IMG/VR virus record: IMGVR_UViG_3300032053_000007
From: a virus
Lineage: Duplodnaviria > Heunggongvirae > Uroviricota > Caudoviricetes
Length of the DNA stretch: 64,000 nucleotides
Direction: 5' to 3' (one strand)
Shown: one piece after another, positions 1 to 64,000 of the stretch
Layout: the number at the start of each line of letters is the position of its first letter
Position numbering within the stretch: position 1 is the first letter of the stretch
Program-made: the position numbers and the translations under genes
Notes under the pieces: generated by a model
Databases searched by the model: none
Told to the model about the DNA's origin: nothing
The model's input: only the letters and a program-made list of their open reading frames with translations

Positions 1-87
1 CAAGAATAAGAACTACCTTCACTCTCCCTCTTTTTCCGCAAGATTTAAATACTTCCTTTACTCTATGTTATCCCTTAGTGAGAAAAT

Positions 88-408
88 ATGCCTAACCCGA
101 AAATTCATGAAGATATTGATTGGAAAATTTTTGGAGAATCTTATCCCGAAGTTCATAAGTGGATAGATGGAACATATAATGGAACTAACGGACGTACTCA
201 TTGGATAGATACACACTATACAATTGCAATTTATGATAAATACAACCCAGAGGATTACCCAGATATAAAACAACGTGAAAGATTTATTGAAGTAGCAAAG
301 ATGCACGTTATGTTCGATTGGGCACTCTATTATAAGAGAATACTTCTACCAATTTCTCGTGACGATGTAATTAGAGAATTAAGGTCCGAGGGTATATTGA
401 TTGAGTGA
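88..408 (+). CDS. hypothetical protein (106 aa)
   Basis: Track ORF with ATG start; stop overlaps TTG start of next ORF. Confidence 0.45.
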   Translation: MPNPKIHEDIDWKIFGESYPEVHKWIDGTYNGTNGRTHWIDTHYTIAIYDKYNPEDYPDIKQRERFIEVAKMHVMFDWALYYKRILLPISRDDVIRELRSEGILIE

Positions 409-802
409 ACGAAAGGTATATACAAAGCATGACCTATTAGGTTTCAAATTTACATGTGTTCATGAATGTAGTGAATGGAAACATGATATATGTAAACATT
501 GTCGTTCTCGACATTTATGCAATGACCATGTTCGCCCAGTTTATCTTTCCGAAACTGGGGTTTGTTTTGCAACAGAAACAGTAGAAATTGCTCCCAGATA
601 TTCTCAGGATTTAGGAACATATATTCATGAATTCACAGAAGTTGAGATTATCAAAATCCTAATAAAGTATCGCAAAGATTGGAATGCAGACTTTAACATT
701 AAAGGATATAGAGGAACTTTCATAGCTCACTTCATTTCTTTGTATGGAGTAAATGGCACTTGCCTAGAACCTGTAACAAAGAGAAATAGACCAAGATGGT
801 AA
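401..802 (+). CDS. Cys/His-rich hypothetical protein (133 aa)
   Basis: Track ORF with TTG start overlapping the upstream stop; multiple C/H pairs. Confidence 0.45.
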   Translation: MSERKVYTKHDLLGFKFTCVHECSEWKHDICKHCRSRHLCNDHVRPVYLSETGVCFATETVEIAPRYSQDLGTYIHEFTEVEIIKILIKYRKDWNADFNIKGYRGTFIAHFISLYGVNGTCLEPVTKRNRPRW

Positions 803-803
803 T

Positions 804-962
804 ATGAGTTTCGAATATGATGGACTTTGGATTCATGCAACCGATAGATATAGTATAGAATGGAAAATGAAGGGCGAAAATCTTATTCCACCAGTTGAGG
901 GATTTCATCATCAATTTATTATTCTGAGACATCTTGGAAAAGAACAGAGACTCGAAAGTTGA
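804..962 (+). CDS. small hypothetical protein (52 aa)
   Basis: Hand-translated ATG ORF; stop lies inside the TGAGCATGG terminator/promoter module. Confidence 0.3.
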   Translation: MSFEYDGLWIHATDRYSIEWKMKGENLIPPVEGFHHQFIILRHLGKEQRLES

Positions 963-995
963 GCATGGTCTTTCTAGGGCAAGGTTTATATAGGA
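958..995 (+). promoter_or_regulatory. conserved promoter module (TTGAGCATGGTCTTTCTAGGGCAAGG-TTTATATA-GGACG)
   Basis: BRE/TATA-like TTTATATA at 985-992, upstream GAGCATGG plus T-tract; about 30 nt to the ATG. Confidence 0.6.
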
Positions 996-1028
996 CGAAT
1001 GCGTGTATATATTCAAGGTAAGAAAAAA

Positions 1029-1298
1029 ATGATAAAACAAATCCGAAGTTGTATGCGGATTCCTTTAGAAAACATAAGCGAAGACGAGAAACGAAAAATC
1101 AAGGAAATGGATGGGCGAATCGTTGTAGTTAATGTTGAAGAACCGTGTCTTACTTGTGGACGACATAAACGTATGAAGTACACACAACATATTGACGGAA
1201 AGCTATTCGTTATTGAGGAATGTCTCTACTGCACAATCAACAACGGGAATGGCAAATTACATGGGATTCTCACATACGCCAATAGACAAACGAAGTAG
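1029..1298 (+). CDS. small Zn-ribbon protein
   Basis: In-frame ATG about 37 nt after the TATA (track ORF 999-1298); CxxC...CxxC. Confidence 0.45.
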   Translation: MIKQIRSCMRIPLENISEDEKRKIKEMDGRIVVVNVEEPCLTCGRHKRMKYTQHIDGKLFVIEECLYCTINNGNGKLHGILTYANRQTK

Positions 1299-1306
1299 AT
1301 GGTTTT

Positions 1307-1537
1307 ATGCCAGATTATATGTCAATGGTTTACATCGGAGAAAAAACTTATCTTGTTGACCGAGAAGCATACTATTTGCTTTGTAAGTTACAAGAGAAGA
1401 AGATGCCGAGAACCCCATATGAGACTATCTATCTAAAAGTTCTTAGCTGGCTAGTGGATAATAAAAAAGCCATTGAATTATCGCAGAAACCAATACAATT
1501 GGTAATACCGCATTTCAATCAATGGAGCGAAGAATAA
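1307..1537 (+). CDS. hypothetical protein (76 aa)
   Basis: Track ORF. Confidence 0.4.
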   Translation: MPDYMSMVYIGEKTYLVDREAYYLLCKLQEKKMPRTPYETIYLKVLSWLVDNKKAIELSQKPIQLVIPHFNQWSEE

Positions 1538-1546
1538 AGGTGGTGA

Positions 1547-1933
1547 ATGAGTTTGAACCCTAGATGTCCAGAACCAAAATGTATTAGATTACTGCGAACC
1601 AGAAAACTCATAACTAACTTGGGATTATCCGAATGCCCTAACTGTAAAAGAAGTCAATCTAAGCCATTCATCTTGACCGAGAAAAAGAAAGGTATGCGTA
1701 AATGCTTGAAATGCCGCAAAGATTTCATGCCTAAATGCCGAGAAGGACTCACCAAATATTTCATATGCCAAGACCATCCGTGGCAGAAATTCAAAGTTGG
1801 TGCAGAAGTCATCTCATACAAGACTAAACCAAAGACGGCAGAAGAATTAGTTAGAGATGCTGGCGCAAAGAAACCATTCCAAGCGAAGAAGAAACAGAGG
1901 CAATCTAATGTCCAAATGCGACCACGAGCATAA
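1547..1933 (+). CDS. Lys-rich Zn-ribbon protein (128 aa)
   Basis: Track ORF; CPEPKC...CPNC...CLKC pairs, K/R-rich tail. Confidence 0.5.
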   Translation: MSLNPRCPEPKCIRLLRTRKLITNLGLSECPNCKRSQSKPFILTEKKKGMRKCLKCRKDFMPKCREGLTKYFICQDHPWQKFKVGAEVISYKTKPKTAEELVRDAGAKKPFQAKKKQRQSNVQMRPRA

Positions 1934-2165
1934 GGTCTGCGAAAGTCGTTTGCGTACAGTCCTTAAAGGTGTAACCGCAAAGATGTTGGAAGTAGTATTT
2001 GACTTCATAGTTCTCGACCTTATCTTCCAACGTCCAGCGGAATCTTTAGGCGTAGCAATTGGGATAGAAGGACTTTGTTATGCTATTACCTATTTCAATG
2101 AACGTGGATGGAATAGAATACAATGGGGAAGAAAAATAATCAATGTTGCCACTAATAGAAATTGA
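1908..2165 (+). CDS. hypothetical protein (about 85 aa)
   Basis: Internal ATG of track ORF 1857-2165; overlaps neighbours. Confidence 0.3.
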   Translation: MSKCDHEHKVCESRLRTVLKGVTAKMLEVVFDFIVLDLIFQRPAESLGVAIGIEGLCYAITYFNERGWNRIQWGRKIINVATNRN

Positions 2166-3078
2166 GGGCTTCAAAGTTTCTTTCACTCTTCTTTGGGTTA
2201 GAGATGATACCCCATTTTTAGGGAAAGTAGCTAAAGATGTAGTTCTTCTTGTGCCTATTTACAATACTACAAGACGTTGCTGGAAAGTTTTCGAACGAGC
2301 ACTTTATCGCTTAGACCCACAGCCTGAAAAAGTCATCTTCTGCGAAAACAATAGCGTAGATAATACTCTTGAACTGATTGAAAAGTTTCAGTTGCCACAC
2401 GAAGTTATTCGTATTTGGTTCAAAGAAGATGCCGCTAAGGGACAACCTTATGAGCCAATAGCTAATGTTCGTCAACTGCTTTTAACACGGGCAAGAACAT
2501 TTGGTGCAAACATAGCGATATTTCTCGATGATGACTGTATCCCACAGGATAAAGATTTTATTCAAAGGTTTTTGGATAATATTTATTACGACAATAATCT
2601 CGATATTTGTGGCGGGTCATATACTAGGGATTTTCCACAAGAAACTATGGTAGCAACCGTATGGTCTATTGATGCTCCTATTAAGGACATGCCGAAAGGG
2701 ACTGTTCCGATTATAAAACGAGGAATTGCAAAAGAGATAAGAAAAGCCAGACAACTTAATCTTAATGTTCTCGGCTTTAAATATCAAGATTATGACGAGG
2801 GAAAGATATACAAAGCGACTTGCACAAGTGCTGGTGCTTTGGCGTTAAGCAGAAAAATTCTTAATGATAAAAGATTGAATTTTGTTCCTATACGCCATGA
2901 TTTGGCTAAACAAGAAGAGGGGGCAAGCGAAGACTTTGGATTTTGTCTTTTAGCTGGTAGTTTGGGATATTCAGTTCATCTTGATTTCAGAATAAAGTTC
3001 GCTCATTTGGGTGCTATGTCTAATGAAACGGCAAAAAACCGTCCGTGGGCTACCTATGTGAAAGATTTCAAATATTGA
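2143..3078 (+). CDS. family-2 glycosyltransferase (GT-A fold)
   Basis: N-terminal LVPIYNTTRR and DxD motif AIFLDDDCIP; 311 aa. Confidence 0.6.
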   Translation: MLPLIEIEGFKVSFTLLWVRDDTPFLGKVAKDVVLLVPIYNTTRRCWKVFERALYRLDPQPEKVIFCENNSVDNTLELIEKFQLPHEVIRIWFKEDAAKGQPYEPIANVRQLLLTRARTFGANIAIFLDDDCIPQDKDFIQRFLDNIYYDNNLDICGGSYTRDFPQETMVATVWSIDAPIKDMPKGTVPIIKRGIAKEIRKARQLNLNVLGFKYQDYDEGKIYKATCTSAGALALSRKILNDKRLNFVPIRHDLAKQEEGASEDFGFCLLAGSLGYSVHLDFRIKFAHLGAMSNETAKNRPWATYVKDFKY

Positions 3079-3115
3079 GCATGGTGTTTTTTACGCAAGA
3101 TTTATATAGGACGAC
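3076..3115 (+). promoter_or_regulatory. conserved promoter module
   Basis: TTGAGCATGGTGTTTTTTACGCAAGA-TTTATATA-GGACG. Confidence 0.55.
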
Positions 3116-3141
3116 TGATATAATAGGATAGTGACCTAAAA

Positions 3142-3309
3142 ATGGGTAAAATAACTATAAGGGATTACGAGAGCTTGAGAAGATGGGCACAAAGAAAAAT
3201 AGGCGAATCCTATAATCTTTGGATAATGGAACAAGCTCTTAGGGAAATAAATGAAGCATTCAAAGCCTATATCGTTATGGGAGCCAAATCAGTAGAGGTT
3301 AATGAATAA
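3142..3309 (+). CDS. small hypothetical protein (55 aa)
   Basis: Hand-translated; TAATG overlap with next gene. Confidence 0.3.
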   Translation: MGKITIRDYESLRRWAQRKIGESYNLWIMEQALREINEAFKAYIVMGAKSVEVNE

Positions 3310-3698
3310 TGCCAGAAATACCGAAAGTACCAACAATCAAGCCAGTTCTTCCTATCAATCAAGAGAAATGTCCGAAGTGCGGCTCAATAGAAGTCAAACT
3401 TACATATGTTTCAGAAACTTATACAAAGATGGAATGTCGTAAATGTGGTTATCGGGTTGGTGACGATTGGAGACAACCAGCACCACTTAAGGAAGGATGG
3501 GTTTGGTTTCTTAATAGCAAAAAGGCACATTATGTCAAGGAACATCGTGCGCTTTGCGGACGTTGGCTATATCTAGGAAACACTTATGAGTTAGGAAATG
3601 ACGACAGCGTAGATAATTGTGCGGAATGCAAACGAAAATTGCTCAAAACGAATTGGAGAGAAGCAAAGAAATTAGCAAAGGAAGGATTGATACAATAA
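3309..3698 (+). CDS. Zn-ribbon protein (129 aa)
   Basis: CPKCGS...CRKCGY...CAEC. Confidence 0.5.
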   Translation: MPEIPKVPTIKPVLPINQEKCPKCGSIEVKLTYVSETYTKMECRKCGYRVGDDWRQPAPLKEGWVWFLNSKKAHYVKEHRALCGRWLYLGNTYELGNDDSVDNCAECKRKLLKTNWREAKKLAKEGLIQ

Positions 3699-4012
3699 TG
3701 CCAGTAACCATTCATTGTCCACATTGTAACGCAGAACTTCAACTCAAAGAAGAGAATAAAGGTCCAGAAGGTTTACTTGAATGTCCTAAATGTAAATGCA
3801 CATTCAGAGTTTGCTTGGCTACTTTTAATAGAGAATGTTTTGCTAAAATTTATCCAAAAACTGAGTGGAAAGCAGACAAAGACATTCAGATGGAAATTGG
3901 GGAAACTCTTGAGAAACGAAAGCGTGGGCGACCAAAGAAGGATAAAGTAGAATGGCAAGGTGGTCCTATGCAAGAAGTACCAAAAGAGAAGGAAGAAAAA
4001 AATGCCTCTTGA
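3698..4012 (+). CDS. Zn-ribbon protein with KR-rich tail
   Basis: ATG in TAATG overlap; CPHCNAE...CPKCKC; RKRGRPKK tail (track ORF 3617-4012). Confidence 0.5.
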   Translation: MPVTIHCPHCNAELQLKEENKGPEGLLECPKCKCTFRVCLATFNRECFAKIYPKTEWKADKDIQMEIGETLEKRKRGRPKKDKVEWQGGPMQEVPKEKEEKNAS

Positions 4013-4358
4013 ATTGAATTTTCCTAATGCACCACAGATAAAGACAATACGAATAAAAGACAAGTATATATTCAAAGAACCTGATATAGATGAAGACCCC
4101 TATATTATCTGGGTCTGGAACAAAAGACTTCAATCTGGAAATACATTCTATGCAAAGCCTATTAACTTGGTGACGATGAATCTTTATATGGCTAAGAAGA
4201 TGCATGACTGTCCAGAGGATATGGTCGGAATAAGTCAATTCATGAGTGCTGTCTTGGTTGAGGAACTTTCTCATTGTGCAACTCGTTCAATGAAGAATCA
4301 TGAGAATTGGATTAGTTTCTTAGTCAAACTACAGGAGCAACTTCATTATGGCGTATAA
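4002..4358 (+). CDS. hypothetical protein (about 118 aa)
   Basis: Internal ATG of track ORF 3960-4358. Confidence 0.4.
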   Translation: MPLELNFPNAPQIKTIRIKDKYIFKEPDIDEDPYIIWVWNKRLQSGNTFYAKPINLVTMNLYMAKKMHDCPEDMVGISQFMSAVLVEELSHCATRSMKNHENWISFLVKLQEQLHYGV

Positions 4359-4524
4359 GAGAAAAACTGTTGAAGAAATTCATATGATGATTGATTCTTT
4401 CAAGAAGTTGAGAGAAAAAGCTAAAGTTGACCACGAGTGGGCGATGTTCCATATTTTGAAAAGTTACATAGATTTGTTAGAATGGACTTTAGGAGAAAAA
4501 GAACTCAATGTGCCAAGTAAATGA
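4348..4524 (+). CDS. small hypothetical protein (58 aa)
   Basis: Hand-translated ATG ORF. Confidence 0.3.
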   Translation: MAYKRKTVEEIHMMIDSFKKLREKAKVDHEWAMFHILKSYIDLLEWTLGEKELNVPSK

Positions 4525-4525
4525 A

Positions 4526-4786
4526 ATGAAACTTCACGTTCGGTGCAAGACTCTCGAAGACCCAGCCATTGTTTATATAACTTGGAAAAAGAAGGGTCAA
4601 ATAGGTGTATGTGCCAAATGCTGGGAGCGTATTGCAGATAAGGATTGGGAAACTGGTGATAGTCCCAAATCAACTATGGAAGAAATACTTTCCGATAAAG
4701 CTAGGTTCGGAGAAAATCCAGTAGAAACCGAATACAAACTTAGAGGTAAGAAACTTGAAGAGCAAAAAGACGAAGAAGATTTCTAA
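4526..4786 (+). CDS. Zn-ribbon protein
   Basis: Track ORF 4508-4786 (GTG); ATG at 4526; CKT...CAKC. Confidence 0.4.
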   Translation: MKLHVRCKTLEDPAIVYITWKKKGQIGVCAKCWERIADKDWETGDSPKSTMEEILSDKARFGENPVETEYKLRGKKLEEQKDEEDF

Positions 4787-5030
4787 GTCCTATCGCACAT
4801 TTCTTTTTAAAGAACGCATGATAAACATAATTTCTATAATGCAAAGGTCTAATCCAACAATATGCTACTTTTGTGGTTTGCCTTTTGATGCATCCGATTT
4901 TCCGATTGATGGAAGGGACAAAGTTGATATTCACCATGTTTCTTATTCTCCTGAATATCTAGTATTGGCTCACACAAAATGTCACAAAAAGTTTCACGCC
5001 AAGCAGAAAAAAATCAGAACTAAAGTTTGA
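4755..5030 (+). CDS. HNH-like endonuclease domain protein
   Basis: CYFCG...DIHHV...LVLAHTKCHKKFH. Confidence 0.4.
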   Translation: MKSKKTKKISKSYRTFLFKERMINIISIMQRSNPTICYFCGLPFDASDFPIDGRDKVDIHHVSYSPEYLVLAHTKCHKKFHAKQKKIRTKV

Positions 5031-5096
5031 TAACTATATTATAAAGCATGTTGAAAGCATGGGAAAACGGCGGAGAAGGTTATCAAAACCAATATT

Positions 5097-5112
5097 TTAA
5101 TCAGTTGATTAA
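5097..5112. promoter_or_regulatory. palindromic operator-like site TTAATCAGTTGATTAA
   Basis: Perfect 7-2-7 inverted repeat about 20 nt upstream of the promoter module. Confidence 0.55.
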
Positions 5113-5133
5113 CTGGCATCATAACCTTTAAAT

Positions 5134-5170
5134 TGAGCATGGTTATTCTAGCGTAAGGTTTATAAGGGAC
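5134..5170 (+). promoter_or_regulatory. conserved promoter module
   Basis: TTGAGCATGGTTATTCTAGCGTAAGG-TTTATAAG-GGACG. Confidence 0.55.
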
Positions 5171-5204
5171 GGAGAGATTATAGTAGTTGGAGTATTGATG
5201 TATA

Positions 5205-5897
5205 ATGGCTCTTAATATAGATATGAGATTTTGGATTAACACGTTAATTTTCAATAATCTAGCTGAAATTTGTCCATTGCTAAGTCTTACTGGCGAAGAC
5301 CGAAAGGTTTATGAAATCTGCATTGAAGACTTTAAGAATTATACTGAATATCTTGACAGAAACCATATGAGTGTTGATAAACAAATATCTCAAGAGTTTC
5401 TACCTTCGCAACAAGTAATCATGGAAGAGATTATATCATTAATTGTAGAAAATTTTGGCGTAACCAAAAATTTGCAAGATATAAAAGACACAGAGGAATT
5501 TGTTCATTTTTGGGTTCAGTCGTGGTGGAAGAAATGGCAATATAGGACGAAAATTATTTTCAAAGACCAACCACATATGATTAATGTTAATTCACACTTT
5601 ACGGTGAATGATTTTACAGGAGAAGAACTTAACGAATTAACTCATGTCGTGACTGACAGACTTATACAATGTGGTGAGATATGCTGTGTCAACATTATGG
5701 CTGATGCCCTTATTAAGAAAGATATTCAAGCCGCTCAAAAATCAGAATGGACCGTTCAAGATAAACTTAATCTGATTCCAAGATTGCAAAGAGAAGTTAA
5801 GGAAATGAGTTATACCCACGGTCCACTCGTGTTCATTAAGGCAAACAAAAGTTACGGACTGAGGGAATGGCGGGATGGCTCAAACAAAATTATATAG
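5205..5897 (+). CDS. hypothetical protein (230 aa)
   Basis: Track ORF downstream of the promoter. Confidence 0.5.
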   Translation: MALNIDMRFWINTLIFNNLAEICPLLSLTGEDRKVYEICIEDFKNYTEYLDRNHMSVDKQISQEFLPSQQVIMEEIISLIVENFGVTKNLQDIKDTEEFVHFWVQSWWKKWQYRTKIIFKDQPHMINVNSHFTVNDFTGEELNELTHVVTDRLIQCGEICCVNIMADALIKKDIQAAQKSEWTVQDKLNLIPRLQREVKEMSYTHGPLVFIKANKSYGLREWRDGSNKII

Positions 5898-5973
5898 GCA
5901 AATCCATAATCACAAATTTCGACTTGGAAATAACAAATGCAGAGCGGCTTTAGGATGGTACACTCGTTTTATT

Positions 5974-6021
5974 ATGATGGCAATTAAATTTGTAGAAGAA
6001 GAAAAGGTTACGTTCACATGA
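5974..6021 (+). CDS. 15-aa leader mini-ORF ending in the junction motif (MMAIKFVEEEKVTFT)
   Basis: GAAAAGGTTACGTTCACATGA; stop overlaps ATG of the next gene. Confidence 0.3.
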   Translation: MMAIKFVEEEKVTFT

Positions 6022-6167
6022 AACCAAAAAATACATGGGGATGTATAATACCACCACCGACCACTCAATGTGGTAGTAATCATAGAGCATGTATGAGATG
6101 GTTTGTACGACTTGCTCACGAATATTACAACTATTTTCATAAAATAGAGAAGGTCCAATTCGATTGA
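6018..6167 (+). CDS. small Cys-rich protein, junction-motif family (49 aa, ...KVQFD)
   Basis: ATGA/TTGA coupling on both sides. Confidence 0.4.
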   Translation: MKPKNTWGCIIPPPTTQCGSNHRACMRWFVRLAHEYYNYFHKIEKVQFD

Positions 6168-6343
6168 AATGCCTTAATTGCGGTATCGAATTCGAATGTG
6201 ATGCCAAGTTTAAAGACTGTAGAACCAAAGAATGTTTCTGTAGAAAATGTTGGAAGAAAACTCGTTCGTATATTGAGAATCCCCATGCATTTGATGACTG
6301 TTATAAAGTTCGTGTAGAGTCTGAAAAGGTGAAGTTCGATTGA
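6164..6343 (+). CDS. Zn-ribbon protein, CxxCxxxFxC...CFCxxC family (59 aa, ...KVKFD)
   Basis: TTG start in TTGA overlap; paralog of the 35184 family. Confidence 0.4.
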   Translation: MKCLNCGIEFECDAKFKDCRTKECFCRKCWKKTRSYIENPHAFDDCYKVRVESEKVKFD

Positions 6344-6519
6344 TAAAAGAACTTAGAATACGTCCTTCGATGGTTCAAAGAATTTATTGGACAGACCGAA
6401 AGCCTTACTTCTTTATCGAGTTGTTTCTATTTTTAGATATTCCAGAGTTTCCAAAATACCCAGATGACATTATGGTTCTCGTCAATGAATGGTTGACCCT
6501 CTCATTGATTAGAAGTTGA
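6340..6519 (+). CDS. small hypothetical protein (59 aa)
   Basis: TTG in TTGA overlap; stop inside the TGAGCATGG module. Confidence 0.35.
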   Translation: MIKELRIRPSMVQRIYWTDRKPYFFIELFLFLDIPEFPKYPDDIMVLVNEWLTLSLIRS

Positions 6520-6555
6520 GCATGGAGTTTCTGACGCAAAGTTTAAATAGGACGA
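6516..6555 (+). promoter_or_regulatory. conserved promoter module (TATA variant TTTAAATA)
   Basis: TTGAGCATGGAGTTTCTGACGCAAAG-TTTAAATA-GGACG. Confidence 0.5.
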
Positions 6556-6584
6556 GTGCGTAATACCTTTATAGTGATTGAAAT

Positions 6585-7298
6585 ATGAAACAAAAACAGA
6601 AATGTTCATCATGTGGACAAGATTATTTCGTAACAATGTTGAAGGTTTACGTCTTCAAGAAACATACTTGCCCTGACGACAAAACAGAATTGGCGAAGTC
6701 TATTGATGGGAATATTTTTGGTTGCCCTAAATGTAAGAAGGTATTTCGTAAAACTGTTCCAACCGAATGGAATAGTATGGGCACAAAAATTGAGGGTTCA
6801 ACTCGAAGTCTCGAAGAAAAAGGAAAAAGACTAATAAAGGAACCGAACACAGAGGTTGACAATGTTATGATTCCAGAGAAATCAATGTGCCAGAAATGTC
6901 GTAATTGGCAAATTAGAAGCGAACAAGCTACCAAGAATCGTGAACGAAAAATTGCAATGGGTGTGCCTGATGACATAAAGGTGGTTCCAGATTCGATAAG
7001 TAACGCTGATATTTACAAATATGAAATTTTCAGAAAAACCCAGACAGACTATCAGGAAACTAGAAAAGCGGAAGCATATGAACTACAGAAGAAAGAACGT
7101 GCCGCAATGGAAGCTGAACGCCAAGCAAAACTAGCCGAACAATTTAAGAAACCAGAAACTATGATACCCACAAAAGAAGAAATGATACCATTGATTGACC
7201 CCGAAACTGCAAAAATCATAGAAGAAGTAAAGAAGAAAGACGCTCACATAGCCGAACTGAAAAAGAAACTTGAGAAAGCACAAAAGGCTGAGAAGTAA
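6585..7298 (+). CDS. Zn-ribbon/coiled-coil protein with Lys/Glu-rich C-terminus (237 aa)
   Basis: CSSCGQ...CPKCKK...CQKCRN. Confidence 0.5.
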   Translation: MKQKQKCSSCGQDYFVTMLKVYVFKKHTCPDDKTELAKSIDGNIFGCPKCKKVFRKTVPTEWNSMGTKIEGSTRSLEEKGKRLIKEPNTEVDNVMIPEKSMCQKCRNWQIRSEQATKNRERKIAMGVPDDIKVVPDSISNADIYKYEIFRKTQTDYQETRKAEAYELQKKERAAMEAERQAKLAEQFKKPETMIPTKEEMIPLIDPETAKIIEEVKKKDAHIAELKKKLEKAQKAEK

Positions 7299-8416
7299 TG
7301 ACAGGCGCAGATAATCCAGACGAAATCTGGAAACCTTCCAAAGTATTCAAAAGGTTGGAGAAATTAGGAAAGAAGATGAGAAAACCACGAAAGATTCCAG
7401 AAGGATTCGAATGGGACCCTAAAGCTAAAGAATTGATTGATACTAGATGTAATAATGCAAAACTGAGAAAGTTGGTTAAGGAATCTGTTAAGGTTGATTT
7501 CGATAAACCAGCCATATGTATATCTCCATTCTTTACTGGAACAAAGAAACGCCAAAAAGAACTTCCGTGGGAACACTACCCTCATATTCCTATTTTGACA
7601 ACTAATGCCAGACTTAGAAGGTCATTGCTCGGACTTAGACTTCAATGGACAATAAAAGAAGATGGTGAAAATGTTACCATATGGAAGAGAAAGAAACCAC
7701 ATACGCGGAAACAGTTCGAGTTTGTCATATCAAGTCATAATCAAGAGATAGCCGCTAAGGATATTCAAGCCAGAGTAAGAAAAGATTGTGTAGAGGATTA
7801 TGAGAAAATCGTAGCACTAATCGAAGCTAATCCAACATTCAGAGTAATTGTAGAAGAATGTGCCAAAGGTGCAAGCGTCACAGGGATAAGAAGGTATGAA
7901 AAGCCTATCCTGTTCGTTGTTGACATCTACGATACCGCACTCAAGAATTTCCTTCCTTATACACAGGTATATCAATATTGTTATCACTCTAAAATTCCAG
8001 TTGTCCAGCTTTACGCATCAACAAGACACAGAACAATAAAGGATTTGATAAAGTTTTCTAATCACGTTCTGGAATACTGTAACACCGAAAAGGATTACGG
8101 CAAAGATGAAGGTATGGTACTGAAAACATTCGATAAAGAAGGAGAGTATATTCAAGCAAAAGTGAAACTAGATATTCCAAAGCCAATAGTCGAACGGATA
8201 CGAGAGGGACCGCCAAAGTTACCACAAATTCCAGAGAGCGAAATCATGGGTGCAATAAGCCATGTCGAAGCGGACTTTGGATTAGATGGTACACCAAAAC
8301 ATGATATGCCACTTATTGCTAAAGCCGTTTCAGAAGAATGCCGAAAACATCTCTACTCAAGTCGTGGAAACTTGTTCACATTCTATGAAGATTACATGGA
8401 GCGAAGAAAGAAATGA
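7298..8416 (+). CDS. ATP-dependent ligase-like nucleotidyltransferase (RNA/DNA ligase or capping-enzyme superfamily)
   Basis: Motif I KxDG (TIKEDGENV), motif IV-like EGMVLK, motif V-like AKVKLD; 372 aa. Confidence 0.5.
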   Translation: MTGADNPDEIWKPSKVFKRLEKLGKKMRKPRKIPEGFEWDPKAKELIDTRCNNAKLRKLVKESVKVDFDKPAICISPFFTGTKKRQKELPWEHYPHIPILTTNARLRRSLLGLRLQWTIKEDGENVTIWKRKKPHTRKQFEFVISSHNQEIAAKDIQARVRKDCVEDYEKIVALIEANPTFRVIVEECAKGASVTGIRRYEKPILFVVDIYDTALKNFLPYTQVYQYCYHSKIPVVQLYASTRHRTIKDLIKFSNHVLEYCNTEKDYGKDEGMVLKTFDKEGEYIQAKVKLDIPKPIVERIREGPPKLPQIPESEIMGAISHVEADFGLDGTPKHDMPLIAKAVSEECRKHLYSSRGNLFTFYEDYMERRKK

Positions 8417-8529
8417 GAAGGTATCCCGTTAACTTTAGACCGTATAATTGTTGTGCAACCTGTGGAAATGAAGAATGCACCCATAGATGGTGGGGAAGTT
8501 GCAGAGAATGGACGGAGAAGAAAAAATGA
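8413..8529 (+). CDS. small Cys-rich protein (38 aa)
   Basis: ATGA overlaps at both ends; CCATCGNEEC. Confidence 0.3.
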   Translation: MRRYPVNFRPYNCCATCGNEECTHRWWGSCREWTEKKK

Positions 8530-8810
8530 AAGCTACATTTGAAGGAATATTAAATCTTTCTAATGAGGAATGGGAACAGAAAAAGAAAGAGATAGAATCC
8601 TTTCGAAATTGTACTATTTGTAATGCACGGCTTGTTATGAATCTTTGTCATCTTTACGAAGACAAATACTATTGTGAAGAACATTGCCCAGAACATAAAT
8701 GGCAAAGTGATTATGATTGGGTTACAGAATGTGCCAAATGTGGATTACATTACGAACATTATCTCCAAAAACTTCTCGAAGATAATAAAATTTCTTATTT
8801 AAAAAGATGA
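8526..8810 (+). CDS. Zn-binding protein
   Basis: ATG in ATGA overlap (track ORF 8487-8810); CTIC...CEEHC...CAKC. Confidence 0.45.
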   Translation: MKATFEGILNLSNEEWEQKKKEIESFRNCTICNARLVMNLCHLYEDKYYCEEHCPEHKWQSDYDWVTECAKCGLHYEHYLQKLLEDNKISYLKR

Positions 8811-8839
8811 TGATAGTGATATATGGAGAGTAGAAAGAA

Positions 8840-8956
8840 ATGACCGATGAAGAATTACGAATAATTTCAGAAAGTCTTAAAGAATATTTGGAAGCAAGGC
8901 GAGAATATAACAGAGTCTATAGGTATCTTAAAGTTGTAAAGGTAATGAGAAAATGA
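8840..8956 (+). CDS. small basic protein (38 aa)
   Basis: Hand-translated; ATGA overlap with 8953. Confidence 0.3.
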   Translation: MTDEELRIISESLKEYLEARREYNRVYRYLKVVKVMRK

Positions 8957-9174
8957 TATGTCCACATTGCAGAAAAGGAGAATTAGTAAATCCCAGACAT
9001 AACGTTCAACTAGATGCCGACCTTTATACTTGTAATGTTTGTCATCGTGGTTGGCATCAGGATAAAAAGAAGAGATGGCACAGTCACTTTGCGGCAGACG
9101 TTGAAGTATATAGTGAAAATGGGCATACTCTAATAGACTGTTCAACTTGGCACATAAATGAGGGAAGAAAATGA
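8953..9174 (+). CDS. Zn-ribbon protein (73 aa)
   Basis: CPHC...CNVC. Confidence 0.45.
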   Translation: MICPHCRKGELVNPRHNVQLDADLYTCNVCHRGWHQDKKKRWHSHFAADVEVYSENGHTLIDCSTWHINEGRK

Positions 9175-9596
9175 ACTGGCTTAAAAAAGCTAAAAAGAGT
9201 CTTAAAGAAAAATATAACCCCGATACACAGATAGATAAATGTGAATTGTGCGTATGTTGCTTCAAGAAATATAGAGAAGAATATGCCGTGGATTTTAACG
9301 ATGTATTTTTGAGGGCTTCTAATCTCGATAGTCGTATTAGTGGGGAATATTCACCTTATTACAACCTTATTAGGTTGAACAAAATGTATTTGAAACGTTT
9401 GTTCCAATTGAAAACCGTTGATGATGTAATTAGCCACGAGTTGGAACATGCATTAATTTATCGAATAATGCGGCGATTTGGTTTTTCAGAAGAAGTAAGC
9501 GATATTGGTTCTCTCTGTGTTTCCAAACCGTCACAATTTGATTTAAAAGATTTACGAGAGAAACTACATAAAAGGAAGCCAAAAAAATATGCCTGA
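9171..9596 (+). CDS. small HExxH metallopeptidase-motif protein
   Basis: VISHELEHALIY. Confidence 0.4.
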   Translation: MNWLKKAKKSLKEKYNPDTQIDKCELCVCCFKKYREEYAVDFNDVFLRASNLDSRISGEYSPYYNLIRLNKMYLKRLFQLKTVDDVISHELEHALIYRIMRRFGFSEEVSDIGSLCVSKPSQFDLKDLREKLHKRKPKKYA

Positions 9597-10266
9597 TGAA
9601 GAGAAAAGAAAAGAAATAAGACACCCAAGTTTTGGTGTAATAAATATCTCTAGGGGCGTTTGCTCAGAGAAAATGAATTTGTTTGGAAGCAGTATCCAGC
9701 AGAGAACATTCATCAGAGTAGATATTAGCAAAGCTATTCTTATGAGGGACCTTTACAAAGATTGGATTATGTCGGACCACGGCGTACCGATAGTATCCGT
9801 TTATCTTTCGCCGTCACAGTTTGCAGATGCTATAACATCTTTGAATCAGGGTGAAGGAACCCCATGCACAATACGTTACATGGATGGACATGAAGTAAAA
9901 GAGGCACAATTTGAAAGTAAACGTGTGCAGTTCGATACCGAATTCGAAGATAAGATGAAGGAAGTCGCATCGACTACTAACCAATTTTACACCAAGATTG
10001 CTGGGATACTAGCGAAGCCGAGCATAGGAAAACATGATAGGGAAGAAATTCAAAAGCAACTCGACCAGTTAAAGATGCAGATAGAAAATAATGTTCCTTT
10101 TATAAAAAGACAATTCTCAGAACAGATGGATGAAACTGTAGTCGAAGCAAAGAATGAAGTTACCGCATTCATAGAAGACAAAATAAAGAAGTTGGGCTTA
10201 GAGGGATACAAAAAGGAACTACAGAAATCTTTAGAATTCAAGGAAGAAAAGAAGGAAGAACCATGA
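9589..10266 (+). CDS. hypothetical protein (225 aa)
   Basis: Track ORF. Confidence 0.5.
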   Translation: MPDEEKRKEIRHPSFGVINISRGVCSEKMNLFGSSIQQRTFIRVDISKAILMRDLYKDWIMSDHGVPIVSVYLSPSQFADAITSLNQGEGTPCTIRYMDGHEVKEAQFESKRVQFDTEFEDKMKEVASTTNQFYTKIAGILAKPSIGKHDREEIQKQLDQLKMQIENNVPFIKRQFSEQMDETVVEAKNEVTAFIEDKIKKLGLEGYKKELQKSLEFKEEKKEEP

Positions 10267-10430
10267 ACTTTAACGAAGCCAGATGGAAAATTCAAGTGGA
10301 CATAATGTTTTTCCTAGATAGAAAAAATATTCCAATGGCTCTTGAAATTAGTCTATGGCTTACAACCCCGATAACTCTTTGGTACTGGATTATAGGAACA
10401 TTCGTCAAATTGGGGATTCTCGATTTATGA
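10263..10430 (+). CDS. small membrane protein (55 aa)
   Basis: ATGA overlaps at both ends; hydrophobic LWLTTPITLWYWIIG. Confidence 0.35.
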   Translation: MNFNEARWKIQVDIMFFLDRKNIPMALEISLWLTTPITLWYWIIGTFVKLGILDL

Positions 10431-10615
10431 CCGAGGAAGTTAAACTTCTTAAATGCCCCAAATGTGGTGAATTGCTTATTCGGGTTAATGAAGAGAAGGA
10501 ACGTCAGCGTGTCGATTGCAAATGGATGTGTATTAACCAAGATTGTAGAAAAGGTTTAGAGTTTCCTGTCTATTATGGTTATACACAAAAAGATATTGAC
10601 AATCAGGTGAAATAA
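10427..10615 (+). CDS. Zn-ribbon protein
   Basis: CPKCGE...CINQDC (track ORF 10355-10615). Confidence 0.45.
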   Translation: MTEEVKLLKCPKCGELLIRVNEEKERQRVDCKWMCINQDCRKGLEFPVYYGYTQKDIDNQVK

Positions 10616-10746
10616 TGGTTGCTATTAAATCTTGTGACCATTGTGGAAACGATGTTCTCGTTCAAGAAGTTCATCTTTACTGGAACGGCACTTCAATGTC
10701 ATGGATATGTGAAGTGTGTTGGAATAAATGTGGTAGTAAAAATTGA
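10615..10746 (+). CDS. small Zn-ribbon protein (43 aa)
   Basis: CDHCGN...CEVC; TAATG overlap. Confidence 0.3.
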   Translation: MVAIKSCDHCGNDVLVQEVHLYWNGTSMSWICEVCWNKCGSKN

Positions 10747-10754
10747 ATGAAACA

Positions 10755-10922
10755 ATGAAACAATGGGTTAAGTCGTCTGGTAAAAAATGTAAAAGTTGTA
10801 AAAGAGAATTAACAGAAATCGAAGCGGCATATTGTGAGAATTTGCATACCTGTGCATACTATTGTATTAACTGTCTTTCAAAGAAGTATTATCTAATGCC
10901 AAAATTGCATGAGGACGATTGA
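10755..10922 (+). CDS. small Zn-ribbon protein (55 aa)
   Basis: CKSC...CINC. Confidence 0.3.
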   Translation: MKQWVKSSGKKCKSCKRELTEIEAAYCENLHTCAYYCINCLSKKYYLMPKLHEDD

Positions 10923-10935
10923 TATGTTCGAAATT

Positions 10936-10985
10936 TTGAGCATGGGCGTTCTACCACAAAGTTTATAAGGAATGAATGCGTATTA
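10936..10985 (+). promoter_or_regulatory. conserved promoter module
   Basis: TTGAGCATGGGCGTTCTACCACAAAG-TTTATAAG-GAATG. Confidence 0.5.
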
Positions 10986-11008
10986 GTGTGTAGATAGGTG
11001 AAACAGTA

Positions 11009-11404
11009 ATGTTTGAAATCTGGAAAGACCATTTGGCAACTTGTAACATCTTAGAATCTATGACTCCCGAAGGATGGATAATCGTAGATGTTAGAGATAT
11101 AAAGGATGGAACTGGCAACGATATTGAAGCTATAAAAACCAAAATACAAATCATAGCTAACCTTCTTTCTGTCGGGCAAAAAGTTGTAGTTAGATGTTGC
11201 GGCGGAATATCTCGGTCAAATACTATCGCATGTGCCGTAATGGTATTTATGCTTAATATTGACGGCAGAGATTTCGCTTATCATTGGGCAAAAGTTCGAA
11301 AAGCATGTCCACGGGCACTTATAAATATGGGATTCTTTGATGAAGTAAAGAAAGCCTTAGAAGAATTAGGCGTTGAAGAGAAACGGTTATTCTATGATAC
11401 CTAA
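11009..11404 (+). CDS. dual-specificity/tyrosine protein phosphatase (CX5R)
   Basis: VVVRCCGGISRSNTIACAVMVF active-site loop. Confidence 0.6.
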   Translation: MFEIWKDHLATCNILESMTPEGWIIVDVRDIKDGTGNDIEAIKTKIQIIANLLSVGQKVVVRCCGGISRSNTIACAVMVFMLNIDGRDFAYHWAKVRKACPRALINMGFFDEVKKALEELGVEEKRLFYDT

Positions 11405-11651
11405 AAAGAAAGTATGGTTAGTCTGGGAATTTCAAATAGTAACTATAGAAACTGCTAAAGTTCAGTTACAGAGTCTTAGAGTTATCGCTGATACGGAAGA
11501 GAAAGGCGTTATCTATAAAGCCATATTTGAAAGAGAGAAACAATGGAAGTTTACTAAAGATGAATTATGGTTTGAACTTGAGGAAAGAGAGGTTAATCAT
11601 ATGTTCGGAATAGAAGACTTGAACAGATATGTGAGTAGAAATAGAATATGA
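11373..11651 (+). CDS. hypothetical protein (92 aa)
   Basis: Track ORF. Confidence 0.4.
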   Translation: MKRNGYSMIPKKKVWLVWEFQIVTIETAKVQLQSLRVIADTEEKGVIYKAIFEREKQWKFTKDELWFELEEREVNHMFGIEDLNRYVSRNRI

Positions 11652-12304
11652 ACAAACTTATTTGCTTAATGCCAGTTTACAACTCGGCTGATGTAGTTCT
11701 AGAAGCCTTAAAATCTATAGACGGCAAAGTTGATGAGATATTTTGTCTTGACGGGCGATGGATTGGTACGAGTGGTTTAGACCATTCAACTGATGAAACA
11801 CAGGAAATAATTTTGAATTTTTCTGAACATTCAAAATCTCGTGTTTGTTACACAAGATTACGACCTATGCATCAATGGGAAGCTAGGACAGAATCATTAA
11901 AATTTTGTGGTGATGGAGATTGGGCAATTTTTCTCGACTCAGATGAGATAATAATCATGTGGGGCGATAATGTTCGTAAAACGCTTGAAATATCAAATGA
12001 GAAAGTATATCGTATTTATTGGAAATTTTATAAACCTCATACGGCACTTCTAAGATATGGACTTGTTAAAAAGACAGAAACAATACATTGGTCAACAGAC
12101 CATAGGAGAATATTTGATAAAGATGGTGAATTAGATATAGTACATGCTCCAATAATCAATATTGTATTTGACCATCAAAAAATAGCCGACATAAAGAAGA
12201 TGCGTAAACGAGAGGAAGAATACAAACATTGGCTTCACGAATATGAAACTACACATTGGAATTTAGAAGATGGTCCAGACCCCAATCAAATTGATTTGGG
12301 ATAA
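11648..12304 (+). CDS. GT2-like glycosyltransferase
   Basis: LMPVYNSADVV and DxD AIFLDSDEII. Confidence 0.5.
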   Translation: MNKLICLMPVYNSADVVLEALKSIDGKVDEIFCLDGRWIGTSGLDHSTDETQEIILNFSEHSKSRVCYTRLRPMHQWEARTESLKFCGDGDWAIFLDSDEIIIMWGDNVRKTLEISNEKVYRIYWKFYKPHTALLRYGLVKKTETIHWSTDHRRIFDKDGELDIVHAPIINIVFDHQKIADIKKMRKREEEYKHWLHEYETTHWNLEDGPDPNQIDLG

Positions 12305-12555
12305 TCAAGATAGGAATTAGGTGGGTAATAAATTTTCCCATCAAAACATGGTATTTCTTTATAGTTCAATTCTTTACAACAAAAGTACCGATGATGACCA
12401 TTCAGAATTATGGCTTTTCCATCTTCACGAAACATTACTCGCAAAGGCTCTTTTAATCCATTAACTCGAATATCTTCAAGTAATACCTTCTCAACTTTGG
12501 GATTTCCTCTTGGAATTATTTTGTCTATGGGAACCATAATTATAGGGATTTTCAA
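12286..12555 (-). CDS. ParB/Srx-like nuclease domain protein
   Basis: AIILNGHHRYFCCKELNYKEIPC; TTG start in TTGA overlap. Confidence 0.5.
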   Translation of the reverse strand: MKIPIIMVPIDKIIPRGNPKVEKVLLEDIRVNGLKEPLRVMFREDGKAIILNGHHRYFCCKELNYKEIPCFDGKIYYPPNSYLDYPKSI

Positions 12556-12671
12556 GTGAACTGCACCTTAGTTTTTTCTTTTATATGTTTACAATTCTCA
12601 CAGAGCCATCGTGTCGTCTTTGGCTTCTTGTATAATACTTGAACATCTTTGCCACACCCATCGCAAATCAA
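12552..12671 (-). CDS. small Zn-ribbon protein (39 aa, ...TKVQFT)
   Basis: Minus-strand junction motif at both ends. Confidence 0.4.
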   Translation of the reverse strand: MICDGCGKDVQVLYKKPKTTRWLCENCKHIKEKTKVQFT

Positions 12672-12850
12672 GTGAACTCGACCTTCTCTCCAAGTTCTCT
12701 ATAACCACATTCTTTAATTTGACCTTTACTTTTACAAGTGCATTTTTTACAAAGACAAACAGAAAGTCCTTTTGACACACTTTCCTCACACACTATATCA
12801 CCTTTACAGAAAAATTCTTTTCCACAATCAACACATTTCATTTTTATCAA
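12668..12850 (-). CDS. Zn-ribbon protein, CxxCxxxFxC family (...KVEFT)
   Basis: MIKMKCVDCGKEFFCKG...CKKCTC; paralog of 35184. Confidence 0.5.
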   Translation of the reverse strand: MIKMKCVDCGKEFFCKGDIVCEESVSKGLSVCLCKKCTCKSKGQIKECGYRELGEKVEFT

Positions 12851-12903
12851 TCGAACTGCACCTTTACCCTCTCATCTTCTTTTTTCGGAAATTTAGGTTT
12901 CAT
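12847..12903 (-). CDS. 18-aa leader mini-ORF MKPKFPKKEDERVKVQFD
   Basis: Consists almost only of the junction motif; TGA/TTG overlap with 12668-12850. Confidence 0.3.
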   Translation of the reverse strand: MKPKFPKKEDERVKVQFD

Positions 12904-13036
12904 TTTGTCGGCTGGAAGTAGAACAATGTTGTAATAGTCATCCCAACGATAGTTGCACATGGTAATCAATAGAACAATAACCATAAGACTTATATATACC
13001 TTTCTCCTTCTATATACAGATTGTGTAGTGATAAGC

Positions 13037-13201
13037 ATGGCAAAGCCATTTATTCCTTTGACAAAAGAGGAACAACAGGCTAGAGCCACTAGGATAGCAC
13101 AACGGGTTTGTACTTCATGCCGTTACGACTACGAAACTGGATGCAAAAAATGTATCTGGTATTTCATAATGAATGGAATGATAGGAGAGGAAGAATTTTG
13201 A
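13037..13201 (+). CDS. small Zn-binding protein
   Basis: CTSC...CKKC (track ORF 12953-13201). Confidence 0.4.
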   Translation: MAKPFIPLTKEEQQARATRIAQRVCTSCRYDYETGCKKCIWYFIMNGMIGEEEF

Positions 13202-13274
13202 GCGAGGAAGAATTAGAAGACGGTTCATTATTCTGGCAAGCATATCTTACTGACAATTGGGTGTTTAATCCTTC

Positions 13275-13481
13275 ATGAATCCCCTCAAGAAACTCTGGAA
13301 TCTTTTCATTACTCTACAGCTTTCTCTAATGTGGTGGCTTCTAACGGCTGTGATTCTTTTCAATTACTTTGGGTTTCTGGGATTGGTATGGGCGTTTTTT
13401 ATCATGTATTATGCCCGATACGCTAAACGAGAAGACCTCAAAAAGATGAGAGAAACCGCAAGGTTTATTAGTGACCGATAG
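13275..13481 (+). CDS. small membrane protein
   Basis: Two hydrophobic helices. Confidence 0.45.
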   Translation: MNPLKKLWNLFITLQLSLMWWLLTAVILFNYFGFLGLVWAFFIMYYARYAKREDLKKMRETARFISDR

Positions 13482-13494
13482 ATACATTCTATAG

Positions 13495-14250
13495 ATGACT
13501 AATATGGCAAAATATATGATATGTATTTGCGGTTGGGTAAGTGAAGAATATCCAGATAATTGGATGCCTATAGGTTTAGGCGGAGTATTGGACTGTCCAA
13601 TATGTCATGCTCAACAACGAAATGCTACACTTGAAATGTGTTACGGTCACGTTTCTGTAGTTACCTTAAAGGAACTCAAAATGATTAGAGAATTTGAAGC
13701 AAGAGATATTCCGTGGGAAAAAGCAATATCGTTGTATCATGAAATAAAAATATGGGAAGGAGCTAGTGTGGAAAACTTGGCTAAAACTTATGAAAAACTT
13801 GAAACCAAATCTATTCATTGTCATCTTGCGTGGTTTGGTAGCGAGTTGGTTTGCAAAGAATGTAACCCAGTTTGCTATAAGAATCACCAGATGGGCAACC
13901 CAAATCATCTCAAATGGTGTGGCGAAGAGAAGTGTCCGATAAATCCCGAAAGATTCAAGAAACCAACATTTCCAGTAACATATAACCAAGAATTAGCTGA
14001 CTATCTAAGTTCTCCGCGAGAAGGTGTTTCTCCTAGAGAAAAAAAGGAAATAAAAAAGGGATTAGACGCATTAAAGACAGAAGAGGCTAAACCATTTGTT
14101 CCTGTAATACGTTCTCGAAGTGATGAATGCTGGGAAGAAGAGGAAGAACTGGAAGCAAAAGAGGATGCTATTCGAATGTCAAAGCGCAAGTCAATTCGCA
14201 AGGGTGGAAAATATAAAGAGCGAGGCAAGGAAAAACGGCGTGAACCATGA
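13495..14250 (+). CDS. Cys/His-rich protein with charged KE-rich tail (251 aa)
   Basis: Track ORF. Confidence 0.5.
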   Translation: MTNMAKYMICICGWVSEEYPDNWMPIGLGGVLDCPICHAQQRNATLEMCYGHVSVVTLKELKMIREFEARDIPWEKAISLYHEIKIWEGASVENLAKTYEKLETKSIHCHLAWFGSELVCKECNPVCYKNHQMGNPNHLKWCGEEKCPINPERFKKPTFPVTYNQELADYLSSPREGVSPREKKEIKKGLDALKTEEAKPFVPVIRSRSDECWEEEEELEAKEDAIRMSKRKSIRKGGKYKERGKEKRREP

Positions 14251-14411
14251 GTGATTGTAATAGATGTCCATATTGTGGTTCTGTTCCTATTCATGACCCA
14301 ATAATGTGTATAAATAAGTGCCCCCATTGTGGACGAATATGGTCTGATATTTACGCTGAGAATTATCTTTCAGATTTTTGGAACCGACCAGTAAAGGTAC
14401 AATTCGACTAA
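14247..14411 (+). CDS. small Zn-ribbon protein (54 aa, ...PVKVQFD)
   Basis: ATGA overlap; CNRCPYCG...CPHCG. Confidence 0.4.
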   Translation: MSDCNRCPYCGSVPIHDPIMCINKCPHCGRIWSDIYAENYLSDFWNRPVKVQFD

Positions 14412-14454
14412 CCGTAAAGTTTATATACTTCTTTTAATACAGTATCTCTTAGAC

Positions 14455-14770
14455 ACGGGTAATTGTTCACAACTTACATAGATGGACATGCCCCATGTTA
14501 GGACCTTTCGGGTACACGATTGGCGACAACATGATTGGTCGGACAACGAACAAGACCTATAGGAGTTGGGTGAACCCGCCAGCAATGCATTGGGGGTGGC
14601 GAAACCCTGACAAAACCGTGTCATGACCGAAGACCCACGGTGGGAGCGAAACGTACACTATGATATACGGATTGGCAGAACGGCTCGCCGTGATAGCTAT
14701 GGGGTCGGGTGTACTTTACCCGTCCCCACATTCTATTTCCATAACCTTTAAATACCCGTTTTTCTTCTCA
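14455..14770 (+). ncRNA. candidate structured ncRNA (GC-rich, ORF-free, own BRE/TATA at 14413-14427, 3' hairpin plus T-tract)
   Basis: GC-rich island in an AT-rich genome; hairpin 14702-14727; T-rich 14756-14770. Confidence 0.3.
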
Positions 14771-14785
14771 TTCTAATGGATAGCA

Positions 14786-15229
14786 ATGGCTAGAATAAAG
14801 AAAAACATCAAAGGTATTCCGTTATTTTTATACGACTTTTTACAAATTTCCTTGTCAGCCTTCAAAGATTATTATCTAAAATTGAAGGTTTCTATAACAG
14901 GAGAAAATTATATTGGTCGTTATGTGGGAATCATTAGTTCATCTGAAAGACGACTTAGTTTTGAGAAATGCATAGCTGGTGGCTATACGGGGTATGTTCA
15001 GATAAAACTTTTCTCAAATCCAGATTGTGATGATTATGAAGAATGTGCAGAAGAAATTCTCAATCATGAAATACTTCATCAAGTGCTTGACAAAGTTGTG
15101 GGGCATGAAGCCAAAATGGGATTAGATAATATTCACAAGTCTTTCTATGTTCTCGATTGCAATGATAATAAGTGGCGGTTTGTGATAAAATTCATTAGCA
15201 AGAAAAAAGGGAATGTAGCCATTATCTGA
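14786..15229 (+). CDS. small HExxH motif protein
   Basis: ILNHEILHQVLDKVVGHE. Confidence 0.45.
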   Translation: MARIKKNIKGIPLFLYDFLQISLSAFKDYYLKLKVSITGENYIGRYVGIISSSERRLSFEKCIAGGYTGYVQIKLFSNPDCDDYEECAEEILNHEILHQVLDKVVGHEAKMGLDNIHKSFYVLDCNDNKWRFVIKFISKKKGNVAII

Positions 15230-15292
15230 GGTAAACAAAAACCTATAAGATGAACCGAAAGATTTATATATTAGTTAGAAGTATATAAGTTT

Positions 15293-15679
15293 GTGATTTC
15301 AATGTCATTAAAAGATAGAAAACAAAAAAGACAATATATGAAAGATTATTGGATAACTCATCCAGAGAAATATGCGGACCAAAAGAAATCCATGACAAAA
15401 TTTCATAGAAAACAAAGACAATCGTTGAGAGTTGAGATTATTCAACTGCTCGGTAGCAAGTGTTCTAATACAGATTGTCCTATTCCACCTGAAAAGATGG
15501 ATATTAGATGTTTGCAAATAGACCATATAAATGGAAACGGAAATAAAGAACGAAGTCAATTTAGCAATTATAACCAATGGTTGAAATTTATCTTACCAAA
15601 AATACAAGTTGGTTCTAAAGATTATCAACTTCTTTGTGCATATTGTAATTGGATAAAACGTTATACTGAAAAATCCTAG
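15293..15679 (+). CDS. HNH endonuclease
   Basis: CSNTDC...QIDHINGNG...N...LLCAYCNWIKR. Confidence 0.55.
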   Translation: MISMSLKDRKQKRQYMKDYWITHPEKYADQKKSMTKFHRKQRQSLRVEIIQLLGSKCSNTDCPIPPEKMDIRCLQIDHINGNGNKERSQFSNYNQWLKFILPKIQVGSKDYQLLCAYCNWIKRYTEKS

Positions 15680-15845
15680 TATAAAAACCTATCGCAAGAT
15701 GTAAATAGGCGTTATACGTGAATTCTTTTAATCATATGATTAAACTTTCAAAATGTGCGATTGGGCAAAAAGCGATTTCAAATCTTAACACCGTGGCTCT
15801 GCTCCGCACCATATGTTCAAACCGACTTATAAATGTTGCGGAAAT

Positions 15846-15885
15846 TGAGTATGGAGTTTCTAGCGCAAGGTTTATAAGGGACGAA
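15846..15885 (+). promoter_or_regulatory. conserved promoter module driving array 1
   Basis: TTGAGTATGGAGTTTCTAGCGCAAGG-TTTATAAG-GGACG. Confidence 0.55.
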
Positions 15886-15910
15886 AGACATTATTATTCC
15901 CAGATGGAAA

Positions 15911-16153
15911 ATGAGCGACAATCGTAAAACCCCATTCGGAAAACTCAACAGACGAGCAGAGCAAATTGCTGGTGATATTGATACAAAGAAGTTGGAAGAC
16001 GAGATTGGTGAGGCATTAGCAGATGCATGGCAAGCTGGCTATGACGAAGGATGCGGTACAGCACATGATGAGGGTTATCAGGAAGGAAAGGCAGAGGGCA
16101 TAAGGGAAGCCGAAGAGAAGTTTAAAGCCAAAGAGAAAGTGACGTTCACATGA
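15911..16153 (+). CDS. acidic small protein (...EKVTFT)
   Basis: Junction motif; ATGA. Confidence 0.5.
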   Translation: MSDNRKTPFGKLNRRAEQIAGDIDTKKLEDEIGEALADAWQAGYDEGCGTAHDEGYQEGKAEGIREAEEKFKAKEKVTFT

Positions 16154-16287
16154 TGAAGCCACCGAAAGAATGTTTTGTTTGTAGAGGAATTGGTTACGTG
16201 ATAGAAAGAAATCCAGACCCAAAAGGAGATAGATGGATTAGAGTTATGTGTAGAAGATGTAAAGGAGCGGGGTTTCTGAGAGAATGA
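16150..16287 (+). CDS. Zn-ribbon mini-protein (45 aa)
   Basis: CFVC...CRRC; ATGA at both ends. Confidence 0.45.
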   Translation: MMKPPKECFVCRGIGYVIERNPDPKGDRWIRVMCRRCKGAGFLRE

Positions 16288-16502
16288 TTCATTGTGAATG
16301 GAGAGGGTGTTCTAAGAAATCGGAATATGTTATCAATTGGAAAAACGAGCCTAGACCAATAATCATTGAACCTTTTGCGGACCATAACTTTCTTTGTGGA
16401 ACACACTTCAAAAAATTACAGCATGATTTTCCTGAGACAAAACAGAAACCTATAGAAATCTATGAACTTACAGACCCAGTTATAAAGGTGACATTTACTT
16501 GA
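16284..16502 (+). CDS. small C/H-rich protein (...KVTFT)
   Basis: Junction motif; TTGA. Confidence 0.5.
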   Translation: MIHCEWRGCSKKSEYVINWKNEPRPIIIEPFADHNFLCGTHFKKLQHDFPETKQKPIEIYELTDPVIKVTFT

Positions 16503-16735
16503 ACTTTGACAAAATAAGGGCTGGCGACATTGTAATGTTCGAGCGAGAAGGAAAAATGCTTCATGGCAGAGTGTCAGCTAAAGGTTATCGTTATGTTGTT
16601 AGACCATTTGTGAATACTGATGAGCCAATTCTTTTCATTAGAGTGATTGAACATCCAGAATGGAAGGAAATAACTTTGTCTAGTAAAGAAGTAAAAAATA
16701 TTATCACAATAGGAGAAGTAGTGCATTTCACATGA
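16499..16735 (+). CDS. small protein (...VVHFT)
   Basis: TTG start; junction motif. Confidence 0.5.
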   Translation: MNFDKIRAGDIVMFEREGKMLHGRVSAKGYRYVVRPFVNTDEPILFIRVIEHPEWKEITLSSKEVKNIITIGEVVHFT

Positions 16736-16833
16736 ACAGAAAAGATATAGACTATCCTCTCATCTTTAGACGACTTCGCTGGTTTAAACGACTTGCTAAA
16801 GAATATCAGAAAGAAAAGGTGCAGTTCACATGA
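16732..16833 (+). CDS. 33-aa mini-protein (...EKVQFT)
   Basis: ATGA at both ends. Confidence 0.4.
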   Translation: MNRKDIDYPLIFRRLRWFKRLAKEYQKEKVQFT

Positions 16834-17102
16834 CAATCATACTTAAAAAGAACTTCAAGAAATGTCCTATGTGCGGCTCACGAAATTTAGCCCCTCATCT
16901 TCATAGCCAACATACTGAAAAGGAAGTACCGTGGGTTCGTTGCGAAGATTGTACGGCAATGTTTGTTAGAAGTTGTTCAAGTAATTCCCCAACAGAATCT
17001 ATTGTTATTTGGAATCGTAGAGGAAATGGCACTAAAATTGAGCCTGAAAGCACTAGCGTCTTTGTAACGCCAGAAGACCCAGAGGTTGTGCATTTTACAT
17101 GA
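16830..17102 (+). CDS. Zn-ribbon protein (...VVHFT); paralog of 19202
   Basis: CPMCGSRN...CEDC. Confidence 0.55.
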   Translation: MTIILKKNFKKCPMCGSRNLAPHLHSQHTEKEVPWVRCEDCTAMFVRSCSSNSPTESIVIWNRRGNGTKIEPESTSVFVTPEDPEVVHFT

Positions 17103-17347
17103 TTGGGTCAACTATTGCTAATATAAGAAAAGACGGACACACTAGATGTGTAGCAATGCATGGTCGGAGTGACCAATGCCCAAAAGAGGCAGAATTCTTA
17201 CTTTACTATAAAATACAAGGAAGAGTTAATGTTGAACCGTTTTGCGAAGATGACGCATATGAATTCTCAATGTATTTCTCGAATTATCTAGGGCTAAAAG
17301 TAATAATCGAAGAGATGAGACTTAAAGAGAGGGTACAATTTACATGA
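17099..17347 (+). CDS. small protein (...RVQFT); paralog of 18682
   Basis: Shared AYEFSMYFSNYLGLKV segment. Confidence 0.55.
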   Translation: MIGSTIANIRKDGHTRCVAMHGRSDQCPKEAEFLLYYKIQGRVNVEPFCEDDAYEFSMYFSNYLGLKVIIEEMRLKERVQFT

Positions 17348-17595
17348 TGAAGAGACCATGTGACAAGTGCAATAATATGTCTGATGCGTTAGTAAGAGTA
17401 CATCCAATTGATAAAAATGGACAAAATTTGGAAACTGTTTATCTTTGCCCAAATTGTCGTGCGGCGTGGGGAAAAGTTTATGATAAGGAAGTAAAGAATG
17501 TTGATTCTATTAAATTCCAAAGTGCGTGGACTAATTCTTGGGAAAACTTTATGAGTGGGAAATATGAAGAACGAGAAGTGGTGCAGTTTACATGA
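17344..17595 (+). CDS. Zn-ribbon protein (...VVQFT)
   Basis: CDKC...CPNC. Confidence 0.55.
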   Translation: MMKRPCDKCNNMSDALVRVHPIDKNGQNLETVYLCPNCRAAWGKVYDKEVKNVDSIKFQSAWTNSWENFMSGKYEEREVVQFT

Positions 17596-17774
17596 GTGCT
17601 GAACCAGTTCTTTTAACGCATCCTTCTAAACTGAACGTTAAATGGAGTATTTCGGGATGCACAGTACATAATTCGCTTAACAAAGAATATTGCATAAAAT
17701 CTTGCAGAATAAGAGAACATTGTACGGTTTATGTGTCAATTATGAATGAACGGGAGAAGGTTCAATTCACATGA
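17592..17774 (+). CDS. small Cys-containing protein (...KVQFT)
   Basis: Junction motif. Confidence 0.5.
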   Translation: MSAEPVLLTHPSKLNVKWSISGCTVHNSLNKEYCIKSCRIREHCTVYVSIMNEREKVQFT

Positions 17775-17998
17775 AACAACTCAAAGTTTTGCATTATGAT
17801 AAAGATTGTGGTTTGGTTCGTTTGACTACGCGAGAACATAGGTCTATACATTCTAATATTTGTTTCGGTTGTGGATATAATGGAGCAATAAAATGGAATT
17901 CTTATAACAAAGTTGTTCAATGTCACAATTGCGGACAGATAATAGCTAAACCAGAAAGTCATCCAGAATTAGAACGAGAGGTAGTGCAATTTACATGA
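17771..17998 (+). CDS. Zn-ribbon protein (...VVQFT)
   Basis: CFGCGY...CHNCGQ. Confidence 0.55.
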   Translation: MKQLKVLHYDKDCGLVRLTTREHRSIHSNICFGCGYNGAIKWNSYNKVVQCHNCGQIIAKPESHPELEREVVQFT

Positions 17999-18210
17999 CT
18001 GAACTACTAATTATTGGAATGATAAGTACAATTTGTGGTCTAATTATTGCAATGGTATTAGAGGCAAAAAGACAAAAACGCAAAATGATAAAAAGAGTAA
18101 GAATATATATCAAAGACCGTAATAAAACTTTACGTCTTTCAAAATGGAAAAGAATTGCTACTGAATGGAGAGAAGAATTAAAGAGACCTGTAAAGGTGAA
18201 GTTTACATGA
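17995..18210 (+). CDS. small membrane protein (...VKVKFT)
   Basis: N-terminal TM helix. Confidence 0.5.
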   Translation: MTELLIIGMISTICGLIIAMVLEAKRQKRKMIKRVRIYIKDRNKTLRLSKWKRIATEWREELKRPVKVKFT

Positions 18211-18560
18211 GCAAATTTTTACGGGCATATCTAGTTCAGGGTAACAAGAAATATGAGGGGATTTCATCAGTCGATATGACAGTAAAAGTGAATGGTGGCG
18301 ACATTTGGGAAATCGAACTTAAAATAGATAACGCACAGAAATTATGTAAAGATTGTGATAATAACAAAATGTTCAGGCTTCATATAGAAAGTACATCAAT
18401 GAAGGATTCAAAACCAATGATTGAAACTACTACAGGGGAAATACTAATAACTGAGATTGAATTTTTATCACAAACTCAATGTCGTGTAAATGGAATCGCA
18501 TCTAATATACGTTGGGCTTCCAGAGAAGGAATCACTAGAGAAAAGGTGCAATTTACGTGA
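18207..18560 (+). CDS. small protein (117 aa, ...EKVQFT)
   Basis: ATG in ATGA overlap (track ORF 18165-18560). Confidence 0.5.
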   Translation: MSKFLRAYLVQGNKKYEGISSVDMTVKVNGGDIWEIELKIDNAQKLCKDCDNNKMFRLHIESTSMKDSKPMIETTTGEILITEIEFLSQTQCRVNGIASNIRWASREGITREKVQFT

Positions 18561-18685
18561 AGTCAAAGTTATTTGATAATTGGGATACAGAAATTCAATA
18601 CAAAGCTAGAGTAATAGATTGGATGCTTGTTGTTGCAATTTGGAGACAGAACAAACACAGAAGGGAAAAGGTGCAGTTTACTTGA
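18557..18685 (+). CDS. 42-aa mini-protein (GTG start, ...EKVQFT)
   Basis: GTGA and TTGA overlaps. Confidence 0.35.
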   Translation: MKSKLFDNWDTEIQYKARVIDWMLVVAIWRQNKHRREKVQFT

Positions 18686-18930
18686 ATGGTCGTGTTTTAA
18701 CCTGTTGTCTCGCGGTTGATTGTAGAAAAGAATCAGAGATTATTTTGTCATACAAAATGGTGCGAAGCGAAGGGAGCACTCGTGAATTTGCTACAAAAAT
18801 AACACATATATGCCACGATGAATTTTGTGAAGAACATGCTTATGAGTTCGGTATGTATTTTTCAAATTACTTAGGACTAAAAGTAAGAACAAAGAGAATA
18901 AATAGACCAGTAAAGGTGCAGTTTACATGA
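18682..18930 (+). CDS. small protein (...VKVQFT); paralog of 17099
   Basis: TTG start (track ORF 18619-18930). Confidence 0.5.
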   Translation: MNGRVLTCCLAVDCRKESEIILSYKMVRSEGSTREFATKITHICHDEFCEEHAYEFGMYFSNYLGLKVRTKRINRPVKVQFT

Positions 18931-19157
18931 AACGATGGTATCATAAAAAGTGTTGTTATTGCCATTGCAGTTTTATGTGTCACGGAGAATGTGGAATAGA
19001 ACTTAAAGCTAAACAAGAAACTGCTTGCTATTGTGGGGCTTGCATTCAAGAATTTGAGAGAGAGAAGGGTGGCAGAGAAATTGTCTCTGGAAAAGAGCGT
19101 TGTAGAAGTAGAATGGATTTTGGAATTGATGCAAAGGAGAAGGTGGAATTCACATAG
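18927..19157 (+). CDS. Cys-rich protein (...KVEFT, TAG stop)
   Basis: CCYCHC...CYCGAC; junction mutated to ACATAG. Confidence 0.5.
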   Translation: MKRWYHKKCCYCHCSFMCHGECGIELKAKQETACYCGACIQEFEREKGGREIVSGKERCRSRMDFGIDAKEKVEFT

Positions 19158-19201
19158 CTCTCAATACTTTTGGTTTAAAATTCAACTTCACTAAATGCCC
19201 T

Positions 19202-19405
19202 ATGTGCCATTCACGAAATATAGAAAAGAAAGAAGTATGTATGGAATGTAAAGATTGTCATGCTCAGTTTGTTCGAAGAGTACATCTTTTCGACAAAGAA
19301 TCATTGACGTGTATTTGGAATAGAAAAACAGATGGGACATATTTTGAGCATAGCAACAAAGTTTTTATAGTACCAGAGGACCCAGAGGTAGTGCAGTTCA
19401 CATGA
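19202..19405 (+). CDS. Zn-ribbon protein (...VVQFT); paralog of 16830 with lost coupled start
   Basis: Homology continues upstream in frame to 19154 with no start codon. Confidence 0.45.
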   Translation: MCHSRNIEKKEVCMECKDCHAQFVRRVHLFDKESLTCIWNRKTDGTYFEHSNKVFIVPEDPEVVQFT

Positions 19406-19692
19406 CTGTTTGGATTTGTCCGTTCTGTAAAAGTGAACTGATATTTACTGGAAAACGAAATGGCATAGGTTGGTTTGGAGATTTAGGCGCGAGTTTCTAT
19501 GCTTGTGAGTGCGGGCACAATATTATTAGCGAGGCATTCAAAAATGAAGATGGGACTCCAAAGATTTTCTATGATAATAAATGGGAACATCTTCTTAATG
19601 ACAAATGGAGATTTTATGATGAAAGGGATATGTGGGGAACGCCTAAAGATGTGCCGAAAGAATTAAAGAGAATAAAGGTGCAGTTTACTTGA
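19402..19692 (+). CDS. Zn-ribbon protein (...IKVQFT)
   Basis: CPFCKSE...CECGHN. Confidence 0.55.
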   Translation: MTVWICPFCKSELIFTGKRNGIGWFGDLGASFYACECGHNIISEAFKNEDGTPKIFYDNKWEHLLNDKWRFYDERDMWGTPKDVPKELKRIKVQFT

Positions 19693-19868
19693 CTGAATAT
19701 AAATGTACTTGTTGCACACTTACCAAAGGATGCATATTACGGACTAACAAACATGGAGAAATTTTTTGCACTCATGGTGGTAAAAGTATCAAAATTCCAA
19801 TTGAAAGGGAAATAAAACGTGGGGATTTAAAAGTGATAATACCGAGAGAGGTAGTGCAATTCACATGA
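19689..19868 (+). CDS. Cys-rich mini-protein (58 aa, ...VVQFT)
   Basis: TTGA and ATGA overlaps. Confidence 0.4.
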   Translation: MTEYKCTCCTLTKGCILRTNKHGEIFCTHGGKSIKIPIEREIKRGDLKVIIPREVVQFT

Positions 19869-20104
19869 GAGCTAATTGGCTTAAAGGTAGAAAATGTGAC
19901 CGTTGTGGAAAAGAATCTGAATTGGTTTTAGGCAAATTTGAACATTTTCTTTGCAGAGAATGTAGTACAGAATGGGGTAATTTTATACAACCATTTCTTT
20001 CCAAACTTCATGATGTAGCGAGAACTCCTAAATGGTCTGAATTATGGGAAAAAATTTACGCCAAGTTTTTGGCTGAATGGATAGAGAAGGTACAATTCAC
20101 TTGA
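19865..20104 (+). CDS. Zn-ribbon protein, CxxC...LCxxC..W..F family (...KVQFT)
   Basis: CDRCGKE...CREC. Confidence 0.55.
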   Translation: MRANWLKGRKCDRCGKESELVLGKFEHFLCRECSTEWGNFIQPFLSKLHDVARTPKWSELWEKIYAKFLAEWIEKVQFT

Positions 20105-20385
20105 CCGAAGAAATAAATCTTGAAAACCTCATTATTAAGGTGCGAAAAAGTACGCCTAAAAATCATAGACGAGCAAAAATTTGGGTTAAAAAAGGTTCGG
20201 CTAAAGTGGAGATTACTGACCAAGAAAAGTGGCTTAATGTAGAAGATATGTGTTGCGTTCTTAATCACGAGTTTCTTCATTGGATAATTACAAATATGAC
20301 AAAAACAAGACCTAAACAATATGACAAATACTTAGAGAGTCTTGGATTGTACTACCACGAAATATTAAGGGAAATATGGCAATAA
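20101..20385 (+). CDS. small HExxH motif protein
   Basis: TTG start in TTGA overlap; LNHEFLHWII. Confidence 0.45.
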   Translation: MTEEINLENLIIKVRKSTPKNHRRAKIWVKKGSAKVEITDQEKWLNVEDMCCVLNHEFLHWIITNMTKTRPKQYDKYLESLGLYYHEILREIWQ

Positions 20386-20564
20386 GGGTAGTGAATAAGA
20401 TACCATTTGAAGAGATAAAGGAACGTGCAAAATGTAAGGAATGTTTAAGGGAAGAATACTGCAAGCGTATTCCAGTAAACGACCTTATCGTTCAGGCAAT
20501 AAAGGAGAATGGCAAGTGCCCAGACTTTATTACAACAGCTTCCCCGCCACCCGCTTCCTTCTGA
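20376..20564 (+). CDS. small Cys-containing protein
   Basis: Last gene of array 1a. Confidence 0.4.
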   Translation: MAIRVVNKIPFEEIKERAKCKECLREEYCKRIPVNDLIVQAIKENGKCPDFITTASPPPASF

Positions 20565-20978
20565 GCATATACCAACTTTCTCTGGGATAGTCCCCTACCC
20601 CTAGCTCCCCTAGACGTTCAAAACTCCCTGAAAAAAAGACGTTTTCAGTTATTTTCTTTTCTCGAATCCTTAGTAAATCTAAATCGAAATGCTCAGGAAA
20701 TAGGAAATAAAAATAATACCAAAATAACAATCATAACAGAAATCACAAAGTTCGCCGACCAAAATCAAATTTTCGCCTGCGCGCCGCCTATGTGTGGGTA
20801 TGTGGTTTCAAAAAGTGTGACCGATGGTTTTTTCCTAAAGGTTTTTCTGCGTTACCCTTTTCCGTGTTTCCGTCTGGGTCACTTTCGAGGTTACGGTTAG
20901 TGTAACTTTCTGTGTCATTGAAAGTTCAACTCTTCCTTATATAATACGAGTTGCACCATATAAACCTTTCGGTAGTTA

Positions 20979-20994
20979 TTAATCAACTGATTAA
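20979..20994. promoter_or_regulatory. palindromic site TTAATCAACTGATTAA
   Basis: Perfect inverted repeat. Confidence 0.5.
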
Positions 20995-21310
20995 AAGTTT
21001 GGGGCATGGAGCCGAGGGGGTGGAAAAAAGCCATCTGACCCCCGAACTGAATCGAACTCGGCAATACGAGCAAATTTCGGGGCGATTTGGCTCCCGCCCT
21101 TTCCCACCGAGAAAATTTCCCATAGGGTGAGTTTCGAACTGAGTCGAATTTCCGAAAACGAGCAAATTTCGAGGCAGATAATTTTTACAGGTCTCGCAAA
21201 TGACCATCACTTTTTTGCTGGTTGGGGATGTTTGTATGGAGAGAATGGCTTTCGAAATTTTTCGAAGTGCCAAAAAAGCTCCCAACCCTGCTGGTCATGG
21301 AAACCGAATG

Positions 21311-21326
21311 TTTAATCAACTGATTA
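21311..21326. promoter_or_regulatory. palindromic site TTAATCAACTGATTAA
   Basis: Perfect inverted repeat. Confidence 0.5.
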
Positions 21327-21392
21327 AAATAGTTCCTTTTATGACCTTCGGCATGGAGAAGTCCATGCAAACCAGCGATACTCATAGGGTTT

Positions 21393-21430
21393 TGAGCATG
21401 GGAGTTCTTACTAAACCTTTATATAGGGGA
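21393..21430 (+). promoter_or_regulatory. conserved promoter module driving array 1b
   Basis: TTGAGCATGGGAGTTCTTACTAAACC-TTTATATA-GGGG. Confidence 0.5.
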
Positions 21431-21459
21431 AAGCTATATCTCTAGGTAGTGACCGATTA

Positions 21460-21681
21460 ATGGGAAAAGTTAGAGATACAATGAAGCAGATAGGAATCAG
21501 GAACAGACCGAAAACCAATCTCGATAATGCTCAATGTCTCATTCAATGGGTTGCAAAGAAACACCCAAAAGTCTTAACTGAATATCTTGACTCCGAATTT
21601 TTCAAGATTCTAACGAGAACAAACCAATACGTTAGCGTCATGGAAGCAATGCACTTTCTTGATACAGGGAAGGATGAATAA
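21460..21681 (+). CDS. hypothetical protein (73 aa)
   Basis: Track ORF. Confidence 0.45.
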   Translation: MGKVRDTMKQIGIRNRPKTNLDNAQCLIQWVAKKHPKVLTEYLDSEFFKILTRTNQYVSVMEAMHFLDTGKDE

Positions 21682-22337
21682 TGATTGAGGAAAAGAGAAA
21701 GAAAATTATAGTTACAATGGAACGGTTGCAAGACCTTCACCATTTAGCTATTCGACACCCGTTTCGTGTGAGTAGAAAAGGTACAACAGATGAATATTAT
21801 GACGTTCTTGATGAACTCGGTGAAGTTTTTCTAGCGTTAGTAAAGAAGTCTTTCGAGAACTCGGACATACCTTATCCGTGGTATCCGACAGGTAGATGGA
21901 TTTGGTCACACCAATATTGGTCATGCCTTCTTTCTCTCAGAGGGGAGATTGACGCTCAAACACCCGAATACATGGAAACTGTCGAACATTACCTAAATAC
22001 AATTCATCAATTCATGGAAAGAGAAAAACTCGAATCTTTCTATATGCACTCTGGTTATTCAACTTATGACAAGAAACAGCATGAAGAAAATCCCATGCGA
22101 AGTATGTTGTATGTCTATTATCCGAAAAGTAAAAGATGGGATTTGACAAAGTTCTGGGCTGAACGGGAATTGGAATATTGGAAGAAAGAACTAGCCGATG
22201 ATTTGGAACAAGTCAGGAAAGCAAAAAAAGATAAGGGACAATTCGTAAAAGTAAACGTCAACTATTATGAACGAAACACATATTACGATAGAAGAAGAAT
22301 AAAGGAATTGAAGGAGATAATAAATGGTGAAGCATAG
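21681..22337 (+). CDS. hypothetical protein (218 aa)
   Basis: Track ORF; TAATG overlap. Confidence 0.5.
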   Translation: MIEEKRKKIIVTMERLQDLHHLAIRHPFRVSRKGTTDEYYDVLDELGEVFLALVKKSFENSDIPYPWYPTGRWIWSHQYWSCLLSLRGEIDAQTPEYMETVEHYLNTIHQFMEREKLESFYMHSGYSTYDKKQHEENPMRSMLYVYYPKSKRWDLTKFWAERELEYWKKELADDLEQVRKAKKDKGQFVKVNVNYYERNTYYDRRRIKELKEIINGEA

Positions 22338-22427
22338 ATTCATTCCGCGTCCTTTCATTGAGGACGATGAACGCCCGACTAGACCGATGCCTCACGGGAA
22401 TCCATTCGACTTAGGAGAACTTGATTA

Positions 22428-22661
22428 ATGCCTAAGAAATTCTACGCGCGTTGTGGTTTGTGCAAGAAAAACTTTGCAACAAAGAGAGGCGTTGATACTC
22501 ATTTTAAAAGTGAAGAACATCTCAGACGACTTGCAAGATGGTATGAACTTTGTACGGAAGGTAAAGAAAAAGGATTCACTTATATTTTAGGAAACATGGA
22601 AGGAAGTGCAAAGGAAGTTCTTGCAGAAGAGGAACGTCCAGAAGTTGTTAGCTTTGACTAA
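22428..22661 (+). CDS. C2H2-like Zn-finger protein (...VVSFD)
   Basis: CGLCKKNF...HFKSEEH. Confidence 0.5.
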   Translation: MPKKFYARCGLCKKNFATKRGVDTHFKSEEHLRRLARWYELCTEGKEKGFTYILGNMEGSAKEVLAEEERPEVVSFD

Positions 22662-22893
22662 AAGAAACTGTGAGAAATGTGGACGAGTTTTCACGGTGAC
22701 AGAAGATAAACTAAAATATCCTCATTCTATAGACGCTATTCTTTGTGGTTCTTGTCTAAGAAAATGGCTAGAGTTTTTTGCTGACCATAATACATTTTTT
22801 GTTGCTAAATATCCTAAGAAAATAAACCCAACTTGGGAAGTATTTAAGGGGAAAATTGCAGACTATACTAGAGAGAAGGTTGTGTTCACTTGA
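22654..22893 (+). CDS. Zn-ribbon protein (...KVVFT)
   Basis: TTG start (track ORF 22606-22893); CEKCG...CGSC. Confidence 0.45.
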   Translation: MTKRNCEKCGRVFTVTEDKLKYPHSIDAILCGSCLRKWLEFFADHNTFFVAKYPKKINPTWEVFKGKIADYTREKVVFT

Positions 22894-23078
22894 CGACTTG
22901 GCAAATTGTTAAGTGTGACGTTTGCGGACGGTCTTATGAACAATACGGGGACGCTCACGATATTGGTGAACAAAACTTCTGCTGTGAACATTGCCTCTGG
23001 ACAGCAGTTAGTAATAGTGGAGAACCACAACCTAGACATACTTGCATAGAGGTAAAGGAAAAGGTGAACTTTACTTGA
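22890..23078 (+). CDS. Zn-ribbon protein (...KVNFT)
   Basis: CDVCG...CCEHC. Confidence 0.5.
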   Translation: MTTWQIVKCDVCGRSYEQYGDAHDIGEQNFCCEHCLWTAVSNSGEPQPRHTCIEVKEKVNFT

Positions 23079-23263
23079 GTGGTTTATCAATTAATCGTGG
23101 TTGCTTCAACTGTAAGAAATACAAAAATTGTCGTGGTTCCATAGATAGTGAAAAAGGAATAGACCCAAAAGAAATTCAGAAAGGTAGAAATAATATACCT
23201 TATCGTGCTGGCTGTTGTTGCCAAAATTACGAGTTTGTCAAAGAAAAGGTGCTGTTCACATGA
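23075..23263 (+). CDS. Cys-rich protein (...KVLFT); paralog of 46391
   Basis: GCFNC...GCCCQNYEF. Confidence 0.5.
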   Translation: MSGLSINRGCFNCKKYKNCRGSIDSEKGIDPKEIQKGRNNIPYRAGCCCQNYEFVKEKVLFT

Positions 23264-23535
23264 TTTGTGCTAAATGCGGAAAGGAAAACGGAAAAGCCAC
23301 GATGTTTAGGGAAACGGGGACAACCAACATTCTTAAACTAAATCCTGTATTTTATATTGGTGCTGATTGTGGTTGTTTTTGGAAGTGGTTGAAATTTCTT
23401 AAAGAGAAAGACCCAAATATCAAAATTGAAAAGAAAAGATGGGGCGCGTCTATAATATTTTCAAAGGGAATAGGTGAAGCAAACGAATTAGCCAAAGAGT
23501 TCGCGGACGATTTTGTGAAGGTGCAATTCACTTGA
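23260..23535 (+). CDS. Zn-binding protein (...VKVQFT)
   Basis: ATG in ATGA overlap; CAKCGKENGK. Confidence 0.5.
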   Translation: MICAKCGKENGKATMFRETGTTNILKLNPVFYIGADCGCFWKWLKFLKEKDPNIKIEKKRWGASIIFSKGIGEANELAKEFADDFVKVQFT

Positions 23536-23735
23536 AATGCCAAATTCCGATGTGCAATAAAGAAGCTGTAAAAGAAGTTCACGTTTACAAAAAGGTGAAC
23601 AGAGTAGAAATAATTTTTCTTTGTGAAGAACATTTTAAACAAGAAAATAAATGGCTCAGATATAAGAATATACAGCGAGAGATTTTCGACTTGAAACCTA
23701 AAGTGGATGATAGAATAAGGGTGCAATTTACTTGA
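23532..23735 (+). CDS. small protein (...RVQFT)
   Basis: TTG start; junction motif. Confidence 0.5.
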   Translation: MKCQIPMCNKEAVKEVHVYKKVNRVEIIFLCEEHFKQENKWLRYKNIQREIFDLKPKVDDRIRVQFT

Positions 23736-23968
23736 AACCGAAAAATAGACAAAACGTAAAATGTCCTAAATGTGGAAACGGATGGAATGAATGGGGATTT
23801 GCTTTTGAGCAAAAAGACATAAAATGGGTTCCGAACGGACATAAATTCTTAATGGGATATAAAGTTGTTGAAGGACACGACCCTTATCCTCTTAAAGTAA
23901 CTTGCAAGAAATGTGGTAAAGTTTTCAGAATAGAGTATGTTGATAAGGAAAAGGTCGAGTTCACTTGA
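23732..23968 (+). CDS. Zn-ribbon protein (...KVEFT)
   Basis: CPKCGN...CKKCGK. Confidence 0.55.
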   Translation: MKPKNRQNVKCPKCGNGWNEWGFAFEQKDIKWVPNGHKFLMGYKVVEGHDPYPLKVTCKKCGKVFRIEYVDKEKVEFT

Positions 23969-24288
23969 CTTACTATTGTCCCTTCTGCAAACAAAAAATG
24001 TTTCATCAACCGAACAACCAAAGCGTAACTCAAGACGAAAAACTGAAAGCCAAAGTTGGAGACACTTTCAAATGTAGTTGCAGTATTTTTCAAGAAGATT
24101 CAGACGGGCAAGTTTACCAACTAAATTCGTGGAAACTTGAAAATGATGGATGGTATCATTTCGGCTCAACAAACGGCAAACCAATTAGAGAACATTTTCA
24201 CATGCACAACGAAAATGAGTGGGTAAAAATTTGTGGCAGAACTAGCGAACCATTTGATACACTTCCAGAGGTTGTGAGTTTTACTTGA
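23965..24288 (+). CDS. Zn-binding protein (...VVSFT)
   Basis: CPFCKQ. Confidence 0.5.
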   Translation: MTYYCPFCKQKMFHQPNNQSVTQDEKLKAKVGDTFKCSCSIFQEDSDGQVYQLNSWKLENDGWYHFGSTNGKPIREHFHMHNENEWVKICGRTSEPFDTLPEVVSFT

Positions 24289-24443
24289 GCAAAAGAATCA
24301 CTATGAGTATAGACTACGCTGACATTCAGAAAGCCATAGAAATAATGGAGAAAGACGGGTTCTTGGTTGCTATTAGAGGAGATAAAATGATTGTCATGGG
24401 AAAACCAATAAAGGATACAAAGGAGAAGGTACAGTTTACATGA
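24285..24443 (+). CDS. 52-aa mini-protein (...EKVQFT)
   Basis: TTGA and ATGA overlaps. Confidence 0.4.
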   Translation: MSKRITMSIDYADIQKAIEIMEKDGFLVAIRGDKMIVMGKPIKDTKEKVQFT

Positions 24444-24580
24444 CCGAACTTCCAGAACATAAGTGCAAAGGTTGTCAAATGGATTGTTGGGGCAAAGAAT
24501 GGGACGATGAGAAGAAACAATATTTCTGTATAGCTGACGGATTTTATATTCAACAGAAAGAAAGAGTTGAGTTTACTTGA
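24440..24580 (+). CDS. 46-aa Cys mini-protein (...RVEFT)
   Basis: CKGC...C. Confidence 0.4.
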   Translation: MTELPEHKCKGCQMDCWGKEWDDEKKQYFCIADGFYIQQKERVEFT

Positions 24581-24870
24581 CAGACCTGAAAATTTGTTCT
24601 GTTTGTAATGAGGAAAAGACATGCCATTCTATTGCCCCATATACTATATGTAAAGATTGTTTTTCAAAATGGACACACTTTCTTGACAAAGGAAGTAGAA
24701 TACAAAGATTAAATGATGCTCGTAAAAATTATAACAATAGTGCAAAATTTGGAAATGATAACGATGAGGGTGAAAAAGCGTGGAAAGAATTCAGCGAAAT
24801 TTGGAACAAATATTTTGAAGAGTTTTTGAAAAACATAGAAACCAGAAAAGAGAAGGTTGCATTTACATGA
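24577..24870 (+). CDS. Zn-ribbon protein, CxxC...CxxC..W..F family (...KVAFT)
   Basis: CSVCNE...CKDCFSKW. Confidence 0.55.
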   Translation: MTDLKICSVCNEEKTCHSIAPYTICKDCFSKWTHFLDKGSRIQRLNDARKNYNNSAKFGNDNDEGEKAWKEFSEIWNKYFEEFLKNIETRKEKVAFT

Positions 24871-25013
24871 ATGCCAAAATCACTATGGCTTATACAGGAT
24901 TAACGTGTGACGGATGCGGAAGAAAACAGATTGTGGTAGTTCTTAAAGGAAGAAAGTGGCTTTGTTATGACTGTATGCACAAAATGGACGTGGAGAAAGT
25001 AACCTTTACTTGA
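24867..25013 (+). CDS. 48-aa Zn-ribbon mini-protein (...EKVTFT)
   Basis: CDGCG...CYDC; stop inside the TGAGCATGG module. Confidence 0.45.
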   Translation: MNAKITMAYTGLTCDGCGRKQIVVVLKGRKWLCYDCMHKMDVEKVTFT

Positions 25014-25046
25014 GCATGGTTCTTCTACCACAACCTTTATATAGTA
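25011..25046 (+). promoter_or_regulatory. terminator/promoter module after array 1
   Basis: TGAGCATGGTTCTTCTACCACAACC-TTTATATA. Confidence 0.45.
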
Positions 25047-25369
25047 GTTTGCACATACTACTTCTCAGCTATGGGTGATAGCATGGAAAACTACACCACA
25101 ACGAATCGTCTGAATGCTAGAATAGGACTTGAAACAACGATTACTGTTTCCATTATATATATTTAATGAATTGGTATATAGAATTAAAATGCGTGTAGAA
25201 AGAAACACGTACTTCTAGCCTAATCGTGCCCGTCCCGTTCAAGTGGACGAAGCGAAACCCCCTAACGGCTGTTCCGTTTTGGATGTTTCATTTTCAATTT
25301 TTCTACGTTAGTTTTTTTTCGAATGCTCAAAATTTTGCGCGAGCGCGACTCACCCGATTTTTCGAATTT

Positions 25370-25385
25370 TTAATCAGTTGATTAA
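25370..25385. promoter_or_regulatory. palindromic site TTAATCAGTTGATTAA
   Basis: Perfect inverted repeat. Confidence 0.5.
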
Positions 25386-25420
25386 TTATCCTATATTGTC
25401 CATGCAATATACGACCACGG

Positions 25421-25436
25421 TTAATCACCTGATTAA
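25421..25436. promoter_or_regulatory. palindromic site TTAATCACCTGATTAA
   Basis: Perfect inverted repeat. Confidence 0.5.
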
Positions 25437-25763
25437 AATTCTAAAATATAATTTTAATATTTTTTATATCTATGTCCTTTTGTCAAACGGGGCATTCTTA
25501 TGGCTTCTCTGGGCAATCGGATAGTTATTTTAATCCATAAAATCCTAAATAATTATATTTTCTTTTCGAAAATTGTTCGAATAGTCTATGGTAAAAGTAT
25601 GGACTTTTTGATGTTTCGAACTAACTCCGAAATCTATCAAGGATTATATTTAGGATTTATGGAATAGTTTATAACCTATGGGAAAAGACCATGAAAAATT
25701 ATATAACAGTCCCATTAAATCTTAAATTTAATTCATATACTTTTTCGAACTAACTTCGAAACT

Positions 25764-25800
25764 GAGCATGGCAATTCTTAGGGAAAGTTTATAAGGGACA
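25764..25800 (+). promoter_or_regulatory. conserved promoter module
   Basis: CTGAGCATGGCAATTCTTAGGGAAAG-TTTATAAG-GGACA. Confidence 0.5.
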
Positions 25801-25827
25801 TTGCTATCTTAGTGTGTAGTGATTGAA

Positions 25828-26235
25828 ATGAACGACAAGAAATCAACTCAAGTCGTAGTAAAAACCTATGGAACTTCGTGGATAACTTCGCTGATTATCG
25901 CACTCATAGTCGGTGCTGTCGGCTTTCTAATTACGTCAAGCATACAAGGATTCATAGTCGGCTTCGTTATGGTTTTCCTGACTGAACTCATAATGCTGGC
26001 TTCGCTTATTCCCTACGTTGGCATATATCTCTATTGGGTCTGGGCGATACAACTAAATCAATTACTGATTAGTCTGGGAAACTTTACAACTGCACAAACA
26101 GCAACCTTCACAAACTTGCTAATCTATGCCCCATTGATTTACTGCCTGATTATCGGAATAATTCTTTTTGCCGTTTCAACACTCGTAGTCACGGTGTTCA
26201 TAGGAGCTTTGATAGGAGCATTGCTATCTCGATGA
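25828..26235 (+). CDS. integral membrane protein (4 TM helices)
   Basis: GTGATTGAAATG start context; hydrophobic throughout. Confidence 0.55.
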   Translation: MNDKKSTQVVVKTYGTSWITSLIIALIVGAVGFLITSSIQGFIVGFVMVFLTELIMLASLIPYVGIYLYWVWAIQLNQLLISLGNFTTAQTATFTNLLIYAPLIYCLIIGIILFAVSTLVVTVFIGALIGALLSR

Positions 26236-26429
26236 ACACGATAAAAACCAAAAAACTTCACCTTTTTTTAGAAGGAAAGAAAATAAAACAAACGTCCGAA
26301 GAAAAAGAATGGGAAGCACATGAAGCTGGATTTTCAGAGGGTTATGACGCTGGCGCGGACGATTTTGAAGAGGTTGCAAGACGTAAAGCAAAACTTAGAG
26401 CAAAAGGAATCCCCGTGATGCACGATTAA
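26232..26429 (+). CDS. small acidic protein (65 aa)
   Basis: ATGA overlap. Confidence 0.4.
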   Translation: MNTIKTKKLHLFLEGKKIKQTSEEKEWEAHEAGFSEGYDAGADDFEEVARRKAKLRAKGIPVMHD

Positions 26430-26431
26430 TC

Positions 26432-26468
26432 GAGCATGGACGTTCTAACGCAAAGTTTATAAGTCACA
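26432..26468 (+). promoter_or_regulatory. conserved promoter module
   Basis: CGAGCATGGACGTTCTAACGCAAAG-TTTATAAG. Confidence 0.5.
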
Positions 26469-26498
26469 TTGAGATAGTATAGAAGTAAAGTGATTGAA

Positions 26499-26657
26499 AT
26501 GGTTGACAGAGATACGAAAAAGATAGATACCAAGTCCGAGAAGATTTGGATAACACAAATTCAACAAAGACATGGCTACGATACGTTAGTCACGATGCTT
26601 GTTCCAAACCCGAATTTGGGTGGAAAAAAGAACAAACGAAAACGTAGAGAAGATTAG
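26499..26657 (+). CDS. small basic protein (52 aa)
   Basis: GTGATTGAAATG start context. Confidence 0.35.
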   Translation: MVDRDTKKIDTKSEKIWITQIQQRHGYDTLVTMLVPNPNLGGKKNKRKRRED

Positions 26658-26658
26658 A

Positions 26659-26928
26659 ATGCAAGTAGAAAAACACGACAAATGGAATGCAAAAATAGGT
26701 TTCATAGTTCCAGAAGAGAAGCAACGGGGAGCAGAGTATCATTATACTGCTTATGCAGAAGGGAAAACTCCTAAAGAGTTGCGAAAAGCGATACGCGAGA
26801 AGATAAAATATCTTGAAAACAACGGAAGAGTAGTGAAAACGATTGAATTAGTTCACGATGTTAGTTTGGCTCTTATTTTTTCAAAAGAAGAATATCTAAG
26901 CGGAAAGGCAAAGGGGAAAAGAGAATGA
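26659..26928 (+). CDS. hypothetical protein (about 89 aa)
   Basis: Internal ATG of track ORF 26599-26928. Confidence 0.45.
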   Translation: MQVEKHDKWNAKIGFIVPEEKQRGAEYHYTAYAEGKTPKELRKAIREKIKYLENNGRVVKTIELVHDVSLALIFSKEEYLSGKAKGKRE

Positions 26929-27242
26929 TAGACCCCTCAATGCTTTTCAACATTTCTAACATTCTCTTTCTGCTTGGCACATCTGCGCTGATTAGGGCAG
27001 TATTGAAGAACCGAAACATCTTGAAAGGCTACGATTGGCTAGGGGCATTGCTAACTTTGTCGGCGATGGCTTGCGTTCAGGGAGCGTATATTGTCTTTAT
27101 CGGACAGGGTTTGGGAAATTATTGGGTTTCATTTTTCTTCGCTCTTCCAACAGTTGCATATTGGGTTCTAGTCACAGTTTACTCGGTAAAGAACAAAATA
27201 CAAAAAGGCAAAATCGAAATCAAAGAAATAGAGGACGATTGA
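26925..27242 (+). CDS. membrane protein (105 aa)
   Basis: ATGA overlap; 3 TM helices. Confidence 0.5.
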   Translation: MIDPSMLFNISNILFLLGTSALIRAVLKNRNILKGYDWLGALLTLSAMACVQGAYIVFIGQGLGNYWVSFFFALPTVAYWVLVTVYSVKNKIQKGKIEIKEIEDD

Positions 27243-27243
27243 A

Positions 27244-27477
27244 ATGTTCGGATGGGGAAAGAAAGATAAATGCGATAGTTGTCCAACAGCGAAAATTTTA
27301 GAGGACGCAATGAGATTAGAGAGCGAAACGATTCGTACTTACCGCGACAGAATGGAAACACTTACGAATTATCTTCACCATTTCGAATTACGATACTTAG
27401 ACTTGAAAGAGGAAAACGAAGGTTTAAGAAAAGAGTTAAAGAAGTTGACGGGAAAAGAAAAGGTTCAATTCACTTGA
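27244..27477 (+). CDS. coiled-coil small protein (...EKVQFT)
   Basis: Junction motif outside the arrays. Confidence 0.5.
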   Translation: MFGWGKKDKCDSCPTAKILEDAMRLESETIRTYRDRMETLTNYLHHFELRYLDLKEENEGLRKELKKLTGKEKVQFT

Positions 27478-27487
27478 GTTGATTGAA

Positions 27488-27679
27488 ATGTCCGAAATAA
27501 AATTCGTAGGTACTTTCCATTTAGGCGAAAGATTCTACGCGATGCTTTCTAATCTAGCTTTCTATTTCCAGATAGGCATAGTTCCAAACCCAAAGATAGA
27601 ACATTTTATCTATTTGCAGATAGACTTTGAGGACAAGAAGATTCATTGGAGATTCTTTAAATTCACTAATTTAAGGTGA
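27488..27679 (+). CDS. hypothetical protein (63 aa)
   Basis: GTTGATTGAAATG start context. Confidence 0.4.
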   Translation: MSEIKFVGTFHLGERFYAMLSNLAFYFQIGIVPNPKIEHFIYLQIDFEDKKIHWRFFKFTNLR

Positions 27680-27684
27680 TTGAA

Positions 27685-27894
27685 ATGTCTGAAAAACAAA
27701 AAGCACAAGCACAGGGAATACTAGACGCGCTGAAAGAATTAGGTTACTTGTCGATTGAATATGATTGTGGACATAGAGTAACCGTTTCTATAAGTGCTGG
27801 CGATGCACAGCGTTCAAGACCGAAAGCAACTGCGCTGGCTGTTGTAAAACTTCGAGAAATTATCCTTCAAGCGATAGTAAAGACAGAGGAATAA
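27685..27894 (+). CDS. hypothetical protein (69 aa)
   Basis: GGTGATTGAAATG start context. Confidence 0.4.
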   Translation: MSEKQKAQAQGILDALKELGYLSIEYDCGHRVTVSISAGDAQRSRPKATALAVVKLREIILQAIVKTEE

Positions 27895-27896
27895 AA

Positions 27897-28841
27897 ATGA
27901 GCGAAGAACAAAGTAAAAAAGAACTAGAGGAAAGAGCTAAATCTGTAATGGAGAGAATGGAAGAGATAATCGCTAAGGCTCAGAATGATGGAACGCTAGA
28001 GAGTTTTAACAAACCAATTCAACTTACTAAAGACTTTCTGACCACTAGACCGAACGATGCAAAGATAAAGACACAAATAGCATTATTCAAAAGCAGAACC
28101 TTCCTAGACAATTTCTTCTTAGACAAAGACGATAAACCTATGGGGGGCATTCCGAAAGTTGCACAGATAGGTGTGGTCGGAAACCCAGATGTCGGCAAGT
28201 CTTTAATCGCTCAGGAAGTTGCGCTCAGATTAGCTAGTGACGGAAACAAAGTTATTTTCACAACTAGCGAAGATATTTTCCAAGCTGACAACGACAGATT
28301 TGATTTGCAGAGTCGAATGAAACAGATGGCAACTTTTCTGGGACTGAGTTGGGAAAACATAAAGCAGAATCTTTTTGTGCTGGACGTTATTGCACACGGC
28401 GAACTTAGAGAATGGAATACACTTGTTTCAACTTATCGCGTACTCGTAGAACAGGAAAAGGCTGAGTTTCTAATTGTCGATTCGTTAACTCTCCTAGATG
28501 ATTATCGTGCTGGACTGAAATTCCACTTAGGCGAATTTGTCCGCTATAATCAGAAGAAAGGCGTGACAGGAATCTTTATCTCACAGAAAGCAAATGAGGA
28601 ATCAGTTGACCAACACGGACTTGCAGGGGGCATTGCATTAAGCCATTTGCTAGACGTGGAGTTTGAAATCAACTTTAAGAAACTCTCAAGTTGGGACGCT
28701 CAAATGAAAATCGACACCGAAGCAAAACAAGGCGAACTTCTACACTTCATACGGGTTCTCAAGTGTCGGCTAGGCAAGGCTGATATGCGATACCACAAAC
28801 TCCAAATAAGTAAAGATGGGATACTTCAATTAATCAAGTGA
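27897..28841 (+). CDS. RecA-superfamily ATPase (KaiC/RadA-like)
   Basis: Walker A GNPDVGKS, Walker B FLIVDSLT, KaiC-like GGIPKVAQIGVVG. Confidence 0.55.
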   Translation: MSEEQSKKELEERAKSVMERMEEIIAKAQNDGTLESFNKPIQLTKDFLTTRPNDAKIKTQIALFKSRTFLDNFFLDKDDKPMGGIPKVAQIGVVGNPDVGKSLIAQEVALRLASDGNKVIFTTSEDIFQADNDRFDLQSRMKQMATFLGLSWENIKQNLFVLDVIAHGELREWNTLVSTYRVLVEQEKAEFLIVDSLTLLDDYRAGLKFHLGEFVRYNQKKGVTGIFISQKANEESVDQHGLAGGIALSHLLDVEFEINFKKLSSWDAQMKIDTEAKQGELLHFIRVLKCRLGKADMRYHKLQISKDGILQLIK

Positions 28842-28846
28842 TTAAT

Positions 28847-28963
28847 ATGTTGACCGAACTTCAATTCTACGGCTTGATGGCTCTCTACTTTCTCGGTGTG
28901 GTTATATTCGCTCACTTGAAGTATGAGAAGCACAAACCCCCAGAACCGTTCAAACGTGATTGA
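28847..28963 (+). CDS. small membrane protein (38 aa)
   Basis: Hand-translated. Confidence 0.3.
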   Translation: MLTELQFYGLMALYFLGVVIFAHLKYEKHKPPEPFKRD

Positions 28964-28995
28964 GTATGGTCTTTCTAGGGAAACCTTTATTAGTT
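28962..28995 (+). promoter_or_regulatory. promoter module (weak TATA CTTTATTAG)
   Basis: TGAGTATGGTCTTTCTAGGGAAACC. Confidence 0.4.
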
Positions 28996-29028
28996 ACGCT
29001 GTTATAACATAAGTATAAAGTGGTTGAA

Positions 29029-29136
29029 ATGACAAAGAAGATATTGGGCTACACAACTCAATTCGGAAAAGTTTGCGAAATCGTTGAGAAGGATAAAGAA
29101 ATAGTTGTCGAAGAAACAAACATAGATAGTGACTGA
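29029..29136 (+). CDS. 35-aa mini-protein
   Basis: GGTTGAAATG start context. Confidence 0.25.
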   Translation: MTKKILGYTTQFGKVCEIVEKDKEIVVEETNIDSD

Positions 29137-29138
29137 AG

Positions 29139-29408
29139 ATGGAAACAAGAAAACGAAAACTCGAAAGCGAATTGACGAAGATTGCAGAGATGGAAAAAGA
29201 ATCAAAACAACTCAGAACTTTTGAATCTTTTACAGACAAAGAAAAGATAGAATATTTCCGTAAAGTTTACGCATTCGCCAAAAAAATCATGGACGAAAAA
29301 CTCGGCGAAGATTGGTGTGAAGATAACGATAATGACCACTATGCTTTCGAGTTAGTTATGGAAATCTTCGGCAAAGACATTTGGAAACTCTACAATGGAA
29401 GCGATTAA
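29139..29408 (+). CDS. hypothetical acidic protein (89 aa)
   Basis: Track ORF. Confidence 0.45.
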   Translation: METRKRKLESELTKIAEMEKESKQLRTFESFTDKEKIEYFRKVYAFAKKIMDEKLGEDWCEDNDNDHYAFELVMEIFGKDIWKLYNGSD

Positions 29409-29586
29409 AATGAAGTGTCCTAATTGCGGAAGTTCAAAAATCGCATACGATGTGAATCGTTCAAAGTTATCGAAGAAAGCAAAGGCAGAAGCGTACAGGC
29501 ATATTGAGGGAATAGTAAAGTCAGAGGGTCGGACAGATTTTCACGCAACATGTAAAAAGTGTGGCTATAAAGGAGAAATAAGATAA
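29395..29586 (+). CDS. Zn-ribbon protein (63 aa)
   Basis: CPNCGS...CKKCGY. Confidence 0.5.
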   Translation: MEAIKMKCPNCGSSKIAYDVNRSKLSKKAKAEAYRHIEGIVKSEGRTDFHATCKKCGYKGEIR

Positions 29587-29843
29587 TGGCACACGTTAGA
29601 CTTAGAAATCGGGAAACTCCAAAGAGTGAAATAGAATGTCAAATAGGGGAAACGGTTAACCCAAAAAAGGTTTGTCCGAAATGTGCTTATGCAACGGGAT
29701 GCTCTGATTATGAGAATTATCTAAGCGAAAGGCATAGACGACATCAGGTATTAACAAAAATCAAACTAGAATTACAATATCGGTATTGGCAACTTAGAGT
29801 TTGGCTTGACAACTACAAACTGAGGTATTGGAACTATGAATAG
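29586..29843 (+). CDS. small protein (85 aa)
   Basis: CPKC; TAATG overlap. Confidence 0.45.
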   Translation: MAHVRLRNRETPKSEIECQIGETVNPKKVCPKCAYATGCSDYENYLSERHRRHQVLTKIKLELQYRYWQLRVWLDNYKLRYWNYE

Positions 29844-30057
29844 CGGTTGTAACTGTCACGAGTGCAACGGTTGTCGTGAAGTTCCCCGTAAAATGCTCAA
29901 AGAAAGACTGAAAATAATTCGAACACAAGATAAACGAATCGAAAGGGATTTAGAAAAAATGATTGCTCAAGAAACCATTCGAATACTGATAATGAATATA
30001 GGTGAACTAATAGAATATTCAGACCTATACCTAGAAAGCAAAGGTGTTTTCAGATGA
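29836..30057 (+). CDS. small protein (73 aa)
   Basis: CNCHECNGC. Confidence 0.45.
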   Translation: MNSGCNCHECNGCREVPRKMLKERLKIIRTQDKRIERDLEKMIAQETIRILIMNIGELIEYSDLYLESKGVFR

Positions 30058-30317
30058 GCGAATGTCGAGAACATCATTGGGGTTCTAACGGGCGATGCTC
30101 AGTTTGCAGTATGCAAGCTAGATATTACGGTGAAGGTATGGGAAATTTGAGGGCTTGGTCGAAAAGAGAAATTGTTGGCGATAAGGCTCATTATGAAAGT
30201 TGTCTTGAATCTATGAAGTGTCATCCTCACGTTCATTGGTTACACACATCTCACATAATGTTGCCAACTGAGAAATCTCCACTAGCACAACTTTACAATA
30301 TGGAAGGGAACCAATAA
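30054..30317 (+). CDS. small C/H protein (87 aa)
   Basis: ATGA overlap. Confidence 0.45.
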   Translation: MSECREHHWGSNGRCSVCSMQARYYGEGMGNLRAWSKREIVGDKAHYESCLESMKCHPHVHWLHTSHIMLPTEKSPLAQLYNMEGNQ

Positions 30318-30469
30318 TGAACAAAATAAATTGGAAGAAAGAAATCCGAGATTGGCGAAATTGGGTGTGGATTGGTATGTCTAGCTTTGGAACTTGGATA
30401 TGGTTTCTTAGTTGGGTTACTTCACCACAGGGACAGCAATTCATTCAACATCTGGGGCGTTTAGCATGA
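30317..30469 (+). CDS. Trp-rich small membrane protein (50 aa)
   Basis: TAATG and ATGA overlaps. Confidence 0.35.
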   Translation: MNKINWKKEIRDWRNWVWIGMSSFGTWIWFLSWVTSPQGQQFIQHLGRLA

Positions 30470-30678
30470 ACGTAAGATGTATGAATAGGGGACAATTACG
30501 AAAACATCTTGCCATTTGGGATTATCTGGGAATATCCGAAGAGGAATTTCGAAAACGTGCGCTATATGGGTCGTGTGTCAAATGCGGTCAAACAGCAAGA
30601 GTACCAGATTCTTGTTTGTGTTTAGCGCACACGAGAGGATACCACAAATGGAGAAACACTAGAGAGCGAAAACTATGA
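30466..30678 (+). CDS. Zn-binding protein
   Basis: ATG in ATGA overlap (track ORF 30412-30678); CVKCGQ...CLCLAH. Confidence 0.45.
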   Translation: MNVRCMNRGQLRKHLAIWDYLGISEEEFRKRALYGSCVKCGQTARVPDSCLCLAHTRGYHKWRNTRERKL

Positions 30679-30839
30679 ATCAAGACGAACGCCGAGCATT
30701 GAAACTTCTTCGTGAACGATGCTTCTTAGTTGACGAAATGGAATTTAGAAAGTGGTGCGATAGCAGAGTAAAAGGCGAACGTGAAGGGCAATTACAAATA
30801 TCAGAACTTTGGTTAGCAAGGAATAGGTTGAATCAATGA
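30675..30839 (+). CDS. small protein (54 aa)
   Basis: ATGA at both ends. Confidence 0.35.
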   Translation: MNQDERRALKLLRERCFLVDEMEFRKWCDSRVKGEREGQLQISELWLARNRLNQ

Positions 30840-31060
30840 CTAAAGAAAGACATTGTATTCGATGCGGACGGAGAATCTTTAATCCTTCGGACACTTGTTT
30901 TGAATGCAATAAAGAATGGCAGACGTATATGAAAACTCATCCTTTGAAAACTAACATAGATTATTCCAGAGATAACGTAGAACAAAAACTTAGAGAAATG
31001 AGAGAGGAATCAAACAAACGCTGGAAAGGCTTTATTAGCGAAAAGGTGATGTTCACTTGA
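30836..31060 (+). CDS. Zn-ribbon protein (...KVMFT)
   Basis: CIRCGR...CFECNKEW. Confidence 0.5.
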   Translation: MTKERHCIRCGRRIFNPSDTCFECNKEWQTYMKTHPLKTNIDYSRDNVEQKLREMREESNKRWKGFISEKVMFT

Positions 31061-31197
31061 AGTGGACAGTTGTAACTAGCAAACGTAAATTTGAAGTTAA
31101 GGCTAAAAGAAAAGCAGACGCGGAGCGAGAGGCGTGGAAACTAGCCGAGAAAGGCGAAGAAATTCTTTTTGTCGTTCCTAAATTTCCCTCTGACTAA
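31057..31197 (+). CDS. small basic protein (46 aa)
   Basis: TTG in TTGA overlap. Confidence 0.3.
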   Translation: MKWTVVTSKRKFEVKAKRKADAEREAWKLAEKGEEILFVVPKFPSD

Positions 31198-31213
31198 TTA
31201 ATCAGGTGTTTAA
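31198..31213. promoter_or_regulatory. degenerate palindromic site TTAATCAGGTGTTTAA
   Basis: One mismatch in the right arm. Confidence 0.35.
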
Positions 31214-31215
31214 CC

Positions 31216-31485
31216 GTGAGTGAAAAAGTAAAACAATATCTGCAATGTGGATGCAAAACAAAATTTATTCTTCTTGCTAGAGAGGAACACGAGAAACTTC
31301 ACAGAGATGCGTTTATACATTCTCTTGCACTATATAATGGTGCGATTGTTCACAACAACGTGGCACTACTTCATAGCGGAGAATCTTATTATCCTTCTAT
31401 TTCACTTAATTTAGGGGTTCGCCGTTTAGCTTGGCAAAGACGAGTTGAAATCTGGAACGAACCCGAACGTGTTCAATTTACTTGA
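31216..31485 (+). CDS. small protein (...RVQFT)
   Basis: GTG start; junction motif. Confidence 0.45.
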   Translation: MSEKVKQYLQCGCKTKFILLAREEHEKLHRDAFIHSLALYNGAIVHNNVALLHSGESYYPSISLNLGVRRLAWQRRVEIWNEPERVQFT

Positions 31486-31520
31486 ACATGGACTTTCTTA
31501 GCGAAGGTTTATAAGTGACG
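31484..31520 (+). promoter_or_regulatory. conserved promoter module
   Basis: TTGAACATGGACTTTCTTAGCGAAGG-TTTATAAG-TGACGCTGATAACTTACT. Confidence 0.5.
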
Positions 31521-31553
31521 CTGATAACTTACTTTCAGTAAGGTCGAGAATAA

Positions 31554-32450
31554 ATGAGAAATATACTAAAGAATAAAAACGGCGAATGGAGCATTATTCG
31601 AATTGCTATTGTTGTCATCATTTCCGCATTTCTAGTGTTGACAGGCGTTCTAGGAATCAGGACTGTTCCAAGCGGTTACATAGGCGTTTCTACTCAATTC
31701 GGGCAAATTACAGGCACAACGGGTGAAGGCATTCATTGGGTCAACATTTGGTTTGGACAAGACATAGTGAACATTGACTTGCAGATTCATAAAGCAGAAC
31801 TAGCAAACATGTCTTGTGGAACTAACGACATGCAAGAAGTCACAACCACAGTTGCAATAAACTATCGAATTGAGTCTGGATTTGCAGAGGATATTTACAG
31901 AACACTCCGCACAGATTGGGAATCACGGGTTATAATCAACAACATGCAAGAAAGTCTAAAAGGTTCAATCTCTACTTTCAAAGCAGAAGAACTTCTCCAA
32001 AAACGAGATGCAGTAAAAGTTCTCTTTTTAGACACACTTCGCTCACGAATAAAGGATTATCACATAACAGTCGTTGACGTTCAGCTAGAGAACTTCGCAT
32101 TCTCAACAAAGTTCAACGAAGCCATTGAGAACAAAGTAACAGCCGAACAGCAAGCAATCACAGAAAAGAACAACTTAGAAATAGTTCGCTATCAACAGGA
32201 ACAGGAAATTCTCAAGCAACAAGCACAAGCAAACATGACAAGAATTGAAGCAGACGCATACGCATACGCAACTTTGGCAAAAGCCAATGCAGACGCGGAA
32301 GCATTGCAATTAATCGCACAGAAACTAAATGTTAGCCCAGAATATCTTCAATATCTCTATCTGCAACAATGGGACGGCAAACTGCCGACCTATTACGGAA
32401 GCGGTATAATTCCGTTCTTCCAACTGCCAACCAATTCGACAACTCCATAA
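31554..32450 (+). CDS. SPFH/band-7 (prohibitin/stomatin/HflK-like) membrane protein
   Basis: N-terminal TM; SPFH-like core; Ala/Gln-rich coiled-coil C-terminus. Confidence 0.55.
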   Translation: MRNILKNKNGEWSIIRIAIVVIISAFLVLTGVLGIRTVPSGYIGVSTQFGQITGTTGEGIHWVNIWFGQDIVNIDLQIHKAELANMSCGTNDMQEVTTTVAINYRIESGFAEDIYRTLRTDWESRVIINNMQESLKGSISTFKAEELLQKRDAVKVLFLDTLRSRIKDYHITVVDVQLENFAFSTKFNEAIENKVTAEQQAITEKNNLEIVRYQQEQEILKQQAQANMTRIEADAYAYATLAKANADAEALQLIAQKLNVSPEYLQYLYLQQWDGKLPTYYGSGIIPFFQLPTNSTTP

Positions 32451-32537
32451 AATCTTCCTTTCTTTTTTTGTATATGGGTTTTCTTAGTAAACATTTATAT
32501 AGAGGATTGTTATAGTATTCTAGTAAGGTCGAGAAAA

Positions 32538-33218
32538 ATGAAAAAAAGAAATTTGATAATAATCGCGCTTTTGATTGCGTTAGTGATACCAATAGTGATA
32601 GTTCCAGCATTTGCTTCTGACGACAATGATAAGCCAAATTGCAATGACGGTGACGATGGCAACTCTTGTAACAACAAGACCAAAATAATCTACGTGGACA
32701 GAATTGTTTACGTCAACCAAACGGTTGAAGTTCCTGTTTACGTGGACAGAATAGTGTACGTTGACAGAGTTGTTGAGAAAATCGTTTACAAAGACAGAAT
32801 AGTGGAAAAGACTGTTTACATTGACAGAATAGTTGAAAAGATTGTCTATGTTGACAAAGTTGTTGAAACAGTCGTTTACGTTGAAGTGCCAATAGAGGTC
32901 ATCAAAGAAGTCATTAAGGAAGTGCCTGTCGAAGTCATCAAGGAAGTCGAAATAATCAAATACTGCAACAACACGGTCTATATCGAAGTGCCAAAAGAAG
33001 TCATCAAGTACATCGAGAAAGTCCTTTACGTGAACAGAGTTGTTTACGTTGACAAGCCATTCTACGTCTATATCACCGACAACAAGAAAGACTGTAACCC
33101 ATGTTGGCTCTTGATAATCATACTGACTTTCATACTAGGACTGATAATTGGGGCATTGCTCAACAATCGAAAGTGTGTTTGCGTCAAAGAAACCAAAAAC
33201 AAAAATACCAAACAATAG
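32538..33218 (+). CDS. secreted/membrane-anchored tandem-repeat protein
   Basis: Signal/TM at N-terminus, about 10-11-aa repeats (DRIVYVDRVVEK...) ×12, C-terminal TM. Confidence 0.55.
   Translation: MKKRNLIIIALLIALVIPIVIVPAFASDDNDKPNCNDGDDGNSCNNKTKIIYVDRIVYVNQTVEVPVYVDRIVYVDRVVEKIVYKDRIVEKTVYIDRIVEKIVYVDKVVETVVYVEVPIEVIKEVIKEVPVEVIKEVEIIKYCNNTVYIEVPKEVIKYIEKVLYVNRVVYVDKPFYVYITDNKKDCNPCWLLIIILTFILGLIIGALLNNRKCVCVKETKNKNTKQ
32690..33080 (+). repeat. roughly 30-33-nt coding tandem repeats inside 32538-33218
   Basis: GACAGAATAGTKTACGTTGACAGARTTGTTGAGAAAATCGTTTAC reiterated. Confidence 0.6.
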
Positions 33219-33388
33219 AGCATTTTTTTAATTGCTCTCTATATTTCTCTTTTTTAATCTAGTTATCCATTTTAGGGCATACTGCTTTAATTTTCTGTAA
33301 CTTTAAAACATAACAAACTCTTCTGGTTTTATATATGAACCCTTCTTAAACACTACTACTGTGGGCGGAACGGCAAATTTGAGAAATT

Positions 33389-33404
33389 TTAATCAGTTGA
33401 TTAA
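33389..33404. promoter_or_regulatory. palindromic site TTAATCAGTTGATTAA
   Basis: Perfect inverted repeat. Confidence 0.5.
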
Positions 33405-33446
33405 TTAATTTATTGGAAAGACCGTGGAATTTTTTCCAAAGTCGAG

Positions 33447-33462
33447 TTAATCAACTGTTTAA
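33447..33462. promoter_or_regulatory. degenerate palindromic site TTAATCAACTGTTTAA
   Basis: One mismatch. Confidence 0.35.
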
Positions 33463-33507
33463 AAAAGTGGCTTTTGATGGCACAAGGGCTTGGACAGACG
33501 GTTATAT

Positions 33508-33545
33508 TGGCATGGATGTTCTAGGCAAAAGTTTATAAGGGACGC
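33508..33545 (+). promoter_or_regulatory. conserved promoter module
   Basis: GGCATGGATGTTCTAGGCAAAAG-TTTATAAG-GGACGCTGATAATATA. Confidence 0.5.
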
Positions 33546-33562
33546 TGATAATATATCCTAAT

Positions 33563-33853
33563 ATGACAACAAGAGAAGATGCAATAAAGCACATTCAGAA
33601 TTATAACAAGCCAAACGAACATATCTGTCTAATAATTTGGAATGTTGAGGACGTTCTGGGACGGGCAAAAGACAGGGGTATGAAAATTACCAAAAATGAA
33701 GCAGAGGAAATTATTGACATAATGGAACATAGACATGACGCAACAATAGGTGTAACTTGGGATACTATTGACTGTTATCTAGGAGATTTAGATGACAAAC
33801 GCCAAGAAGAGGAAAAGGCAAAGAATGGGGCAGAAAAGGTGTCCTTCACTTGA
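33563..33853 (+). CDS. hypothetical acidic protein (...EKVSFT)
   Basis: Junction motif; stop inside the next promoter module. Confidence 0.5.
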   Translation: MTTREDAIKHIQNYNKPNEHICLIIWNVEDVLGRAKDRGMKITKNEAEEIIDIMEHRHDATIGVTWDTIDCYLGDLDDKRQEEEKAKNGAEKVSFT

Positions 33854-33890
33854 GTATGGGGTTTTAGGGCAAAGGTTTATAAGGGTCGAT
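33852..33890 (+). promoter_or_regulatory. conserved promoter module
   Basis: TGAGTATGGGGTTTTAGGGCAAAGG-TTTATAAG-GGTCGATGCTATTAATA. Confidence 0.5.
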
Positions 33891-33916
33891 GCTATTAATA
33901 ATTCAGGGTAGATTAG

Positions 33917-34174
33917 ATGACAAAGAAAAAAGAAACATTAATGCGTGATTTGAGTGTTAATCCAGAAAACGAAATGGATATTGAAACGGCAGTTCAAAAG
34001 CTAAAAGAAAGACAACGTAGAGCAATGCTTGTTCGAGATAAACGTATGGAAGAGTTTTCAATGTTCCGTTCGAAGAAACTTGCGTGTTTTTGGATTTTCG
34101 GGGGTTTGTTGTTAGCTTTGGCATTCATAGAGTTTATGAATGTACTATTAAGCAGTATGGCAACACCACTTTAG
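33917..34174 (+). CDS. small protein with C-terminal membrane anchor
   Basis: Track ORF. Confidence 0.45.
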   Translation: MTKKKETLMRDLSVNPENEMDIETAVQKLKERQRRAMLVRDKRMEEFSMFRSKKLACFWIFGGLLLALAFIEFMNVLLSSMATPL

Positions 34175-35041
34175 GTGAATGGAATGACCGAAACAGAAAA
34201 TAAAATCGCGGTTGAAATATCTGAACCCGATAAGGTTCAAGAAATGAGCGATGCAATACTTGAAATGATAGTGAAGAACCTAGTCGATAACGGAAGATTG
34301 CTTGTTATTGGGCTAGGGGGAACGGGCAAGACAAACGCCGTGAAGCACATAGTAAGATACATTCGAAACTCACAAAGATATAAAGAGGGAAAAATAGTAA
34401 TTCGAATAGGCGATAGTGCTAATACATGGAAACTCACATTTGATGAAATACCCTACGTTGACATAACAAAGAAACCGAGCATTCCAGAGGACGAGAAAAC
34501 AGTTTTGCTTGATTTGGGATTCTTATCAACTGCAAAAAATGTTAGCCTAGTCGAAAACTTAGTCGGACAAGACTATTACATTCAGAGAGAATCAATGAAC
34601 AAGAACAACGGGACGGCAGAAATCCAGAGAATCTACGTTCTGGAAGAGATTCAGAACTTGTTTGGTTCTTACAAGAAATCTGACTTCTGGTTGAAGATTT
34701 GGAGCGAATCAAGAAATTATAGTCAATTCTTCATAGGAATAGGTCAACGTCTGAGTGACATTTCTACTCAGATAGTTGAGCGCACAAAATATCTACTGAT
34801 AGGTTCTCTCGCTGGCGATAACGACATCTCGAAATTGAAAAGGGCATTTGGTTCAGAGAAGGGACAGAGAATAGCAAATGTAGTTATGAGTTTGCGAAAA
34901 GGCGAATTTCTCTGGGTTGACAGAGAGGGCGAAAACTCTATGAAAATTTCGTTTCCAAAGTTCGAACAGAACGGTAAACCTTATGAATTTAACGACAAAA
35001 CCATTAACACAAGGATTCATGCCGAGAGAGTTTTCCTATGA
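34175..35041 (+). CDS. P-loop NTPase (possible packaging/assembly ATPase)
   Basis: Walker A VIGLGGTGKTNAV; 288 aa. Confidence 0.5.
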   Translation: MNGMTETENKIAVEISEPDKVQEMSDAILEMIVKNLVDNGRLLVIGLGGTGKTNAVKHIVRYIRNSQRYKEGKIVIRIGDSANTWKLTFDEIPYVDITKKPSIPEDEKTVLLDLGFLSTAKNVSLVENLVGQDYYIQRESMNKNNGTAEIQRIYVLEEIQNLFGSYKKSDFWLKIWSESRNYSQFFIGIGQRLSDISTQIVERTKYLLIGSLAGDNDISKLKRAFGSEKGQRIANVVMSLRKGEFLWVDREGENSMKISFPKFEQNGKPYEFNDKTINTRIHAERVFL

Positions 35042-35183
35042 ATTTCTGGAAAGTTTATCAGAAATGGGTTTTGGTTACGGGCAATATTATTGCCTATTAC
35101 ACCCATTCTGAATTTCTTCTTTTCCTTTTTTTCCTTCTCAATGACCCATTAATAGTTTTAGCATTGAAAGGGAGAACAACAGA

Positions 35184-35405
35184 ATGATTAAGGTCAGATG
35201 TGCGAATTGCAAAAAAGAATTTTACTGTAATGGTAATGATATGTGTTCTGTCGGCATTCGAGTTTCACAATTTCACAAAAAGATACATGAATGTTATTGT
35301 GAAGAATGTACGAGAAAACAACGCTTAGATACCGCGAAAGGAATTAAAAAATGCGGTTACAGAAAAGTTGAGGACGTAGAACCAGAAATGGTGAAATTCA
35401 CATGA
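35184..35405 (+). CDS. Zn-ribbon protein, CxxCxxxFxC...CYCxxC family (...MVKFT)
   Basis: CANCKKEFYCNG...CYCEEC. Confidence 0.55.
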   Translation: MIKVRCANCKKEFYCNGNDMCSVGIRVSQFHKKIHECYCEECTRKQRLDTAKGIKKCGYRKVEDVEPEMVKFT

Positions 35406-35725
35406 TTGTCGGATTAAAAATCTTAGATGATTTTCAAGTTGGGGACGCGGAAGAGTTAGTCGAACAACTGAGAAAACGCGGTTTGCTAGATTTGACTCTT
35501 GAACAAGTGAAAGAGAAAGTTAAGAAAGAATATAATGGCACAGATTTTGAGGACGTAGTTTGTAACGATGATTGTATAGACTATATTCTCAAAGATTTAG
35601 CTGACGGTTGTTTTTATTGGGAATACCACAATAGTTCAGAACAATTTACGATAAACATAATTGACCCTAATAAACCATTCACTAAAGACGGTAAAGAACC
35701 AAAGGTTAAGGTGCAATTCAGTTGA
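35402..35725 (+). CDS. acidic small protein (...VKVQFS)
   Basis: Junction motif. Confidence 0.5.
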   Translation: MIVGLKILDDFQVGDAEELVEQLRKRGLLDLTLEQVKEKVKKEYNGTDFEDVVCNDDCIDYILKDLADGCFYWEYHNSSEQFTINIIDPNKPFTKDGKEPKVKVQFS

Positions 35726-35949
35726 GTTTACCAACACAGGGCTGTTTCAACTGTTTGTTTAACAACCGAAAAAAAGGATATTGTGATACGAAAGGAGAAC
35801 AATATGGAACGAGATATGAGAATATAGGAAAACACAGCGAAAAATCCATTAAGACGACAGGAAGCAGTTGTATAACTTGGAAACAAGGAATAGACCTTTT
35901 CGCAAAATGGGATAAAGAGAAAGTAAAGGAAAGGGTGAAGTTTACTTGA
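35722..35949 (+). CDS. small protein (...RVKFT)
   Basis: TTG start. Confidence 0.5.
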   Translation: MSLPTQGCFNCLFNNRKKGYCDTKGEQYGTRYENIGKHSEKSIKTTGSSCITWKQGIDLFAKWDKEKVKERVKFT

Positions 35950-36119
35950 AGTGTAAAAATTGTAAAAAAGAGTTTAATTGCAAGCAATCATGTGATGCGA
36001 AAAATAGAAAGATGAACCAATGTTTATGTCCTGATTGTTGGGTGAAAAAGAAAGAAAGACTTGTAGAATGTCTTAAAGTCAAGCAACCAAATGAAAGGGA
36101 AATAGTGATGTTCACTTGA
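35946..36119 (+). CDS. Zn-ribbon mini-protein, CxxCxxxFxC family (57 aa, ...IVMFT)
   Basis: CKNCKKEFNCKQ...CLCPDC. Confidence 0.45.
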   Translation: MKCKNCKKEFNCKQSCDAKNRKMNQCLCPDCWVKKKERLVECLKVKQPNEREIVMFT

Positions 36120-36265
36120 ACAAAATAATACCCAGAGGACAAGCCAACAGAGAAGAGTTGAAAGTTGGAGATGTCTTTCACAAAAACGGTTATCGTTATC
36201 TGGTTCAAAAAATAGTTCATGGGATTCCATATTTAGAAGAACAAGAGGAAGTGCAATTCACTTGA
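36116..36265 (+). CDS. 49-aa mini-protein (...EEVQFT)
   Basis: TTGA overlaps. Confidence 0.4.
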   Translation: MNKIIPRGQANREELKVGDVFHKNGYRYLVQKIVHGIPYLEEQEEVQFT

Positions 36266-36390
36266 ATCGAGAACAGATAATCAAAAATCTAAAATCTGTT
36301 CCAACAGGAAATGTCCAACAGAATCAGCAAATAATTGCTCAGGCATTAATTTACATCTTGGAGAATAAAGAAAAGGTGTCCTTCACTTGA
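36262..36390 (+). CDS. 42-aa mini-protein (...EKVSFT)
   Basis: TTGA overlaps. Confidence 0.4.
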   Translation: MNREQIIKNLKSVPTGNVQQNQQIIAQALIYILENKEKVSFT

Positions 36391-36551
36391 GAAGAATGCA
36401 ACTGCAAGCTAACATAAAAACGGGCGTAACTACTCTGAAAGTTTTGATATGCACAAACTATTTACAAGACAGATGCCAAAAGTGTGACATGTATTCTGTG
36501 TGCGATGTTAGTGGCAAAAAGCCTAAAAAGGAAGTTGTGTGTTTCACTTGA
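36387..36551 (+). CDS. 54-aa Cys mini-protein (...VVCFT)
   Basis: TTGA overlaps. Confidence 0.4.
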   Translation: MRRMQLQANIKTGVTTLKVLICTNYLQDRCQKCDMYSVCDVSGKKPKKEVVCFT

Positions 36552-36763
36552 CCGAAAAAATTCCGCTAGAAGAAGATTATGACCCCCCAGATTATAGAGA
36601 GAAACTTACTTGTTATAATTGTGAGAAGTTCGCAAGTAGTATTAGAGAAATAGGCAATGGGGGAAGAGTAAAATTTGCTCACAAGTTTTGGTGGCTTTGT
36701 CCCGAATGTTTCAAAAAGCTAATTTTGAAAGAAAAAAGAAAAGAGAGGGTTGAGTTCACATGA
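36548..36763 (+). CDS. Zn-ribbon protein (...RVEFT)
   Basis: CYNC...CPEC (track ORF 36539-36763). Confidence 0.5.
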   Translation: MTEKIPLEEDYDPPDYREKLTCYNCEKFASSIREIGNGGRVKFAHKFWWLCPECFKKLILKEKRKERVEFT

Positions 36764-37047
36764 CACGTAAAGTTAGTTTAAGATGGCTTGCGTATTCTAA
36801 TGACCCTCTTGCAGTAAAATTTAGAGGGGGTATAAGTGGGGGTTCAGAGGAATGTGCTCTTTGCTCTATGTTTTTTGAAGATGACTACGATGACGGAGAA
36901 CATATATCTAAATGTTCATTTGAAGAGATACACGAAAGCGAGATAGAACACTTTCAACAGATGGCAGATGAGATGATTTTGGATATTAAAATTACTTCAC
37001 TAGGCGATATAAGGAACGCTATAAAAGAAGTAGTTCAGTTCACTTGA
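36760..37047 (+). CDS. small acidic protein (...VVQFT)
   Basis: Stop inside the next promoter module. Confidence 0.5.
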   Translation: MTRKVSLRWLAYSNDPLAVKFRGGISGGSEECALCSMFFEDDYDDGEHISKCSFEEIHESEIEHFQQMADEMILDIKITSLGDIRNAIKEVVQFT

Positions 37048-37082
37048 GTATGGTAGTTCTGGGCTAAGGTTTATATAGGACG
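37046..37082 (+). promoter_or_regulatory. conserved promoter module
   Basis: TGAGTATGGTAGTTCTGGGCTAAGG-TTTATATA-GGACGATGCTAATATACT. Confidence 0.5.
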
Positions 37083-37108
37083 ATGCTAATATACTCTTGT
37101 TGATAAAA

Positions 37109-37318
37109 ATGGACTCCGAAGTTGATTTGATTATCGCCTACGAATCAGGCGAACTAGACGAACAGAAAACTCTGGAACTTTTCTCGATGCTAGTGAAAAA
37201 CGGACACGCTTGGAGTTTACAGGGAACCTACGGACGCATGGCTCACCAATTAATCGAAGCTGGCTACCTAGATAAACAGGGAAATATAACTCGAACATTC
37301 GAAGAGGACGAAGGTTAA
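37109..37318 (+). CDS. small acidic protein (69 aa)
   Basis: Track ORF 37097-37318. Confidence 0.45.
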   Translation: MDSEVDLIIAYESGELDEQKTLELFSMLVKNGHAWSLQGTYGRMAHQLIEAGYLDKQGNITRTFEEDEG

Positions 37319-37482
37319 TGCCTGAACCGAAATTCAAAATAGTTACGAGTAAACGCAATTGGGTTGAGAAAGCGAAGGACAAGCAAACAGCCTACATACA
37401 GGCAGAGAAAAAGTTGGACAGGGACGAAAAGATTCTCTTCAACTTAGCATGGAATCAGGAAGCAAAACTTAGCGGTGAATGA
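37318..37482 (+). CDS. small basic protein (54 aa)
   Basis: TAATG overlap. Confidence 0.35.
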   Translation: MPEPKFKIVTSKRNWVEKAKDKQTAYIQAEKKLDRDEKILFNLAWNQEAKLSGE

Positions 37483-37483
37483 A

Positions 37484-37618
37484 ATGCCAAAAACCCTTTA
37501 TGATGTTGTCTTAAAGGAATTGGACAAACAATTGAAATACTACGGAGAAGATGTCGATTCAGAAATAGTTGCTTCGGAGATTGTAAAAAAAGTTGAGAAG
37601 TTTCTAGGAGAAAAGTAA
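37484..37618 (+). CDS. 44-aa mini-protein
   Basis: Hand-translated. Confidence 0.3.
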   Translation: MPKTLYDVVLKELDKQLKYYGEDVDSEIVASEIVKKVEKFLGEK

Positions 37619-37619
37619 A

Positions 37620-37790
37620 ATGCCAAAACAAGCAACAGATGAACAAGTAAAAGACCTAGTTCGAAAGATAGACTTTCGGTCAAGAGTTTACGAAAGACTC
37701 AGAGTTCTAGGCTATTCAAAAGAAGATGCAACAGAAATAGTTATCGAATTAAGAAAAGCAATGGAGAAAATAGACGATGCCAACGCTTGA
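37620..37790 (+). CDS. 56-aa mini-protein
   Basis: Hand-translated. Confidence 0.3.
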   Translation: MPKQATDEQVKDLVRKIDFRSRVYERLRVLGYSKEDATEIVIELRKAMEKIDDANA

Positions 37791-38013
37791 ATCTTCGATT
37801 TACATTGAAGCCCAAAAGAAAAAGAAAGACCCGAATGCAGAACTTAGACGAATGAAGGGAACGGCGATTCTTTTCATCTGCGATAATCCGACCCCGATAT
37901 TCACACGACAATTTAATGCGGAGAAACAAGCCGTTTCCGAGTTGGCGTTTTCGGAAGAAATGGTTGAGAACCCCGAAAAAAGGAAGGAAAGACTTAGAGG
38001 TTACGTTTGCTGA
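37777..38013 (+). CDS. small protein (78 aa)
   Basis: Track ORF. Confidence 0.4.
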   Translation: MPTLESSIYIEAQKKKKDPNAELRRMKGTAILFICDNPTPIFTRQFNAEKQAVSELAFSEEMVENPEKRKERLRGYVC

Positions 38014-38048
38014 GTACGTTCGTTCTAGGCATACATTTATATAGGACG
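38011..38048 (+). promoter_or_regulatory. conserved promoter module
   Basis: TGAGTACGTTCGTTCTAGGCATACA-TTTATATA-GGACG. Confidence 0.5.
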
Positions 38049-38067
38049 AACACATAGACATAACTGA

Positions 38068-38343
38068 GTGTCTGCAATGGAAGGAAGTAAAGCGTTTCGC
38101 GCTCAGATAGACAAACTTGTTAAGCAACGAACAAAACTTAAACTAGACGATGACGTAAAAATATTGAGGGGGGAAAACAAAGGCAAGATAGGGTTCATTG
38201 ACAAAATAGGCTCTATAACAGACATTAAAGACGTAAATTCTACACACGTTCAATATCTTGTTCGTGTTGGCAAAGACCTTCTTGCATACGATGATTTTGA
38301 ATTACAGGTAACAATGAAACCTGAGAAAGTGGACTTCACATGA
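38068..38343 (+). CDS. small protein (...EKVDFT)
   Basis: Junction motif. Confidence 0.5.
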   Translation: MSAMEGSKAFRAQIDKLVKQRTKLKLDDDVKILRGENKGKIGFIDKIGSITDIKDVNSTHVQYLVRVGKDLLAYDDFELQVTMKPEKVDFT

Positions 38344-38606
38344 TGTTGAAAACGGATTGTCTAAAATGTGGTGCATGGGTTCCTGAATATAATCGGGACG
38401 ATGATATGATAGACGTTTCTTTGTGCAAAGATTGTCTTGCGATGTGGCACAAATTTCATCACAAATATGGAAGGGATATTGAAAGAAAATATACTCAGGG
38501 CATAAATGGACATCACGCAAGTTGGGCTGTTTTTCTAGGCGAACTTCCTAACTTCTGGGATAAGAGTATAGACAAACCTAAAAAAGAACGAGTGCAATTT
38601 ACATGA
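38340..38606 (+). CDS. Zn-ribbon protein, CxxC...LCxxC..W..F family (...RVQFT)
   Basis: CLKCGA...CKDCLAMWHKF. Confidence 0.55.
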   Translation: MMLKTDCLKCGAWVPEYNRDDDMIDVSLCKDCLAMWHKFHHKYGRDIERKYTQGINGHHASWAVFLGELPNFWDKSIDKPKKERVQFT

Positions 38607-38761
38607 ATAACCCCGATTGTGAAAAGTGTCATTGCAACGGTTGTGCTAACTTCTGCTATAAAACTTGTAAAAGTCATTCATGTGGTGCTGACAGAGAAAA
38701 TTATCCTTACAAAATTTTGTGCAGAGAAATCAAAATCAGAGAGAAGGTATTGTTCACTTGA
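38603..38761 (+). CDS. Cys-rich mini-protein (52 aa, ...EKVLFT)
   Basis: 10 Cys. Confidence 0.4.
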   Translation: MNNPDCEKCHCNGCANFCYKTCKSHSCGADRENYPYKILCREIKIREKVLFT

Positions 38762-38985
38762 AGTGCGCTAAATGTCACAAAGAAATTCAGGGACGAGAAG
38801 TTAAGATAGGAGAATCTAAAGAAACTATGAGAATTATTTGTATGGGGTGCAGAACAGTTTGGATAAAAATTTATGAGAAAAAGATTCAGATATTAGAAGG
38901 TTTCCAACTTCAAAATAAAGTTTGGAAAGAAGAGTATCACAAGTTCATAGGAATTATAGACAAAGAACAGGTAGAATTTACATGA
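38758..38985 (+). CDS. Zn-ribbon protein (...EQVEFT)
   Basis: TTG start (track ORF 38719-38985); CAKCHKE...CMGC. Confidence 0.5.
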   Translation: MKCAKCHKEIQGREVKIGESKETMRIICMGCRTVWIKIYEKKIQILEGFQLQNKVWKEEYHKFIGIIDKEQVEFT

Positions 38986-39128
38986 ATCGAAACGAACAAC
39001 CTGATTATTGCAAAAAGTGTGAGTTGGATTGTGAGGGAAGAGTATGGGATTCAAAAAGAGGATTGTGGTATTGCACAAGTTGGACTTGCTTTATTCCAGA
39101 TAACAGAGAGCGAGTTGAGTTTACTTGA
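38982..39128 (+). CDS. Zn-ribbon mini-protein (48 aa, ...RVEFT)
   Basis: CKKCELDC...C. Confidence 0.4.
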   Translation: MNRNEQPDYCKKCELDCEGRVWDSKRGLWYCTSWTCFIPDNRERVEFT

Positions 39129-39505
39129 GTGGCACTTTTTCGAATTGGACTTTACGCAAAGAACCTGAGTTTGAAACCGAACTAACAGATATTATGGAAG
39201 AATATTCAGATGACACGATAGAGAAAAATATCCTTATCATTTTGAAACGGGAGAAATTATGGGATAAGGGGTTTGAACTGATTTTTCCTATTGGAGCTTT
39301 CAAAGAGATAGATAAAGAAAATGATAGCTACCAATTTGACTATGAGATTTGGAAGGGCGATAAGGTAATTGCTAGTGGAACTTGTTACGGGACTGTCACA
39401 ACCGACTTGGCATATTCAGAAATTTTAGATATGACACTAGAAATAAATGAGGGATATAGCGAACTTGTACGTTTACATTCAAAAGAAAAGGTTGAGTTTA
39501 CATGA
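39125..39505 (+). CDS. acidic protein (126 aa, ...EKVEFT)
   Basis: TTG start. Confidence 0.5.
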   Translation: MSGTFSNWTLRKEPEFETELTDIMEEYSDDTIEKNILIILKREKLWDKGFELIFPIGAFKEIDKENDSYQFDYEIWKGDKVIASGTCYGTVTTDLAYSEILDMTLEINEGYSELVRLHSKEKVEFT

Positions 39506-39717
39506 TAGTCCCCGAACTTTTCAAAAGAACTTGTAGAACGTGTGGACGAATTTTTTACTGTGATAATGATTGTGGAAAACTTGAAAAGAGCAAACATAGT
39601 AATGGTTGTGAATGTGGATTATGCCACGCAAAAACAGTAAGGGAAAATGGTCGTTCTTGCGAAGAACGAATGGAGCGAAACAAATATCGTTATCAAGAGG
39701 TTGTACAATTTACATGA
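39502..39717 (+). CDS. Zn-ribbon protein, CxxCxxxFxC family (...VVQFT)
   Basis: CRTCGRIFYCDNDC...CECGLC. Confidence 0.55.
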   Translation: MIVPELFKRTCRTCGRIFYCDNDCGKLEKSKHSNGCECGLCHAKTVRENGRSCEERMERNKYRYQEVVQFT

Positions 39718-39815
39718 ACCATCTACAACATATTTTTACAAAATATAGAAGTCTCAAAAAATGGTATGACCGTTTTGAAATTGAGAAAGAACCCGTGAGA
39801 GTGCAATTCACATGA
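39714..39815 (+). CDS. 33-aa mini-protein (...VRVQFT)
   Basis: ATGA at both ends. Confidence 0.35.
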   Translation: MNHLQHIFTKYRSLKKWYDRFEIEKEPVRVQFT

Positions 39816-40027
39816 CACAAAAATCCTATAATCGTATTTGTGAAAAATGCGGTGAATCTTTTCAAACGAATAACGATATTCTTTGTCAAAAATGCAGAGA
39901 AAAATGGTATAATTTTTACGAACTTCACAAAAACGATGCCGACATTCCAGAATCCGAAGCAAAAGCAACCTTTCTCTGGGACAAGTTTATTAAAAGGGTA
40001 GATAAAGAGGTAGTGCAATTTACATGA
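39812..40027 (+). CDS. Zn-ribbon protein, CxxC...LCxxC..W..F family (...VVQFT)
   Basis: CEKCGES...CQKCREKWYNF. Confidence 0.55.
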   Translation: MTQKSYNRICEKCGESFQTNNDILCQKCREKWYNFYELHKNDADIPESEAKATFLWDKFIKRVDKEVVQFT

Positions 40028-40233
40028 AGAAATATCCATTAGCTCTAACAAAGAAGTGCGGTAATTGTGGTAGAACTTTCACTTGTAAAGGGAGAGGATG
40101 GACTAAATCTTCAATAACGGGAAAATGTCCTCACGAATATAGCGTTTGTTGGTGTGAAAAATGCAATCATGGGTCGGGTCGTCCAGAAGGTTGCGAAGAG
40201 GTTGACTTAAAAGAAGTGGTGCAATTCACATGA
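40024..40233 (+). CDS. Zn-ribbon protein, CxxCxxxFxC family (...VVQFT)
   Basis: CGNCGRTFTCKG...CWCEKC. Confidence 0.55.
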   Translation: MKKYPLALTKKCGNCGRTFTCKGRGWTKSSITGKCPHEYSVCWCEKCNHGSGRPEGCEEVDLKEVVQFT

Positions 40234-40373
40234 CGGAAATATACTGCGCTGGAAAAATAATTTACTGCGATGTCGGGGAGATAAATCATTATGACGATTT
40301 TTGTCAAAAGAGTTGCAGACAACGTTCGATTTGTGAAGTGAGAAAACAAAAAGAAGAGGTTCAATTCACTTGA
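40230..40373 (+). CDS. 47-aa Cys mini-protein (...EEVQFT)
   Basis: ATGA and TTGA overlaps. Confidence 0.4.
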   Translation: MTEIYCAGKIIYCDVGEINHYDDFCQKSCRQRSICEVRKQKEEVQFT

Positions 40374-40567
40374 AAGAAATGACGTGCCAAGTTTGCGGAA
40401 AAAAGTTCTTCTGTAATTGTGACGAAGAATGTTCCCCAGACGCTACATTATGCTATTGTAAAGAATGTTCAATCAAAAAATGGGGAACAAAATTTACTGA
40501 AGATATAGGGTCACTTGAATTGTGCTATGGGGGAATACCCGAAAAAGAGAAGGTGTTATTCACTTGA
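40370..40567 (+). CDS. Zn-ribbon protein, CxxCxxxFxC family (...KVLFT)
   Basis: CQVCGKKFFCNCDEEC...CYCKEC. Confidence 0.55.
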   Translation: MKEMTCQVCGKKFFCNCDEECSPDATLCYCKECSIKKWGTKFTEDIGSLELCYGGIPEKEKVLFT

Positions 40568-40773
40568 CAAACAAACTCGTTGATAAAGAAGAACTTCCAG
40601 ATTTTTGTCCCGTGTGCGGAGAAAAGAATAACGGAAAATGGGCGTTTCTTTGTATAAAATGTTGGATGGTTTTTGTCAAGTGGAGTCATGAAAAATATCC
40701 GAATGACATAATAATTTCAGACCATATTCCAGAATATTTAGCCAAACTCAAAGAGAAGGTAGAGTTCACTTGA
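40564..40773 (+). CDS. Zn-ribbon protein, CxxC...LCxxC..W family (...EKVEFT)
   Basis: TTG start (track ORF 40522-40773); CPVCGE...CIKCW. Confidence 0.5.
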   Translation: MTNKLVDKEELPDFCPVCGEKNNGKWAFLCIKCWMVFVKWSHEKYPNDIIISDHIPEYLAKLKEKVEFT

Positions 40774-41048
40774 AATGTTCGAAATGTGGAAAACCAATAA
40801 CTGTAACTCTTCCAAAAAAGAAATGGTTCCACGTAAGCAATTCTAATAATTTTGAACATAAAGACGAAGATACCAAAACGATAGATGCGGTTTTAATCTT
40901 TTTAGTAAATAGCGGATTTAAACATAACATCTGGATTTGTAGAGGATGTTATGACGAATGGGGCATCTTTCATGGGAAACATTTTGGAAGATGGGAATAT
41001 TGCTGGAATCTCTGGTTTAATATGAGAGAGGTTGTTCGATTCACATGA
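40770..41048 (+). CDS. Zn-ribbon protein (...VVRFT)
   Basis: CSKCGK...CRGC. Confidence 0.55.
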   Translation: MKCSKCGKPITVTLPKKKWFHVSNSNNFEHKDEDTKTIDAVLIFLVNSGFKHNIWICRGCYDEWGIFHGKHFGRWEYCWNLWFNMREVVRFT

Positions 41049-41260
41049 ACAAAATTTGTGGAAAATGCGGAAAACATTTCGTGTGCAATAATGGGTGCGC
41101 TAGATTAGGTCTTAGTCATGGCAAAGTGCAATACGGGGGTTGTTATTGCTCCGATTGTGCGCGAAAGTTTGAGAAATCCGAAGTTGGGGAATACCCAAAA
41201 GATTTGAAAGAAGTTTGTTCACGATTCTGTAAAGCTAAAGAAACGGTGTCATTCACATGA
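41045..41260 (+). CDS. Zn-ribbon protein, CxxCxxxFxC family (...TVSFT)
   Basis: CGKCGKHFVCNNGC...CYCSDC. Confidence 0.55.
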   Translation: MNKICGKCGKHFVCNNGCARLGLSHGKVQYGGCYCSDCARKFEKSEVGEYPKDLKEVCSRFCKAKETVSFT

Positions 41261-41487
41261 CCCATAAATCTCCGCTTGCACAATGGAAAAAGAAACCACT
41301 TGTCGAATTGAAAAGTGAAATTCATACTTTACAAGCATTGAGCAACCGATTAACTAGGTCTGCGGAACTACATAAAAAAGAGAGAAATTTTCCAATGCAA
41401 ATGGTTTGTCTGATAAAGAAGAGAAAAGTCGATATTAGAATTTCTGAACTTATGTTTCGGATTCCAGAAAAGGTGAGTTTCGATTGA
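41257..41487 (+). CDS. small protein (...EKVSFD)
   Basis: Junction variant. Confidence 0.5.
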   Translation: MTHKSPLAQWKKKPLVELKSEIHTLQALSNRLTRSAELHKKERNFPMQMVCLIKKRKVDIRISELMFRIPEKVSFD

Positions 41488-41624
41488 CAGAAGAGAAAAT
41501 GATAGAATGTTTTAGATGTGGAAAACTTTGGTTCTGCAAACCCTTCGCTGGAAGTCGTGCACTTTTTTGTCCCGAATGTCTAAAACTATTGTATAAACAA
41601 AAAGAGAAAGTTCGGTTCGATTAG
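41484..41624 (+). CDS. Zn-ribbon mini-protein (46 aa, ...EKVRFD, TAG)
   Basis: CFRCGK...CPEC; last gene of array 2. Confidence 0.4.
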   Translation: MTEEKMIECFRCGKLWFCKPFAGSRALFCPECLKLLYKQKEKVRFD

Positions 41625-41729
41625 TCCCCTACCCCTAGCTACATTTGACAGGTAAATAGACTAGGGAAAAAGACGTTCTGGATGCTAGGGCGAAGCCAAT
41701 GGGAACTGAAGCCTGAAGTCGGTGCTTTT

Positions 41730-41745
41730 TTAATCAGTTGATTAA
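41730..41745. promoter_or_regulatory. palindromic site TTAATCAGTTGATTAA
   Basis: Perfect inverted repeat. Confidence 0.5.
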
Positions 41746-42164
41746 AAGTCTGGGGAATACGTTGGGGGCTGGCAGAGGGCTTCACCATAAACCGAAATCT
41801 AATTGGGAAGAAAAAACGCCTATGTGCGTTATGTGACACTCAGGATTCTACTAAAAATTTAATTTTCGAGGGGACGGAAAGTTACACCGAAAGTGTGACC
41901 TAGCCTTCGTCCTCTAGTGCTTCCTCAAGTTCTGACGGGTCGGGACAACCAACGGGTCGCCTGAAAGTTTTAACTACTTTTGCAAGAACAATTAAACCTA
42001 TTATGAAACCCAGAGTATCAAACGGAAACATATTTGTGCCTCTTTGTGAATACTACAACACGGTAGCTTATAAATCTTTCCCTAAAAACGCCATGCTCAA
42101 TTTCCAGCACAGCTTTCACAATGGTCGCTTTTGCCAAACGGGACGCGGTGCGAGGCGCATTTAA

Positions 42165-42180
42165 TTAATCAGGTGATTAA
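42165..42180. promoter_or_regulatory. palindromic site TTAATCAGGTGATTAA
   Basis: Perfect inverted repeat. Confidence 0.5.
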
Positions 42181-42229
42181 CTGCTTCACGCCCCTTCACG
42201 CCGAGGCACGATGCGAACTGTTGAGCTTA

Positions 42230-42245
42230 TTTAATCAAATGATTA
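42230..42245. promoter_or_regulatory. palindromic site TTAATCAAATGATTAA
   Basis: Arms perfect; spacer AA instead of CANNTG. Confidence 0.45.
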
Positions 42246-42341
42246 ATTTCAAAACTCGAAGCCTTTACATTCGAAGTCTGCGCGTTGCCGTTTTCCAAGA
42301 CTGATTTTCCAAAACGAACCCGAACGAAACCCAGATTCCAT

Positions 42342-42520
42342 AGGACTGATGGTCTTTTTAACATCGTTTCCATTGGTCGAAAAGCATTATTTGAGCCTCT
42401 TCGAACAAAAGAAGGACACTCGTTCAATATCGTTTATATATGTTCGAAATTATTGAACGATTTGCCCCGAAGAGAACGCTCAGGGGATGAAATTGAGAGT
42501 CGGGCATTATCCACAGTCCT
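42342..42520 (+). ncRNA. candidate structured RNA/repeat element, copy 1 (179 nt)
   Basis: Starts AGGACTGATGG, ends CGGGCATTATCCACAGTCCT; complementary termini; second copy at 56348-56526. Confidence 0.3.
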
Positions 42521-42629
42521 TTGGGGGACACTACTTCGGGGCACAGTTAAACTCTAGGTGTAATAAAAGTTTCGACCATGCCTTTGACCATCAACATTTA
42601 AGTCACTCAGAGTGCAACCTTTCACTTTT

Positions 42630-42645
42630 TTAAACAGTTGATTAA
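42630..42645. promoter_or_regulatory. palindromic site TTAAACAGTTGATTAA
   Basis: One mismatch; 7 nt upstream of the promoter module. Confidence 0.45.
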
Positions 42646-42651
42646 CTAAAA

Positions 42652-42690
42652 CGAGCATGGTCGTTCTGGGGAAACCTTTATAAGCTACGC
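42652..42690 (+). promoter_or_regulatory. conserved promoter module
   Basis: CGAGCATGGTCGTTCTGGGGAAACC-TTTATAAG-CTACGCTGGCATCTATA. Confidence 0.55.
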
Positions 42691-42714
42691 TGGCATCTAT
42701 AAAGGTGTGGAAAA

Positions 42715-44442
42715 ATGACAAAGCAGAAACAAGCAAAGACGAACAACTTCTCTAAGATACTTGACGAGATGAGGAATCTTGCCATAGCAATTACGAAGGA
42801 CAAACGGATTCGTATCAAGTATATTCCAGAACAACCAACTTCTGCTTTCAATATGGAAAACTTTGAGATTTCTTTGAGTTTACAGAGTTATCCCGATTTC
42901 GTGAAAACATCGCCCCGTCTATTCCGAAAAATCCTAGACGGTGACATGGTTCACGAGTGCGGTCATCTGATTCTAACAAAACCGAATTGGGAATTTTTCA
43001 ACAATTGGACAACAAAAATCAAACGACAGAGAGGATTTTACAAGCTGGCTCACGAAGTTTGCAACATAGTTGAAGATAAGCGCGTGAATCATTTCATAAT
43101 TCTCAGATACAGGTTTGATGTCGGCAAGAGGCTACTTTTGGCGAATTTGATACTAAAAGACATGATAGACAACACAATTGAAAAGCCACAAATAGCCATG
43201 TCAACCATCTTACCGAAGGGCGAAAACTTAGGCGAAAACGAAATTCCAAACATGACAATTCAAGCTGGACAACAAGACGGGGTTTACATGGTTGCAATTT
43301 TGTGCAATGAAGGTCTATATGAGGCTAAATGCACAGAGTTATGGAACAAACTAAGCCCAGATGCTAGAAAGGACTGTGAAACAGCCCTTAAAGTGCTAGA
43401 GGGGACGAAATATCAACGTGTCAAACTCGACATAATAAGGTCTTGCCAAACGATTTATGAATTGGTAGCTAAACACTTGAACGCTGACTATACGACAAAG
43501 GAATATGTCGTTTCTAGAAGAGGGGGCAACGTAAAGGGCAAAATATCGGACAGACTTAGGCAATTACTAGAAAAAGAGGAAGAGCAAGAAAAGGCAGAAG
43601 AGGACAAGAAGAAACACCTAGAAGATTTGCAGAAAGGTTCGGGTGCTGGCGAAGGCACAGGCGAAGAGATTCCAGCCCCAGACCCAGATTTTGAGGCGTA
43701 TTCGAAACTTCTGGACGAATGCAAGCCTGAAATTTCCGAGCTATTGAATCAACTAAAGAAGAAAATGAAACCGAGAGTTCAACGGGACATTTTCCAGAAA
43801 CGCGGAAAAATGATGAGTCCAATTGTTCCACGCATCTACACAAACAGCTTTAGGGGAACCGTTCGCAATGTGTATCTGCGTACAACAACAAAATTTGAGA
43901 AGGAACAAGTCGCAATTCAATTTTGGTTCGATTTCTCAGGGTCAGTTAGTCGAATAGAGGCTGAAAAGATAACCACTATACTGAATGAGGTCTTTGGACA
44001 TTACGTTGACGATTACGGGTTCAGTATTGGGTGCTTTGGGGCAGATACCCAGAAAGTAAAGACTTTCTTTGAAACCTTCGAAAACACACGGGCAAGAATT
44101 GGAGCTATTTCGGTGAATGCTGGCGGTACTGAGGTTTCCGTTGGATTAGAGGCAAGCCTGAGAATGTTCAATACGATTAAAGGCGAACGCCGAAAGATTC
44201 TGGTCATTGCGTCCGATTTCTGCTTCTGTGGTGATGAAGAAACGAAAGCAGAGGAATTAATCGACCAATATGCGAAAGCTGGAATTGAATGTATCTTCAT
44301 AGGTTTCTGTGACTGTGAGAATGTAGAAACCTTCGCAAGCAAAGTGAAAAACTTGAAGTGCTCACGAACACGGATAAACCAAATATCCGAATTACCTCAG
44401 AGATTCCTAAACGTGTATCTAAACGTAGAAACCCAGAAGTGA
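42715..44442 (+). CDS. HExxH metallopeptidase-motif / von Willebrand factor A (vWA) fusion protein (575 aa)
   Basis: N-terminal MVHECGHLIL; acidic linker; C-terminal vWA MIDAS DFSGSVS...GGTEVS...IASDF. Confidence 0.6.
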   Translation: MTKQKQAKTNNFSKILDEMRNLAIAITKDKRIRIKYIPEQPTSAFNMENFEISLSLQSYPDFVKTSPRLFRKILDGDMVHECGHLILTKPNWEFFNNWTTKIKRQRGFYKLAHEVCNIVEDKRVNHFIILRYRFDVGKRLLLANLILKDMIDNTIEKPQIAMSTILPKGENLGENEIPNMTIQAGQQDGVYMVAILCNEGLYEAKCTELWNKLSPDARKDCETALKVLEGTKYQRVKLDIIRSCQTIYELVAKHLNADYTTKEYVVSRRGGNVKGKISDRLRQLLEKEEEQEKAEEDKKKHLEDLQKGSGAGEGTGEEIPAPDPDFEAYSKLLDECKPEISELLNQLKKKMKPRVQRDIFQKRGKMMSPIVPRIYTNSFRGTVRNVYLRTTTKFEKEQVAIQFWFDFSGSVSRIEAEKITTILNEVFGHYVDDYGFSIGCFGADTQKVKTFFETFENTRARIGAISVNAGGTEVSVGLEASLRMFNTIKGERRKILVIASDFCFCGDEETKAEELIDQYAKAGIECIFIGFCDCENVETFASKVKNLKCSRTRINQISELPQRFLNVYLNVETQK

Positions 44443-44448
44443 GTAAAA

Positions 44449-44613
44449 ATGGTTTGCATAATTGACGATAAAGAATGTAGAAAATTGGCAGACGAAATTT
44501 CTAAAGACCTCTTCGAATACAATAAACACAAGATAAAGCTAACCAAAAAATTCTTGTGGACTATGCTTTATTGCGAATTGAAACGAAGTAAACTTAACAA
44601 AACTCGAATGTGA
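44449..44613 (+). CDS. small basic protein (54 aa)
   Basis: Hand-translated. Confidence 0.3.
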   Translation: MVCIIDDKECRKLADEISKDLFEYNKHKIKLTKKFLWTMLYCELKRSKLNKTRM

Positions 44614-44619
44614 TAACTT

Positions 44620-44847
44620 GTGAAATATAAAAGACATTGCACACATTGTAAGAACAATTTTTTCTGCAACGGAAAATGCAAAAGTGATAGACTTAAAAAT
44701 CCGAATGACTGTTATTGTCTTGAGTGTGTAAAAAAAGTTTCGGAAGAGTTTTCAAAGTTGTCTGGGGCAGACTCTACTTATGAATCTTTTAACGTTGTTC
44801 AATTTCATTGCCAAGAATCGGGCAGAGAAGAAGTGCAATTTACTTAA
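44620..44847 (+). CDS. Zn-ribbon protein, CxxCxxxFxC family (...EEVQFT, TAA)
   Basis: CTHCKNNFFCNGKC...CYCLEC. Confidence 0.5.
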   Translation: MKYKRHCTHCKNNFFCNGKCKSDRLKNPNDCYCLECVKKVSEEFSKLSGADSTYESFNVVQFHCQESGREEVQFT

Positions 44848-44896
44848 ACTTTTGGTGCAACCTTTGGTTCGGGCGGGAGAGGGGTTTTGAGAAATT

Positions 44897-44912
44897 TTAA
44901 TCAGTTGATTAA
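44897..44912. promoter_or_regulatory. palindromic site TTAATCAGTTGATTAA
   Basis: 8 nt upstream of the promoter module. Confidence 0.55.
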
Positions 44913-44919
44913 CTAAAAT

Positions 44920-44956
44920 GAACATGGTCTTTCTAAGCAAACATTTAAATAGGACG
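44920..44956 (+). promoter_or_regulatory. conserved promoter module (TTTAAATA)
   Basis: TGAACATGGTCTTTCTAAGCAAACA-TTTAAATA-GGACGCTGGCATCTATACT. Confidence 0.55.
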
Positions 44957-44985
44957 CTGGCATCTATACTCGTAAGGTAATAAAG

Positions 44986-45873
44986 ATGAACTCAGAATTT
45001 GAAAAGATTCATGCAAAGGTCGAATCAGCACTTGAAGGTGCTGGCATCTACGTCAAAGGCATCGAGTTCGTGGACGAACATGGCTACATTGAAAAGTCAA
45101 GAGCGATTCTTGAAATTGTCGGCAACCTTAGATTAGTCGGCGAAACGGGGACGGGCAAAACAACTCTTGTTCACAAGTTGGCTGAATTGTTAGAGGTTCC
45201 GCTTTTTGAAATTGTCTTAACACGGGACGTGACAAAGTGGGATTTGCTGGCATGTGATACTCTGAAAGCTGGAAGCACAGAAACAAGAGATGGAATCATA
45301 ATTCAATGGTTGAACAGCGAGAAAGGTCTGCTTTACATAGACGGGTTCAACTATGCAGAACCATCGATAATTTCACTTCTGGAATCATTGGCAGACTTTA
45401 GGGGAAACGTGTATATTCCAGAATACAAGAAGCAATTCACACGGACAGCACAGCACTATCTCGTTATCAGCTATAACCCCTCAGAAAAATCGGGTTACTC
45501 TGGGACATTCATCGAGAACATTGCAACCATTAGACGATTTGAAGGTCTGATAATCGAATACCTTAGCCCCCAGAAAGAACGCGAATTGGTAAAGAAGTTC
45601 TCTGGAAACTATGACTTTTCTGCGAAGTTCGTAGAAATTGCCAAAAAGACGCGAACCGAATACGAGAACGGAAAACTTAGAACGCCCCTCACGACAGGCA
45701 ACCTAATAAACTACGGCAAACTCTACAAAGCGAAGATGTCCGAAGAGGACATAATCGATATAGCAAGTTCGCTTTACACCGCAAGAGAAGAGCGCAATTT
45801 ATTTAGGTCGTTCTTCGAAGATAGCTCTGAGATAGACGTAGAAAAGTTGAAAAAGAAAGAAGAGGATACCTAA
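44986..45873 (+). CDS. MoxR-family AAA+ ATPase
   Basis: Walker A GETGTGKTTL; Walker B/sensor LLYIDGFNYAEPSIISLLESL; 295 aa. Confidence 0.65.
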   Translation: MNSEFEKIHAKVESALEGAGIYVKGIEFVDEHGYIEKSRAILEIVGNLRLVGETGTGKTTLVHKLAELLEVPLFEIVLTRDVTKWDLLACDTLKAGSTETRDGIIIQWLNSEKGLLYIDGFNYAEPSIISLLESLADFRGNVYIPEYKKQFTRTAQHYLVISYNPSEKSGYSGTFIENIATIRRFEGLIIEYLSPQKERELVKKFSGNYDFSAKFVEIAKKTRTEYENGKLRTPLTTGNLINYGKLYKAKMSEEDIIDIASSLYTAREERNLFRSFFEDSSEIDVEKLKKKEEDT

Positions 45874-46200
45874 ATGAATAGATTCTTTTGCAATAGAAAA
45901 ATTATAGTAGCGAACCCTGCTGGCGAAGAACCCCCAACACCACAACCGACACGAAAAACTTTGCAGAAACCGTTTGACCCCAAAAACCCCCCGAAAGGTA
46001 TCTGTGAAATTTGCCTAGACCCGAAACACAAAACTGCACATTGCGAAGCACACGGACGGATTCACTATATTCACAAAAAATGCCACAAAATTGCAGATGG
46101 AAAACTTCTCGAATTCATACGTCATTTCTACTGTAAAGAATTCGAAGAGTTACCAATTGAACAACGTGCAATTTGGCTATGGCTACACGATAAATGGTAA
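45874..46200 (+). CDS. Cys/His-rich Zn-binding protein (108 aa)
   Basis: TAAATG overlap with the ATPase gene; CEICLDPKHKTAHCEAHG...HKKCH. Confidence 0.5.
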   Translation: MNRFFCNRKIIVANPAGEEPPTPQPTRKTLQKPFDPKNPPKGICEICLDPKHKTAHCEAHGRIHYIHKKCHKIADGKLLEFIRHFYCKEFEELPIEQRAIWLWLHDKW

Positions 46201-46233
46201 ACCCAAAATTCCACTTTTTTGAGGAAAACCAAA

Positions 46234-46386
46234 ATGACTGATTATATTGAAGAGGCGTTAGCGCGAAGAGAAATGCAAGAATTTCTAATCGAGAGAAGAA
46301 AAGACTATCAGAAAAAATACGCTCAAACTCACAAACGAAAATCGAAACCGAAAAAGAAAGTTGAACGGGAAATTTTCCATTGGTGA
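46234..46386 (+). CDS. small basic protein (50 aa)
   Basis: Hand-translated. Confidence 0.3.
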   Translation: MTDYIEEALARREMQEFLIERRKDYQKKYAQTHKRKSKPKKKVEREIFHW

Positions 46387-46390
46387 AAAA

Positions 46391-46606
46391 ATGACATATA
46401 TCGGGCAAGACGAAGAATTAACGATAGAGCGTGGTTGTTTTAATTGCGCTCGATTCAAAAAATGTCATCTTATTGAGGGACAAAGAAGAAATGGAATTAA
46501 TTTTATGGAGATTTTGAAGGACGGTGCGGAAGATTATCGTTATGGTTGTTGTTGCACAACTTATCTAGCAGAATCCGAAGCTAGAGAACAGGTGCAATTT
46601 ACTTGA
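46391..46606 (+). CDS. Cys-rich protein (...EQVQFT); paralog of 23075
   Basis: GCFNC...GCCCTTY. Confidence 0.5.
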   Translation: MTYIGQDEELTIERGCFNCARFKKCHLIEGQRRNGINFMEILKDGAEDYRYGCCCTTYLAESEAREQVQFT

Positions 46607-46890
46607 TTCAAAATTGTCCGTCTTGCGGTTCAATTCGCTTGACTCGAAAATGTCCGTCTTGTGGTTCTATTCTGGAAGAACAAAGTGGAACACTTTTTTT
46701 CACAGATAGTTTTTCACAACACGATAGACAAAAAATAAGGGAAACTCACTTTTTGCATTATTTTTGCGAAGTTTGTCGTAAAAATGATTTGCCTTTTGAC
46801 TTTTTATTTTTCAAAGGAAAACAATTCATTTATGATAAGGGCAGATGGAACCTCTTAGCTCCTGAGAGAGAATGTGTTCAATTCACCTAA
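46603..46890 (+). CDS. Zn-ribbon protein (...CVQFT, TAA)
   Basis: CPSCGS...CPSCGS duplicated knuckle. Confidence 0.5.
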   Translation: MIQNCPSCGSIRLTRKCPSCGSILEEQSGTLFFTDSFSQHDRQKIRETHFLHYFCEVCRKNDLPFDFLFFKGKQFIYDKGRWNLLAPERECVQFT

Positions 46891-46937
46891 TTAATCAACC
46901 ATAAGACTTAAATACTTAATTAACCATCTATTAATTA

Positions 46938-47300
46938 GTGTTTCAAATGAAATGTCAAGACTGTGAAAAAGAAACAAATACAAAATCTCAAAGATGTCCT
47001 GAATGCCAAAAGATATATCACCAAAAATGGCTAGAAGAATTAAAACTCTGGGCGATTCAAAAGTTAGGCGATAAGTGTTTTCATTGCGATAAACATTTTG
47101 ATTCTTGTGTTTATGATTTTCACCATGAAGGAAACGATACATGGCTTCGTTGCAATGAACAACAAAAAAATGCGAATCGAAGAGTAAAAGAATTGGTTCG
47201 TTGGAGAAGGGCAGAGAAAATTCCAGAGGACGTTCGATTAGTCTGCGCGAATTGTCACAGAATTATTAGTCATAAATCGTTTAATCACCTGATTAAGTAA
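46938..47300 (+). CDS. HNH endonuclease
   Basis: CFHC...DFHHEGND...N...LVCANCHRII. Confidence 0.55.
   Translation: MFQMKCQDCEKETNTKSQRCPECQKIYHQKWLEELKLWAIQKLGDKCFHCDKHFDSCVYDFHHEGNDTWLRCNEQQKNANRRVKELVRWRRAEKIPEDVRLVCANCHRIISHKSFNHLIK
47281..47296. promoter_or_regulatory. palindromic site TTAATCACCTGATTAA
   Basis: Overlaps the 3' end of the HNH gene; 7 nt upstream of the promoter module. Confidence 0.5.
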
Positions 47301-47302
47301 AA

Positions 47303-47340
47303 TGAGAATGGAGATTCCTAGCAAACGTTTATATAGGACG
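47303..47340 (+). promoter_or_regulatory. conserved promoter module
   Basis: TGAGAATGGAGATTCCTAGCAAACG-TTTATATA-GGACGCTG. Confidence 0.55.
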
Positions 47341-47352
47341 CTGTATTTATAG

Positions 47353-47368
47353 TTAATCAAGTGATTAA
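47353..47368. promoter_or_regulatory. palindromic site TTAATCAAGTGATTAA between TATA and start codon
   Basis: Second site flanking the same promoter. Confidence 0.5.
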
Positions 47369-47369
47369 A

Positions 47370-48059
47370 ATGGCTGACCAAAAAACGACAAACAAACTCA
47401 TCATAGACGAAAAGGCTCTTGAATCGTTAGGACTACACGGCGAAACGATTTATACAATAGAGTATGACCTTTACAGCGAGAAATATCTGACGGACGCGGA
47501 AAAGAAAAAGTTGACAAAAGAACAACGGGACGCAAACACGCGATTCAACAAACTTGCGCGAATTTTCAGAAACGCAATTGTGTTCGCTCTGAAATTCAAG
47601 CTGGACGCTGTGAAACATCTCGAAAGCAGTTGGCTTCTGGACGGCGATAAGCTGGACTTAGCTGTTGCAGAAATTGAAGAGATAAAGGCAAAGGCAAAGA
47701 GCAAAGGATTTGAGGACATCGACAGACGCATAAAAATCATTCCGATTTTCACGACCCCAGAAGGATTCGAAAACTACAAAGACAAGAAAGCAGAGTTCAT
47801 TCTTAACTTCATAATGGAACACGTCAAGATGGCAGAGGACGGGTTAAAAGACAAACGCATGGCTCAGAGCACACTTTGGAGATGTCGAAAAGCAGTTGAG
47901 ATTTGCAATTCACACATCGAAAGCATGAAGGGACACGAGCGATATAACGAAATGTTAGACACCGTGAATATGCTGGACGAATTGAACGGGCAATGCGAAA
48001 GTTTTCTCTGTGACCAAAAGGCAGAAAAGGCAAAGAAGAACAAGAAAGAAGAGGACTGA
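47370..48059 (+). CDS. hypothetical coiled-coil protein (about 229 aa)
   Basis: Track ORF 47361-48059; ATG at 47370. Confidence 0.5.
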   Translation: MADQKTTNKLIIDEKALESLGLHGETIYTIEYDLYSEKYLTDAEKKKLTKEQRDANTRFNKLARIFRNAIVFALKFKLDAVKHLESSWLLDGDKLDLAVAEIEEIKAKAKSKGFEDIDRRIKIIPIFTTPEGFENYKDKKAEFILNFIMEHVKMAEDGLKDKRMAQSTLWRCRKAVEICNSHIESMKGHERYNEMLDTVNMLDELNGQCESFLCDQKAEKAKKNKKEED

Positions 48060-48091
48060 AAACTTAGACAAAAATTCGAGCGTGAAAGAAA

Positions 48092-48370
48092 ATGTTTCAA
48101 TTCAATATAATTTCAACCAAAGAAATAGAAGAGGACGCTAAACTGTTCTCAAACCTTAAAGTACCATGTTCTCTGTTGCTCATTAGAAAAGACGGTTTCG
48201 ACATAGAAGAACAGGAAGATATTGACCTTATATGCAACCTTCTTTCTCAATTTGAATATGAGGTTAGTACCGAGTCCACTTTTTATGTTTCGACAAAAGA
48301 CATAGGCAAAATTAAAGAAGTCTTAGTTGCCTACGGAATTGCATTAAATCCACACATTAAGGAAGATTAA
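48092..48370 (+). CDS. hypothetical acidic protein (92 aa)
   Basis: Track ORF. Confidence 0.45.
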   Translation: MFQFNIISTKEIEEDAKLFSNLKVPCSLLLIRKDGFDIEEQEDIDLICNLLSQFEYEVSTESTFYVSTKDIGKIKEVLVAYGIALNPHIKED

Positions 48371-48373
48371 AAA

Positions 48374-48490
48374 ATGAGTAAAGAACTAACGGGCTACGAA
48401 ATATTTCGTAAAATCTTTAGTGAAACTGAGGGTGGCAAAAAGTTTTCAGAACACCCGTTAGCGAAAAAAATCTTTAAGGAACGGACGTGA
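48374..48490 (+). CDS. 38-aa mini-protein
   Basis: Hand-translated; GTGA overlap. Confidence 0.25.
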   Translation: MSKELTGYEIFRKIFSETEGGKKFSEHPLAKKIFKERT

Positions 48491-48648
48491 AAACTTTGAC
48501 AAAACAACCTTCGTGGACGGATAACCGAATTTTGACACGCAACGAAGTTAGACGGGGATTAGTAGAAAATTGGCTGAACGGTTGTGAATTTTCCGAAGCG
48601 TTTCTTAATTCAGACCTTTACAAACTAGAGAACAAGAGCGTGAAATAA
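48487..48648 (+). CDS. 53-aa mini-protein (GTG start)
   Basis: Hand-translated; TAATG overlap. Confidence 0.25.
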   Translation: MKTLTKQPSWTDNRILTRNEVRRGLVENWLNGCEFSEAFLNSDLYKLENKSVK

Positions 48649-48803
48649 TGTCTAAAAAGAAATTCTTAGTTACATACGAAGGGGACGACCCCCCGACATT
48701 GCTCGACATGAAAGACTGTCTGTTATCAAACGGAATGGACGAAGGGGGCATTCTCACAGTCGTAGAGGTCAAACGGACGAAGGAAAAGGTTGCATTTACA
48801 TGA
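48648..48803 (+). CDS. 51-aa mini-protein (...EKVAFT)
   Basis: Junction motif. Confidence 0.4.
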   Translation: MSKKKFLVTYEGDDPPTLLDMKDCLLSNGMDEGGILTVVEVKRTKEKVAFT

Positions 48804-49021
48804 ATCAAATAATAAAAGCTGGCGATTTTGTACGGTTGCTTAAATCAAATAATCCTTACGTTCCCGTAGGCACGATACTAGAAGTTGAATCAATTACAAA
48901 AAAAACCCCACTTGTTTTTACCGTGTGTGTGGTAAAACGAAAATGGTCAAAGTATTTCGTTCACGGTGACATAATTCGAAAGGTGAAATTCATGGTTCCT
49001 GAGAGGGTTGAATTTACATGA
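48800..49021 (+). CDS. small protein (...RVEFT)
   Basis: Junction motif. Confidence 0.5.
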   Translation: MNQIIKAGDFVRLLKSNNPYVPVGTILEVESITKKTPLVFTVCVVKRKWSKYFVHGDIIRKVKFMVPERVEFT

Positions 49022-49266
49022 CTGATTTGAAGAACGTAGCTCGAAAACTTGGGCATATTGGATTTGGAGTTCGAATTGAGGGGGACAAACTAATCGTTTA
49101 TGAGGGATGGATGAAAGATTGTCTGCTCATTCTGGGCGTTAAATCCTATAAGGACGGGCTGGCGAAGAGGGCGAAGCAATTAGAGGCTGAATATGGGCTT
49201 AAACTCGAAAGTTGTAAGATACGGAACAGTATTTCGAGAATGGTCTTTCTGGAACAACCTTTATAA
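49018..49266 (+). CDS. small protein (82 aa)
   Basis: 3' end carries TATA-like CCTTTATAAG for a downstream promoter. Confidence 0.45.
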   Translation: MTDLKNVARKLGHIGFGVRIEGDKLIVYEGWMKDCLLILGVKSYKDGLAKRAKQLEAEYGLKLESCKIRNSISRMVFLEQPL

Positions 49267-49284
49267 GTCACGGTGTTGTTCTAG

Positions 49285-49300
49285 TTAATCAGGTGATTAA
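49285..49300. promoter_or_regulatory. palindromic site TTAATCAGGTGATTAA just after the TATA
   Basis: Perfect inverted repeat. Confidence 0.5.
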
Positions 49301-49464
49301 TACGGGAAAACTTCATAGGATAAAGCGCAAACTCGCAAAACGCAAAGTCACGGGGGTCTGCCGTTGAACGTCCGAAAACTTAGACGTTTCTATTCAAGTC
49401 TGCCGACAGGCTCACATCACGGTCAACCGTTCGCACATGGCAAGTTTAGAGAGGGGTTGAAAGC

Positions 49465-49662
49465 GTGACGGATTTAAACTTAAAGGCTCTTCTGAAAAAT
49501 CACGATGTCCCTATTTGCATTGATGAGGCAGAATGTCCTCATAAGGTTCACAGAAAGAACCCCTATAAACCTCTATGCTTATTGCCTTTTCTTAACTATA
49601 AACATAAAGAATGCAAAGCGCAAAGATACCCAGACGCAAAGGAAAAGGTGAACTTTACATGA
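49465..49662 (+). CDS. Cys/His small protein (...EKVNFT)
   Basis: GTG start; CIDEAECPHKVH. Confidence 0.45.
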   Translation: MTDLNLKALLKNHDVPICIDEAECPHKVHRKNPYKPLCLLPFLNYKHKECKAQRYPDAKEKVNFT

Positions 49663-49952
49663 CGGGTAAATGGGTCTGGGATGGAACTAATTCGTGGAGA
49701 ATAGGAACCGAATTTCTTAGTTTAGACGTTTATGAAGATTGTGAAACTCATACTCCCAATGAATGTGAGTGCACAGAGATTTGGCTCAGAGATGATAAAA
49801 CAGGAAAATACGATACTGAGGGAATCTTTAACACTTATGAAGAGGCAAAAAGTCATGCTGAACAATTTATGAGAGAAAATCCGAATGGATGGCTTTTAAA
49901 GGACAGTTTAAAAACAGAATACGACAAAAGGGAAAAGGTGACGTTTACATGA
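49659..49952 (+). CDS. small acidic protein (...EKVTFT)
   Basis: ATG in ATGA overlap (track ORF 49611-49952). Confidence 0.5.
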   Translation: MTGKWVWDGTNSWRIGTEFLSLDVYEDCETHTPNECECTEIWLRDDKTGKYDTEGIFNTYEEAKSHAEQFMRENPNGWLLKDSLKTEYDKREKVTFT

Positions 49953-50068
49953 CTGACTGTGCTATAATAGTGTTCGACAAAGATACAGGAAAACTTAGAT
50001 GTTTCATTCATACGGCAGAGTTTAATCGCTGGCTAGACAGAAGAAAAGAACGGGTGATTTTCTCGTGA
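49949..50068 (+). CDS. 39-aa mini-protein
   Basis: ATGA and GTGA overlaps. Confidence 0.35.
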   Translation: MTDCAIIVFDKDTGKLRCFIHTAEFNRWLDRRKERVIFS

Positions 50069-50259
50069 CGTTTCAAGTTGGCGATAAGGCAAAGCTAAAA
50101 TACGCTGGCTTTAGGCATTGCCCCAAAGGTTCATTTGTTAAAATTACAAGAATTATGTCAAACAGAACCATTGATATAAGATATAAAACCGAAAGGTATG
50201 TTGTATCTGATACAGATTTAATCGAATTACAACAAAAGGAGAAGGTATGTTTCACATGA
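50065..50259 (+). CDS. small protein (...EKVCFT)
   Basis: GTG start. Confidence 0.45.
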   Translation: MTFQVGDKAKLKYAGFRHCPKGSFVKITRIMSNRTIDIRYKTERYVVSDTDLIELQQKEKVCFT

Positions 50260-50462
50260 CAACAATAGACGATAACGGTTATATCGAGTACGATTATGAG
50301 GATTTGTGTACGGAATGCAAGATGCACGATAAATGTCACGAAAACAGTATTGATTATGATGAAATTGATAAATGTTGTCAAGAACTTAATTCTCAAATGA
50401 AAGCGCGAGGAACCAAACTATATAAAACCCCAGAGCCAAAAGAGAAGGTGTTATTCACATGA
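50256..50462 (+). CDS. Cys-containing acidic protein (...EKVLFT)
   Basis: ATG in ATGA overlap. Confidence 0.5.
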   Translation: MTTIDDNGYIEYDYEDLCTECKMHDKCHENSIDYDEIDKCCQELNSQMKARGTKLYKTPEPKEKVLFT

Positions 50463-50605
50463 CGGGCGTTCTCGTTATACCGTGTTCAAAATGTGGCAGA
50501 CCTCTCAATATTCCCGTTAAAAACTATGCGGATGCAAAGAAGATAGGTTCAAGAATGTGTAAGCAATGCAACAACAAAGGAAGAGAAAAGGTCTGTTTCA
50601 CATGA
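50459..50605 (+). CDS. 48-aa Zn-ribbon mini-protein (...EKVCFT)
   Basis: CSKCGR...CKQC. Confidence 0.4.
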   Translation: MTGVLVIPCSKCGRPLNIPVKNYADAKKIGSRMCKQCNNKGREKVCFT

Positions 50606-50820
50606 TTTGTTCTAAATGTGGAAACGAGTTCAAACAACGAATTAACGAGAAATTATGCTTTAATTGTATGATGTACGAGCTAGACAGGCTCAGAGAGCAA
50701 GGCGAACGCATAGACAAGTTACTTTCCGATAACCCAGAGATAATGGAACTCTTAGACAAAATGAAGGCGCGAGAGATTATTAACCGTCTAAAGGGACGGG
50801 AAACGGTGACGTTCACATGA
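50602..50820 (+). CDS. Zn-ribbon protein (...TVTFT)
   Basis: CSKCGNE...CFNC (track ORF 50566-50820). Confidence 0.5.
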   Translation: MICSKCGNEFKQRINEKLCFNCMMYELDRLREQGERIDKLLSDNPEIMELLDKMKAREIINRLKGRETVTFT

Positions 50821-50996
50821 TTTGTAAAGTTTGTGGAAAGAGATTCACTTGCAATAATATATGTGATAGTTTGCATAAATTGAGCGCGAACGTGTGTTAT
50901 TGCAAACCATGTTCAATAGAAAGAGGATTCAAAGGCAATACCCTAAATGTTTGTTATAAAAAGGCTAACGAAAAAGAACAGGTCGAGTTCACATGA
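50817..50996 (+). CDS. Zn-ribbon protein, CxxCxxxFxC family (59 aa, ...QVEFT)
   Basis: CKVCGKRFTCNNIC...CYCKPC. Confidence 0.45.
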   Translation: MICKVCGKRFTCNNICDSLHKLSANVCYCKPCSIERGFKGNTLNVCYKKANEKEQVEFT

Positions 50997-51232
50997 TAAA
51001 TTCAAACCGTAAAAAGTGTTGTATTTGCGGTAAAAAAGGTTATGCAAATTATCACGATATACAGACTGAGGAAAAACTTTATCTTTGCGACTCACATGGT
51101 ATTTTGTGGGAAAAATCACAAGAACGACATGACTTCTTTCACGATAGAAGAGATAATACTTGGGAGTCTTTTTTCAAAAAGTGGCTATTAAAACGCAAAG
51201 TAACAACAAAAGAGAAGGTCAATTTCACTTGA
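50993..51232 (+). CDS. Zn-binding protein (...EKVNFT)
   Basis: CCICGKKG...CDSHG. Confidence 0.5.
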   Translation: MINSNRKKCCICGKKGYANYHDIQTEEKLYLCDSHGILWEKSQERHDFFHDRRDNTWESFFKKWLLKRKVTTKEKVNFT

Positions 51233-51456
51233 AAGAGAAAGGTTGCTTTAACTGTTCGAACAAGAGGAATCTCGACAAGATTTATTATAAATGCACAGAG
51301 ATGCGCTCACAACCTAACTTAACTGAACCGAACGGGAAAGCTACAGGATTTTTAAGGGACGTGAAAACTCCGTTAGGTAGTCCTAGACATTCTTATCGTT
51401 TAGGTTGTTCATGTGAGTATTGGAAGAGTGAACGGGAAACGGTTGAATTTACATGA
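51229..51456 (+). CDS. Cys-containing protein (...TVEFT)
   Basis: TTG start (track ORF 51160-51456); GCFNCSN...GCSCEY. Confidence 0.45.
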   Translation: MKEKGCFNCSNKRNLDKIYYKCTEMRSQPNLTEPNGKATGFLRDVKTPLGSPRHSYRLGCSCEYWKSERETVEFT

Positions 51457-51695
51457 CAAAATTTAAAGGACGTTGTAGAAAATGCAAAAGAATAGTTAGC
51501 GGTCAATTTCCAATTAAACTATTATTGGCTGTTCTCTGCGAAAGTTGTAACGAAGAATGGAAGAGATATTTTTCAAAAAGGTTTGACAAAGAACATGGGA
51601 CGCTTTTAGGTTTTCATACGCCCATTGAAGAATGGGAAAAGGAAAAGTGGTTTAAGGATTTTCTCAACAGCAAAGAGAAGGTAGAGTTTACATGA
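51453..51695 (+). CDS. Zn-ribbon protein, CxxC...LCxxC..W..F family (...EKVEFT)
   Basis: CRKCKR...CESCNEEWKRYF. Confidence 0.55.
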   Translation: MTKFKGRCRKCKRIVSGQFPIKLLLAVLCESCNEEWKRYFSKRFDKEHGTLLGFHTPIEEWEKEKWFKDFLNSKEKVEFT

Positions 51696-51907
51696 TTCAA
51701 CTAACAAAAACCGATTATAATATTTGTATTTCATCAATAAGCTATTATAGTTGCACTAATTGTTGGAAAAACAGCCTAAAAGTTTATCGTTTGAAAGGAA
51801 AAGTACAAGAAAGAGGAAAAATTGGCATAACTTTAACGTGGCTCTGCCCTGACTGTTTCGAAAAAATCATCAAAAAGAAAGACATAGAACAGGTTCAATT
51901 TACATAA
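51692..51907 (+). CDS. Zn-ribbon protein (...EQVQFT, TAA)
   Basis: CTNCW...CPDC; last gene of array 3. Confidence 0.5.
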   Translation: MIQLTKTDYNICISSISYYSCTNCWKNSLKVYRLKGKVQERGKIGITLTWLCPDCFEKIIKKKDIEQVQFT

Positions 51908-51948
51908 ACCATAACCTTTATAAGCAACTTCTACTATTTTATCTTTAG

Positions 51949-52275
51949 ATGATTCAGATGCGATTAAAGTCTATTGGAAATTTTGACGTTGAAATAAAAG
52001 AGAAAACTGAATCACAAAAAAAGAGACAACGAGAACAAATAAAAATGTGGGGAAAAAAACACCCAGAGCGAACTAAAATGAAGAATGCAAAACGGCGAGA
52101 ATTAGGGTTTGACCCTTTTAATGGGAGATTTATTGGCTCTGTTGCTCATCATATAGATTTTGAATGTGTTATCTATATTCCCAGAGAACTTCATATTTCT
52201 ATTCATCATTGCGTTTGGACAGGTCAGGGTATGGCAGAAATAAATGATAAAGTTTTCGAATGGCTTACCACATAA
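51949..52275 (+). CDS. possible HNH-like nuclease (low confidence)
   Basis: AHHIDFEC...N...HISIHHC. Confidence 0.3.
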   Translation: MIQMRLKSIGNFDVEIKEKTESQKKRQREQIKMWGKKHPERTKMKNAKRRELGFDPFNGRFIGSVAHHIDFECVIYIPRELHISIHHCVWTGQGMAEINDKVFEWLTT

Positions 52276-52305
52276 ACGTGGCGACAAGTGGTTTTTAGCG
52301 AATTT

Positions 52306-52321
52306 TTAATCAGTTGATTAA
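52306..52321. promoter_or_regulatory. palindromic site TTAATCAGTTGATTAA
   Basis: Immediately upstream of the promoter module. Confidence 0.55.
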
Positions 52322-52322
52322 C

Positions 52323-52360
52323 TCGAACATGGACGTTCTAGGCGAAACTTTATATAGCGC
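52323..52360 (+). promoter_or_regulatory. conserved promoter module
   Basis: GAACATGGACGTTCTAGGCGAAAC-TTTATATA-GCGCGCTGTACT. Confidence 0.55.
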
Positions 52361-52369
52361 GCTGTACTG

Positions 52370-52385
52370 ATTAATCAGTTGATTA
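52370..52385. promoter_or_regulatory. palindromic site TTAATCAGTTGATTAA between TATA and start codon
   Basis: Same dual-operator layout as at 47.3 kb. Confidence 0.55.
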
Positions 52386-52398
52386 ATTGGTGAACGCG

Positions 52399-52782
52399 AT
52401 GAACACGGAGAAAATTTACTTCGATAACGCTGAACTCGATGGAACAGCTTTGGCTTCTGGGACTATTTCAAGATATGATACTAAAATTACCAAAGTTATC
52501 TATTCCATTGACGGTATAATCGCTGATGATATTGGTGCTGAGTTGTTCGTTCACGAATTCAATGAAGTTGCAATTTATGAAGTATTGAATCGAATTCTTC
52601 CATACGAAAGTTTATCAGCTATTTCTCACAACTTGAACGCTGAAAGCGATAACGAGTATGTAGAAGAGAGAAACCTTTTACATGGTTATGTAAAGAGCGA
52701 TAGACTTCCAGCTATTGACAAAGTTTTCACACAACAAGAAACAGACGAGTTTAGGGCAAGAGCAAACAAACCTAGACGATAA
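52399..52782 (+). CDS. hypothetical protein (about 127 aa)
   Basis: Track ORF 52387-52782. Confidence 0.45.
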   Translation: MNTEKIYFDNAELDGTALASGTISRYDTKITKVIYSIDGIIADDIGAELFVHEFNEVAIYEVLNRILPYESLSAISHNLNAESDNEYVEERNLLHGYVKSDRLPAIDKVFTQQETDEFRARANKPRR

Positions 52783-52784
52783 AC

Positions 52785-52820
52785 GAGCATGGACTTTTTC
52801 CCGAAACATTTATATACTTG
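52785..52820 (+). promoter_or_regulatory. conserved promoter module with no ORF downstream
   Basis: CGAGCATGGACTTTTTCCCGAAACA-TTTATATA. Confidence 0.5.
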
Positions 52821-52839
52821 ATTGACATCTGTAATAACA

Positions 52840-53090
52840 TGACGCACTCGCGTCTAACTAAAGGGCGCGTAAGACCGAAGGACGCACAACGTCCAAAAAC
52901 TTACCGACCCTTCAAAGTCGCTAGGGTTACGTTCGAAATAAGCGACAAGAACGGAACCGCACAAGACCGAAGGTTTGTCTCGCGGTAAAACGGGGCATTC
53001 CACCAACTTGTGCTTCAACTGACAAAAAAACCACAAACCACGTCCGAAAACGGGGCATGGCACACTCTCCATGCCCCCTCTCTCCTTTTT
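52840..53090 (+). ncRNA. candidate ncRNA A (GC-rich, ORF-poor, promoter-to-terminator unit)
   Basis: Internal repeats AAGACCGAAGG ×2 and AAAACGGGGCAT ×2; ends in a 9-bp hairpin plus T-tract. Confidence 0.35.
53052..53090 (+). terminator. intrinsic-terminator-like hairpin GGGGCATGG-N8-CCATGCCCC followed by a T-rich tract
   Basis: Perfect 9-bp stem, then CTCTCTCCTTTTT. Confidence 0.5.
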
Positions 53091-53128
53091 AAGTATGGTC
53101 TTTCTATGACAAGGTTTATATAGGACGC
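53091..53128 (+). promoter_or_regulatory. conserved promoter module (second ncRNA unit)
   Basis: AGTATGGTCTTTCTATGACAAGG-TTTATATA-GGACGCAGACATATTACT. Confidence 0.5.
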
Positions 53129-53149
53129 AGACATATTACTTTTGGGTTC

Positions 53150-53265
53150 GTGCGGAACACTCTCAGATAGTCGGCGAGTTAATGAGCCATGAAAAACCGC
53201 TAGGGTATGGGAGTTAGGCGTGGGTAATGGCACTCACGGTGTATCAGCCACACGAACTCACTAAT
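53150..53265 (+). ncRNA. candidate short ncRNA B
   Basis: Promoter followed by a GC-rich ORF-free segment ending at the next promoter module. Confidence 0.25.
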
Positions 53266-53300
53266 TGAATATGGTCTTTCTTAGCGAAAGTTTATATAGT
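53266..53300 (+). promoter_or_regulatory. conserved promoter module (third unit)
   Basis: TTGAATATGGTCTTTCTTAGCGAAAG-TTTATATA. Confidence 0.5.
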
Positions 53301-53324
53301 TGGGTGTGTATTATACTCTTCCGC

Positions 53325-53440
53325 ACGTTGAAAAATCCTTATGCGGTGCGATACGACATAGGGCAAATTTCAACCTCTACATTAAATAAAACTAGGGTCA
53401 CGGCGAAACGCACTAGCCAAGACCCCCCTAAAATTTTGAG
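53325..53440 (+). ncRNA. candidate short ncRNA C
   Basis: As for unit B; contains GGTCACGGCGAAACGCACTAGCC. Confidence 0.25.
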
Positions 53441-53475
53441 CACGTTCTTTCTTAGCAAACCTTTATATAGGACGG
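53436..53475 (+). promoter_or_regulatory. conserved promoter module
   Basis: TTTTGAGCACGTTCTTTCTTAGCAAACC-TTTATATA-GGACG. Confidence 0.5.
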
Positions 53476-53503
53476 CGAACACTACATCTCAAAGGTTGAA
53501 ACT

Positions 53504-53893
53504 ATGAAATTGCAAGAACTTAGGGAAAAGTTGACATCGAAGGACGTTAAACCCTCAGAGTCATGGCTAGAAAATCAATATCCAGCACAACCATCTGAAC
53601 GATACTCTAAGCTAACATATTTGAACCTAGCGAACATTGAGGACAATTTCGGCAAAGAGGCAAAAGAACAACTAGAAAAATATCTTCTAAAGAACCCAGA
53701 AAAACGTGTCGTTGTTCTCGCGGAACTCACAGAGAAGGGCAATGTCAAAAAGCGACCCAGAATCTTCGTAGATTCAGGTGTTGGTTATGACAACTTTGCG
53801 TCATACTACGGAATCTATGAGCTATTCGCGTGTTCCGTTCACATGCACGGATTCATTGAAGTTTTCCAGAATATCAAAGACGGACAACAATAG
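53504..53893 (+). CDS. hypothetical protein (129 aa)
   Basis: Track ORF. Confidence 0.5.
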   Translation: MKLQELREKLTSKDVKPSESWLENQYPAQPSERYSKLTYLNLANIEDNFGKEAKEQLEKYLLKNPEKRVVVLAELTEKGNVKKRPRIFVDSGVGYDNFASYYGIYELFACSVHMHGFIEVFQNIKDGQQ

Positions 53894-53904
53894 GTGACTG
53901 AGCA

Positions 53905-54252
53905 ATGAAGAACTTCCTAACATCAAAAGACAAATTCCCACCCGTCCATTGCAATGTTTTCCAAGACTATGACAGATTAGACGCGCTGGCAAAGAAACGG
54001 GGCTACCACGCTATTGAACTAGGAAATGACGACAAAATTACGACCCGTTCAGGCACAGGGCTTCAAAATGAACACCTTCATTCTGGATGGATAACAACTA
54101 TGGGTGAATCTGGAACAGACCCGAAAGCAATGACCGAATTGCTGAAAGACAAGATAAAAGAGTGCGAAACGCGCGGAGAAACCGTTATTATTGGCTTCTG
54201 CCAAACGGGATGGTTCTCAGTCGGATATACGCTTTACTTGAAGGACGCTTAA
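53905..54252 (+). CDS. hypothetical protein (115 aa)
   Basis: Track ORF. Confidence 0.5.
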   Translation: MKNFLTSKDKFPPVHCNVFQDYDRLDALAKKRGYHAIELGNDDKITTRSGTGLQNEHLHSGWITTMGESGTDPKAMTELLKDKIKECETRGETVIIGFCQTGWFSVGYTLYLKDA

Positions 54253-54255
54253 GCC

Positions 54256-54435
54256 ATGATGGACAAAGAGTTTAAGGTCAAAATAACCCCTAAACAAGCT
54301 CGATACGTCATAAAGCTCTTGAAAGATGCCGTAAAGACGAAAAGACGCAAAAAACAGCAAAACATCGACAGCATTGAAATACTCGTCACGGACATCGACA
54401 TTCAGGTATCAACCGAGAACACACGATTTCTCTAA
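54256..54435 (+). CDS. small basic protein (59 aa)
   Basis: Hand-translated. Confidence 0.3.
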   Translation: MMDKEFKVKITPKQARYVIKLLKDAVKTKRRKKQQNIDSIEILVTDIDIQVSTENTRFL

Positions 54436-54449
54436 CCTTCTCTTTTTTT

Positions 54450-54485
54450 GTGCATGGACGTTCTACCACAATCTTTATATAGCTG
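54450..54485 (+). promoter_or_regulatory. conserved promoter module
   Basis: TGCATGGACGTTCTACCACAATC-TTTATATA. Confidence 0.5.
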
Positions 54486-54608
54486 TTTGATTATTGTATT
54501 ACTCGTATGAGCACGGGAACAAGGTTTCCAAACTACGTCCTTAGCTGACGAGTGATGGACGCTTATTGGAGAATCGTCCGTGTTCCGCGCTAATCTAAGT
54601 GGTCTAAA

Positions 54609-54746
54609 ATGATAACACTAAAAACCGTGATTAAGAAAGTAAAAGAGAACGCTGGCATAATCATGGCATTTGCCCCGATAGCCTTTTTCGTAGTTGTAAT
54701 AGCTCTAATACTTTCTGGAATACTCAAAGTTCACATTGAATTTTGA
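54609..54746 (+). CDS. small membrane protein (45 aa)
   Basis: Hydrophobic core; stop inside the TGAGCATGG module. Confidence 0.35.
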   Translation: MITLKTVIKKVKENAGIIMAFAPIAFFVVVIALILSGILKVHIEF

Positions 54747-54780
54747 GCATGGACGTTCTTAGGAAACCTTTATATAGCTC
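54744..54780 (+). promoter_or_regulatory. conserved promoter module
   Basis: TGAGCATGGACGTTCTTAGGAAACC-TTTATATA. Confidence 0.5.
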
Positions 54781-54800
54781 GGTGTTGTTGTTATTATCAA

Positions 54801-55028
54801 GTGAACAAGATGGTCAAGCAAAAAATAGGATTCTTTAAGTGGCTCTACACAAGAACCATCGAAGTCATACGTGACCCTCTAACCCAAAGTATAGGGGCAA
54901 TTCTGGGTGGAATTTTCATTTTCGCTTTTTCTGCTACTTTTGGTGCGCTATTCTCGCCTCTTCTATTTTTGGGTGTCCCTGTTGGAATATTGGTACTACT
55001 CTACGGAGTCTATAAAGTCGAACACTAG
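54801..55028 (+). CDS. small membrane protein (75 aa)
   Basis: Two TM helices. Confidence 0.5.
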   Translation: MNKMVKQKIGFFKWLYTRTIEVIRDPLTQSIGAILGGIFIFAFSATFGALFSPLLFLGVPVGILVLLYGVYKVEH

Positions 55029-55031
55029 ATT

Positions 55032-55068
55032 CGAGCATGGTCTTTCTACCACAACCTTTATATACCCG
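55032..55068 (+). promoter_or_regulatory. conserved promoter module opening an ORF-free island
   Basis: CGAGCATGGTCTTTCTACCACAACC-TTTATATA. Confidence 0.45.
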
Positions 55069-55336
55069 TTTGACATACTACTCTATCAAGGGCGAAGGGA
55101 TATTGTTCCATTTTTTCACCGTCCTTTCTCGCGCTTTCCCTTCGCCCGTTCTACTCATTCCTTCTAACCTCTCTAACCCTCTACAAACTTAGACGATTTC
55201 ACTAACACTTTTTGTTAAAGACCTCAGAACCCCCGACCCAGAGAGCCTTTACACTTTTTGATTTCACCACGTCAACCGAAACTGACCCAAGTTCTGCCCA
55301 AGCCGTCTTGAGCCTCTCTCACGAAACCCAGATTTT

Positions 55337-55352
55337 TAATCAACTGATTAAC
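55337..55352. promoter_or_regulatory. palindromic site TTAATCAACTGATTAA
   Basis: Perfect inverted repeat. Confidence 0.5.
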
Positions 55353-55672
55353 GAATCGTAGCTCGTAACGAGGCTGTGCACCCTTTACCCCGACCTCTAA
55401 CCATATAACACAAATTGTTAAGCAAATTCCCGAACCCCAGAGAACCCACGTCCGACCCCTAACCCAGACCCTCTAACGACCTCTAATCACTAACCCCCCC
55501 AAGAGAGCCATATACCCCCAAAAGTGGAGTCCATGCTTAAAAGAAATGCTCGATAAAAGATACTGATGACCTTTACATACGTAAAGGAAAGGGTTGTCAT
55601 ACGTAAAGGGTCTATGGAGTGGAATGTTGGCATACGACAACGGCGTGATTGACATAGTGCTGTAGCTCTATT

Positions 55673-55688
55673 TTAAACAGGTGATTAA
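55673..55688. promoter_or_regulatory. palindromic site TTAAACAGGTGATTAA
   Basis: One mismatch. Confidence 0.4.
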
Positions 55689-55813
55689 CGACCCCATTAT
55701 AAAGAAGTCCCCCCCCTCTAGCTCCCCTGAATGCCAAAACAAGCCTAGAAAAAAGACGTTTTGGCAAACGGTGACTTTATTATCCGAAAGGCTCGCGGAA
55801 CTGTGGAGAATTT

Positions 55814-55829
55814 TTAATCAGGTGATTAA
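55814..55829. promoter_or_regulatory. palindromic site TTAATCAGGTGATTAA
   Basis: Perfect inverted repeat. Confidence 0.5.
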
Positions 55830-56347
55830 GCAGGGCGAACCGACAGGTAGAAGGGACGGCGTGAACTCTCTGACCAGAAAATAATTGGAACCAAAAAAAC
55901 GCCTATGTGCGCTTATGTGATATTCTCAGTTGCATTCTATGGACAATTTCCTGTTAACCGAGGCGTTACCCCAAAAGTTGCACTTTTTGTTACACTAGAA
56001 GTTGTGCTAGACCAAAACGTTTATATACCCCCTATTTAAGCGTATCGCCGATAGCCTTATATAGTAGCTATTTAAACCTATCGGTTGCTTATATATGTGC
56101 AAACTTAGCAAAATTCGAACCATAAAGTACAACTCTCTATTATCACGTCCTTCGAACCATATACCGCAACTCTTATATAGATGCCATACTTACTTATAAA
56201 CGTTTGCCCAGAACGACCATGCTCGATTTAGAGGCTGATTCAGGGCGGAAACAACTAACGGAGCACACTTACAGATTCGAACTCGCGCCGATGACTAGCT
56301 CTGAGACTGATTAACTAAAACGAACGTCATCGAACGGTGAATTCATT

Positions 56348-56526
56348 AGGACTGATGACAATTTTGACGTTCTAACATTACCCCGAACTCCACGATTTAG
56401 CCTTATTCGACTAAACGGGGCGTACTCGCTCAATATCGTTGAGCAAATATAAAGGGAATTGAGCGTATTGCTCCGAACGACCCGCTCACAGGTTGATTTT
56501 AGAAAACGGGCATTATCCACAGTCCT
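56348..56526 (+). ncRNA. candidate structured RNA/repeat element, copy 2 (179 nt)
   Basis: AGGACTGATGA...CTCGCTCAATATCGTT...CGGGCATTATCCACAGTCCT; same length and termini as 42342-42520. Confidence 0.3.
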
Positions 56527-56783
56527 ACCCGCCATTGCTGGCGCGAACGGGCTTCGAACTTGGTTGTACTTTGAGTTACATTGAATATACATCATGCGTT
56601 ACTATGTAATATACGCTTAACGCGAACAACTCCAACTCTCTCAAACATACGTTCTCAGCGCACTATATATACGTTTGCTTTTTCCTGTACGACACATCTA
56701 CAAGTCAATGGTCGAACTGTTGGTTTAAGCTACACTTTAATGGAAACGTTTATAAGAGAGGGTGCGAACGTTATTCTAAGGAC

Positions 56784-57287
56784 GTGAAACACTTGAACGA
56801 TAAGGACGAATTGACACGACTTGAAAACTTAGCGCAAAAACTAGGTTTTACCGTGATATATAATTTAACCCTTAGCTGGAATCATTCGAAGGTTTCCTTT
56901 TATCCATGTCGAAGAATCCTTATCGGAACTAAGAACTATTCACCAAATTCAAATATCGGTTATGGAACCATACCTGATAAGGTTAAAGCGTTAATTCTGA
57001 ATCACGAGCTAGGGCATATTGTCGTATATGAAACGCTTTACCCTAACATGGATTTAGCTGATTTTTGTCTCTCAAATGATTCAAAATTCTTGGTACAACA
57101 AGAGATGTACGCATGGAAAACCGCAATAAATGAATCGCTCGATGATAATTCTGACCCTCTAGTGTTGGAATTGATACAAGAATCGATAAACCAATACATT
57201 TATTGTGAGTATATCGGAACATGCACAATAGAATCTCAGCAAGAACTACAGCAAAAAATAATTACTAAGTTTACACGTACAAAATAG
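56784..57287 (+). CDS. HExxH motif protein (167 aa)
   Basis: GTG start; LILNHELGHIVVYE. Confidence 0.5.
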   Translation: MKHLNDKDELTRLENLAQKLGFTVIYNLTLSWNHSKVSFYPCRRILIGTKNYSPNSNIGYGTIPDKVKALILNHELGHIVVYETLYPNMDLADFCLSNDSKFLVQQEMYAWKTAINESLDDNSDPLVLELIQESINQYIYCEYIGTCTIESQQELQQKIITKFTRTK

Positions 57288-57340
57288 TACACAAAGGTTT
57301 ATTAAGGACGGTGCTATTATACTCTTAAGGACGTGGAAAG

Positions 57341-57634
57341 ATGGTCGAAATAAAAATCTATGTCGTAACAACGGAAAACCCAGATAAGACAAAACTAGAT
57401 TCTGTGAAAGTTCAACTATGCGGTGCATTCGGCGGTTTAACCGTCATTAATAACTGTGAGGGTCTATGGCTAGATAACGGAAAATTATACGCGGACAACG
57501 TACAGATTTGGCTCATAGAAAGTTCAACTGTGGTTTCTCCTGAACAAATAATGAAATATGGTGAAGACTTAAAGGCAATATGCAAACAAAAATCTCAAAT
57601 GATAAGCATAAACGGACACCCATATTTTGTTTGA
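57341..57634 (+). CDS. hypothetical protein (97 aa)
   Basis: Variant promoter with TATA at 57293-57300 and leader TATACTCTTAAGGACGTGG. Confidence 0.5.
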   Translation: MVEIKIYVVTTENPDKTKLDSVKVQLCGAFGGLTVINNCEGLWLDNGKLYADNVQIWLIESSTVVSPEQIMKYGEDLKAICKQKSQMISINGHPYFV

Positions 57635-57702
57635 AACAATTTCCCTCTTTTTTTGATATAAACCTTTATATAGAACGCTGACATTATACTATTGAAGGAC
57701 GT

Positions 57703-58302
57703 GTGAACGTGGAACACTTACAACTTAGCGCAATATGCGAACACTTAACACAACTAGAGGACACGGACGCGGAAGGACTCTTCGATTTAAGCCTAGAATC
57801 ACAAGTGCAGTTCTTAGAATTCTTTAAACACTATAAGGACTGTGAAAAAGGCAAGGCTAAAGGAAAGGGCTTTGGAAATTGCTGGAAATTGAATTCTAAG
57901 CGTAATCCTAACGTATTTACCCATTTAGAGGCACAATTTAAGAGATTAGTGGACGACTTTAACCTAGAGTTGAACCATGAGGTACGCATAAAAGTTAAGG
58001 ATAGGTGCAACCGCTGGCACATTTTCAAATTAGACTTCTTTGACCCTAAGACCCAAATTGACATAGAAATAAGCCCAAATTGGCACAAGAATTACCTTTT
58101 AGTCGTAAGACGTGACGCATTGCGTAGAAGGCTCTTAAAACGGGTCGGGATTCGAAGTCTAACGGTTCCTGTAGTATATAAGGGCAAACACGGACACATA
58201 GATTATATAAGAGCGAAACGAATAATAAAGATAATCAAAAGTGCAACCGTCAGCCCTAACTCACTAGACTACTATACAACTAATAAAGAGGTGAATGAAT
58301 AA
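57703..58302 (+). CDS. hypothetical protein (199 aa)
   Basis: GTG start; TATA at 57665-57672. Confidence 0.5.
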   Translation: MNVEHLQLSAICEHLTQLEDTDAEGLFDLSLESQVQFLEFFKHYKDCEKGKAKGKGFGNCWKLNSKRNPNVFTHLEAQFKRLVDDFNLELNHEVRIKVKDRCNRWHIFKLDFFDPKTQIDIEISPNWHKNYLLVVRRDALRRRLLKRVGIRSLTVPVVYKGKHGHIDYIRAKRIIKIIKSATVSPNSLDYYTTNKEVNE

Positions 58303-58535
58303 TGGAATATTTCGGAAATTGTCCCAAATGCAGACACCACACGATAGTTAAATCCGTGAAGGCTATAAAAAGTGCAACTGCGAGACTACCACAGCGTACA
58401 AGCGAATGTATCAACTGCGGAACAACTGCAAGAATAACCATAATCGGCGAAATAGTTAAACTTGCAGGGATAACTAACGTGGTCAACCCAGAGTTTGCAA
58501 CGGTAAACAGACTTGTGGTGCGCCTGTGGAGTTAA
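58302..58535 (+). CDS. Zn-ribbon protein (77 aa)
   Basis: TAATG overlap; CPKCRHH...CINCG. Confidence 0.5.
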   Translation: MEYFGNCPKCRHHTIVKSVKAIKSATARLPQRTSECINCGTTARITIIGEIVKLAGITNVVNPEFATVNRLVVRLWS

Positions 58536-58830
58536 ACCACCGTGACATGCACGGTGCAACTTTCCCTTCTTTTTTTAGTACAACTTTCTATTAACTGAAA
58601 ACTTAGCGAATTTTTAATTTTCTTCCCTGTTCGAATATTGTCTTCGATTCACCACAATGACGTGCTATTGAACCATACTCTCCATTGTGATGAATTTGTG
58701 TCCCACTTCGAGGTATGGTCTTTTCCCATGCTTTTCTTCGAATGTTGACTTCGATTCATCACGAATTTTGGAAACATTGTTGGCATGGATGGAACGGTAC
58801 GGCGGAGCCGTGCGGCGAACTTAGCATTTT

Positions 58831-58846
58831 TTAATCAACTGATTAA
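58831..58846. promoter_or_regulatory. palindromic site TTAATCAACTGATTAA
   Basis: Upstream of the promoter for 58910. Confidence 0.5.
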
Positions 58847-58909
58847 CTCAGGACTGAGTAGGAATGTTTATAAGACTCGATGCTATTATACTCTTAAGGA
58901 CGTGGAATA

Positions 58910-59170
58910 ATGGCAAGAATCTTTAAAGTGAATGAAACCACAGAAATACTCTGTGAATTTGTGAGCACAAGAAGCGGTTTTAGACATGATGCAAGGCTGT
59001 TCAAAAATGGCAATGAATACGAAAAGGCTAAAGTATGCTACGTAAACAGAACATGGGAGAAATTTGACTTCGAAACCGTCATACATAAACTGCTAGAAAA
59101 GACGGACGCTTTGACCGAAACAGAAAAAGAGCAATTCAGAACCGAATTAAACAACAAATACGGCTATTAA
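58910..59170 (+). CDS. hypothetical protein (86 aa)
   Basis: Variant promoter GTTTATAAGACTCGATGCTATTATACTCTTAAGGACGTGG. Confidence 0.5.
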   Translation: MARIFKVNETTEILCEFVSTRSGFRHDARLFKNGNEYEKAKVCYVNRTWEKFDFETVIHKLLEKTDALTETEKEQFRTELNNKYGY

Positions 59171-60020
59171 CCCCCCTACCCCCTTTTTGTTTTTTTGGTG
59201 ATAATCATGGAACAAAAAAGACGAATTCGGACACAACCGAAATTAAAAGGAAATCTCGGCAAACTGTTTAATAAGCGATTTTTTGAACTGCTCGAACAGA
59301 ACCGATAAAACTCCCTCTTTTTTTGACTTGCAAACTTAGCGGAAAAACAAATTTTAACTTAATATATACCTATGTGCGTTACACCCCAGACAGTTACCCC
59401 CAGAAGTTCAACTTTCGGTTGACCACAACCTTTATATAGGTCGCCATACCGAAACGTTTATATACTACCCTATACCGAAACCCTTATATACTACCTATTT
59501 GACTTCATAGTTCCTGTTCTAACCATACAACACCGTCACTTATAAACCTTCCTATTTAACTGTTCAACAATAATACAGTTAGTACATTGTGTTCGATTCA
59601 TCACAACGATGAGAGCGAAAATTTCGTTCGAGAAAATATACATGAAAACACCATAGTACGAGTAACCACTTCGAAAACACACATATGGGGCAATAAAAAG
59701 ACCATTGTGGTGAATCGTAGCCAATTTCGAAGCATGGGAAAAGCATGGTAAATTCTCGAATCGTGACTTCGATTCACCACGCATAGGAACAAAAGTTCAC
59801 CGTGAGTTCAACTGTGGGTGACATTCAATTCAAGTGATGCGTGTCCATGTAATATACGCTTAACGCGAGGCTCTGGTTATGAACGTGGGCACGGGACTAT
59901 TTAAACGTTTGCTTTTAACTGTTTAACGTGACTACACATGACCATATAAACTGTATATTTGACCTACACTTTAAAGCCAACCTTTAAATACTACGTTCGA
60001 CACGTTACCTAATGGTGAAC
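59171..60020. repeat. ORF-free repeat island
   Basis: CCCCCTACCCCC, ACCTATGTGCGTTACAC, AGTTCAACTTTCGGTTGACC, tandem TATA-like boxes 59425-59500, CCATGTAATATACGCTTAACGCGA. Confidence 0.45.
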
Positions 60021-60024
60021 AAGG

Positions 60025-60498
60025 ATGCCAATAAAAACCGTGGAATTTGTCTTATATCTCTCGGACGTTGTAAACTTAGGCTTTTCAGAATTGACGATTC
60101 AAAAAATTAAGCAGAGATTGATAGACCACTTTTCATTTGGTACGAATTTACCAGAGAATTACGTTGTAATTTATCCTCATATTGTAGCGTTTGAGATGCA
60201 CAACGAGGATAAAATTGTTCGCAAATTTAACTATACAGTTCTGCATGAATTGATACACGGATTACTTGAAGAGAGTGAACTTAATACAGAAGAGATGTGC
60301 CACGCTTGGAGTATGATACTAACCGATGACCGTGAATCAAATGTAAGCGGTCAAGGACACCACTATTATCAAATGTTAAAAGGACGAACAGAAATCGTTG
60401 TAAACGAAGAACCCAAATTCGAGGCGGAAAAGCTAAACGCGGCGCGGAATTTGTCCAGAATGCGATTAGTGAAACACCATGAGCTAACAGGACTTTAA
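60025..60498 (+). CDS. HExxH motif protein (157 aa)
   Basis: VLHELIHGLLEE. Confidence 0.5.
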   Translation: MPIKTVEFVLYLSDVVNLGFSELTIQKIKQRLIDHFSFGTNLPENYVVIYPHIVAFEMHNEDKIVRKFNYTVLHELIHGLLEESELNTEEMCHAWSMILTDDRESNVSGQGHHYYQMLKGRTEIVVNEEPKFEAEKLNAARNLSRMRLVKHHELTGL

Positions 60499-60581
60499 AC
60501 CGCGAAGTATATAAACCTTCTGGTTTTACCCAAACCTTTATTAATGACCGTGCTATATTATATCTCAAGGATGTTGAAAAA

Positions 60582-60884
60582 ATGGCAAACGTATTTAGTG
60601 TTAAACACTACGTAAAAATTGCCGAGCTAATAGGCAAGGCAAAAGACTTAGACGAATTTTACAGATTTTTCGTAAAGTTCGCACAAGCCGAAAACCCAAA
60701 ATTCTCTATTGAGAAGTTCTATAAAGCGGTTCAGAAAAGCCACCAATTCGGCGGAATCGGGTGCGGTGCGCCCGAATTAGCCGAGAAACCCCAAAAAGAG
60801 TGGGAATTTCCTCAAGAGGCTATAGAATCGGACGGTCAACCTGACGAAGCCCAAGAATGGCACGATTTCGACCCTGACGCTTAA
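60582..60884 (+). CDS. hypothetical acidic protein (100 aa)
   Basis: Track ORF. Confidence 0.5.
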   Translation: MANVFSVKHYVKIAELIGKAKDLDEFYRFFVKFAQAENPKFSIEKFYKAVQKSHQFGGIGCGAPELAEKPQKEWEFPQEAIESDGQPDEAQEWHDFDPDA

Positions 60885-61004
60885 AGCGTCCCTCTTTTTT
60901 TATCCATAACATGTAACATAACATGTTTTCCATGCTTTGACCATGCCTGACATGACATAAAGGTTTATATAAGTCGGTTGATATAGTAGTACATGGCGAG
61001 AAAA

Positions 61005-61166
61005 ATGAACACACACAACAACACACAAGTAAAAACTCATGTCGGGACTTTTCAAGTGAAATACCACCGTGACGGCGGAAAAGTCGGCAGTACGAGCGTG
61101 ATTATCCGAAAGAAGCTCGTTTATGAACCCTATGACATTTTAGCCTATAAATTCGGAGCAAAATAA
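61005..61166 (+). CDS. 53-aa small protein
   Basis: Hand-translated; TATA at 60963-60971. Confidence 0.3.
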   Translation: MNTHNNTQVKTHVGTFQVKYHRDGGKVGSTSVIIRKKLVYEPYDILAYKFGAK

Positions 61167-61168
61167 AA

Positions 61169-61288
61169 ATGCCAAAAACTTGTTTAGGAAATTTGACTCG
61201 TGACTGTTCTGGGACATGTCCAGATTATCAGGAATGCCTTAAAAAATACATGGACATGGAAATAAGAACGTCAGAACATAACAGAGAT
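61169..61288 (+). CDS. 39-aa Cys small protein
   Basis: Hand-translated. Confidence 0.25.
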
Positions 61289-61522
61289 TAATGCAACCGA
61301 GGCGGTTCACGGGAAGTTTAACTTTAAGTTGGTTTCTAATCATGGTATCCGTGTCCATGTAATATCCCGTTTTTTCTCGCGCTGAGGTTGTCGCCCTCAA
61401 TAGTAACGTGTGCATCGAGGTATATAAACGTTTGCTTTCAAGTGTAGAACAGGACTACAGTTTAGCTACACAACAACGTTTATAAGTCACGGTGATATAA
61501 TATAGTTAAGGACGTGTGTGAC

Positions 61523-62035
61523 ATGGACGCATTAAAAAAAGCTCTTGCGGTTAAGCGTAAAATGATTCACCCAGAACGACAAAATTTTTGTCTAAACAAA
61601 CTTAGTGAATTCTCGAAACGCTTAATATTAGGAATTCAAGACACACCTTATATTTTGCTTCCTGACCAAAAACAAACCTATTCTATCGATTTGAACCTTA
61701 AGCAATGCCGAAAAGCTAAACGGGACGGTTTACAGAACGTAATTCGTGCATCATGGTCAAATCTGCCTTTTAGAAATAAAAGCGAATTTGATATTATTTA
61801 TGCTGATAATTTCGGCGATAGAAAAGACATTAACGAAATAGCGCACGAAGTAAATCGACTGAAAACCAAAAAGCTCATCGTTTTAGGTGCGGCTAGAGCA
61901 TTCAGGAAGCCAGCGAAGCGTAAATGGAAATATCTGCTCAAAACGAGGTTCCCTAAGCTAAAGCTCCAAGAATTACGGAAGGACGGCGGTTATTGTTCCA
62001 CGGTGCAATGGACAGCAATACTGTATAAGCGTTGA
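61523..62035 (+). CDS. hypothetical basic protein (about 170 aa)
   Basis: Track ORF 61514-62035. Confidence 0.5.
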   Translation: MDALKKALAVKRKMIHPERQNFCLNKLSEFSKRLILGIQDTPYILLPDQKQTYSIDLNLKQCRKAKRDGLQNVIRASWSNLPFRNKSEFDIIYADNFGDRKDINEIAHEVNRLKTKKLIVLGAARAFRKPAKRKWKYLLKTRFPKLKLQELRKDGGYCSTVQWTAILYKR

Positions 62036-62091
62036 ACACTTAAATAGGAACGTTTATATAGCTCGCCGCATACGTTACTATTGGTGAAAAA

Positions 62092-62223
62092 ATGACCAAC
62101 AACAAAAAGCCCAAAAAGTTGAGCACGGAAGACTTTAACGCGATATTTGACGCGATAAGGAACACGGAAAAACACCCAAAAATAAAATTCTCATGTCGAA
62201 CGTTCAGAGGAGTCAGGGACTAA
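62092..62223 (+). CDS. 43-aa small basic protein
   Basis: Hand-translated. Confidence 0.3.
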   Translation: MTNNKKPKKLSTEDFNAIFDAIRNTEKHPKIKFSCRTFRGVRD

Positions 62224-62310
62224 AACCCTTTTTCTTTTGTAGTTCTGTTGTACACTTGAATCGAAAGGTATATAAGGAACGGTGTACACATACTATTGAG
62301 GGAAAAACTC

Positions 62311-62538
62311 ATGGCAAGGACAATAAGGGTTAACGTGGTTGTGTGCTACAGAAATAGGCTTACAAGAATGTTTAAAAACGTTGAACTTGACATAACACAC
62401 ATAAACGAACTTAATAACCGTAACATGTCAAGAGCGTTCGAAGAACAATACCCTAAACTCGTGGCAAAAATCCCAACGTGGACGGACAACCGAGGGTTTA
62501 CTTTTAGGGCTAACTTCGAATGTGAACCGCTCTACTAA
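62311..62538 (+). CDS. hypothetical protein (about 75 aa)
   Basis: Track ORF 62296-62538. Confidence 0.45.
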   Translation: MARTIRVNVVVCYRNRLTRMFKNVELDITHINELNNRNMSRAFEEQYPKLVAKIPTWTDNRGFTFRANFECEPLY

Positions 62539-62758
62539 AACCCCAATTTTTTGTGTATTTCTGTTCTACAGTTAAAAGCGAAGGTTTAAATAGGTCGGCG
62601 ATATACTATATTTGTCGAGCGCGGGACTCGGCGGCGCGAGCTATCGGATATTACATGGGCACGGACGGCAAGAATCCACCGAAACGTTTATAAGCAACCG
62701 CCTCACCAGAACCTTTATAAGTCTCTGTGCTATACTATTCTATAAGGACTGTGAAAAC

Positions 62759-63052
62759 ATGATAGACATGAATAAGGTCAGTATGGCGTTAACTCTAACA
62801 AACGCGAAGTTAAACGCTCTCTCAACAGAAAAATACAACACACTAAAAGCCTCTGTTGACGTACCACTTGAACCGCTGGAAATAGTGAAATATCAGAATC
62901 TAAAAGCTATCGCCCAAATAGAACAGAAAATTTCACTCGAAGTTGCACTCTGGATATACACGGCAATTGAGCATTGGGCAAAAACGACACTAGGAGAAAA
63001 AATTCTGATAACTCAAATGATAGCTGGCTGGGCTGGGATTCTTCGCAAATAA
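62759..63052 (+). CDS. hypothetical protein (97 aa)
   Basis: ATG after the promoter (track ORF 62612-63052 over-extended). Confidence 0.45.
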   Translation: MIDMNKVSMALTLTNAKLNALSTEKYNTLKASVDVPLEPLEIVKYQNLKAIAQIEQKISLEVALWIYTAIEHWAKTTLGEKILITQMIAGWAGILRK

Positions 63053-63141
63053 ACCCTTTCTTTTCTGTATTATTGTTCTACAGTCAAAAGCAAACGTTTA
63101 AATACCTCTCTGAACATATACTATTATTGGTGAAAAGCGCA

Positions 63142-63288
63142 ATGAGAAACCGAAAAAGAGAATTTAGTTATGAAGAGCAACCTAGACAAATAGCTCTAGC
63201 ATTTGAACGTGAGCTATTGATAATCTGCGCTCAAGTAGAACAAGCCGAAAAAATCGAAGCACAAAAAAGACGAGGTTATCAAGTATGA
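63142..63288 (+). CDS. 48-aa small protein
   Basis: ATG after TATA at 63095 (track ORF 62974-63288). Confidence 0.35.
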   Translation: MRNRKREFSYEEQPRQIALAFERELLIICAQVEQAEKIEAQKRRGYQV

Positions 63289-63377
63289 GCGAATTACTAA
63301 TAGCTCTCTTAGGCATCTTTTCAGCGTGGTTTATCTCTGACCAACTGATACAGAACGTAGGCAAAAAGAAAAAGTAA
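63285..63377 (+). CDS. 30-aa membrane mini-protein
   Basis: ATGA overlap. Confidence 0.25.
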   Translation: MSELLIALLGIFSAWFISDQLIQNVGKKKK

Positions 63378-63389
63378 GAGGGCTTCAAT

Positions 63390-64000
63390 ACAGCACGGGC
63401 TAATTGCCCGTGTTCCTAGTGATTAGCCTCTAGGTAGAATATAGCTAACTGATGAACCTTATAGGCTATGGTTTATAGGGTCAAGGTTGTTGCACTACAC
63501 TTGCAAGCTAGAGGCTATCACACAATAATACTTTTAGTACAACTAATTAGTTACACTTTTAGTTATACCAAATCCTTATATACTAGCCTGTTTCACTTGT
63601 GCACAACACTACTATATAAACCTTTCACAACCCTTATATACTAGAGCCTCACTCACGAGCACAGCACTACTATATAAGGCTTACGCAACCCTTATATACT
63701 ACACCCTACCCCCTACCCCTATTTAAACTTATCGCAACGCTTATATACTAGACCCGCCCCTCTACCCCCTTATAAAGCTATCGGACAATTCTCAGTTGCA
63801 CTTTCGGTTGCACCCACAAGAGCACTAACAATTATCACAAAAAGTACAACTTTCAGTTACATCAACAAGTCCCCCGCCAGTTCCACCCACAGGCGAATCA
63901 GAGGTAATATAGTCCCCCCCTAAACACAGGAATTCGATTTTGGTGGATGGGACTAAGCTGGGTAAATTGCCCTATGTTTCAACTGGGTCATGATGTTTCA
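63390..64000. repeat. ORF-free repeat island at the window end (tandem CCTTATATACTA boxes)
   Basis: At least 6 TATA-like boxes 63560-63760, CCCTACCCCCTACCCC, GTTGCACTTTCGGTTGCAC. Confidence 0.5.

Follow-up and report, generated by a model that had tools for sequence, protein, structure and literature searches.

A promoter cassette of 38 nt is repeated 31 times in the window (the whole 64,000-nt stretch analysed here), 29 times on the + strand between 959 and 55068 and twice on the - strand (42063-42100 and 56189-56226), and this 31-fold recurrence in an element of ~152 kb points to a dedicated transcription programme. On balance, it is probable that this is an archaeal-type cassette in which an asymmetric upstream word (UE) and a BRE/TATA core are read as a unit, and that the UE is bound by a sequence-specific factor aiding TBP and TFB. 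The block carrying the cassette (class 1) makes up 54 kb of the element, ~80 kb of which was covered by the sequence analysed.

The copies score 31-56 bits with an iterated 38-nt weight matrix, against a maximum of 12.4 bits over 50 shuffles, and the exact word GAGCATGG is found 15 times in the window where 1.05 occurrences are expected. Since the matrix places its 29 + strand copies at 959-55068, an earlier note on this DNA, which had counted ~27 copies at 958-55068, was right in both count and coordinates. The class-1 modules are as follows (L numbers denote related loci).

959-996, + strand: 55.7 bits; ATG at 1029, 44 nt from the TATA start; motif positions kept in orthologous promoters of L032, L022, L033, L017, L011 and L035
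3075-3112, + strand: 47.1 bits; drives ORF 3142-3309; its TGA, in TTGAGC, ends the GT2 gene 2143-3078
5133-5170, + strand: 46.6 bits; before ORF 5205-5897; L033, L009 and L024 lack it before the orthologous gene
6516-6553, + strand: 46.2 bits; before ORF 6585-7298 and RNA-ligase-like ORF 7298-8416
10936-10973, + strand: 41.9 bits; before ORF 11009-11404
15845-15882, + strand: 49.9 bits; before ORF 15911-16153, first of a long series of overlapping small genes
21392-21429, + strand: 42.7 bits; before ORF 21460-21681
25010-25047, + strand: 44.2 bits; upstream ORF (ending KVTFT) stops in the module TGA; ORFs >=35 aa absent from the standard distance
25762-25799, + strand: 40.5 bits; before ORF 25819/25828-26235
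26430-26467, + strand: 47.2 bits; before a short ORF from ~26499
28960-28997, + strand: 45.2 bits; TATA variant TTTATTAG; behind a KaiC-like ATPase operon
31482-31519, + strand: 46.2 bits; before SPFH/Band-7 gene 31554-32450; its TGA is the stop of the upstream ORF (ending RVQFT)
32468-32505, + strand: weaker module (TTGTATATGG), 31.4 bits; before ORF 32538-33218
33506-33543, + strand: 39.1 bits; before ORF 33563-33853; TAA within TTTATAAG is the upstream ORF stop
33850-33887, + strand: 39.3 bits; before ORF 33917-34174 and AAA-like ORF 34175-35041
37044-37081, + strand: 46.9 bits; before an ORF from ~37109
38010-38047, + strand: 38.5 bits; UE variant GAGTACGT; before ORF 38068/38077-38343
42063-42100, - strand: 41.6 bits; before small ORF 41900-42031
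42651-42688, + strand: 47.1 bits; before vWA gene 42715-44442
44918-44955, + strand: 44.0 bits; before MoxR-type AAA gene 44986-45873
47302-47339, + strand: 39.3 bits; before ORF 47361/47370-48059
49234-49271, + strand: 40.8 bits; no ORF found at the standard distance
52323-52360, + strand: 44.7 bits; before ORF 52387-52782
52783-52820, + strand: 35.2 bits; predicted to drive a ~250-nt non-coding RNA (about 52840-53090)
53089-53126, + strand: 43.7 bits; predicted to drive a ~120-nt non-coding segment
53265-53302, + strand: 42.0 bits; predicted to drive a ~115-nt conserved segment (non-coding or small ORF)
53436-53473, + strand: 47.9 bits; UE variant GAGCACGT; before ORF 53504-53893
54448-54485, + strand: 40.8 bits; then ~110 nt of conserved non-coding sequence
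54743-54780, + strand: 50.7 bits; before an ORF from ~54810
55031-55068, + strand: 44.4 bits; last + strand module; reads into a non-coding region, C-rich and CTAAC-rich from 55070
56189-56226, - strand: 46.7 bits; predicted to drive a ~270-nt non-coding transcript toward 55895

The module consensus is TT-GAGCATGG-N3-TTCT-N5-AA-N2-TTTATA[TA/AG]-G. In a conservation profile built on the window and its relatives (113 non-identical instances) and numbered from the G of GAGCATGG, the conserved upstream positions are T-1 and T0, GAGCATGG at 1-8 and TTCT at 12-15, followed by S18, AA at 21-22, TTTATA at 25-30, TA or AG at 31-32, G33 and finally C/G at 36 and G37. The TATA sequence reads TTTATAWR, and the A at -3 from it is present in 100% of instances. 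Past position 37, all preferences are weak (T39, G40 and W at 44-54, the last forming an AT-rich stretch), and a purine stands at position 56, ~31 nt downstream of the TATA start, in 81%. Copies vary freely at positions 9-11, 16-20 and 23-24 and are fixed elsewhere; motif positions are kept in the orthologous promoters of the relatives compared, while flanks diverge.

The two parts keep a strict register. All 29 + strand UEs in the window are accompanied by a TATA, and among 175 UE matches in the window and ~40 loci, 136 have it in register (offset 0), and no shifted TATA is seen within +/-8. Additionally, all 31 copies are oriented toward a downstream gene or RNA; start codons peak at 41-44 nt from the TATA start, the interval of 36-46 nt taking in 62 of 96, and 57 of the 96 are preceded by an SD-like 4-mer. 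This uniform orientation and fixed start-codon distance support the archaeal BRE/TATA architecture proposed in the earlier note, as do the presence of the same module in a Bathyarchaeia MAG contig and the lack of enrichment of bacterial signals, both sigma-70-like sites (27 vs 32 +/- 5.6 expected) and intrinsic terminators (8 vs 12.5 expected). The same note had also described a conserved downstream block. This was overstated, as GACGCTGRCATMTATACT matches two sites at <=3 mismatches, and its "initiator" GACGCTGRCATCTATACT is weakly conserved and, at about -23 to -6, falls downstream of the TATA but short of the predicted start site, which does not fit that role.

Read in this way, positions 17-37 would form a strong BRE/TATA core for cellular TBP and TFB, and positions -1 to 15 (TT-GAGCATGG-N3-TTCT) an asymmetric 16-base UE abutting the BRE at an invariant distance. 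A core followed by an AT-rich stretch and, ~31 nt on, a purine implies that transcripts would start 10-14 nt upstream of the start codon, on the SD-like sequence or immediately ahead of it, as this geometry predicts. Most probably, a sequence-specific factor binds the UE and, through a fixed geometry, stabilises TBP/TFB on the core beside it or licenses them there; recruitment would be of the activator type, as with archaeal activators bound directly upstream of the BRE, rather than repressive. The UE would mark one regulatory class of ~31 transcription units, comprising small, mostly uncharacterised genes and several non-coding RNAs.

Several module copies are predicted to drive conserved non-coding RNAs. 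For instance, the 52840-53090 RNA has a 3' end consisting of a GC hairpin and U5, a fold z of -4.6, and 79-86% nucleotide identity in L037, L010 and L006. The ~115-nt segment behind the 53265 module is 83-99% identical in L037, L006 and L010, and the - strand transcript from 56189-56226 is predicted to end with a hairpin and T-run.

One core is found with three upstream states in the element: the UE, a dyad (class 2) or neither (class 3). The second promoter class reported previously is confirmed, although what defines it is an upstream dyad specific to it, cTGTA-N9-10-TACAg, and the supposedly shared leader is merely an SD-like sequence: the full leader TATACTMTTAAGGACGTG has two matches, both exact, even at <=3 mismatches, although its core AAGGACGTG is enriched (6 vs 0.39 expected). 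The class-2 promoters lie at 56.6-63.1 kb.

56664-56707, - strand: divergent from 56713-56756
56713-56756, + strand: dyad plus AAAC-G-TTTATAAG; before ORF 56784-57287
59539-59582, - strand
59898-59941, - strand: divergent from 59947-59990
59947-59990, + strand: before ORF 60025-60498
61421-61464, - strand
62017-62060, + strand
62233-62276, + strand: before ORF 62296-62538
62549-62592, + strand: with TGTTCTACAGTTAAAAGCGAAGGTTTAAATA
63061-63104, + strand

The core without the UE occurs at ~37 further sites in the window (27 on the + strand, 10 on the - strand) and no other type is present in the flanks (10 kb on the left of the window, 6.5 kb on the right). Blocks with the dyad or the bare core thus point to a programme of promoter classes in the element.

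The module is kept in relatives from peat and sediment metagenomes. L047, whose vWA protein is ~68% identical, has 17 copies with the UE variant GAGCATG(T/G)(T/G), and the more distant L055 (42% identity) has an unchanged core preceded, at the usual UE position, by another UE, CTCTATGG-N-AGA. The exact module is present in only one archaeal genome out of 185,579 species representatives, on a Bathyarchaeia MAG contig, and is therefore not a general host promoter feature. On the basis of that contig and the promoter architecture, the element appears to be linked to Bathyarchaeia. Single UE promoters also occur on three chromosomal-looking contigs: in L003, a Bathyarchaeia MAG, adjoining thiolase and HMG-CoA synthase genes; in L016, with a methylase-Mrr gene on one side and a NERD nuclease gene on the other; and in L018, before a GHKL ATPase gene. 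A host-encoded factor with a few host targets is therefore possible.

The rigid UE-TATA spacing, the separate classes on one core and the different UE in L055 make a dedicated factor for the UE plausible, and it is probably lineage-specific and encoded by the element. Pfam was compared with 131 ORFs of the window (121 on the + strand, >=62 aa, and 10 selected others). No recognisable HTH regulator and no candidate UE-binding protein were found among them, nor were TBP, TFB or RNA polymerase homologues found there or in the precomputed Pfam annotation of ~16 kb of flanks, which counts against an element-encoded general initiation factor. A TFIIB zinc-ribbon match in ORF 29395-29586 is partial and under the Pfam cut-off.

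Known systems offer partial parallels. In phages, promoter classes are read by phage-encoded factors, such as the sigma or appropriator systems of T4 and SPO1 and T7-type polymerases. The element resembles these in its long, near-invariant repeated promoters, in classes occupying distinct blocks and in a word that changes between related genomes, but its core is BRE/TATA rather than -35/-10 or T7-type, and scanning the ORFs and flanks revealed neither a polymerase nor a sigma gene. To our knowledge, no archaeal virus encodes such a specificity factor. The upstream activating sites of Ptr2 (Methanocaldococcus) and TFB-RF1 (Pyrococcus) are bound just upstream of the BRE; they serve a single host promoter or a handful, and their sequences are dyad-like or show loose conservation. 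The UE likewise abuts the BRE and would help to recruit TBP or TFB; however, it is an asymmetric 16-nt word in 31 copies and one exact register. In Sulfolobales viruses (SIRV2, SMV, SSV), early and anti-defence genes have in common a near-identical BRE/TATA and, flanking it, virus-specific sequences, which differ between virus lineages and are thought to bind virus-encoded regulators, and Aca-type control has been proposed (PMC11065993). Here too, a strong core with a genome-specific flank recurs before many genes of a single archaeal mobile genome, in ~31 copies compared with 11/13 early genes in SIRV2 (PMC11065993). Shared promoter-flanking sequences were thus already known, and the element's module may be considered a variant that differs in its asymmetric UE, wholly upstream of the BRE with invariant spacing; in at least two further promoter classes on the same core; and in an element of ~152 kb, apparently Bathyarchaeia-linked, with no Aca8-like regulator recognised in the ORFs scanned.

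Other readings were weighed against a UE-binding activator. It had been suggested that the upstream half often contains the preceding stop codon and doubles as a terminator. Among 30 copies (including a weak copy at 60513), the stop lies within the module in 11, as the TGA of TTGAGC in nine and the TAA of TTTATAAG in two, but not in the remainder. A terminator or RNA 3'-end signal, placed next to promoters through genome compactness, would account for these stops and for T5+ runs at -40 to +16 in eight of the 30 copies (10% background). Nevertheless, it is highly improbable: the longest T run in the module, whose conserved word is TTCT, is 2-3 T in 25 of the 30 copies, fewer than a terminator requires; a conserved hairpin partner is lacking, since covariation is limited to adjacent positions; some copies have a long non-coding gap, not a gene, ahead of them; and an RNA-end signal would need neither a constant TATA partner nor a single spacing to it. 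A bacterial sigma-factor or T7-like promoter, starting at GGAC directly after TATATA, is just as improbable. Long conserved promoters in many copies are typical of phages with their own polymerase or sigma factor, and TATA followed by GG resembles a T7-type promoter end, yet TTGAGC and TATAWR are 22 bp apart, beyond the sigma-70 range, sigma-70-like sites are unenriched, polymerase and sigma Pfam matches are absent from the ORFs and flanks, 50,697 phage records and IMG/VR gave no similarity, and an archaeal MAG carries the module as well. Spread by copying, as a MITE-like repeat or cassette boundary with no shared function, has the least to commend it. Although presence varies among relatives (only the window lineage has the copy before ORF 5205-5897), free variation at unconstrained positions with fixity elsewhere indicates selection rather than recent copying, orientation and start-codon distance are strict, and terminal inverted repeats and target duplications are absent.

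Two readings merit more consideration. The UE could be an UP-like enhancer for host basal machinery or a host transcription factor, the element simply copying the best host-readable sequence. The standard BRE/TATA core, the single UE promoters on chromosomal-looking contigs, Bathyarchaeia MAG included, and the lack of a recognised TBP, TFB or regulator in the ORFs scanned are consistent with this, but it is unlikely given that the exact module is on one archaeal contig among the representative genomes, that the UE changes between element lineages over a constant core, and that other blocks of the same element lack it. The UE could instead be an operator for a repressor that shuts the gene class off after an early burst, in an Aca-type-like manner, which we regard as quite unlikely. 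Archaeal activators usually bind upstream of the BRE, and the asymmetric UE occupies this place. The genes behind the module do suit such control, being small, uncharacterised and early or anti-defence-like, including a Lar-like restriction-alleviation protein, and the Sulfolobales viruses provide a precedent (PMC11065993).

A better candidate for a repressor site than the UE is the separate palindrome TTAATCA-NN-TGATTAA, which takes operator-like positions near some modules, including over the predicted start site. A near-palindrome with one mismatch, TTAAACAGTTGATTAA, ends 8 nt upstream of the 42651 module, and a palindrome end likewise lies 8 nt upstream of the 44918 module. At the 49234 module the palindrome is 25 nt from the TATA start, while the 47302 module has TTAATCA-NN-TGATTAA on both sides and the 52323 module is flanked by two palindromes.

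The exact octamer GAGCATGG occurs 15 times in the window, against 1.05 expected. A weight matrix seeded on these copies and iterated to convergence recovered 29 copies of a 38-nt promoter module (class 1) on the + strand, between 959 and 55068, which confirms the copy count (about 27) and coordinates of an earlier note made from the sequence. Two more copies lie on the - strand, at 42063-42100 and 56189-56226. The 31 copies score 31-56 bits, compared to 12.4 bits for the best of 50 window shuffles. Conservation was profiled over 113 non-identical instances pooled from the window and related loci, and no conservation was found among them upstream of position -4. The upstream element (UE) spans module positions -1 to 15, position 1 being the G of GAGCATGG, and is followed by a BRE/TATA core.

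Conservation along the class-1 module and the sequence that follows it
Positions -1 to 0: T and T, in 70% and 86%
Positions 1-8: GAGCATGG, with A5 and G7 invariant
Positions 9-11: free
Positions 12-15: TTCT, 89-100%
Positions 16-20: variable, G/C-rich
Positions 21-22: AA, 98-100%
Positions 23-24: free
Positions 25-30: TTTATA, 88-100% of the 113 instances
Positions 31-32: TA (63 instances) or AG (42 instances)
Position 33: G
Position 36: C or G
Position 37: G
Positions 39 and 40: T and G, both weak
Positions 44-54: AT-rich
Position 56: purine, 81%

Within the module, mutual information is high between adjacent positions only; a hairpin, or covariation of any other kind, was therefore rejected. 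GAGCATGG and the downstream GACGCTGG agree at 5 of 8 positions, and reading them as a direct repeat was judged unconvincing. The downstream block GACGCTGRCATMTATACT, which had been put forward as a conserved initiator, was found at only 2 sites with up to 3 mismatches and is not conserved as claimed.

Archaeal TATA boxes are 8-bp A/T-rich sequences of the TTTAWATA type, and positions 25-32 conform to this type, with TTTATA followed by TA or AG. Such boxes are centred near -26/-27, with transcription beginning at a purine some 25-30 nt beyond TATA. Starts are therefore predicted at about module position 55-57, coinciding with the purine present 31 nt after the TATA start in 81% of instances and preceded by an AT-rich stretch. 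The archaeal BRE is purine-rich and lies directly upstream of TATA, with A at -3 and G at -6 (PMC11065993). Counted from TATA, positions -3 and -4 are A in 98-100% of the 113 instances, and the bases at -6 are G (42%), C (34%) and A (18%). The arrangement with respect to genes is regular: all class-1 copies point in the same direction as the downstream feature, the distance from the TATA start to the first ATG whose frame stays open throughout the extracted sequence peaks at 41-44 nt (38 of 96) and is 36-46 nt in 62 of 96, and an SD-like 4-mer is present at -16 to -4 in 57 of 96. Predicted leaders would thus be 10-14 nt long and begin at the SD. The module very probably functions as a promoter.

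A bacterial reading fits less well. Sigma-70 promoters have -35 and -10 hexamers 16-19 bp apart, and this type was rejected because TTGAGC and TATAWR are separated by 22 bp in the module. Between 42 and 57 kb, neither sigma-70-like sites (27, against 32.1 ± 5.6 expected) nor intrinsic terminators (8, against 12.5 expected) are enriched, and the sigma-70-like sites do not coincide with modules. No sigma or polymerase domain was found by Pfam among 131 scanned window ORFs, nor was a gene for a T7-type single-subunit polymerase found in the window or in about 16 kb of its flanks, together about 80 kb of the ~152-kb element. Alternatively, the T-tract of the UE might end the upstream transcript, as the earlier note proposed. 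Archaeal intrinsic terminators have a run of at least five T at the transcript end, whereas at positions 9-16 the longest run has 2 T (14 copies), 3 T (11), 4 T (3) or 5-6 T (2); with 2-3 T in 25 of 30 copies, the tract does not qualify. Runs of five or more T do occur within -40 to +16 of 8 of the 30 copies, relative to a background of 10%, and therefore some promoters are preceded by ordinary T-tract terminators, the module itself not being one. The same note had the module often containing the preceding gene's stop codon. This holds for 11 of 30 copies, as the TGA of TTGAGC in nine and the TAA of TTTATAAG in two, and not for the remainder; these stop codons simply reflect a very compact genome.

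In the window, all 29 + strand matches to the UE alone have a core promoter in register, and another 27 + strand and 10 - strand sites have the core alone (AA-NN-TTTAWAWR with context). Of 175 UE matches in the window and about 40 non-redundant loci, 136 have TATA at the exact canonical offset and 39 have no TATA, no match having it elsewhere within ±8 nt; chance UE matches number roughly 2 per shuffled window. The UE ends 9 nt before TATA and abuts the BRE upstream, with rigid spacing in 136 of 136 paired cases. Upstream activating sites of archaeal activators, each with a known cognate activator, occupy this position. Such spacing would be superfluous for a signal in the upstream gene's RNA, which argues against an RNA-level role.

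Six or seven class-1 copies lack an ORF at the standard distance, and the segments behind them have 79-100% nucleotide identity in relatives. These copies are predicted from sequence to drive putative non-coding RNAs:

Promoter-driven non-coding segments
52840-53090, + strand: follows module 52783-52820; fold z = -4.6; ends in a GC hairpin and U5
53140-53265, + strand: conserved in relatives
53315-53435, + strand: conserved in relatives
54500-54610, + strand: conserved in relatives
55895-56165, - strand: ends in a hairpin and T-run; z = -2.3

None of these segments matched Rfam, and tRNA and Rfam scans of the window as a whole found nothing.

Two other promoter classes use the same kind of core. 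Class 2 lies at 56.6-63.1 kb, where it has six + strand and four - strand copies; its core, AAAC-N-TTTAWATA, is the same as that of class 1 and is preceded by the inverted repeat cTGTA-N9-10-TACAg. The earlier note had described a second class with a shared leader, and the class is real, with AAGGACGTG present 6 times. The full 18-mer leader has only two matches, each of them exact. The five + strand copies of AAGGACGTG lie between directly on the start codon and 9 nt before it, and the sequence is therefore SD-like. Class 3 lacks an upstream element, and its core has an extended BRE (AACCGCAAC). Promoters in the flanks of the window are of class 3 only, and thus class 1 is confined to one 54-kb block. 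Additionally, tandem core-promoter-like units (ACCGAAAC-N-TTATATACTAC) are present at 59407-59490, with 26-nt spacing, and at 63609-63800, on both strands; instead of promoters, these could be iterons or arrays of TBP-binding sites.

The window also has 24 matches, at up to 2 mismatches (20 exact), to a separate palindrome, TTAATCA-NN-TGATTAA, against 1.1 expected; the palindrome is found throughout related loci. In several class-1 promoters it is located 4-8 nt before the UE and/or 22-25 nt after the TATA start. It is likely to be an operator for a dimeric regulator, and is a better candidate for a repressor operator than the UE.

Palindrome sites, among others
5097-5112
42165-42180
44897-44912
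47281-47296
47353-47368
52306-52321
52371-52386
55814-55829

Related loci show how the UE has evolved. In orthologous genes the constrained positions are kept and the flanks diverge; the promoter before the ORF at 5205-5897 is present in the window lineage only. The words found upstream of the core in three relatives are listed here by decreasing vWA protein identity to the window:

Upstream words in three related loci
L047, vWA about 68% identical: 17 copies of GAGCATG(T/G)(T/G)-N2-TTCT in 22.7 kb
L055, vWA 42% identical, 112.8-kb contig: a different word, (A/T)CG-N-TC-Y-ATGG-N-AG-R, in about six promoters (3393, 4105, 7944, 13373, 14349 and 14551), before the same BRE/TATA core
L056, vWA 33% identical: upstream word CCATAGAG

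An upstream word that changes in concert in each lineage, next to a constant core, is the expected product of a lineage-specific reader. Under the mechanism proposed here, host TBP and TFB would read the core, and a class-specific factor bound at the UE would adjoin TFB in fixed geometry and promote initiation; this factor may be element-encoded. We consider the existence of a dedicated UE reader somewhat favoured, and its origin from the element a reasonable suggestion that falls a little short of even odds. No protein cognate to the UE was identified. Among the 131 window ORFs, Pfam recognised no TBP, TFB, polymerase or HTH/wHTH protein, although divergent regulators may escape Pfam, and the minus-strand small ORFs near divergent promoters, scanned for regulators, gave no Pfam matches. 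A TFB-like protein was rejected, since the sole lead was a TFIIB zinc-ribbon match in a 63-aa ORF that covers 18 of 43 profile positions and is below the cut-off, and is therefore a generic zinc ribbon. A more speculative extension is that the element encodes its own specificity factors, one for the UE and one for the class-2 dyad, each docking by host TFB/TBP to give a staged programme on a shared core. If this is true, it would be an archaeal counterpart of phage sigma/activator cascades, and we know of no archaeal virus for which one has been described. Co-evolution of factor and site would then underlie the change of UE between element lineages, and single UE promoters in chromosomal islands (with methylase, NERD and GHKL ATPase genes) could be host genes fired by a viral factor.

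A 30-nt pattern, GAGCATGG-N3-TTCT-N5-AA-N2-TTTATA, retrieved 38 metagenome loci from peat bogs and freshwater sediments. Most of these have several module copies and encode syntenic homologues of window proteins. Among 185,579 species-representative genomes, three contigs contain the pattern. Two are bacterial with a single match each, one scoring 26.5 bits on the full matrix and the other below the 15-bit threshold, and look like chance. The third, from the Bathyarchaeia MAG JBEKKX010000005.1 (locus L003), has a module at 4239(+) with a score of 46.9 bits, at about 1 kb from a thiolase/HMG-CoA-synthase operon of the mevalonate pathway. A non-coding stretch precedes this module and has a 58-nt segment in common with the element loci L026 and L023. 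A metagenome contig of 159 kb, identical to this one, stops about 850 bp beyond the module, as expected for a variable or integrated region. Two chromosomal-looking contigs also have single copies, one between a methylase-Mrr gene and a NERD nuclease gene, near TldD/PmbA (L016, 11191(-)), and one before a GHKL ATPase gene adjoining a C5 methylase gene (L018, 4510(-)). Like the copy in L003, these could be remnants of integration or could belong to host island genes using the same signal. Host promoters in general do not have the module. On the indirect evidence of the L003 locus, Bathyarchaeia are therefore the best host candidate.

The closest precedent is found in Sulfolobales viruses, where virus-specific conserved sequences surround a near-identical BRE/TATA at anti-defence genes and early genes, expressed immediately after infection (PMC11065993). 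Similarly, genes in the window share conserved sequence around a near-identical strong core, in 31 copies, but the case differs in scale and host group, in having several promoter classes, and in its asymmetric element, which lies upstream only and at invariant register. Gene content of the early/anti-defence type is hinted at by a Lar-like restriction-alleviation protein and many small proteins without known function. An Aca-type wHTH regulator, as in the Sulfolobales viruses, was not seen, there being no HTH/wHTH Pfam match among the 131 window ORFs, a scan in which divergent ones may be missed. As far as we are aware, archaeal viruses are thought to be wholly dependent on host RNA polymerase and general factors, and we know of no cultured host-virus system for Bathyarchaeia. 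Little is known about the ordering of gene expression in large archaeal viruses, for which this element offers a clean, sequence-defined system: one host-type core and interchangeable upstream words sort well over 40 transcription units into classes, and because the word changes lineage-wide, the existence of a class-specific factor is open to direct test. As a probe the module has practical value too, the 30-nt pattern having linked the family to Bathyarchaeia.

The element itself is large, uncharacterised, and virus-like or plasmid-like. The window (37% G+C; genes small and nearly all on the + strand) lies in ENA contig ERZ27247916 k141_6238898, of 151,756 bp; locus L052 is identical to it across their overlap, and a further contig of 86 kb is near-identical. 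A nucleotide search against 50,697 phage records gave no match, and IMG/VR yielded nothing by motif or by a family-specific conserved 232-aa protein. The left flank encodes glycan-synthesis genes, a ParB_N protein and a trypsin-like protease, and the right flank a dCMP deaminase, the large subunit of ribonucleotide reductase and an HNH endonuclease. Within the window are an RNA-ligase-like protein, a GT2 glycosyltransferase, a KaiC-like ATPase, an SPFH protein, HNH endonucleases and the Lar-like protein, along with more than 25 small CxxC...CxxC zinc-ribbon proteins. Several weak Pfam matches are to DUF7569, DUF7351, DUF7573 and DUF7129, which we take to be defined by Pfam on archaeal proteins. 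A 575-aa protein gave nothing useful against PDB by phmmer and was identified by homologue search as a vWA protein; with a MoxR-type AAA ATPase it forms a conserved pair (42715-45873), each member having its own class-1 promoter. Homologues lie on contigs of up to 147 kb, and some of those of the vWA protein contain inteins or LAGLIDADG domains and are about 900 aa long.

Many ORFs between 15911 and 51907 share a C-terminal tail, ...(E)(K/V/R)-V-x-F-T*, found in 50 of 158 + strand ORFs against 0.4 expected (for instance 17099-17347, 18619-18930, 40024-40233 and 51453-51695) and in relatives (11 in L008, 13 in L014 and 10 in L020). At the DNA level the consensus is RARGARAAGGTNNNNTTYACWTGA, in which AAGGT or GAGGT is the SD of the next gene and the ATG or TTG of that gene overlaps the TGA stop; variation is at third codon positions. 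Four such junctions lead directly into a class-1 module. Four ORFs keep the tail despite a TAA or TAG stop and the absence of an overlapping start; the tail may therefore act as a C-terminal tag of the protein.

Lastly, about 1.5 kb at 55070-56600 has no ORFs, is C-rich with CTAAC-type repeats, and is bordered by divergent promoters. It is also where the near-identical 86-kb assembly breaks, and the cumulative GC skew changes direction near 52-54 kb. This region may be a replication origin, terminus or attachment region. In the Bathyarchaeia contig, the sequence before the module (4060-4120) is of similar composition.

Follow-up and report, generated by a model that had tools for sequence, protein, structure and literature searches.

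Whether TrmBL1 represses or activates transcription depends on its palindromic site, which is downstream of the TATA box in the first case and upstream of it in the second (PMC4706686). The sequence TTTATATA is known as the 'A box' of methanogens (PMC2699501), and the promoter-early stem-loops (PeSLs) of T4-type phages are units of a conserved promoter plus a stem-loop that mediate modular shuffling (PMC2839356). The window analysed here, a stretch of 64,000 nucleotides, comes from a metagenomic contig of 152 kb that belongs to a virus-like lineage not previously described, and the palindromic dyad TTAATCA-NN-TGATTAA recurs along the window (Table 1). This dyad is probably an operator, through which a regulator that recognises specific sequence, most likely as a dimer, controls a subset of the promoters in a virus-like element with archaeal, methanogen-type BRE/TATA promoters.

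The window contained 20 exact and 4 one-mismatch copies, for a total of 24, and no two-mismatch copies. Exact matches to TTAATCANNTGATTAA numbered 20 versus 0.00 expected from 100 dinucleotide-preserving shuffles of the window, which served as the chance background. When up to two mismatches were allowed, 24 sites were found versus 1.11 expected (highest single shuffle, 4), and the motif is not attributable to background composition. The initial annotation had listed about 22 perfect palindromes. Four of its coordinates were off by one (now 21312, 42231, 52371 and 55336), the sites at 42630 and 55673 proved to be one-mismatch copies with a TTAAACA arm, and those at 15728, 28830, 31198 and 33447 (the last two with one mismatch) had been overlooked.

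Table 1. Dyads and associated promoter cassettes in the window. Centres are given relative to the predicted transcription start site (TSS); "box" is the GAGCATGG box.
Feature	Position	Strand	Context
Exact dyad TTAATCAGTTGATTAA	5097..5112		22 nt 5' of box, promoter of gene 5205-5897; centre ~-84.5
Exact dyad, centre TA	15728..15743		Between HNH gene 15293-15679 and promoter cassette 15847-15878
Exact dyad	20979..20994		Non-coding island 20.6-21.4 kb
Exact dyad	21312..21327		Island 20.6-21.4 kb; box of promoter 21394-21425 lies 66 nt downstream
Exact dyad	25370..25385		AT-rich island 25.0-25.8 kb; first of pair 51 bp apart
Exact dyad	25421..25436		AT-rich island 25.0-25.8 kb; second of pair with 25370
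Exact dyad	28830..28845		Overlaps stop codon of KaiC-like ATPase gene 27897-28841
One-mismatch dyad (TGTTTAA arm)	31198..31213		Between a stop codon and GTG start at 31216; AGGTG centre could double as Shine-Dalgarno (SD) of the gene starting there
Exact dyad	33389..33404		First of pair 58 bp apart; 5' of promoter 33508-33539, gene 33563-33853
One-mismatch dyad	33447..33462		Second of pair with 33389
Exact dyad	41730..41745		Convergent junction, + strand operon end and small - strand unit; invariant in syntenic-island alignment
Exact dyad	42165..42180		Between divergent promoters: - strand cassette 42098-42067 and + strand VWA promoter
Exact dyad	42231..42246		66 bp from dyad 42165; invariant across syntenic islands
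One-mismatch dyad (TTAAACA arm)	42630..42645		7 nt 5' of box, VWA promoter; centre -69.5
Promoter cassette, GAGCATGG box to TTTATAAG	42653..42684	+	VWA gene 42715-44442
Exact dyad	44897..44912		7 nt 5' of box, MoxR/AAA_5 promoter; centre -69.5; footprint conserved in 9 orthologous promoters
Promoter cassette	44920..44951	+	MoxR-like ATPase gene 44986-45873
Exact dyad	47281..47296		Upstream member of dual site; centre -69.5; overlaps last 20 nt of HNH gene 46938-47300
Promoter cassette	47304..47335	+	229-aa core gene 47370-48059
Exact dyad	47353..47368		Between TATA and ATG; centre +2.5; kept at ortholog in L001, L005, L026, L044
Promoter cassette	49236..49267	+	Followed by ~320 nt without ORF (conserved leader or non-coding RNA)
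Exact dyad	49285..49300		Centre +2.5 for cassette 49236-49267; kept in L005
Exact dyad	52306..52321		Upstream member of dual site; 3 nt 5' of box; centre -65.5; 31 nt after HNH-like gene 51949-52275
Promoter cassette	52325..52356	+	Gene 52399-52782 (127 aa)
Exact dyad	52371..52386		Between TATA and ATG; centre -0.5
Exact dyad	55336..55351		Non-coding island 55.2-56.6 kb
One-mismatch dyad (TTAAACA arm)	55673..55688		Non-coding island 55.2-56.6 kb
Exact dyad	55814..55829		Island 55.2-56.6 kb; left of - strand hairpin-plus-T-run (55914-55897)
Exact dyad	58831..58846		20 nt 5' of TATA 58867-58874, promoter without box; centre ~-58.5; gene 58910-59170

All 24 dyads are outside coding sequence or at the borders of genes. 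Where the window has pipeline gene calls, 16 of 17 were intergenic, the exception being 47281. Some of the islands described as ORF-free hold small features, such as, at 42098-41900, a conserved gene of 43 aa that is read from the - strand behind a promoter cassette of its own. Island sites are often paired, 50-80 bp apart, or clustered: four lie within 900 bp at 41.7-42.6 kb and three within 480 bp at 55.3-55.8 kb, and the relative L040 has seven within 1.1 kb. This arrangement could be read as marking a replication origin, a centromere-like partition locus or an architectural element, with the clusters bound by an initiator, a ParB/SegB-like protein or a nucleoid-organising protein. Stretches next to the 25.4-kb pair are AT-rich, GC skew changes character around 52-56 kb, and parS sites, too, are 16-bp palindromes. 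We nevertheless consider such a role very unlikely. No ParA, Orc1/Cdc6 or Rep gene was found in the ~79 kb of contig examined, where the sole ParB_N protein is a 93-aa domain adjoining sugar enzymes. The sites show no resemblance to ORB elements, are scattered over 54 kb rather than gathered at one locus, and stand in a precise register with TATA boxes that would not be expected of origins or centromeres.

The promoter cassettes, ~55 nt long, combine the GAGCATGG box with AA-NN-TTTATAWA and are of an archaeal, methanogen-like type. The latter element, a match to archaeal BRE/TATA and the methanogen A box, was invariant in 28/28 cassettes, and the last base of any candidate -10 hexamer was T in 0/28, making a sigma70-type -10 impossible. 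A scan for bacterial promoters gave no enrichment of sigma70 promoters, and intrinsic terminators were not enriched either (13 terminator-like sites, only one of them on the coding strand). These results bear on the possibility that the dyad has the same operator function in a bacteriophage, at a factor-dependent bacterial promoter with a MotA-box-like GAGCATGG near -35 and a TATA-like -10. The dyads would then read at ~-54, a class-I-activator-like position, and at ~+17, as a roadblock. Gene content does have a large-phage flavour (RNR, dCMP deaminase, RNA ligase, CobS/CobT-like MoxR and VWA, and HNH genes), and SD-like sequences start 26-34 nt after the start of the TATA box, which suits a TSS at ~+15 better than one at ~+30. 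Besides the promoter evidence, however, window ORFs matched families of the DUF74xx/DUF75xx type (e.g. DUF7417, E = 6e-23), which we take to be archaeal, one relative was binned in a single 'uncultured archaeon' MAG, and no related GenBank phage was found. A bacterial host is thus unlikely in our judgement, and this large genome probably belongs to an archaeal, methanogen-like host.

Transcription starts were predicted from TATA geometry. Among 121 non-redundant sites, two position classes stood out: in 12 the TATA box started 45-49 nt after the start of the site, and in 7 it started 21-25 nt before it. In the window, these placed dyad centres at -65.5/-69.5 (4 sites) and at -0.5/+2.5 (3 sites) from the predicted TSS. 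The gap between the site and the GAGCATGG box was exactly 7 nt in 13/25 cases; the 7-10 nt first proposed holds for 42630, 44897 and 47281 (all 7 nt) but not for 52306 (3 nt) or 5097 (22 nt). The initial description was right about the second copies at 47353 and 52371, which fall between TATA and ATG, and about the copy just after a TATA at 49285. Only a minority of promoter cassettes carry a dyad, and many dyads have no cassette.

Relatives down to ~45-50% VWA protein identity carried 5-14 dyad copies per ~20 kb, while none was found in more distant or GC-rich relatives. In IMG/VR, many copies occurred only in a related 112-kb contig, and other matches were single. Dyads formed invariant columns in the syntenic-island alignment. 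At the MoxR promoter, a footprint of gaaatt, dyad, 7-9 nt, box and TATA was kept even though the distal upstream DNA was unrelated, and the two central bases varied. The arms were conserved and the centre was free to vary, whether orthologous promoters or diverged genomes were compared, leaving a core of TTAATC-N4-GATTAA with the half-site TTAAnC and 10 bp between the hexamer centres. Because of this core, the E-box (CANNTG) likeness initially pointed out is superficial; in relatives, few positions are less conserved than the inner A/T of each arm. The TTAAACA-arm variant at 42630 was retained in the relative L013, and the dual sites flanking one core promoter were kept at the orthologous 229-aa gene. 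The looping suggested for such dual sites is not indicated, since paired dyads were spaced 49 to 81 bp apart with no fixed helical phasing. At the L023 VWA promoter the site lies on the TSS and not at -69; because positions turn over in this way between close relatives, individual sites are not strictly essential.

The substitution pattern bears on whether the dyad acts as nucleic-acid structure. Of 43 single mismatches, 40 fell at half-site positions 5 or 7, positions 1, 2 and 4 showed no changes, and double mismatches were compensatory in only 1/12. The predicted hairpin is marginal (mean dG -3 kcal/mol) and falls to 0 to -0.6 kcal/mol in retained one-mismatch copies. Because substitutions cluster at two positions and are non-compensatory, and the hairpin is weak, the sequences indicate read-out by a protein, not a structural element. 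An RNA or DNA hairpin serving as a terminator, processing site or REP/MITE-like repeat is extremely improbable, despite the perfect inverted repeat and the extension of the dyad to AAAAGATTAATCAATTGATTAATCTTTT in a distant clade, which formally resembles a bidirectional hairpin plus U-run. In the window clade the T-run is on the 5' side of the dyad, the wrong side for an intrinsic terminator. No larger MITE-type repeat unit was found around the dyad, and there was no Rfam match.

A T-run of at least four lies beside the palindrome at 12/24 sites, and some cassettes are preceded by both. T-run, palindrome and promoter might therefore form a repeated terminator- or insulator-promoter cassette whose short homologies serve the shuffling of many small genes. 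The architecture resembles that of the T4-type PeSLs, with dozens of small ORFs between repeated promoter cassettes (28 on the + strand), and homology between relatives often begins at the left flank of the palindrome. We regard this as rather unlikely. The stem-loop is too weak for a structural terminator, is entirely lost in one-mismatch copies that are nonetheless retained, and is not needed for archaeal termination; moreover, the dyad and the cassette often occur apart. Genomes that are 50% diverged keep the exact arms and show no compensatory change, a point in favour of a trans-acting reader, and recombination could arise secondarily at any operator present in many copies.

Of the genes in a free-standing HNH family gathered by jackhmmer, 15/29 had a dyad within 120 bp, a larger share than the 68/331 among other genes (odds ratio 4.1, P = 4e-4); in the window alone, the counts were 4/4 and 18/137. 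PHROGs confirmed HNH for w46938 (1e-8), w15293 (2e-8) and w4755 (2e-4). The dyad-adjacent positions that hold a family member differ from relative to relative: two are found beside the VWA promoter site of L001, a position without any in the window. Homology breakpoints were also enriched at dyads (11/35 intergenic HSP ends versus 13% expected). The dyad or its enclosing block could accordingly be the recognition or landing sequence of these endonucleases, or cargo of their mobile cassettes, in which case its copy number and distribution would reflect endonuclease gene mobility and not transcription control. This, too, we hold to be improbable, as 20/24 window dyads adjoin no HNH gene and 24 intact targets would expose the genome to self-cleavage. 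The exact registration of dyads to TATA, even between TATA and ATG, is not needed by cargo or target sites. Because the HNH paralogues are diverse and match different PHROG families, one common 16-bp specificity is unlikely. HNH genes and dyads both tend to occur at operon boundaries, so the association itself may be indirect. It remains a counterpoint to a pure operator model, being not predicted by operator function alone.

We return to the dyad as an operator. Its fixed positions beside or on promoters and its conservation in related genomes make the docking site of a gene regulator the most likely explanation. A Pfam search found no HTH, RHH or wHTH domain in any window ORF, in agreement with the initial annotation. 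Across the ~79 kb of contig examined, no gene for a recognisable HTH or RHH protein was present, and the cognate factor was not found among the candidate proteins tested. In silico, the dyad behaves as the site of a dimeric protein near promoters, as first proposed; from the observed number, conservation, positions and substitution pattern of the sites we infer binding by a protein of viral or host origin, and, because the search yielded no binding factor, its action as a repressor or activator is likewise inferred.

The promoter-proximal classes take up only ~20 of the 121 non-redundant sites, and the ~100 island or distal sites for which they do not account are a counterpoint to the operator reading. 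These distal and paired island sites may be auxiliary or reservoir sites, or may control divergent and non-coding transcription units. At the TSS-centred sites (47353, 49285, 52371), recruitment of RNA polymerase by TBP/TFB would be prevented and transcription so repressed, whereas sites ~7 nt 5' of the virus-specific GAGCATGG box (42630, 44897, 47281, 52306; centre ~-66 to -70) might activate or cooperatively help to repress. Switching would be tightest at promoters with both kinds of site, those of the 229-aa and 127-aa genes. The proposed dyad regulator would thus resemble TrmBL1 in that its effect depends on the position of its site.

The 16-bp inverted repeat TTAATCANNTGATTAA (the dyad) was found in 20 exact copies in the 64-kb window, against 0 expected from dinucleotide-preserving shuffles. 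With mismatches permitted, four one-mismatch dyads and no others were added, giving 24 sites versus 1.1 expected, an abundance beyond the shuffled background. The initial annotation had listed about 22 perfect palindromes; its list was essentially right, but four coordinates were off by one, four sites (15728, 28830, 31198 and 33447) had been missed, and both 42630 and 55673 are one-mismatch copies. The window dyads are dispersed from 5 to 59 kb (24 sites over 54 kb). No more copies occur in the 12 kb downstream of the last dyad, and the 7.9 kb upstream of the window hold one doubtful one-mismatch dyad only. In the parts with pipeline gene calls, all but 1 of 17 dyads are intergenic (16), the exception overlapping the last 20 nt of a gene. 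The motif is an over-represented short dyad confined to non-coding DNA, as is expected of an operator.

Substitutions were tallied over 119 exact, 43 one-mismatch and 12 two-mismatch dyads from the window and non-redundant relatives. Among the 43 single mismatches, 26 fall at half-site position 5 and 14 at position 7, the inner A/T position (for example TTAATCTACTGATTAA and TTAATCGGGTGATTAA in the related locus L001), while positions 1, 2 and 4 are never altered in single-mismatch copies. From this distribution over half-site positions the recognition core was taken to be TTAAnC (TTAATC-N4-GATTAA, hexamer centres 10 bp apart). Compensatory pairs were seen in 1 of the 12 two-mismatch dyads, and the RNA hairpin has marginal stability (mean -3 kcal/mol), which is lost in retained one-mismatch copies. 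The substitution pattern and the marginal hairpin argue for a symmetric protein as the reader, not a base-paired structure, and on the same figures an intrinsic terminator or structural hairpin is very unlikely, the T-run in this clade also lying on the 5' side; terminator-like sites showed no enrichment. The footprint of a dimeric repressor or activator that had been proposed is supported by these symmetric-protein marks, with the repressor or activator role itself presumptive. The proposed likeness to an E-box (CANNTG) proved superficial. Only the letters CA-NN-TG at the centre of window copies agree with the eukaryotic, bHLH-bound element, and the inner CA/TG base stands at one of the two half-site positions that vary, among the least conserved, which rules out a bHLH E-box; bHLH proteins are not known from archaea or archaeal viruses. 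The central dinucleotide is unconstrained in the window's clade (GT/AC 14, GG/CC 7, others 3), where a T-run flanks the dyad on the 5' side; a distant clade mostly has AT at this place, and there the dyad is lengthened to AGATTAATCAATTGATTAATCT. A REP/MITE repeat is ruled out by the dyad-containing repeat families (D18 and D20), which reach only a short 5' flank or the promoter cassette. Separately, dyads with a CAGGTG centre contain a perfect Shine-Dalgarno core (AGGTGAT), which is followed by a start codon only in the one-mismatch dyad TTAATCAGGTGTTTAA (31198-31218), where AGGTG lies 7 nt before the GTG start of the gene at 31216-31485.

The promoter cassette, GAGCATGG-N3-TTCT-N~8-AA-NN-TTTATAWA-GGACG, is about 55 nt long, with 28 copies on the + strand and 4 on the - strand. 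The GAGCATGG box lies at about -54 to -47 and is followed in order by TTCT, AA-NN-TTTATAWA and GGACG. The AA-NN-TTTA part is unchanged in 28 of 28 cassettes, and the distance from TATA to start codon is limited to 27-47 nt. No sigma70-type -10 hexamer fits the cassette, as the final base of such a hexamer is never T, and neither sigma70-like promoters nor hairpin terminators were enriched; we consider a bacterial host for the element unlikely. TTTATATA corresponds to the 'A box' of methanogens, to which this pattern is reported to be confined (PMC2699501). Given these archaeal promoter traits, the genome was read as viral or virus-like, with a methanogen-like archaeon as its probable host. Because a scan of genome contigs yielded one relative only, a single match in an 'uncultured archaeon' MAG, this host is still one that we infer. 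The GAGCATGG box is missing from the promoters of the distant clade, which suggests a second, lineage-specific promoter factor. Cassettes without a downstream ORF, with conserved non-coding stretches, were observed at 52785-53300, 54450-54600, 55033-56600 and 49260-49610, and the leader behind 49285 is conserved in the related locus L005. These stretches, for which no Rfam match was obtained, are probably non-coding RNAs or long leaders.

Coordinates of promoter cassettes, promoter-registered dyads (start coordinates) and associated features. TSSs were predicted at 30 nt after the TATA start; L035 and L046 are loci of related genomes, and all other positions are in the window.
Feature	Coordinates	Strand
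Promoter cassette, examples	961-1001, 3077-3117, 42653-42693, 54745-54785	+
Promoter cassette, examples	42098-42067, 56224-56193	-
Dyad, centre -69.5 from predicted TSS	42630, 44897, 47281	
Dyad, centre -65.5 from predicted TSS	52306	
Dyad, centre -84.5 from predicted TSS	5097	
Dyad, centre about -58 from predicted TSS	58831	
Dyad, centre +2.5 from predicted TSS	47353, 49285	
Dyad, centre -0.5 from predicted TSS	52371	
Free-standing HNH endonuclease genes	4755-5030, 15293-15679, 46938-47300, 51949-52275	
Tandem TGTACA boxes	L035 5881-5906 and 6080-6095; L046 likewise	
Gene-junction cassette, examples	16798-16834, 17972-18001, 40736-40773	

Two sharp classes of position relative to the promoter were evident among 121 non-redundant dyads. 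TATA starts 45-49 nt downstream of the site start at 12 sites, and 21-25 nt upstream of it at 7 sites. The fixed position to BRE, TATA or TSS that marks an operator is found for about 20 of the 121 dyads only. In 13 of 25 cases exactly 7 nt separate the dyad from the GAGCATGG box. The promoters of the 229-aa and 127-aa genes each carry an upstream dyad and a TSS dyad, and the dual layout at the 229-aa gene is kept in L001, L005, L026 and L044. Non-promoter dyads lie in non-coding islands, often paired at 49-81 bp. Some island pairs are placed between divergent promoters, and dyads 42165 and 42231 lie between the VWA promoter and a conserved - strand cassette driving a 43-aa gene. The looping that had been suggested from dual sites finds no strict helical periodicity in the pair spacings of 49-81 bp, though it could still take place.

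Relatives down to about 45-50% VWA identity carry 5-14 dyads per ~20 kb, and the dyad is missing in more distant relatives, several of them GC-rich. A scan of IMG/VR with an exact variant of the dyad gave single background matches, except for a related 112-kb contig with at least 23 dyads in all. At the orthologous MoxR promoter the dyad, a 7-9-nt gap, the box and TATA are retained and the distal upstream DNA is unrelated; in an alignment of a syntenic island the dyads are invariant columns. Turnover also occurs, as the VWA promoter of the related locus L023 carries its site on the TSS and not at -69. In these comparisons (MoxR, island and 229-aa), the arms are conserved at orthologous promoters while flanks and centre diverge, as in an operator. 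In a motif-less clade (about 44% VWA identity), non-coding DNA holds tandem TGTACA boxes with a 10-bp period, which in one case directly follow a TATA box. They may represent operator turnover between clades, on the basis of two near-identical loci only.

The best-supported reading is that the dyad is the operator of a dimeric regulator acting on archaeal promoters, with binding putative, the sign of regulation conjectural and the TSSs predicted. The absence of a recognisable HTH or RHH gene noted in the initial annotation was confirmed by Pfam: no HTH, RHH or wHTH domain was found in any window ORF, with every plausible window ORF joined into pseudo-proteins and site-adjacent proteins searched singly at E <= 10. 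Its suggestion that one of the small window ORFs may be the factor gained no support from the candidates considered. The RHH-looking ORF w3142 has a confident structure model and no RHH match, and w5205 was not supported as the cognate factor. An HTH-looking ORF at 15735-15927, with its ATG within site 15728, was rejected, its 'EYGVSSARFIRDERH' stretch being the translated promoter cassette at 15847. The wHTH proteins adjoining sites in the related loci L025 (1226-1756, DUF7347) and L152 (7169-7564, reverse complement) are not conserved in the window or other loci. Autoregulation by the 229-aa protein is not supported, as its gene is a core gene also present in motif-less relatives and stands behind MoxR in an operon in distant clades. 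The factor may have an unrecognised fold, be encoded in the remaining ~73 kb of the contig, or be host-encoded.

Of 29 genes of the HNH family, 15 lie within 120 bp of a dyad; among other genes the figure is 68 of 331 (odds ratio 4.1, P = 4e-4). All 4 HNH family genes of the window are near a dyad. The typical order is HNH gene, palindrome, next promoter. At least 8 HNH family copies are present in L001, and the positions of the family differ from relative to relative. HNH homing next to the dyad could account for this significant association and for the occupancy that varies among relatives; against it, most dyads have no HNH neighbour, and both features may merely favour operon boundaries. 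Homology breakpoints are modestly enriched at dyads and the promoter cassette is repeated. The data thus allow module shuffling like that of the PeSL units of T4-type phages, although the stem-loop here is a weak one and only a subset of cassettes carries the dyad. Such shuffling is more likely a by-product of the repeated operator. We regard it as improbable that the dyad has a dual use, as the operator of a virus-wide timing regulator of unrecognised fold and as a landmark by which a diversified family of free-standing HNH homing-endonuclease genes inserts beside promoters; the absence of HTH and RHH genes in that proposal covers ~79 kb of the contig. If true, it would couple gene regulation and gene mobility via one 16-bp sequence, in a hitherto undescribed lineage whose members would be large viruses (about 110-150 kb) infecting methanogen-like archaea.

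The window corresponds to positions 14,168-78,167 of a 151,756-bp metagenomic contig (ena:ERZ27247916:k141_6238898) whose genes are nearly all small, on the + strand and without annotation. Recognisable genes in the window encode a VWA protein, a MoxR/AAA_5 ATPase (with distant CobS-like matches only), an RNA ligase, a KaiC-like ATPase, an SPFH protein and glycosyltransferases; ribonucleotide reductase, dCMP deaminase, HNH and sugar-nucleotide enzymes lie just outside it. Searches of GenBank phages with the region and with the 575-aa and 229-aa proteins matched nothing at the DNA or protein level. The tRNA search found none, and no Rfam family was matched, even when thresholds were relaxed for the islands. 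Metagenomes from peat, wetland and sediment commonly contain relatives, on contigs of up to about 150 kb; 3 are in IMG/VR. IMGVR_UViG_3300035660_000003 and Ga0494785_000026 are examples of such relatives. A literature search for the dyad returned chance primer matches only, and no paper on this lineage was found.

The VWA protein (42715-44442), MoxR ATPase (44986-45873) and 229-aa helical protein (47370-48059) form a conserved core trio, retained even in relatives with 25-40% identity and other GC content; in distant clades the 229-aa gene is immediately behind MoxR. Several VWA homologues (P0005, P0011, P0018-P0020, P0059 and L001 10001-12763) carry inteins (LAGLIDADG_3 / Intein_splicing domains; 900-920 aa versus 575 aa), and in P0076 a VWA fragment is joined to topoisomerase VI-B-type domains. 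The conserved 43-aa gene (42031-41900, - strand), with one TM helix and an acidic tail, has its own - strand promoter cassette; it is found in L001, L005, L013 and L027 and is among very few - strand genes. At least five small HExxH (SprT/minimal zincin-like) paralogues are present (9171-9596, 14786-15229, 20077-20385, 56784-57287 and 60025-60498).

At about 52-56 kb a strongly positive GC skew (0.1-0.3) gives way to values near 0 or slightly below it, with genes still on the + strand, and this boundary coincides with the largest non-coding island. Island modules occur in triplicate (20590-20800, 41634-41850 and 55700-55930) and comprise gtcccctacccctagct...aaaaagacgtt, ccaaaatc(a/t)aatt and gcctatgtgcgc(t)tatgtg, the last with a hairpin and T-run on the - strand (41830-41815, 55914-55897). 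Two related non-coding segments of ~250 nt (42285-42560 and 56300-56560) with complementary ends (aggactgatg ... cattatccacagtcct) are possibly structured RNA, and a degenerate remnant of a half-dyad and 'ctaaaacGA' box lies at 56309. A further cassette, GAraAGGTGcAaTTyAC(A/T)TGA, marks gene junctions at 16-28 kb, 36-44 kb and 48-52 kb; TTYACWTGA has 70 copies on the + strand versus 4 on the - strand, and V-x-F-[T/D/S] ('EKVQFT') forms the C-terminus of 70 of 195 ORFs. The junction cassette encodes an AGGTG Shine-Dalgarno about 9 nt before an ATG/TTG start overlapping the TGA stop; the C-terminal residues of dozens of small Zn-ribbon proteins are thereby set by a translation-coupling signal. 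In the distant 112-kb relative the tail is analogous yet different ('KVKVILI').

The dyad is most probably a new operator motif with a regulon in an undescribed virus lineage, and is a solid, testable cis-element. What is known of regulation in archaeal viruses comes from a few small models, crenarchaeal and haloarchaeal; no regulatory system is known for large uncultivated viruses of anoxic peat and sediment, nearly all of whose genes lack annotation. For such a genome, the dyad and the unusually long conserved cassette provide a concrete, testable regulatory code, and the dyad defines a predicted regulon of the VWA/MoxR/229-aa core trio, several ORFans and non-coding units. The dyad could serve as bait for the regulator in DNA-affinity or DAP-seq methods and as a lineage marker in metagenomes. 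A viral factor with a new fold, or a causal HNH link, would be of interest beyond this lineage; just another repressor operator would be a useful but unsurprising annotation.

Among known systems, parS sites are likewise 16-bp palindromes in multiple copies clustered in non-coding DNA. Origin, partition and hairpin readings of the dyad fit poorly. A parS/ParB partition site was rejected, since the ~79 kb of the contig covered hold no ParA or full-length ParB and the sites are dispersed over 54 kb and registered to TATA boxes; the sole ParB_N protein has 93 aa and lies about 12 kb upstream of where the dyads begin. ArsR/SmtB-type 12-2-12 operators and other wHTH dimer sites are inverted repeats with a 2-nt centre read by homodimers. 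The dyad shares the arms with a 2-nt centre and half-site centres about one helical turn apart, but has no sequence similarity to them; no ArsR-like protein is in the window, and the wHTH protein (DUF7347) beside the L025 sites is not conserved in other genomes. SvtR of SIRV1 and F55 of SSV1 are small virus-encoded RHH regulators that time gene expression by binding repeated sites at several viral promoters, some of the sites overlapping the TATA/TSS region. Such viruses have identifiable RHH genes and far fewer sites, in contrast to the 24 dyads over 54 kb and no recognisable RHH gene here.

PeSL (promoter-early stem-loop) cassettes of T4-type phages are repeated units of promoter and palindrome among many small ORFan genes (PMC2839356). 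Dyad units are similarly interspersed among small ORFans and coincide with homology breakpoints; however, PeSL have effective terminator stem-loops and sigma70-type promoters, whereas the dyad has a marginal hairpin and BRE/TATA promoters, is on a cassette subset only and also takes TSS-overlapping positions. The closest parallel in placement is the TGM operator of TrmBL1/Tgr in Thermococcales, a palindrome upstream of BRE/TATA or downstream of TATA, which the two dyad placements match (one centred at about -66 to -70, the other on the TSS). TGM (TATCAC-N5-GTGATA) differs from the dyad (TTAATC-N4-GATTAA) in sequence and spacing; the dyad also has a viral and not a cellular setting, many copies far from promoters and a presumed effect. 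Membership of the TrmB-family/TGM regulon was rejected, as the motif differs and no TrmB domain (PF01978) is in the window. TrmBL1 activates from upstream and represses downstream of TATA by blocking RNAP recruitment (PMC4706686). By analogy, the dyad may work like the TGM system without being a member of it, and site position would set the effect of its regulator, with repression from dyads downstream of TATA and activation from those upstream.
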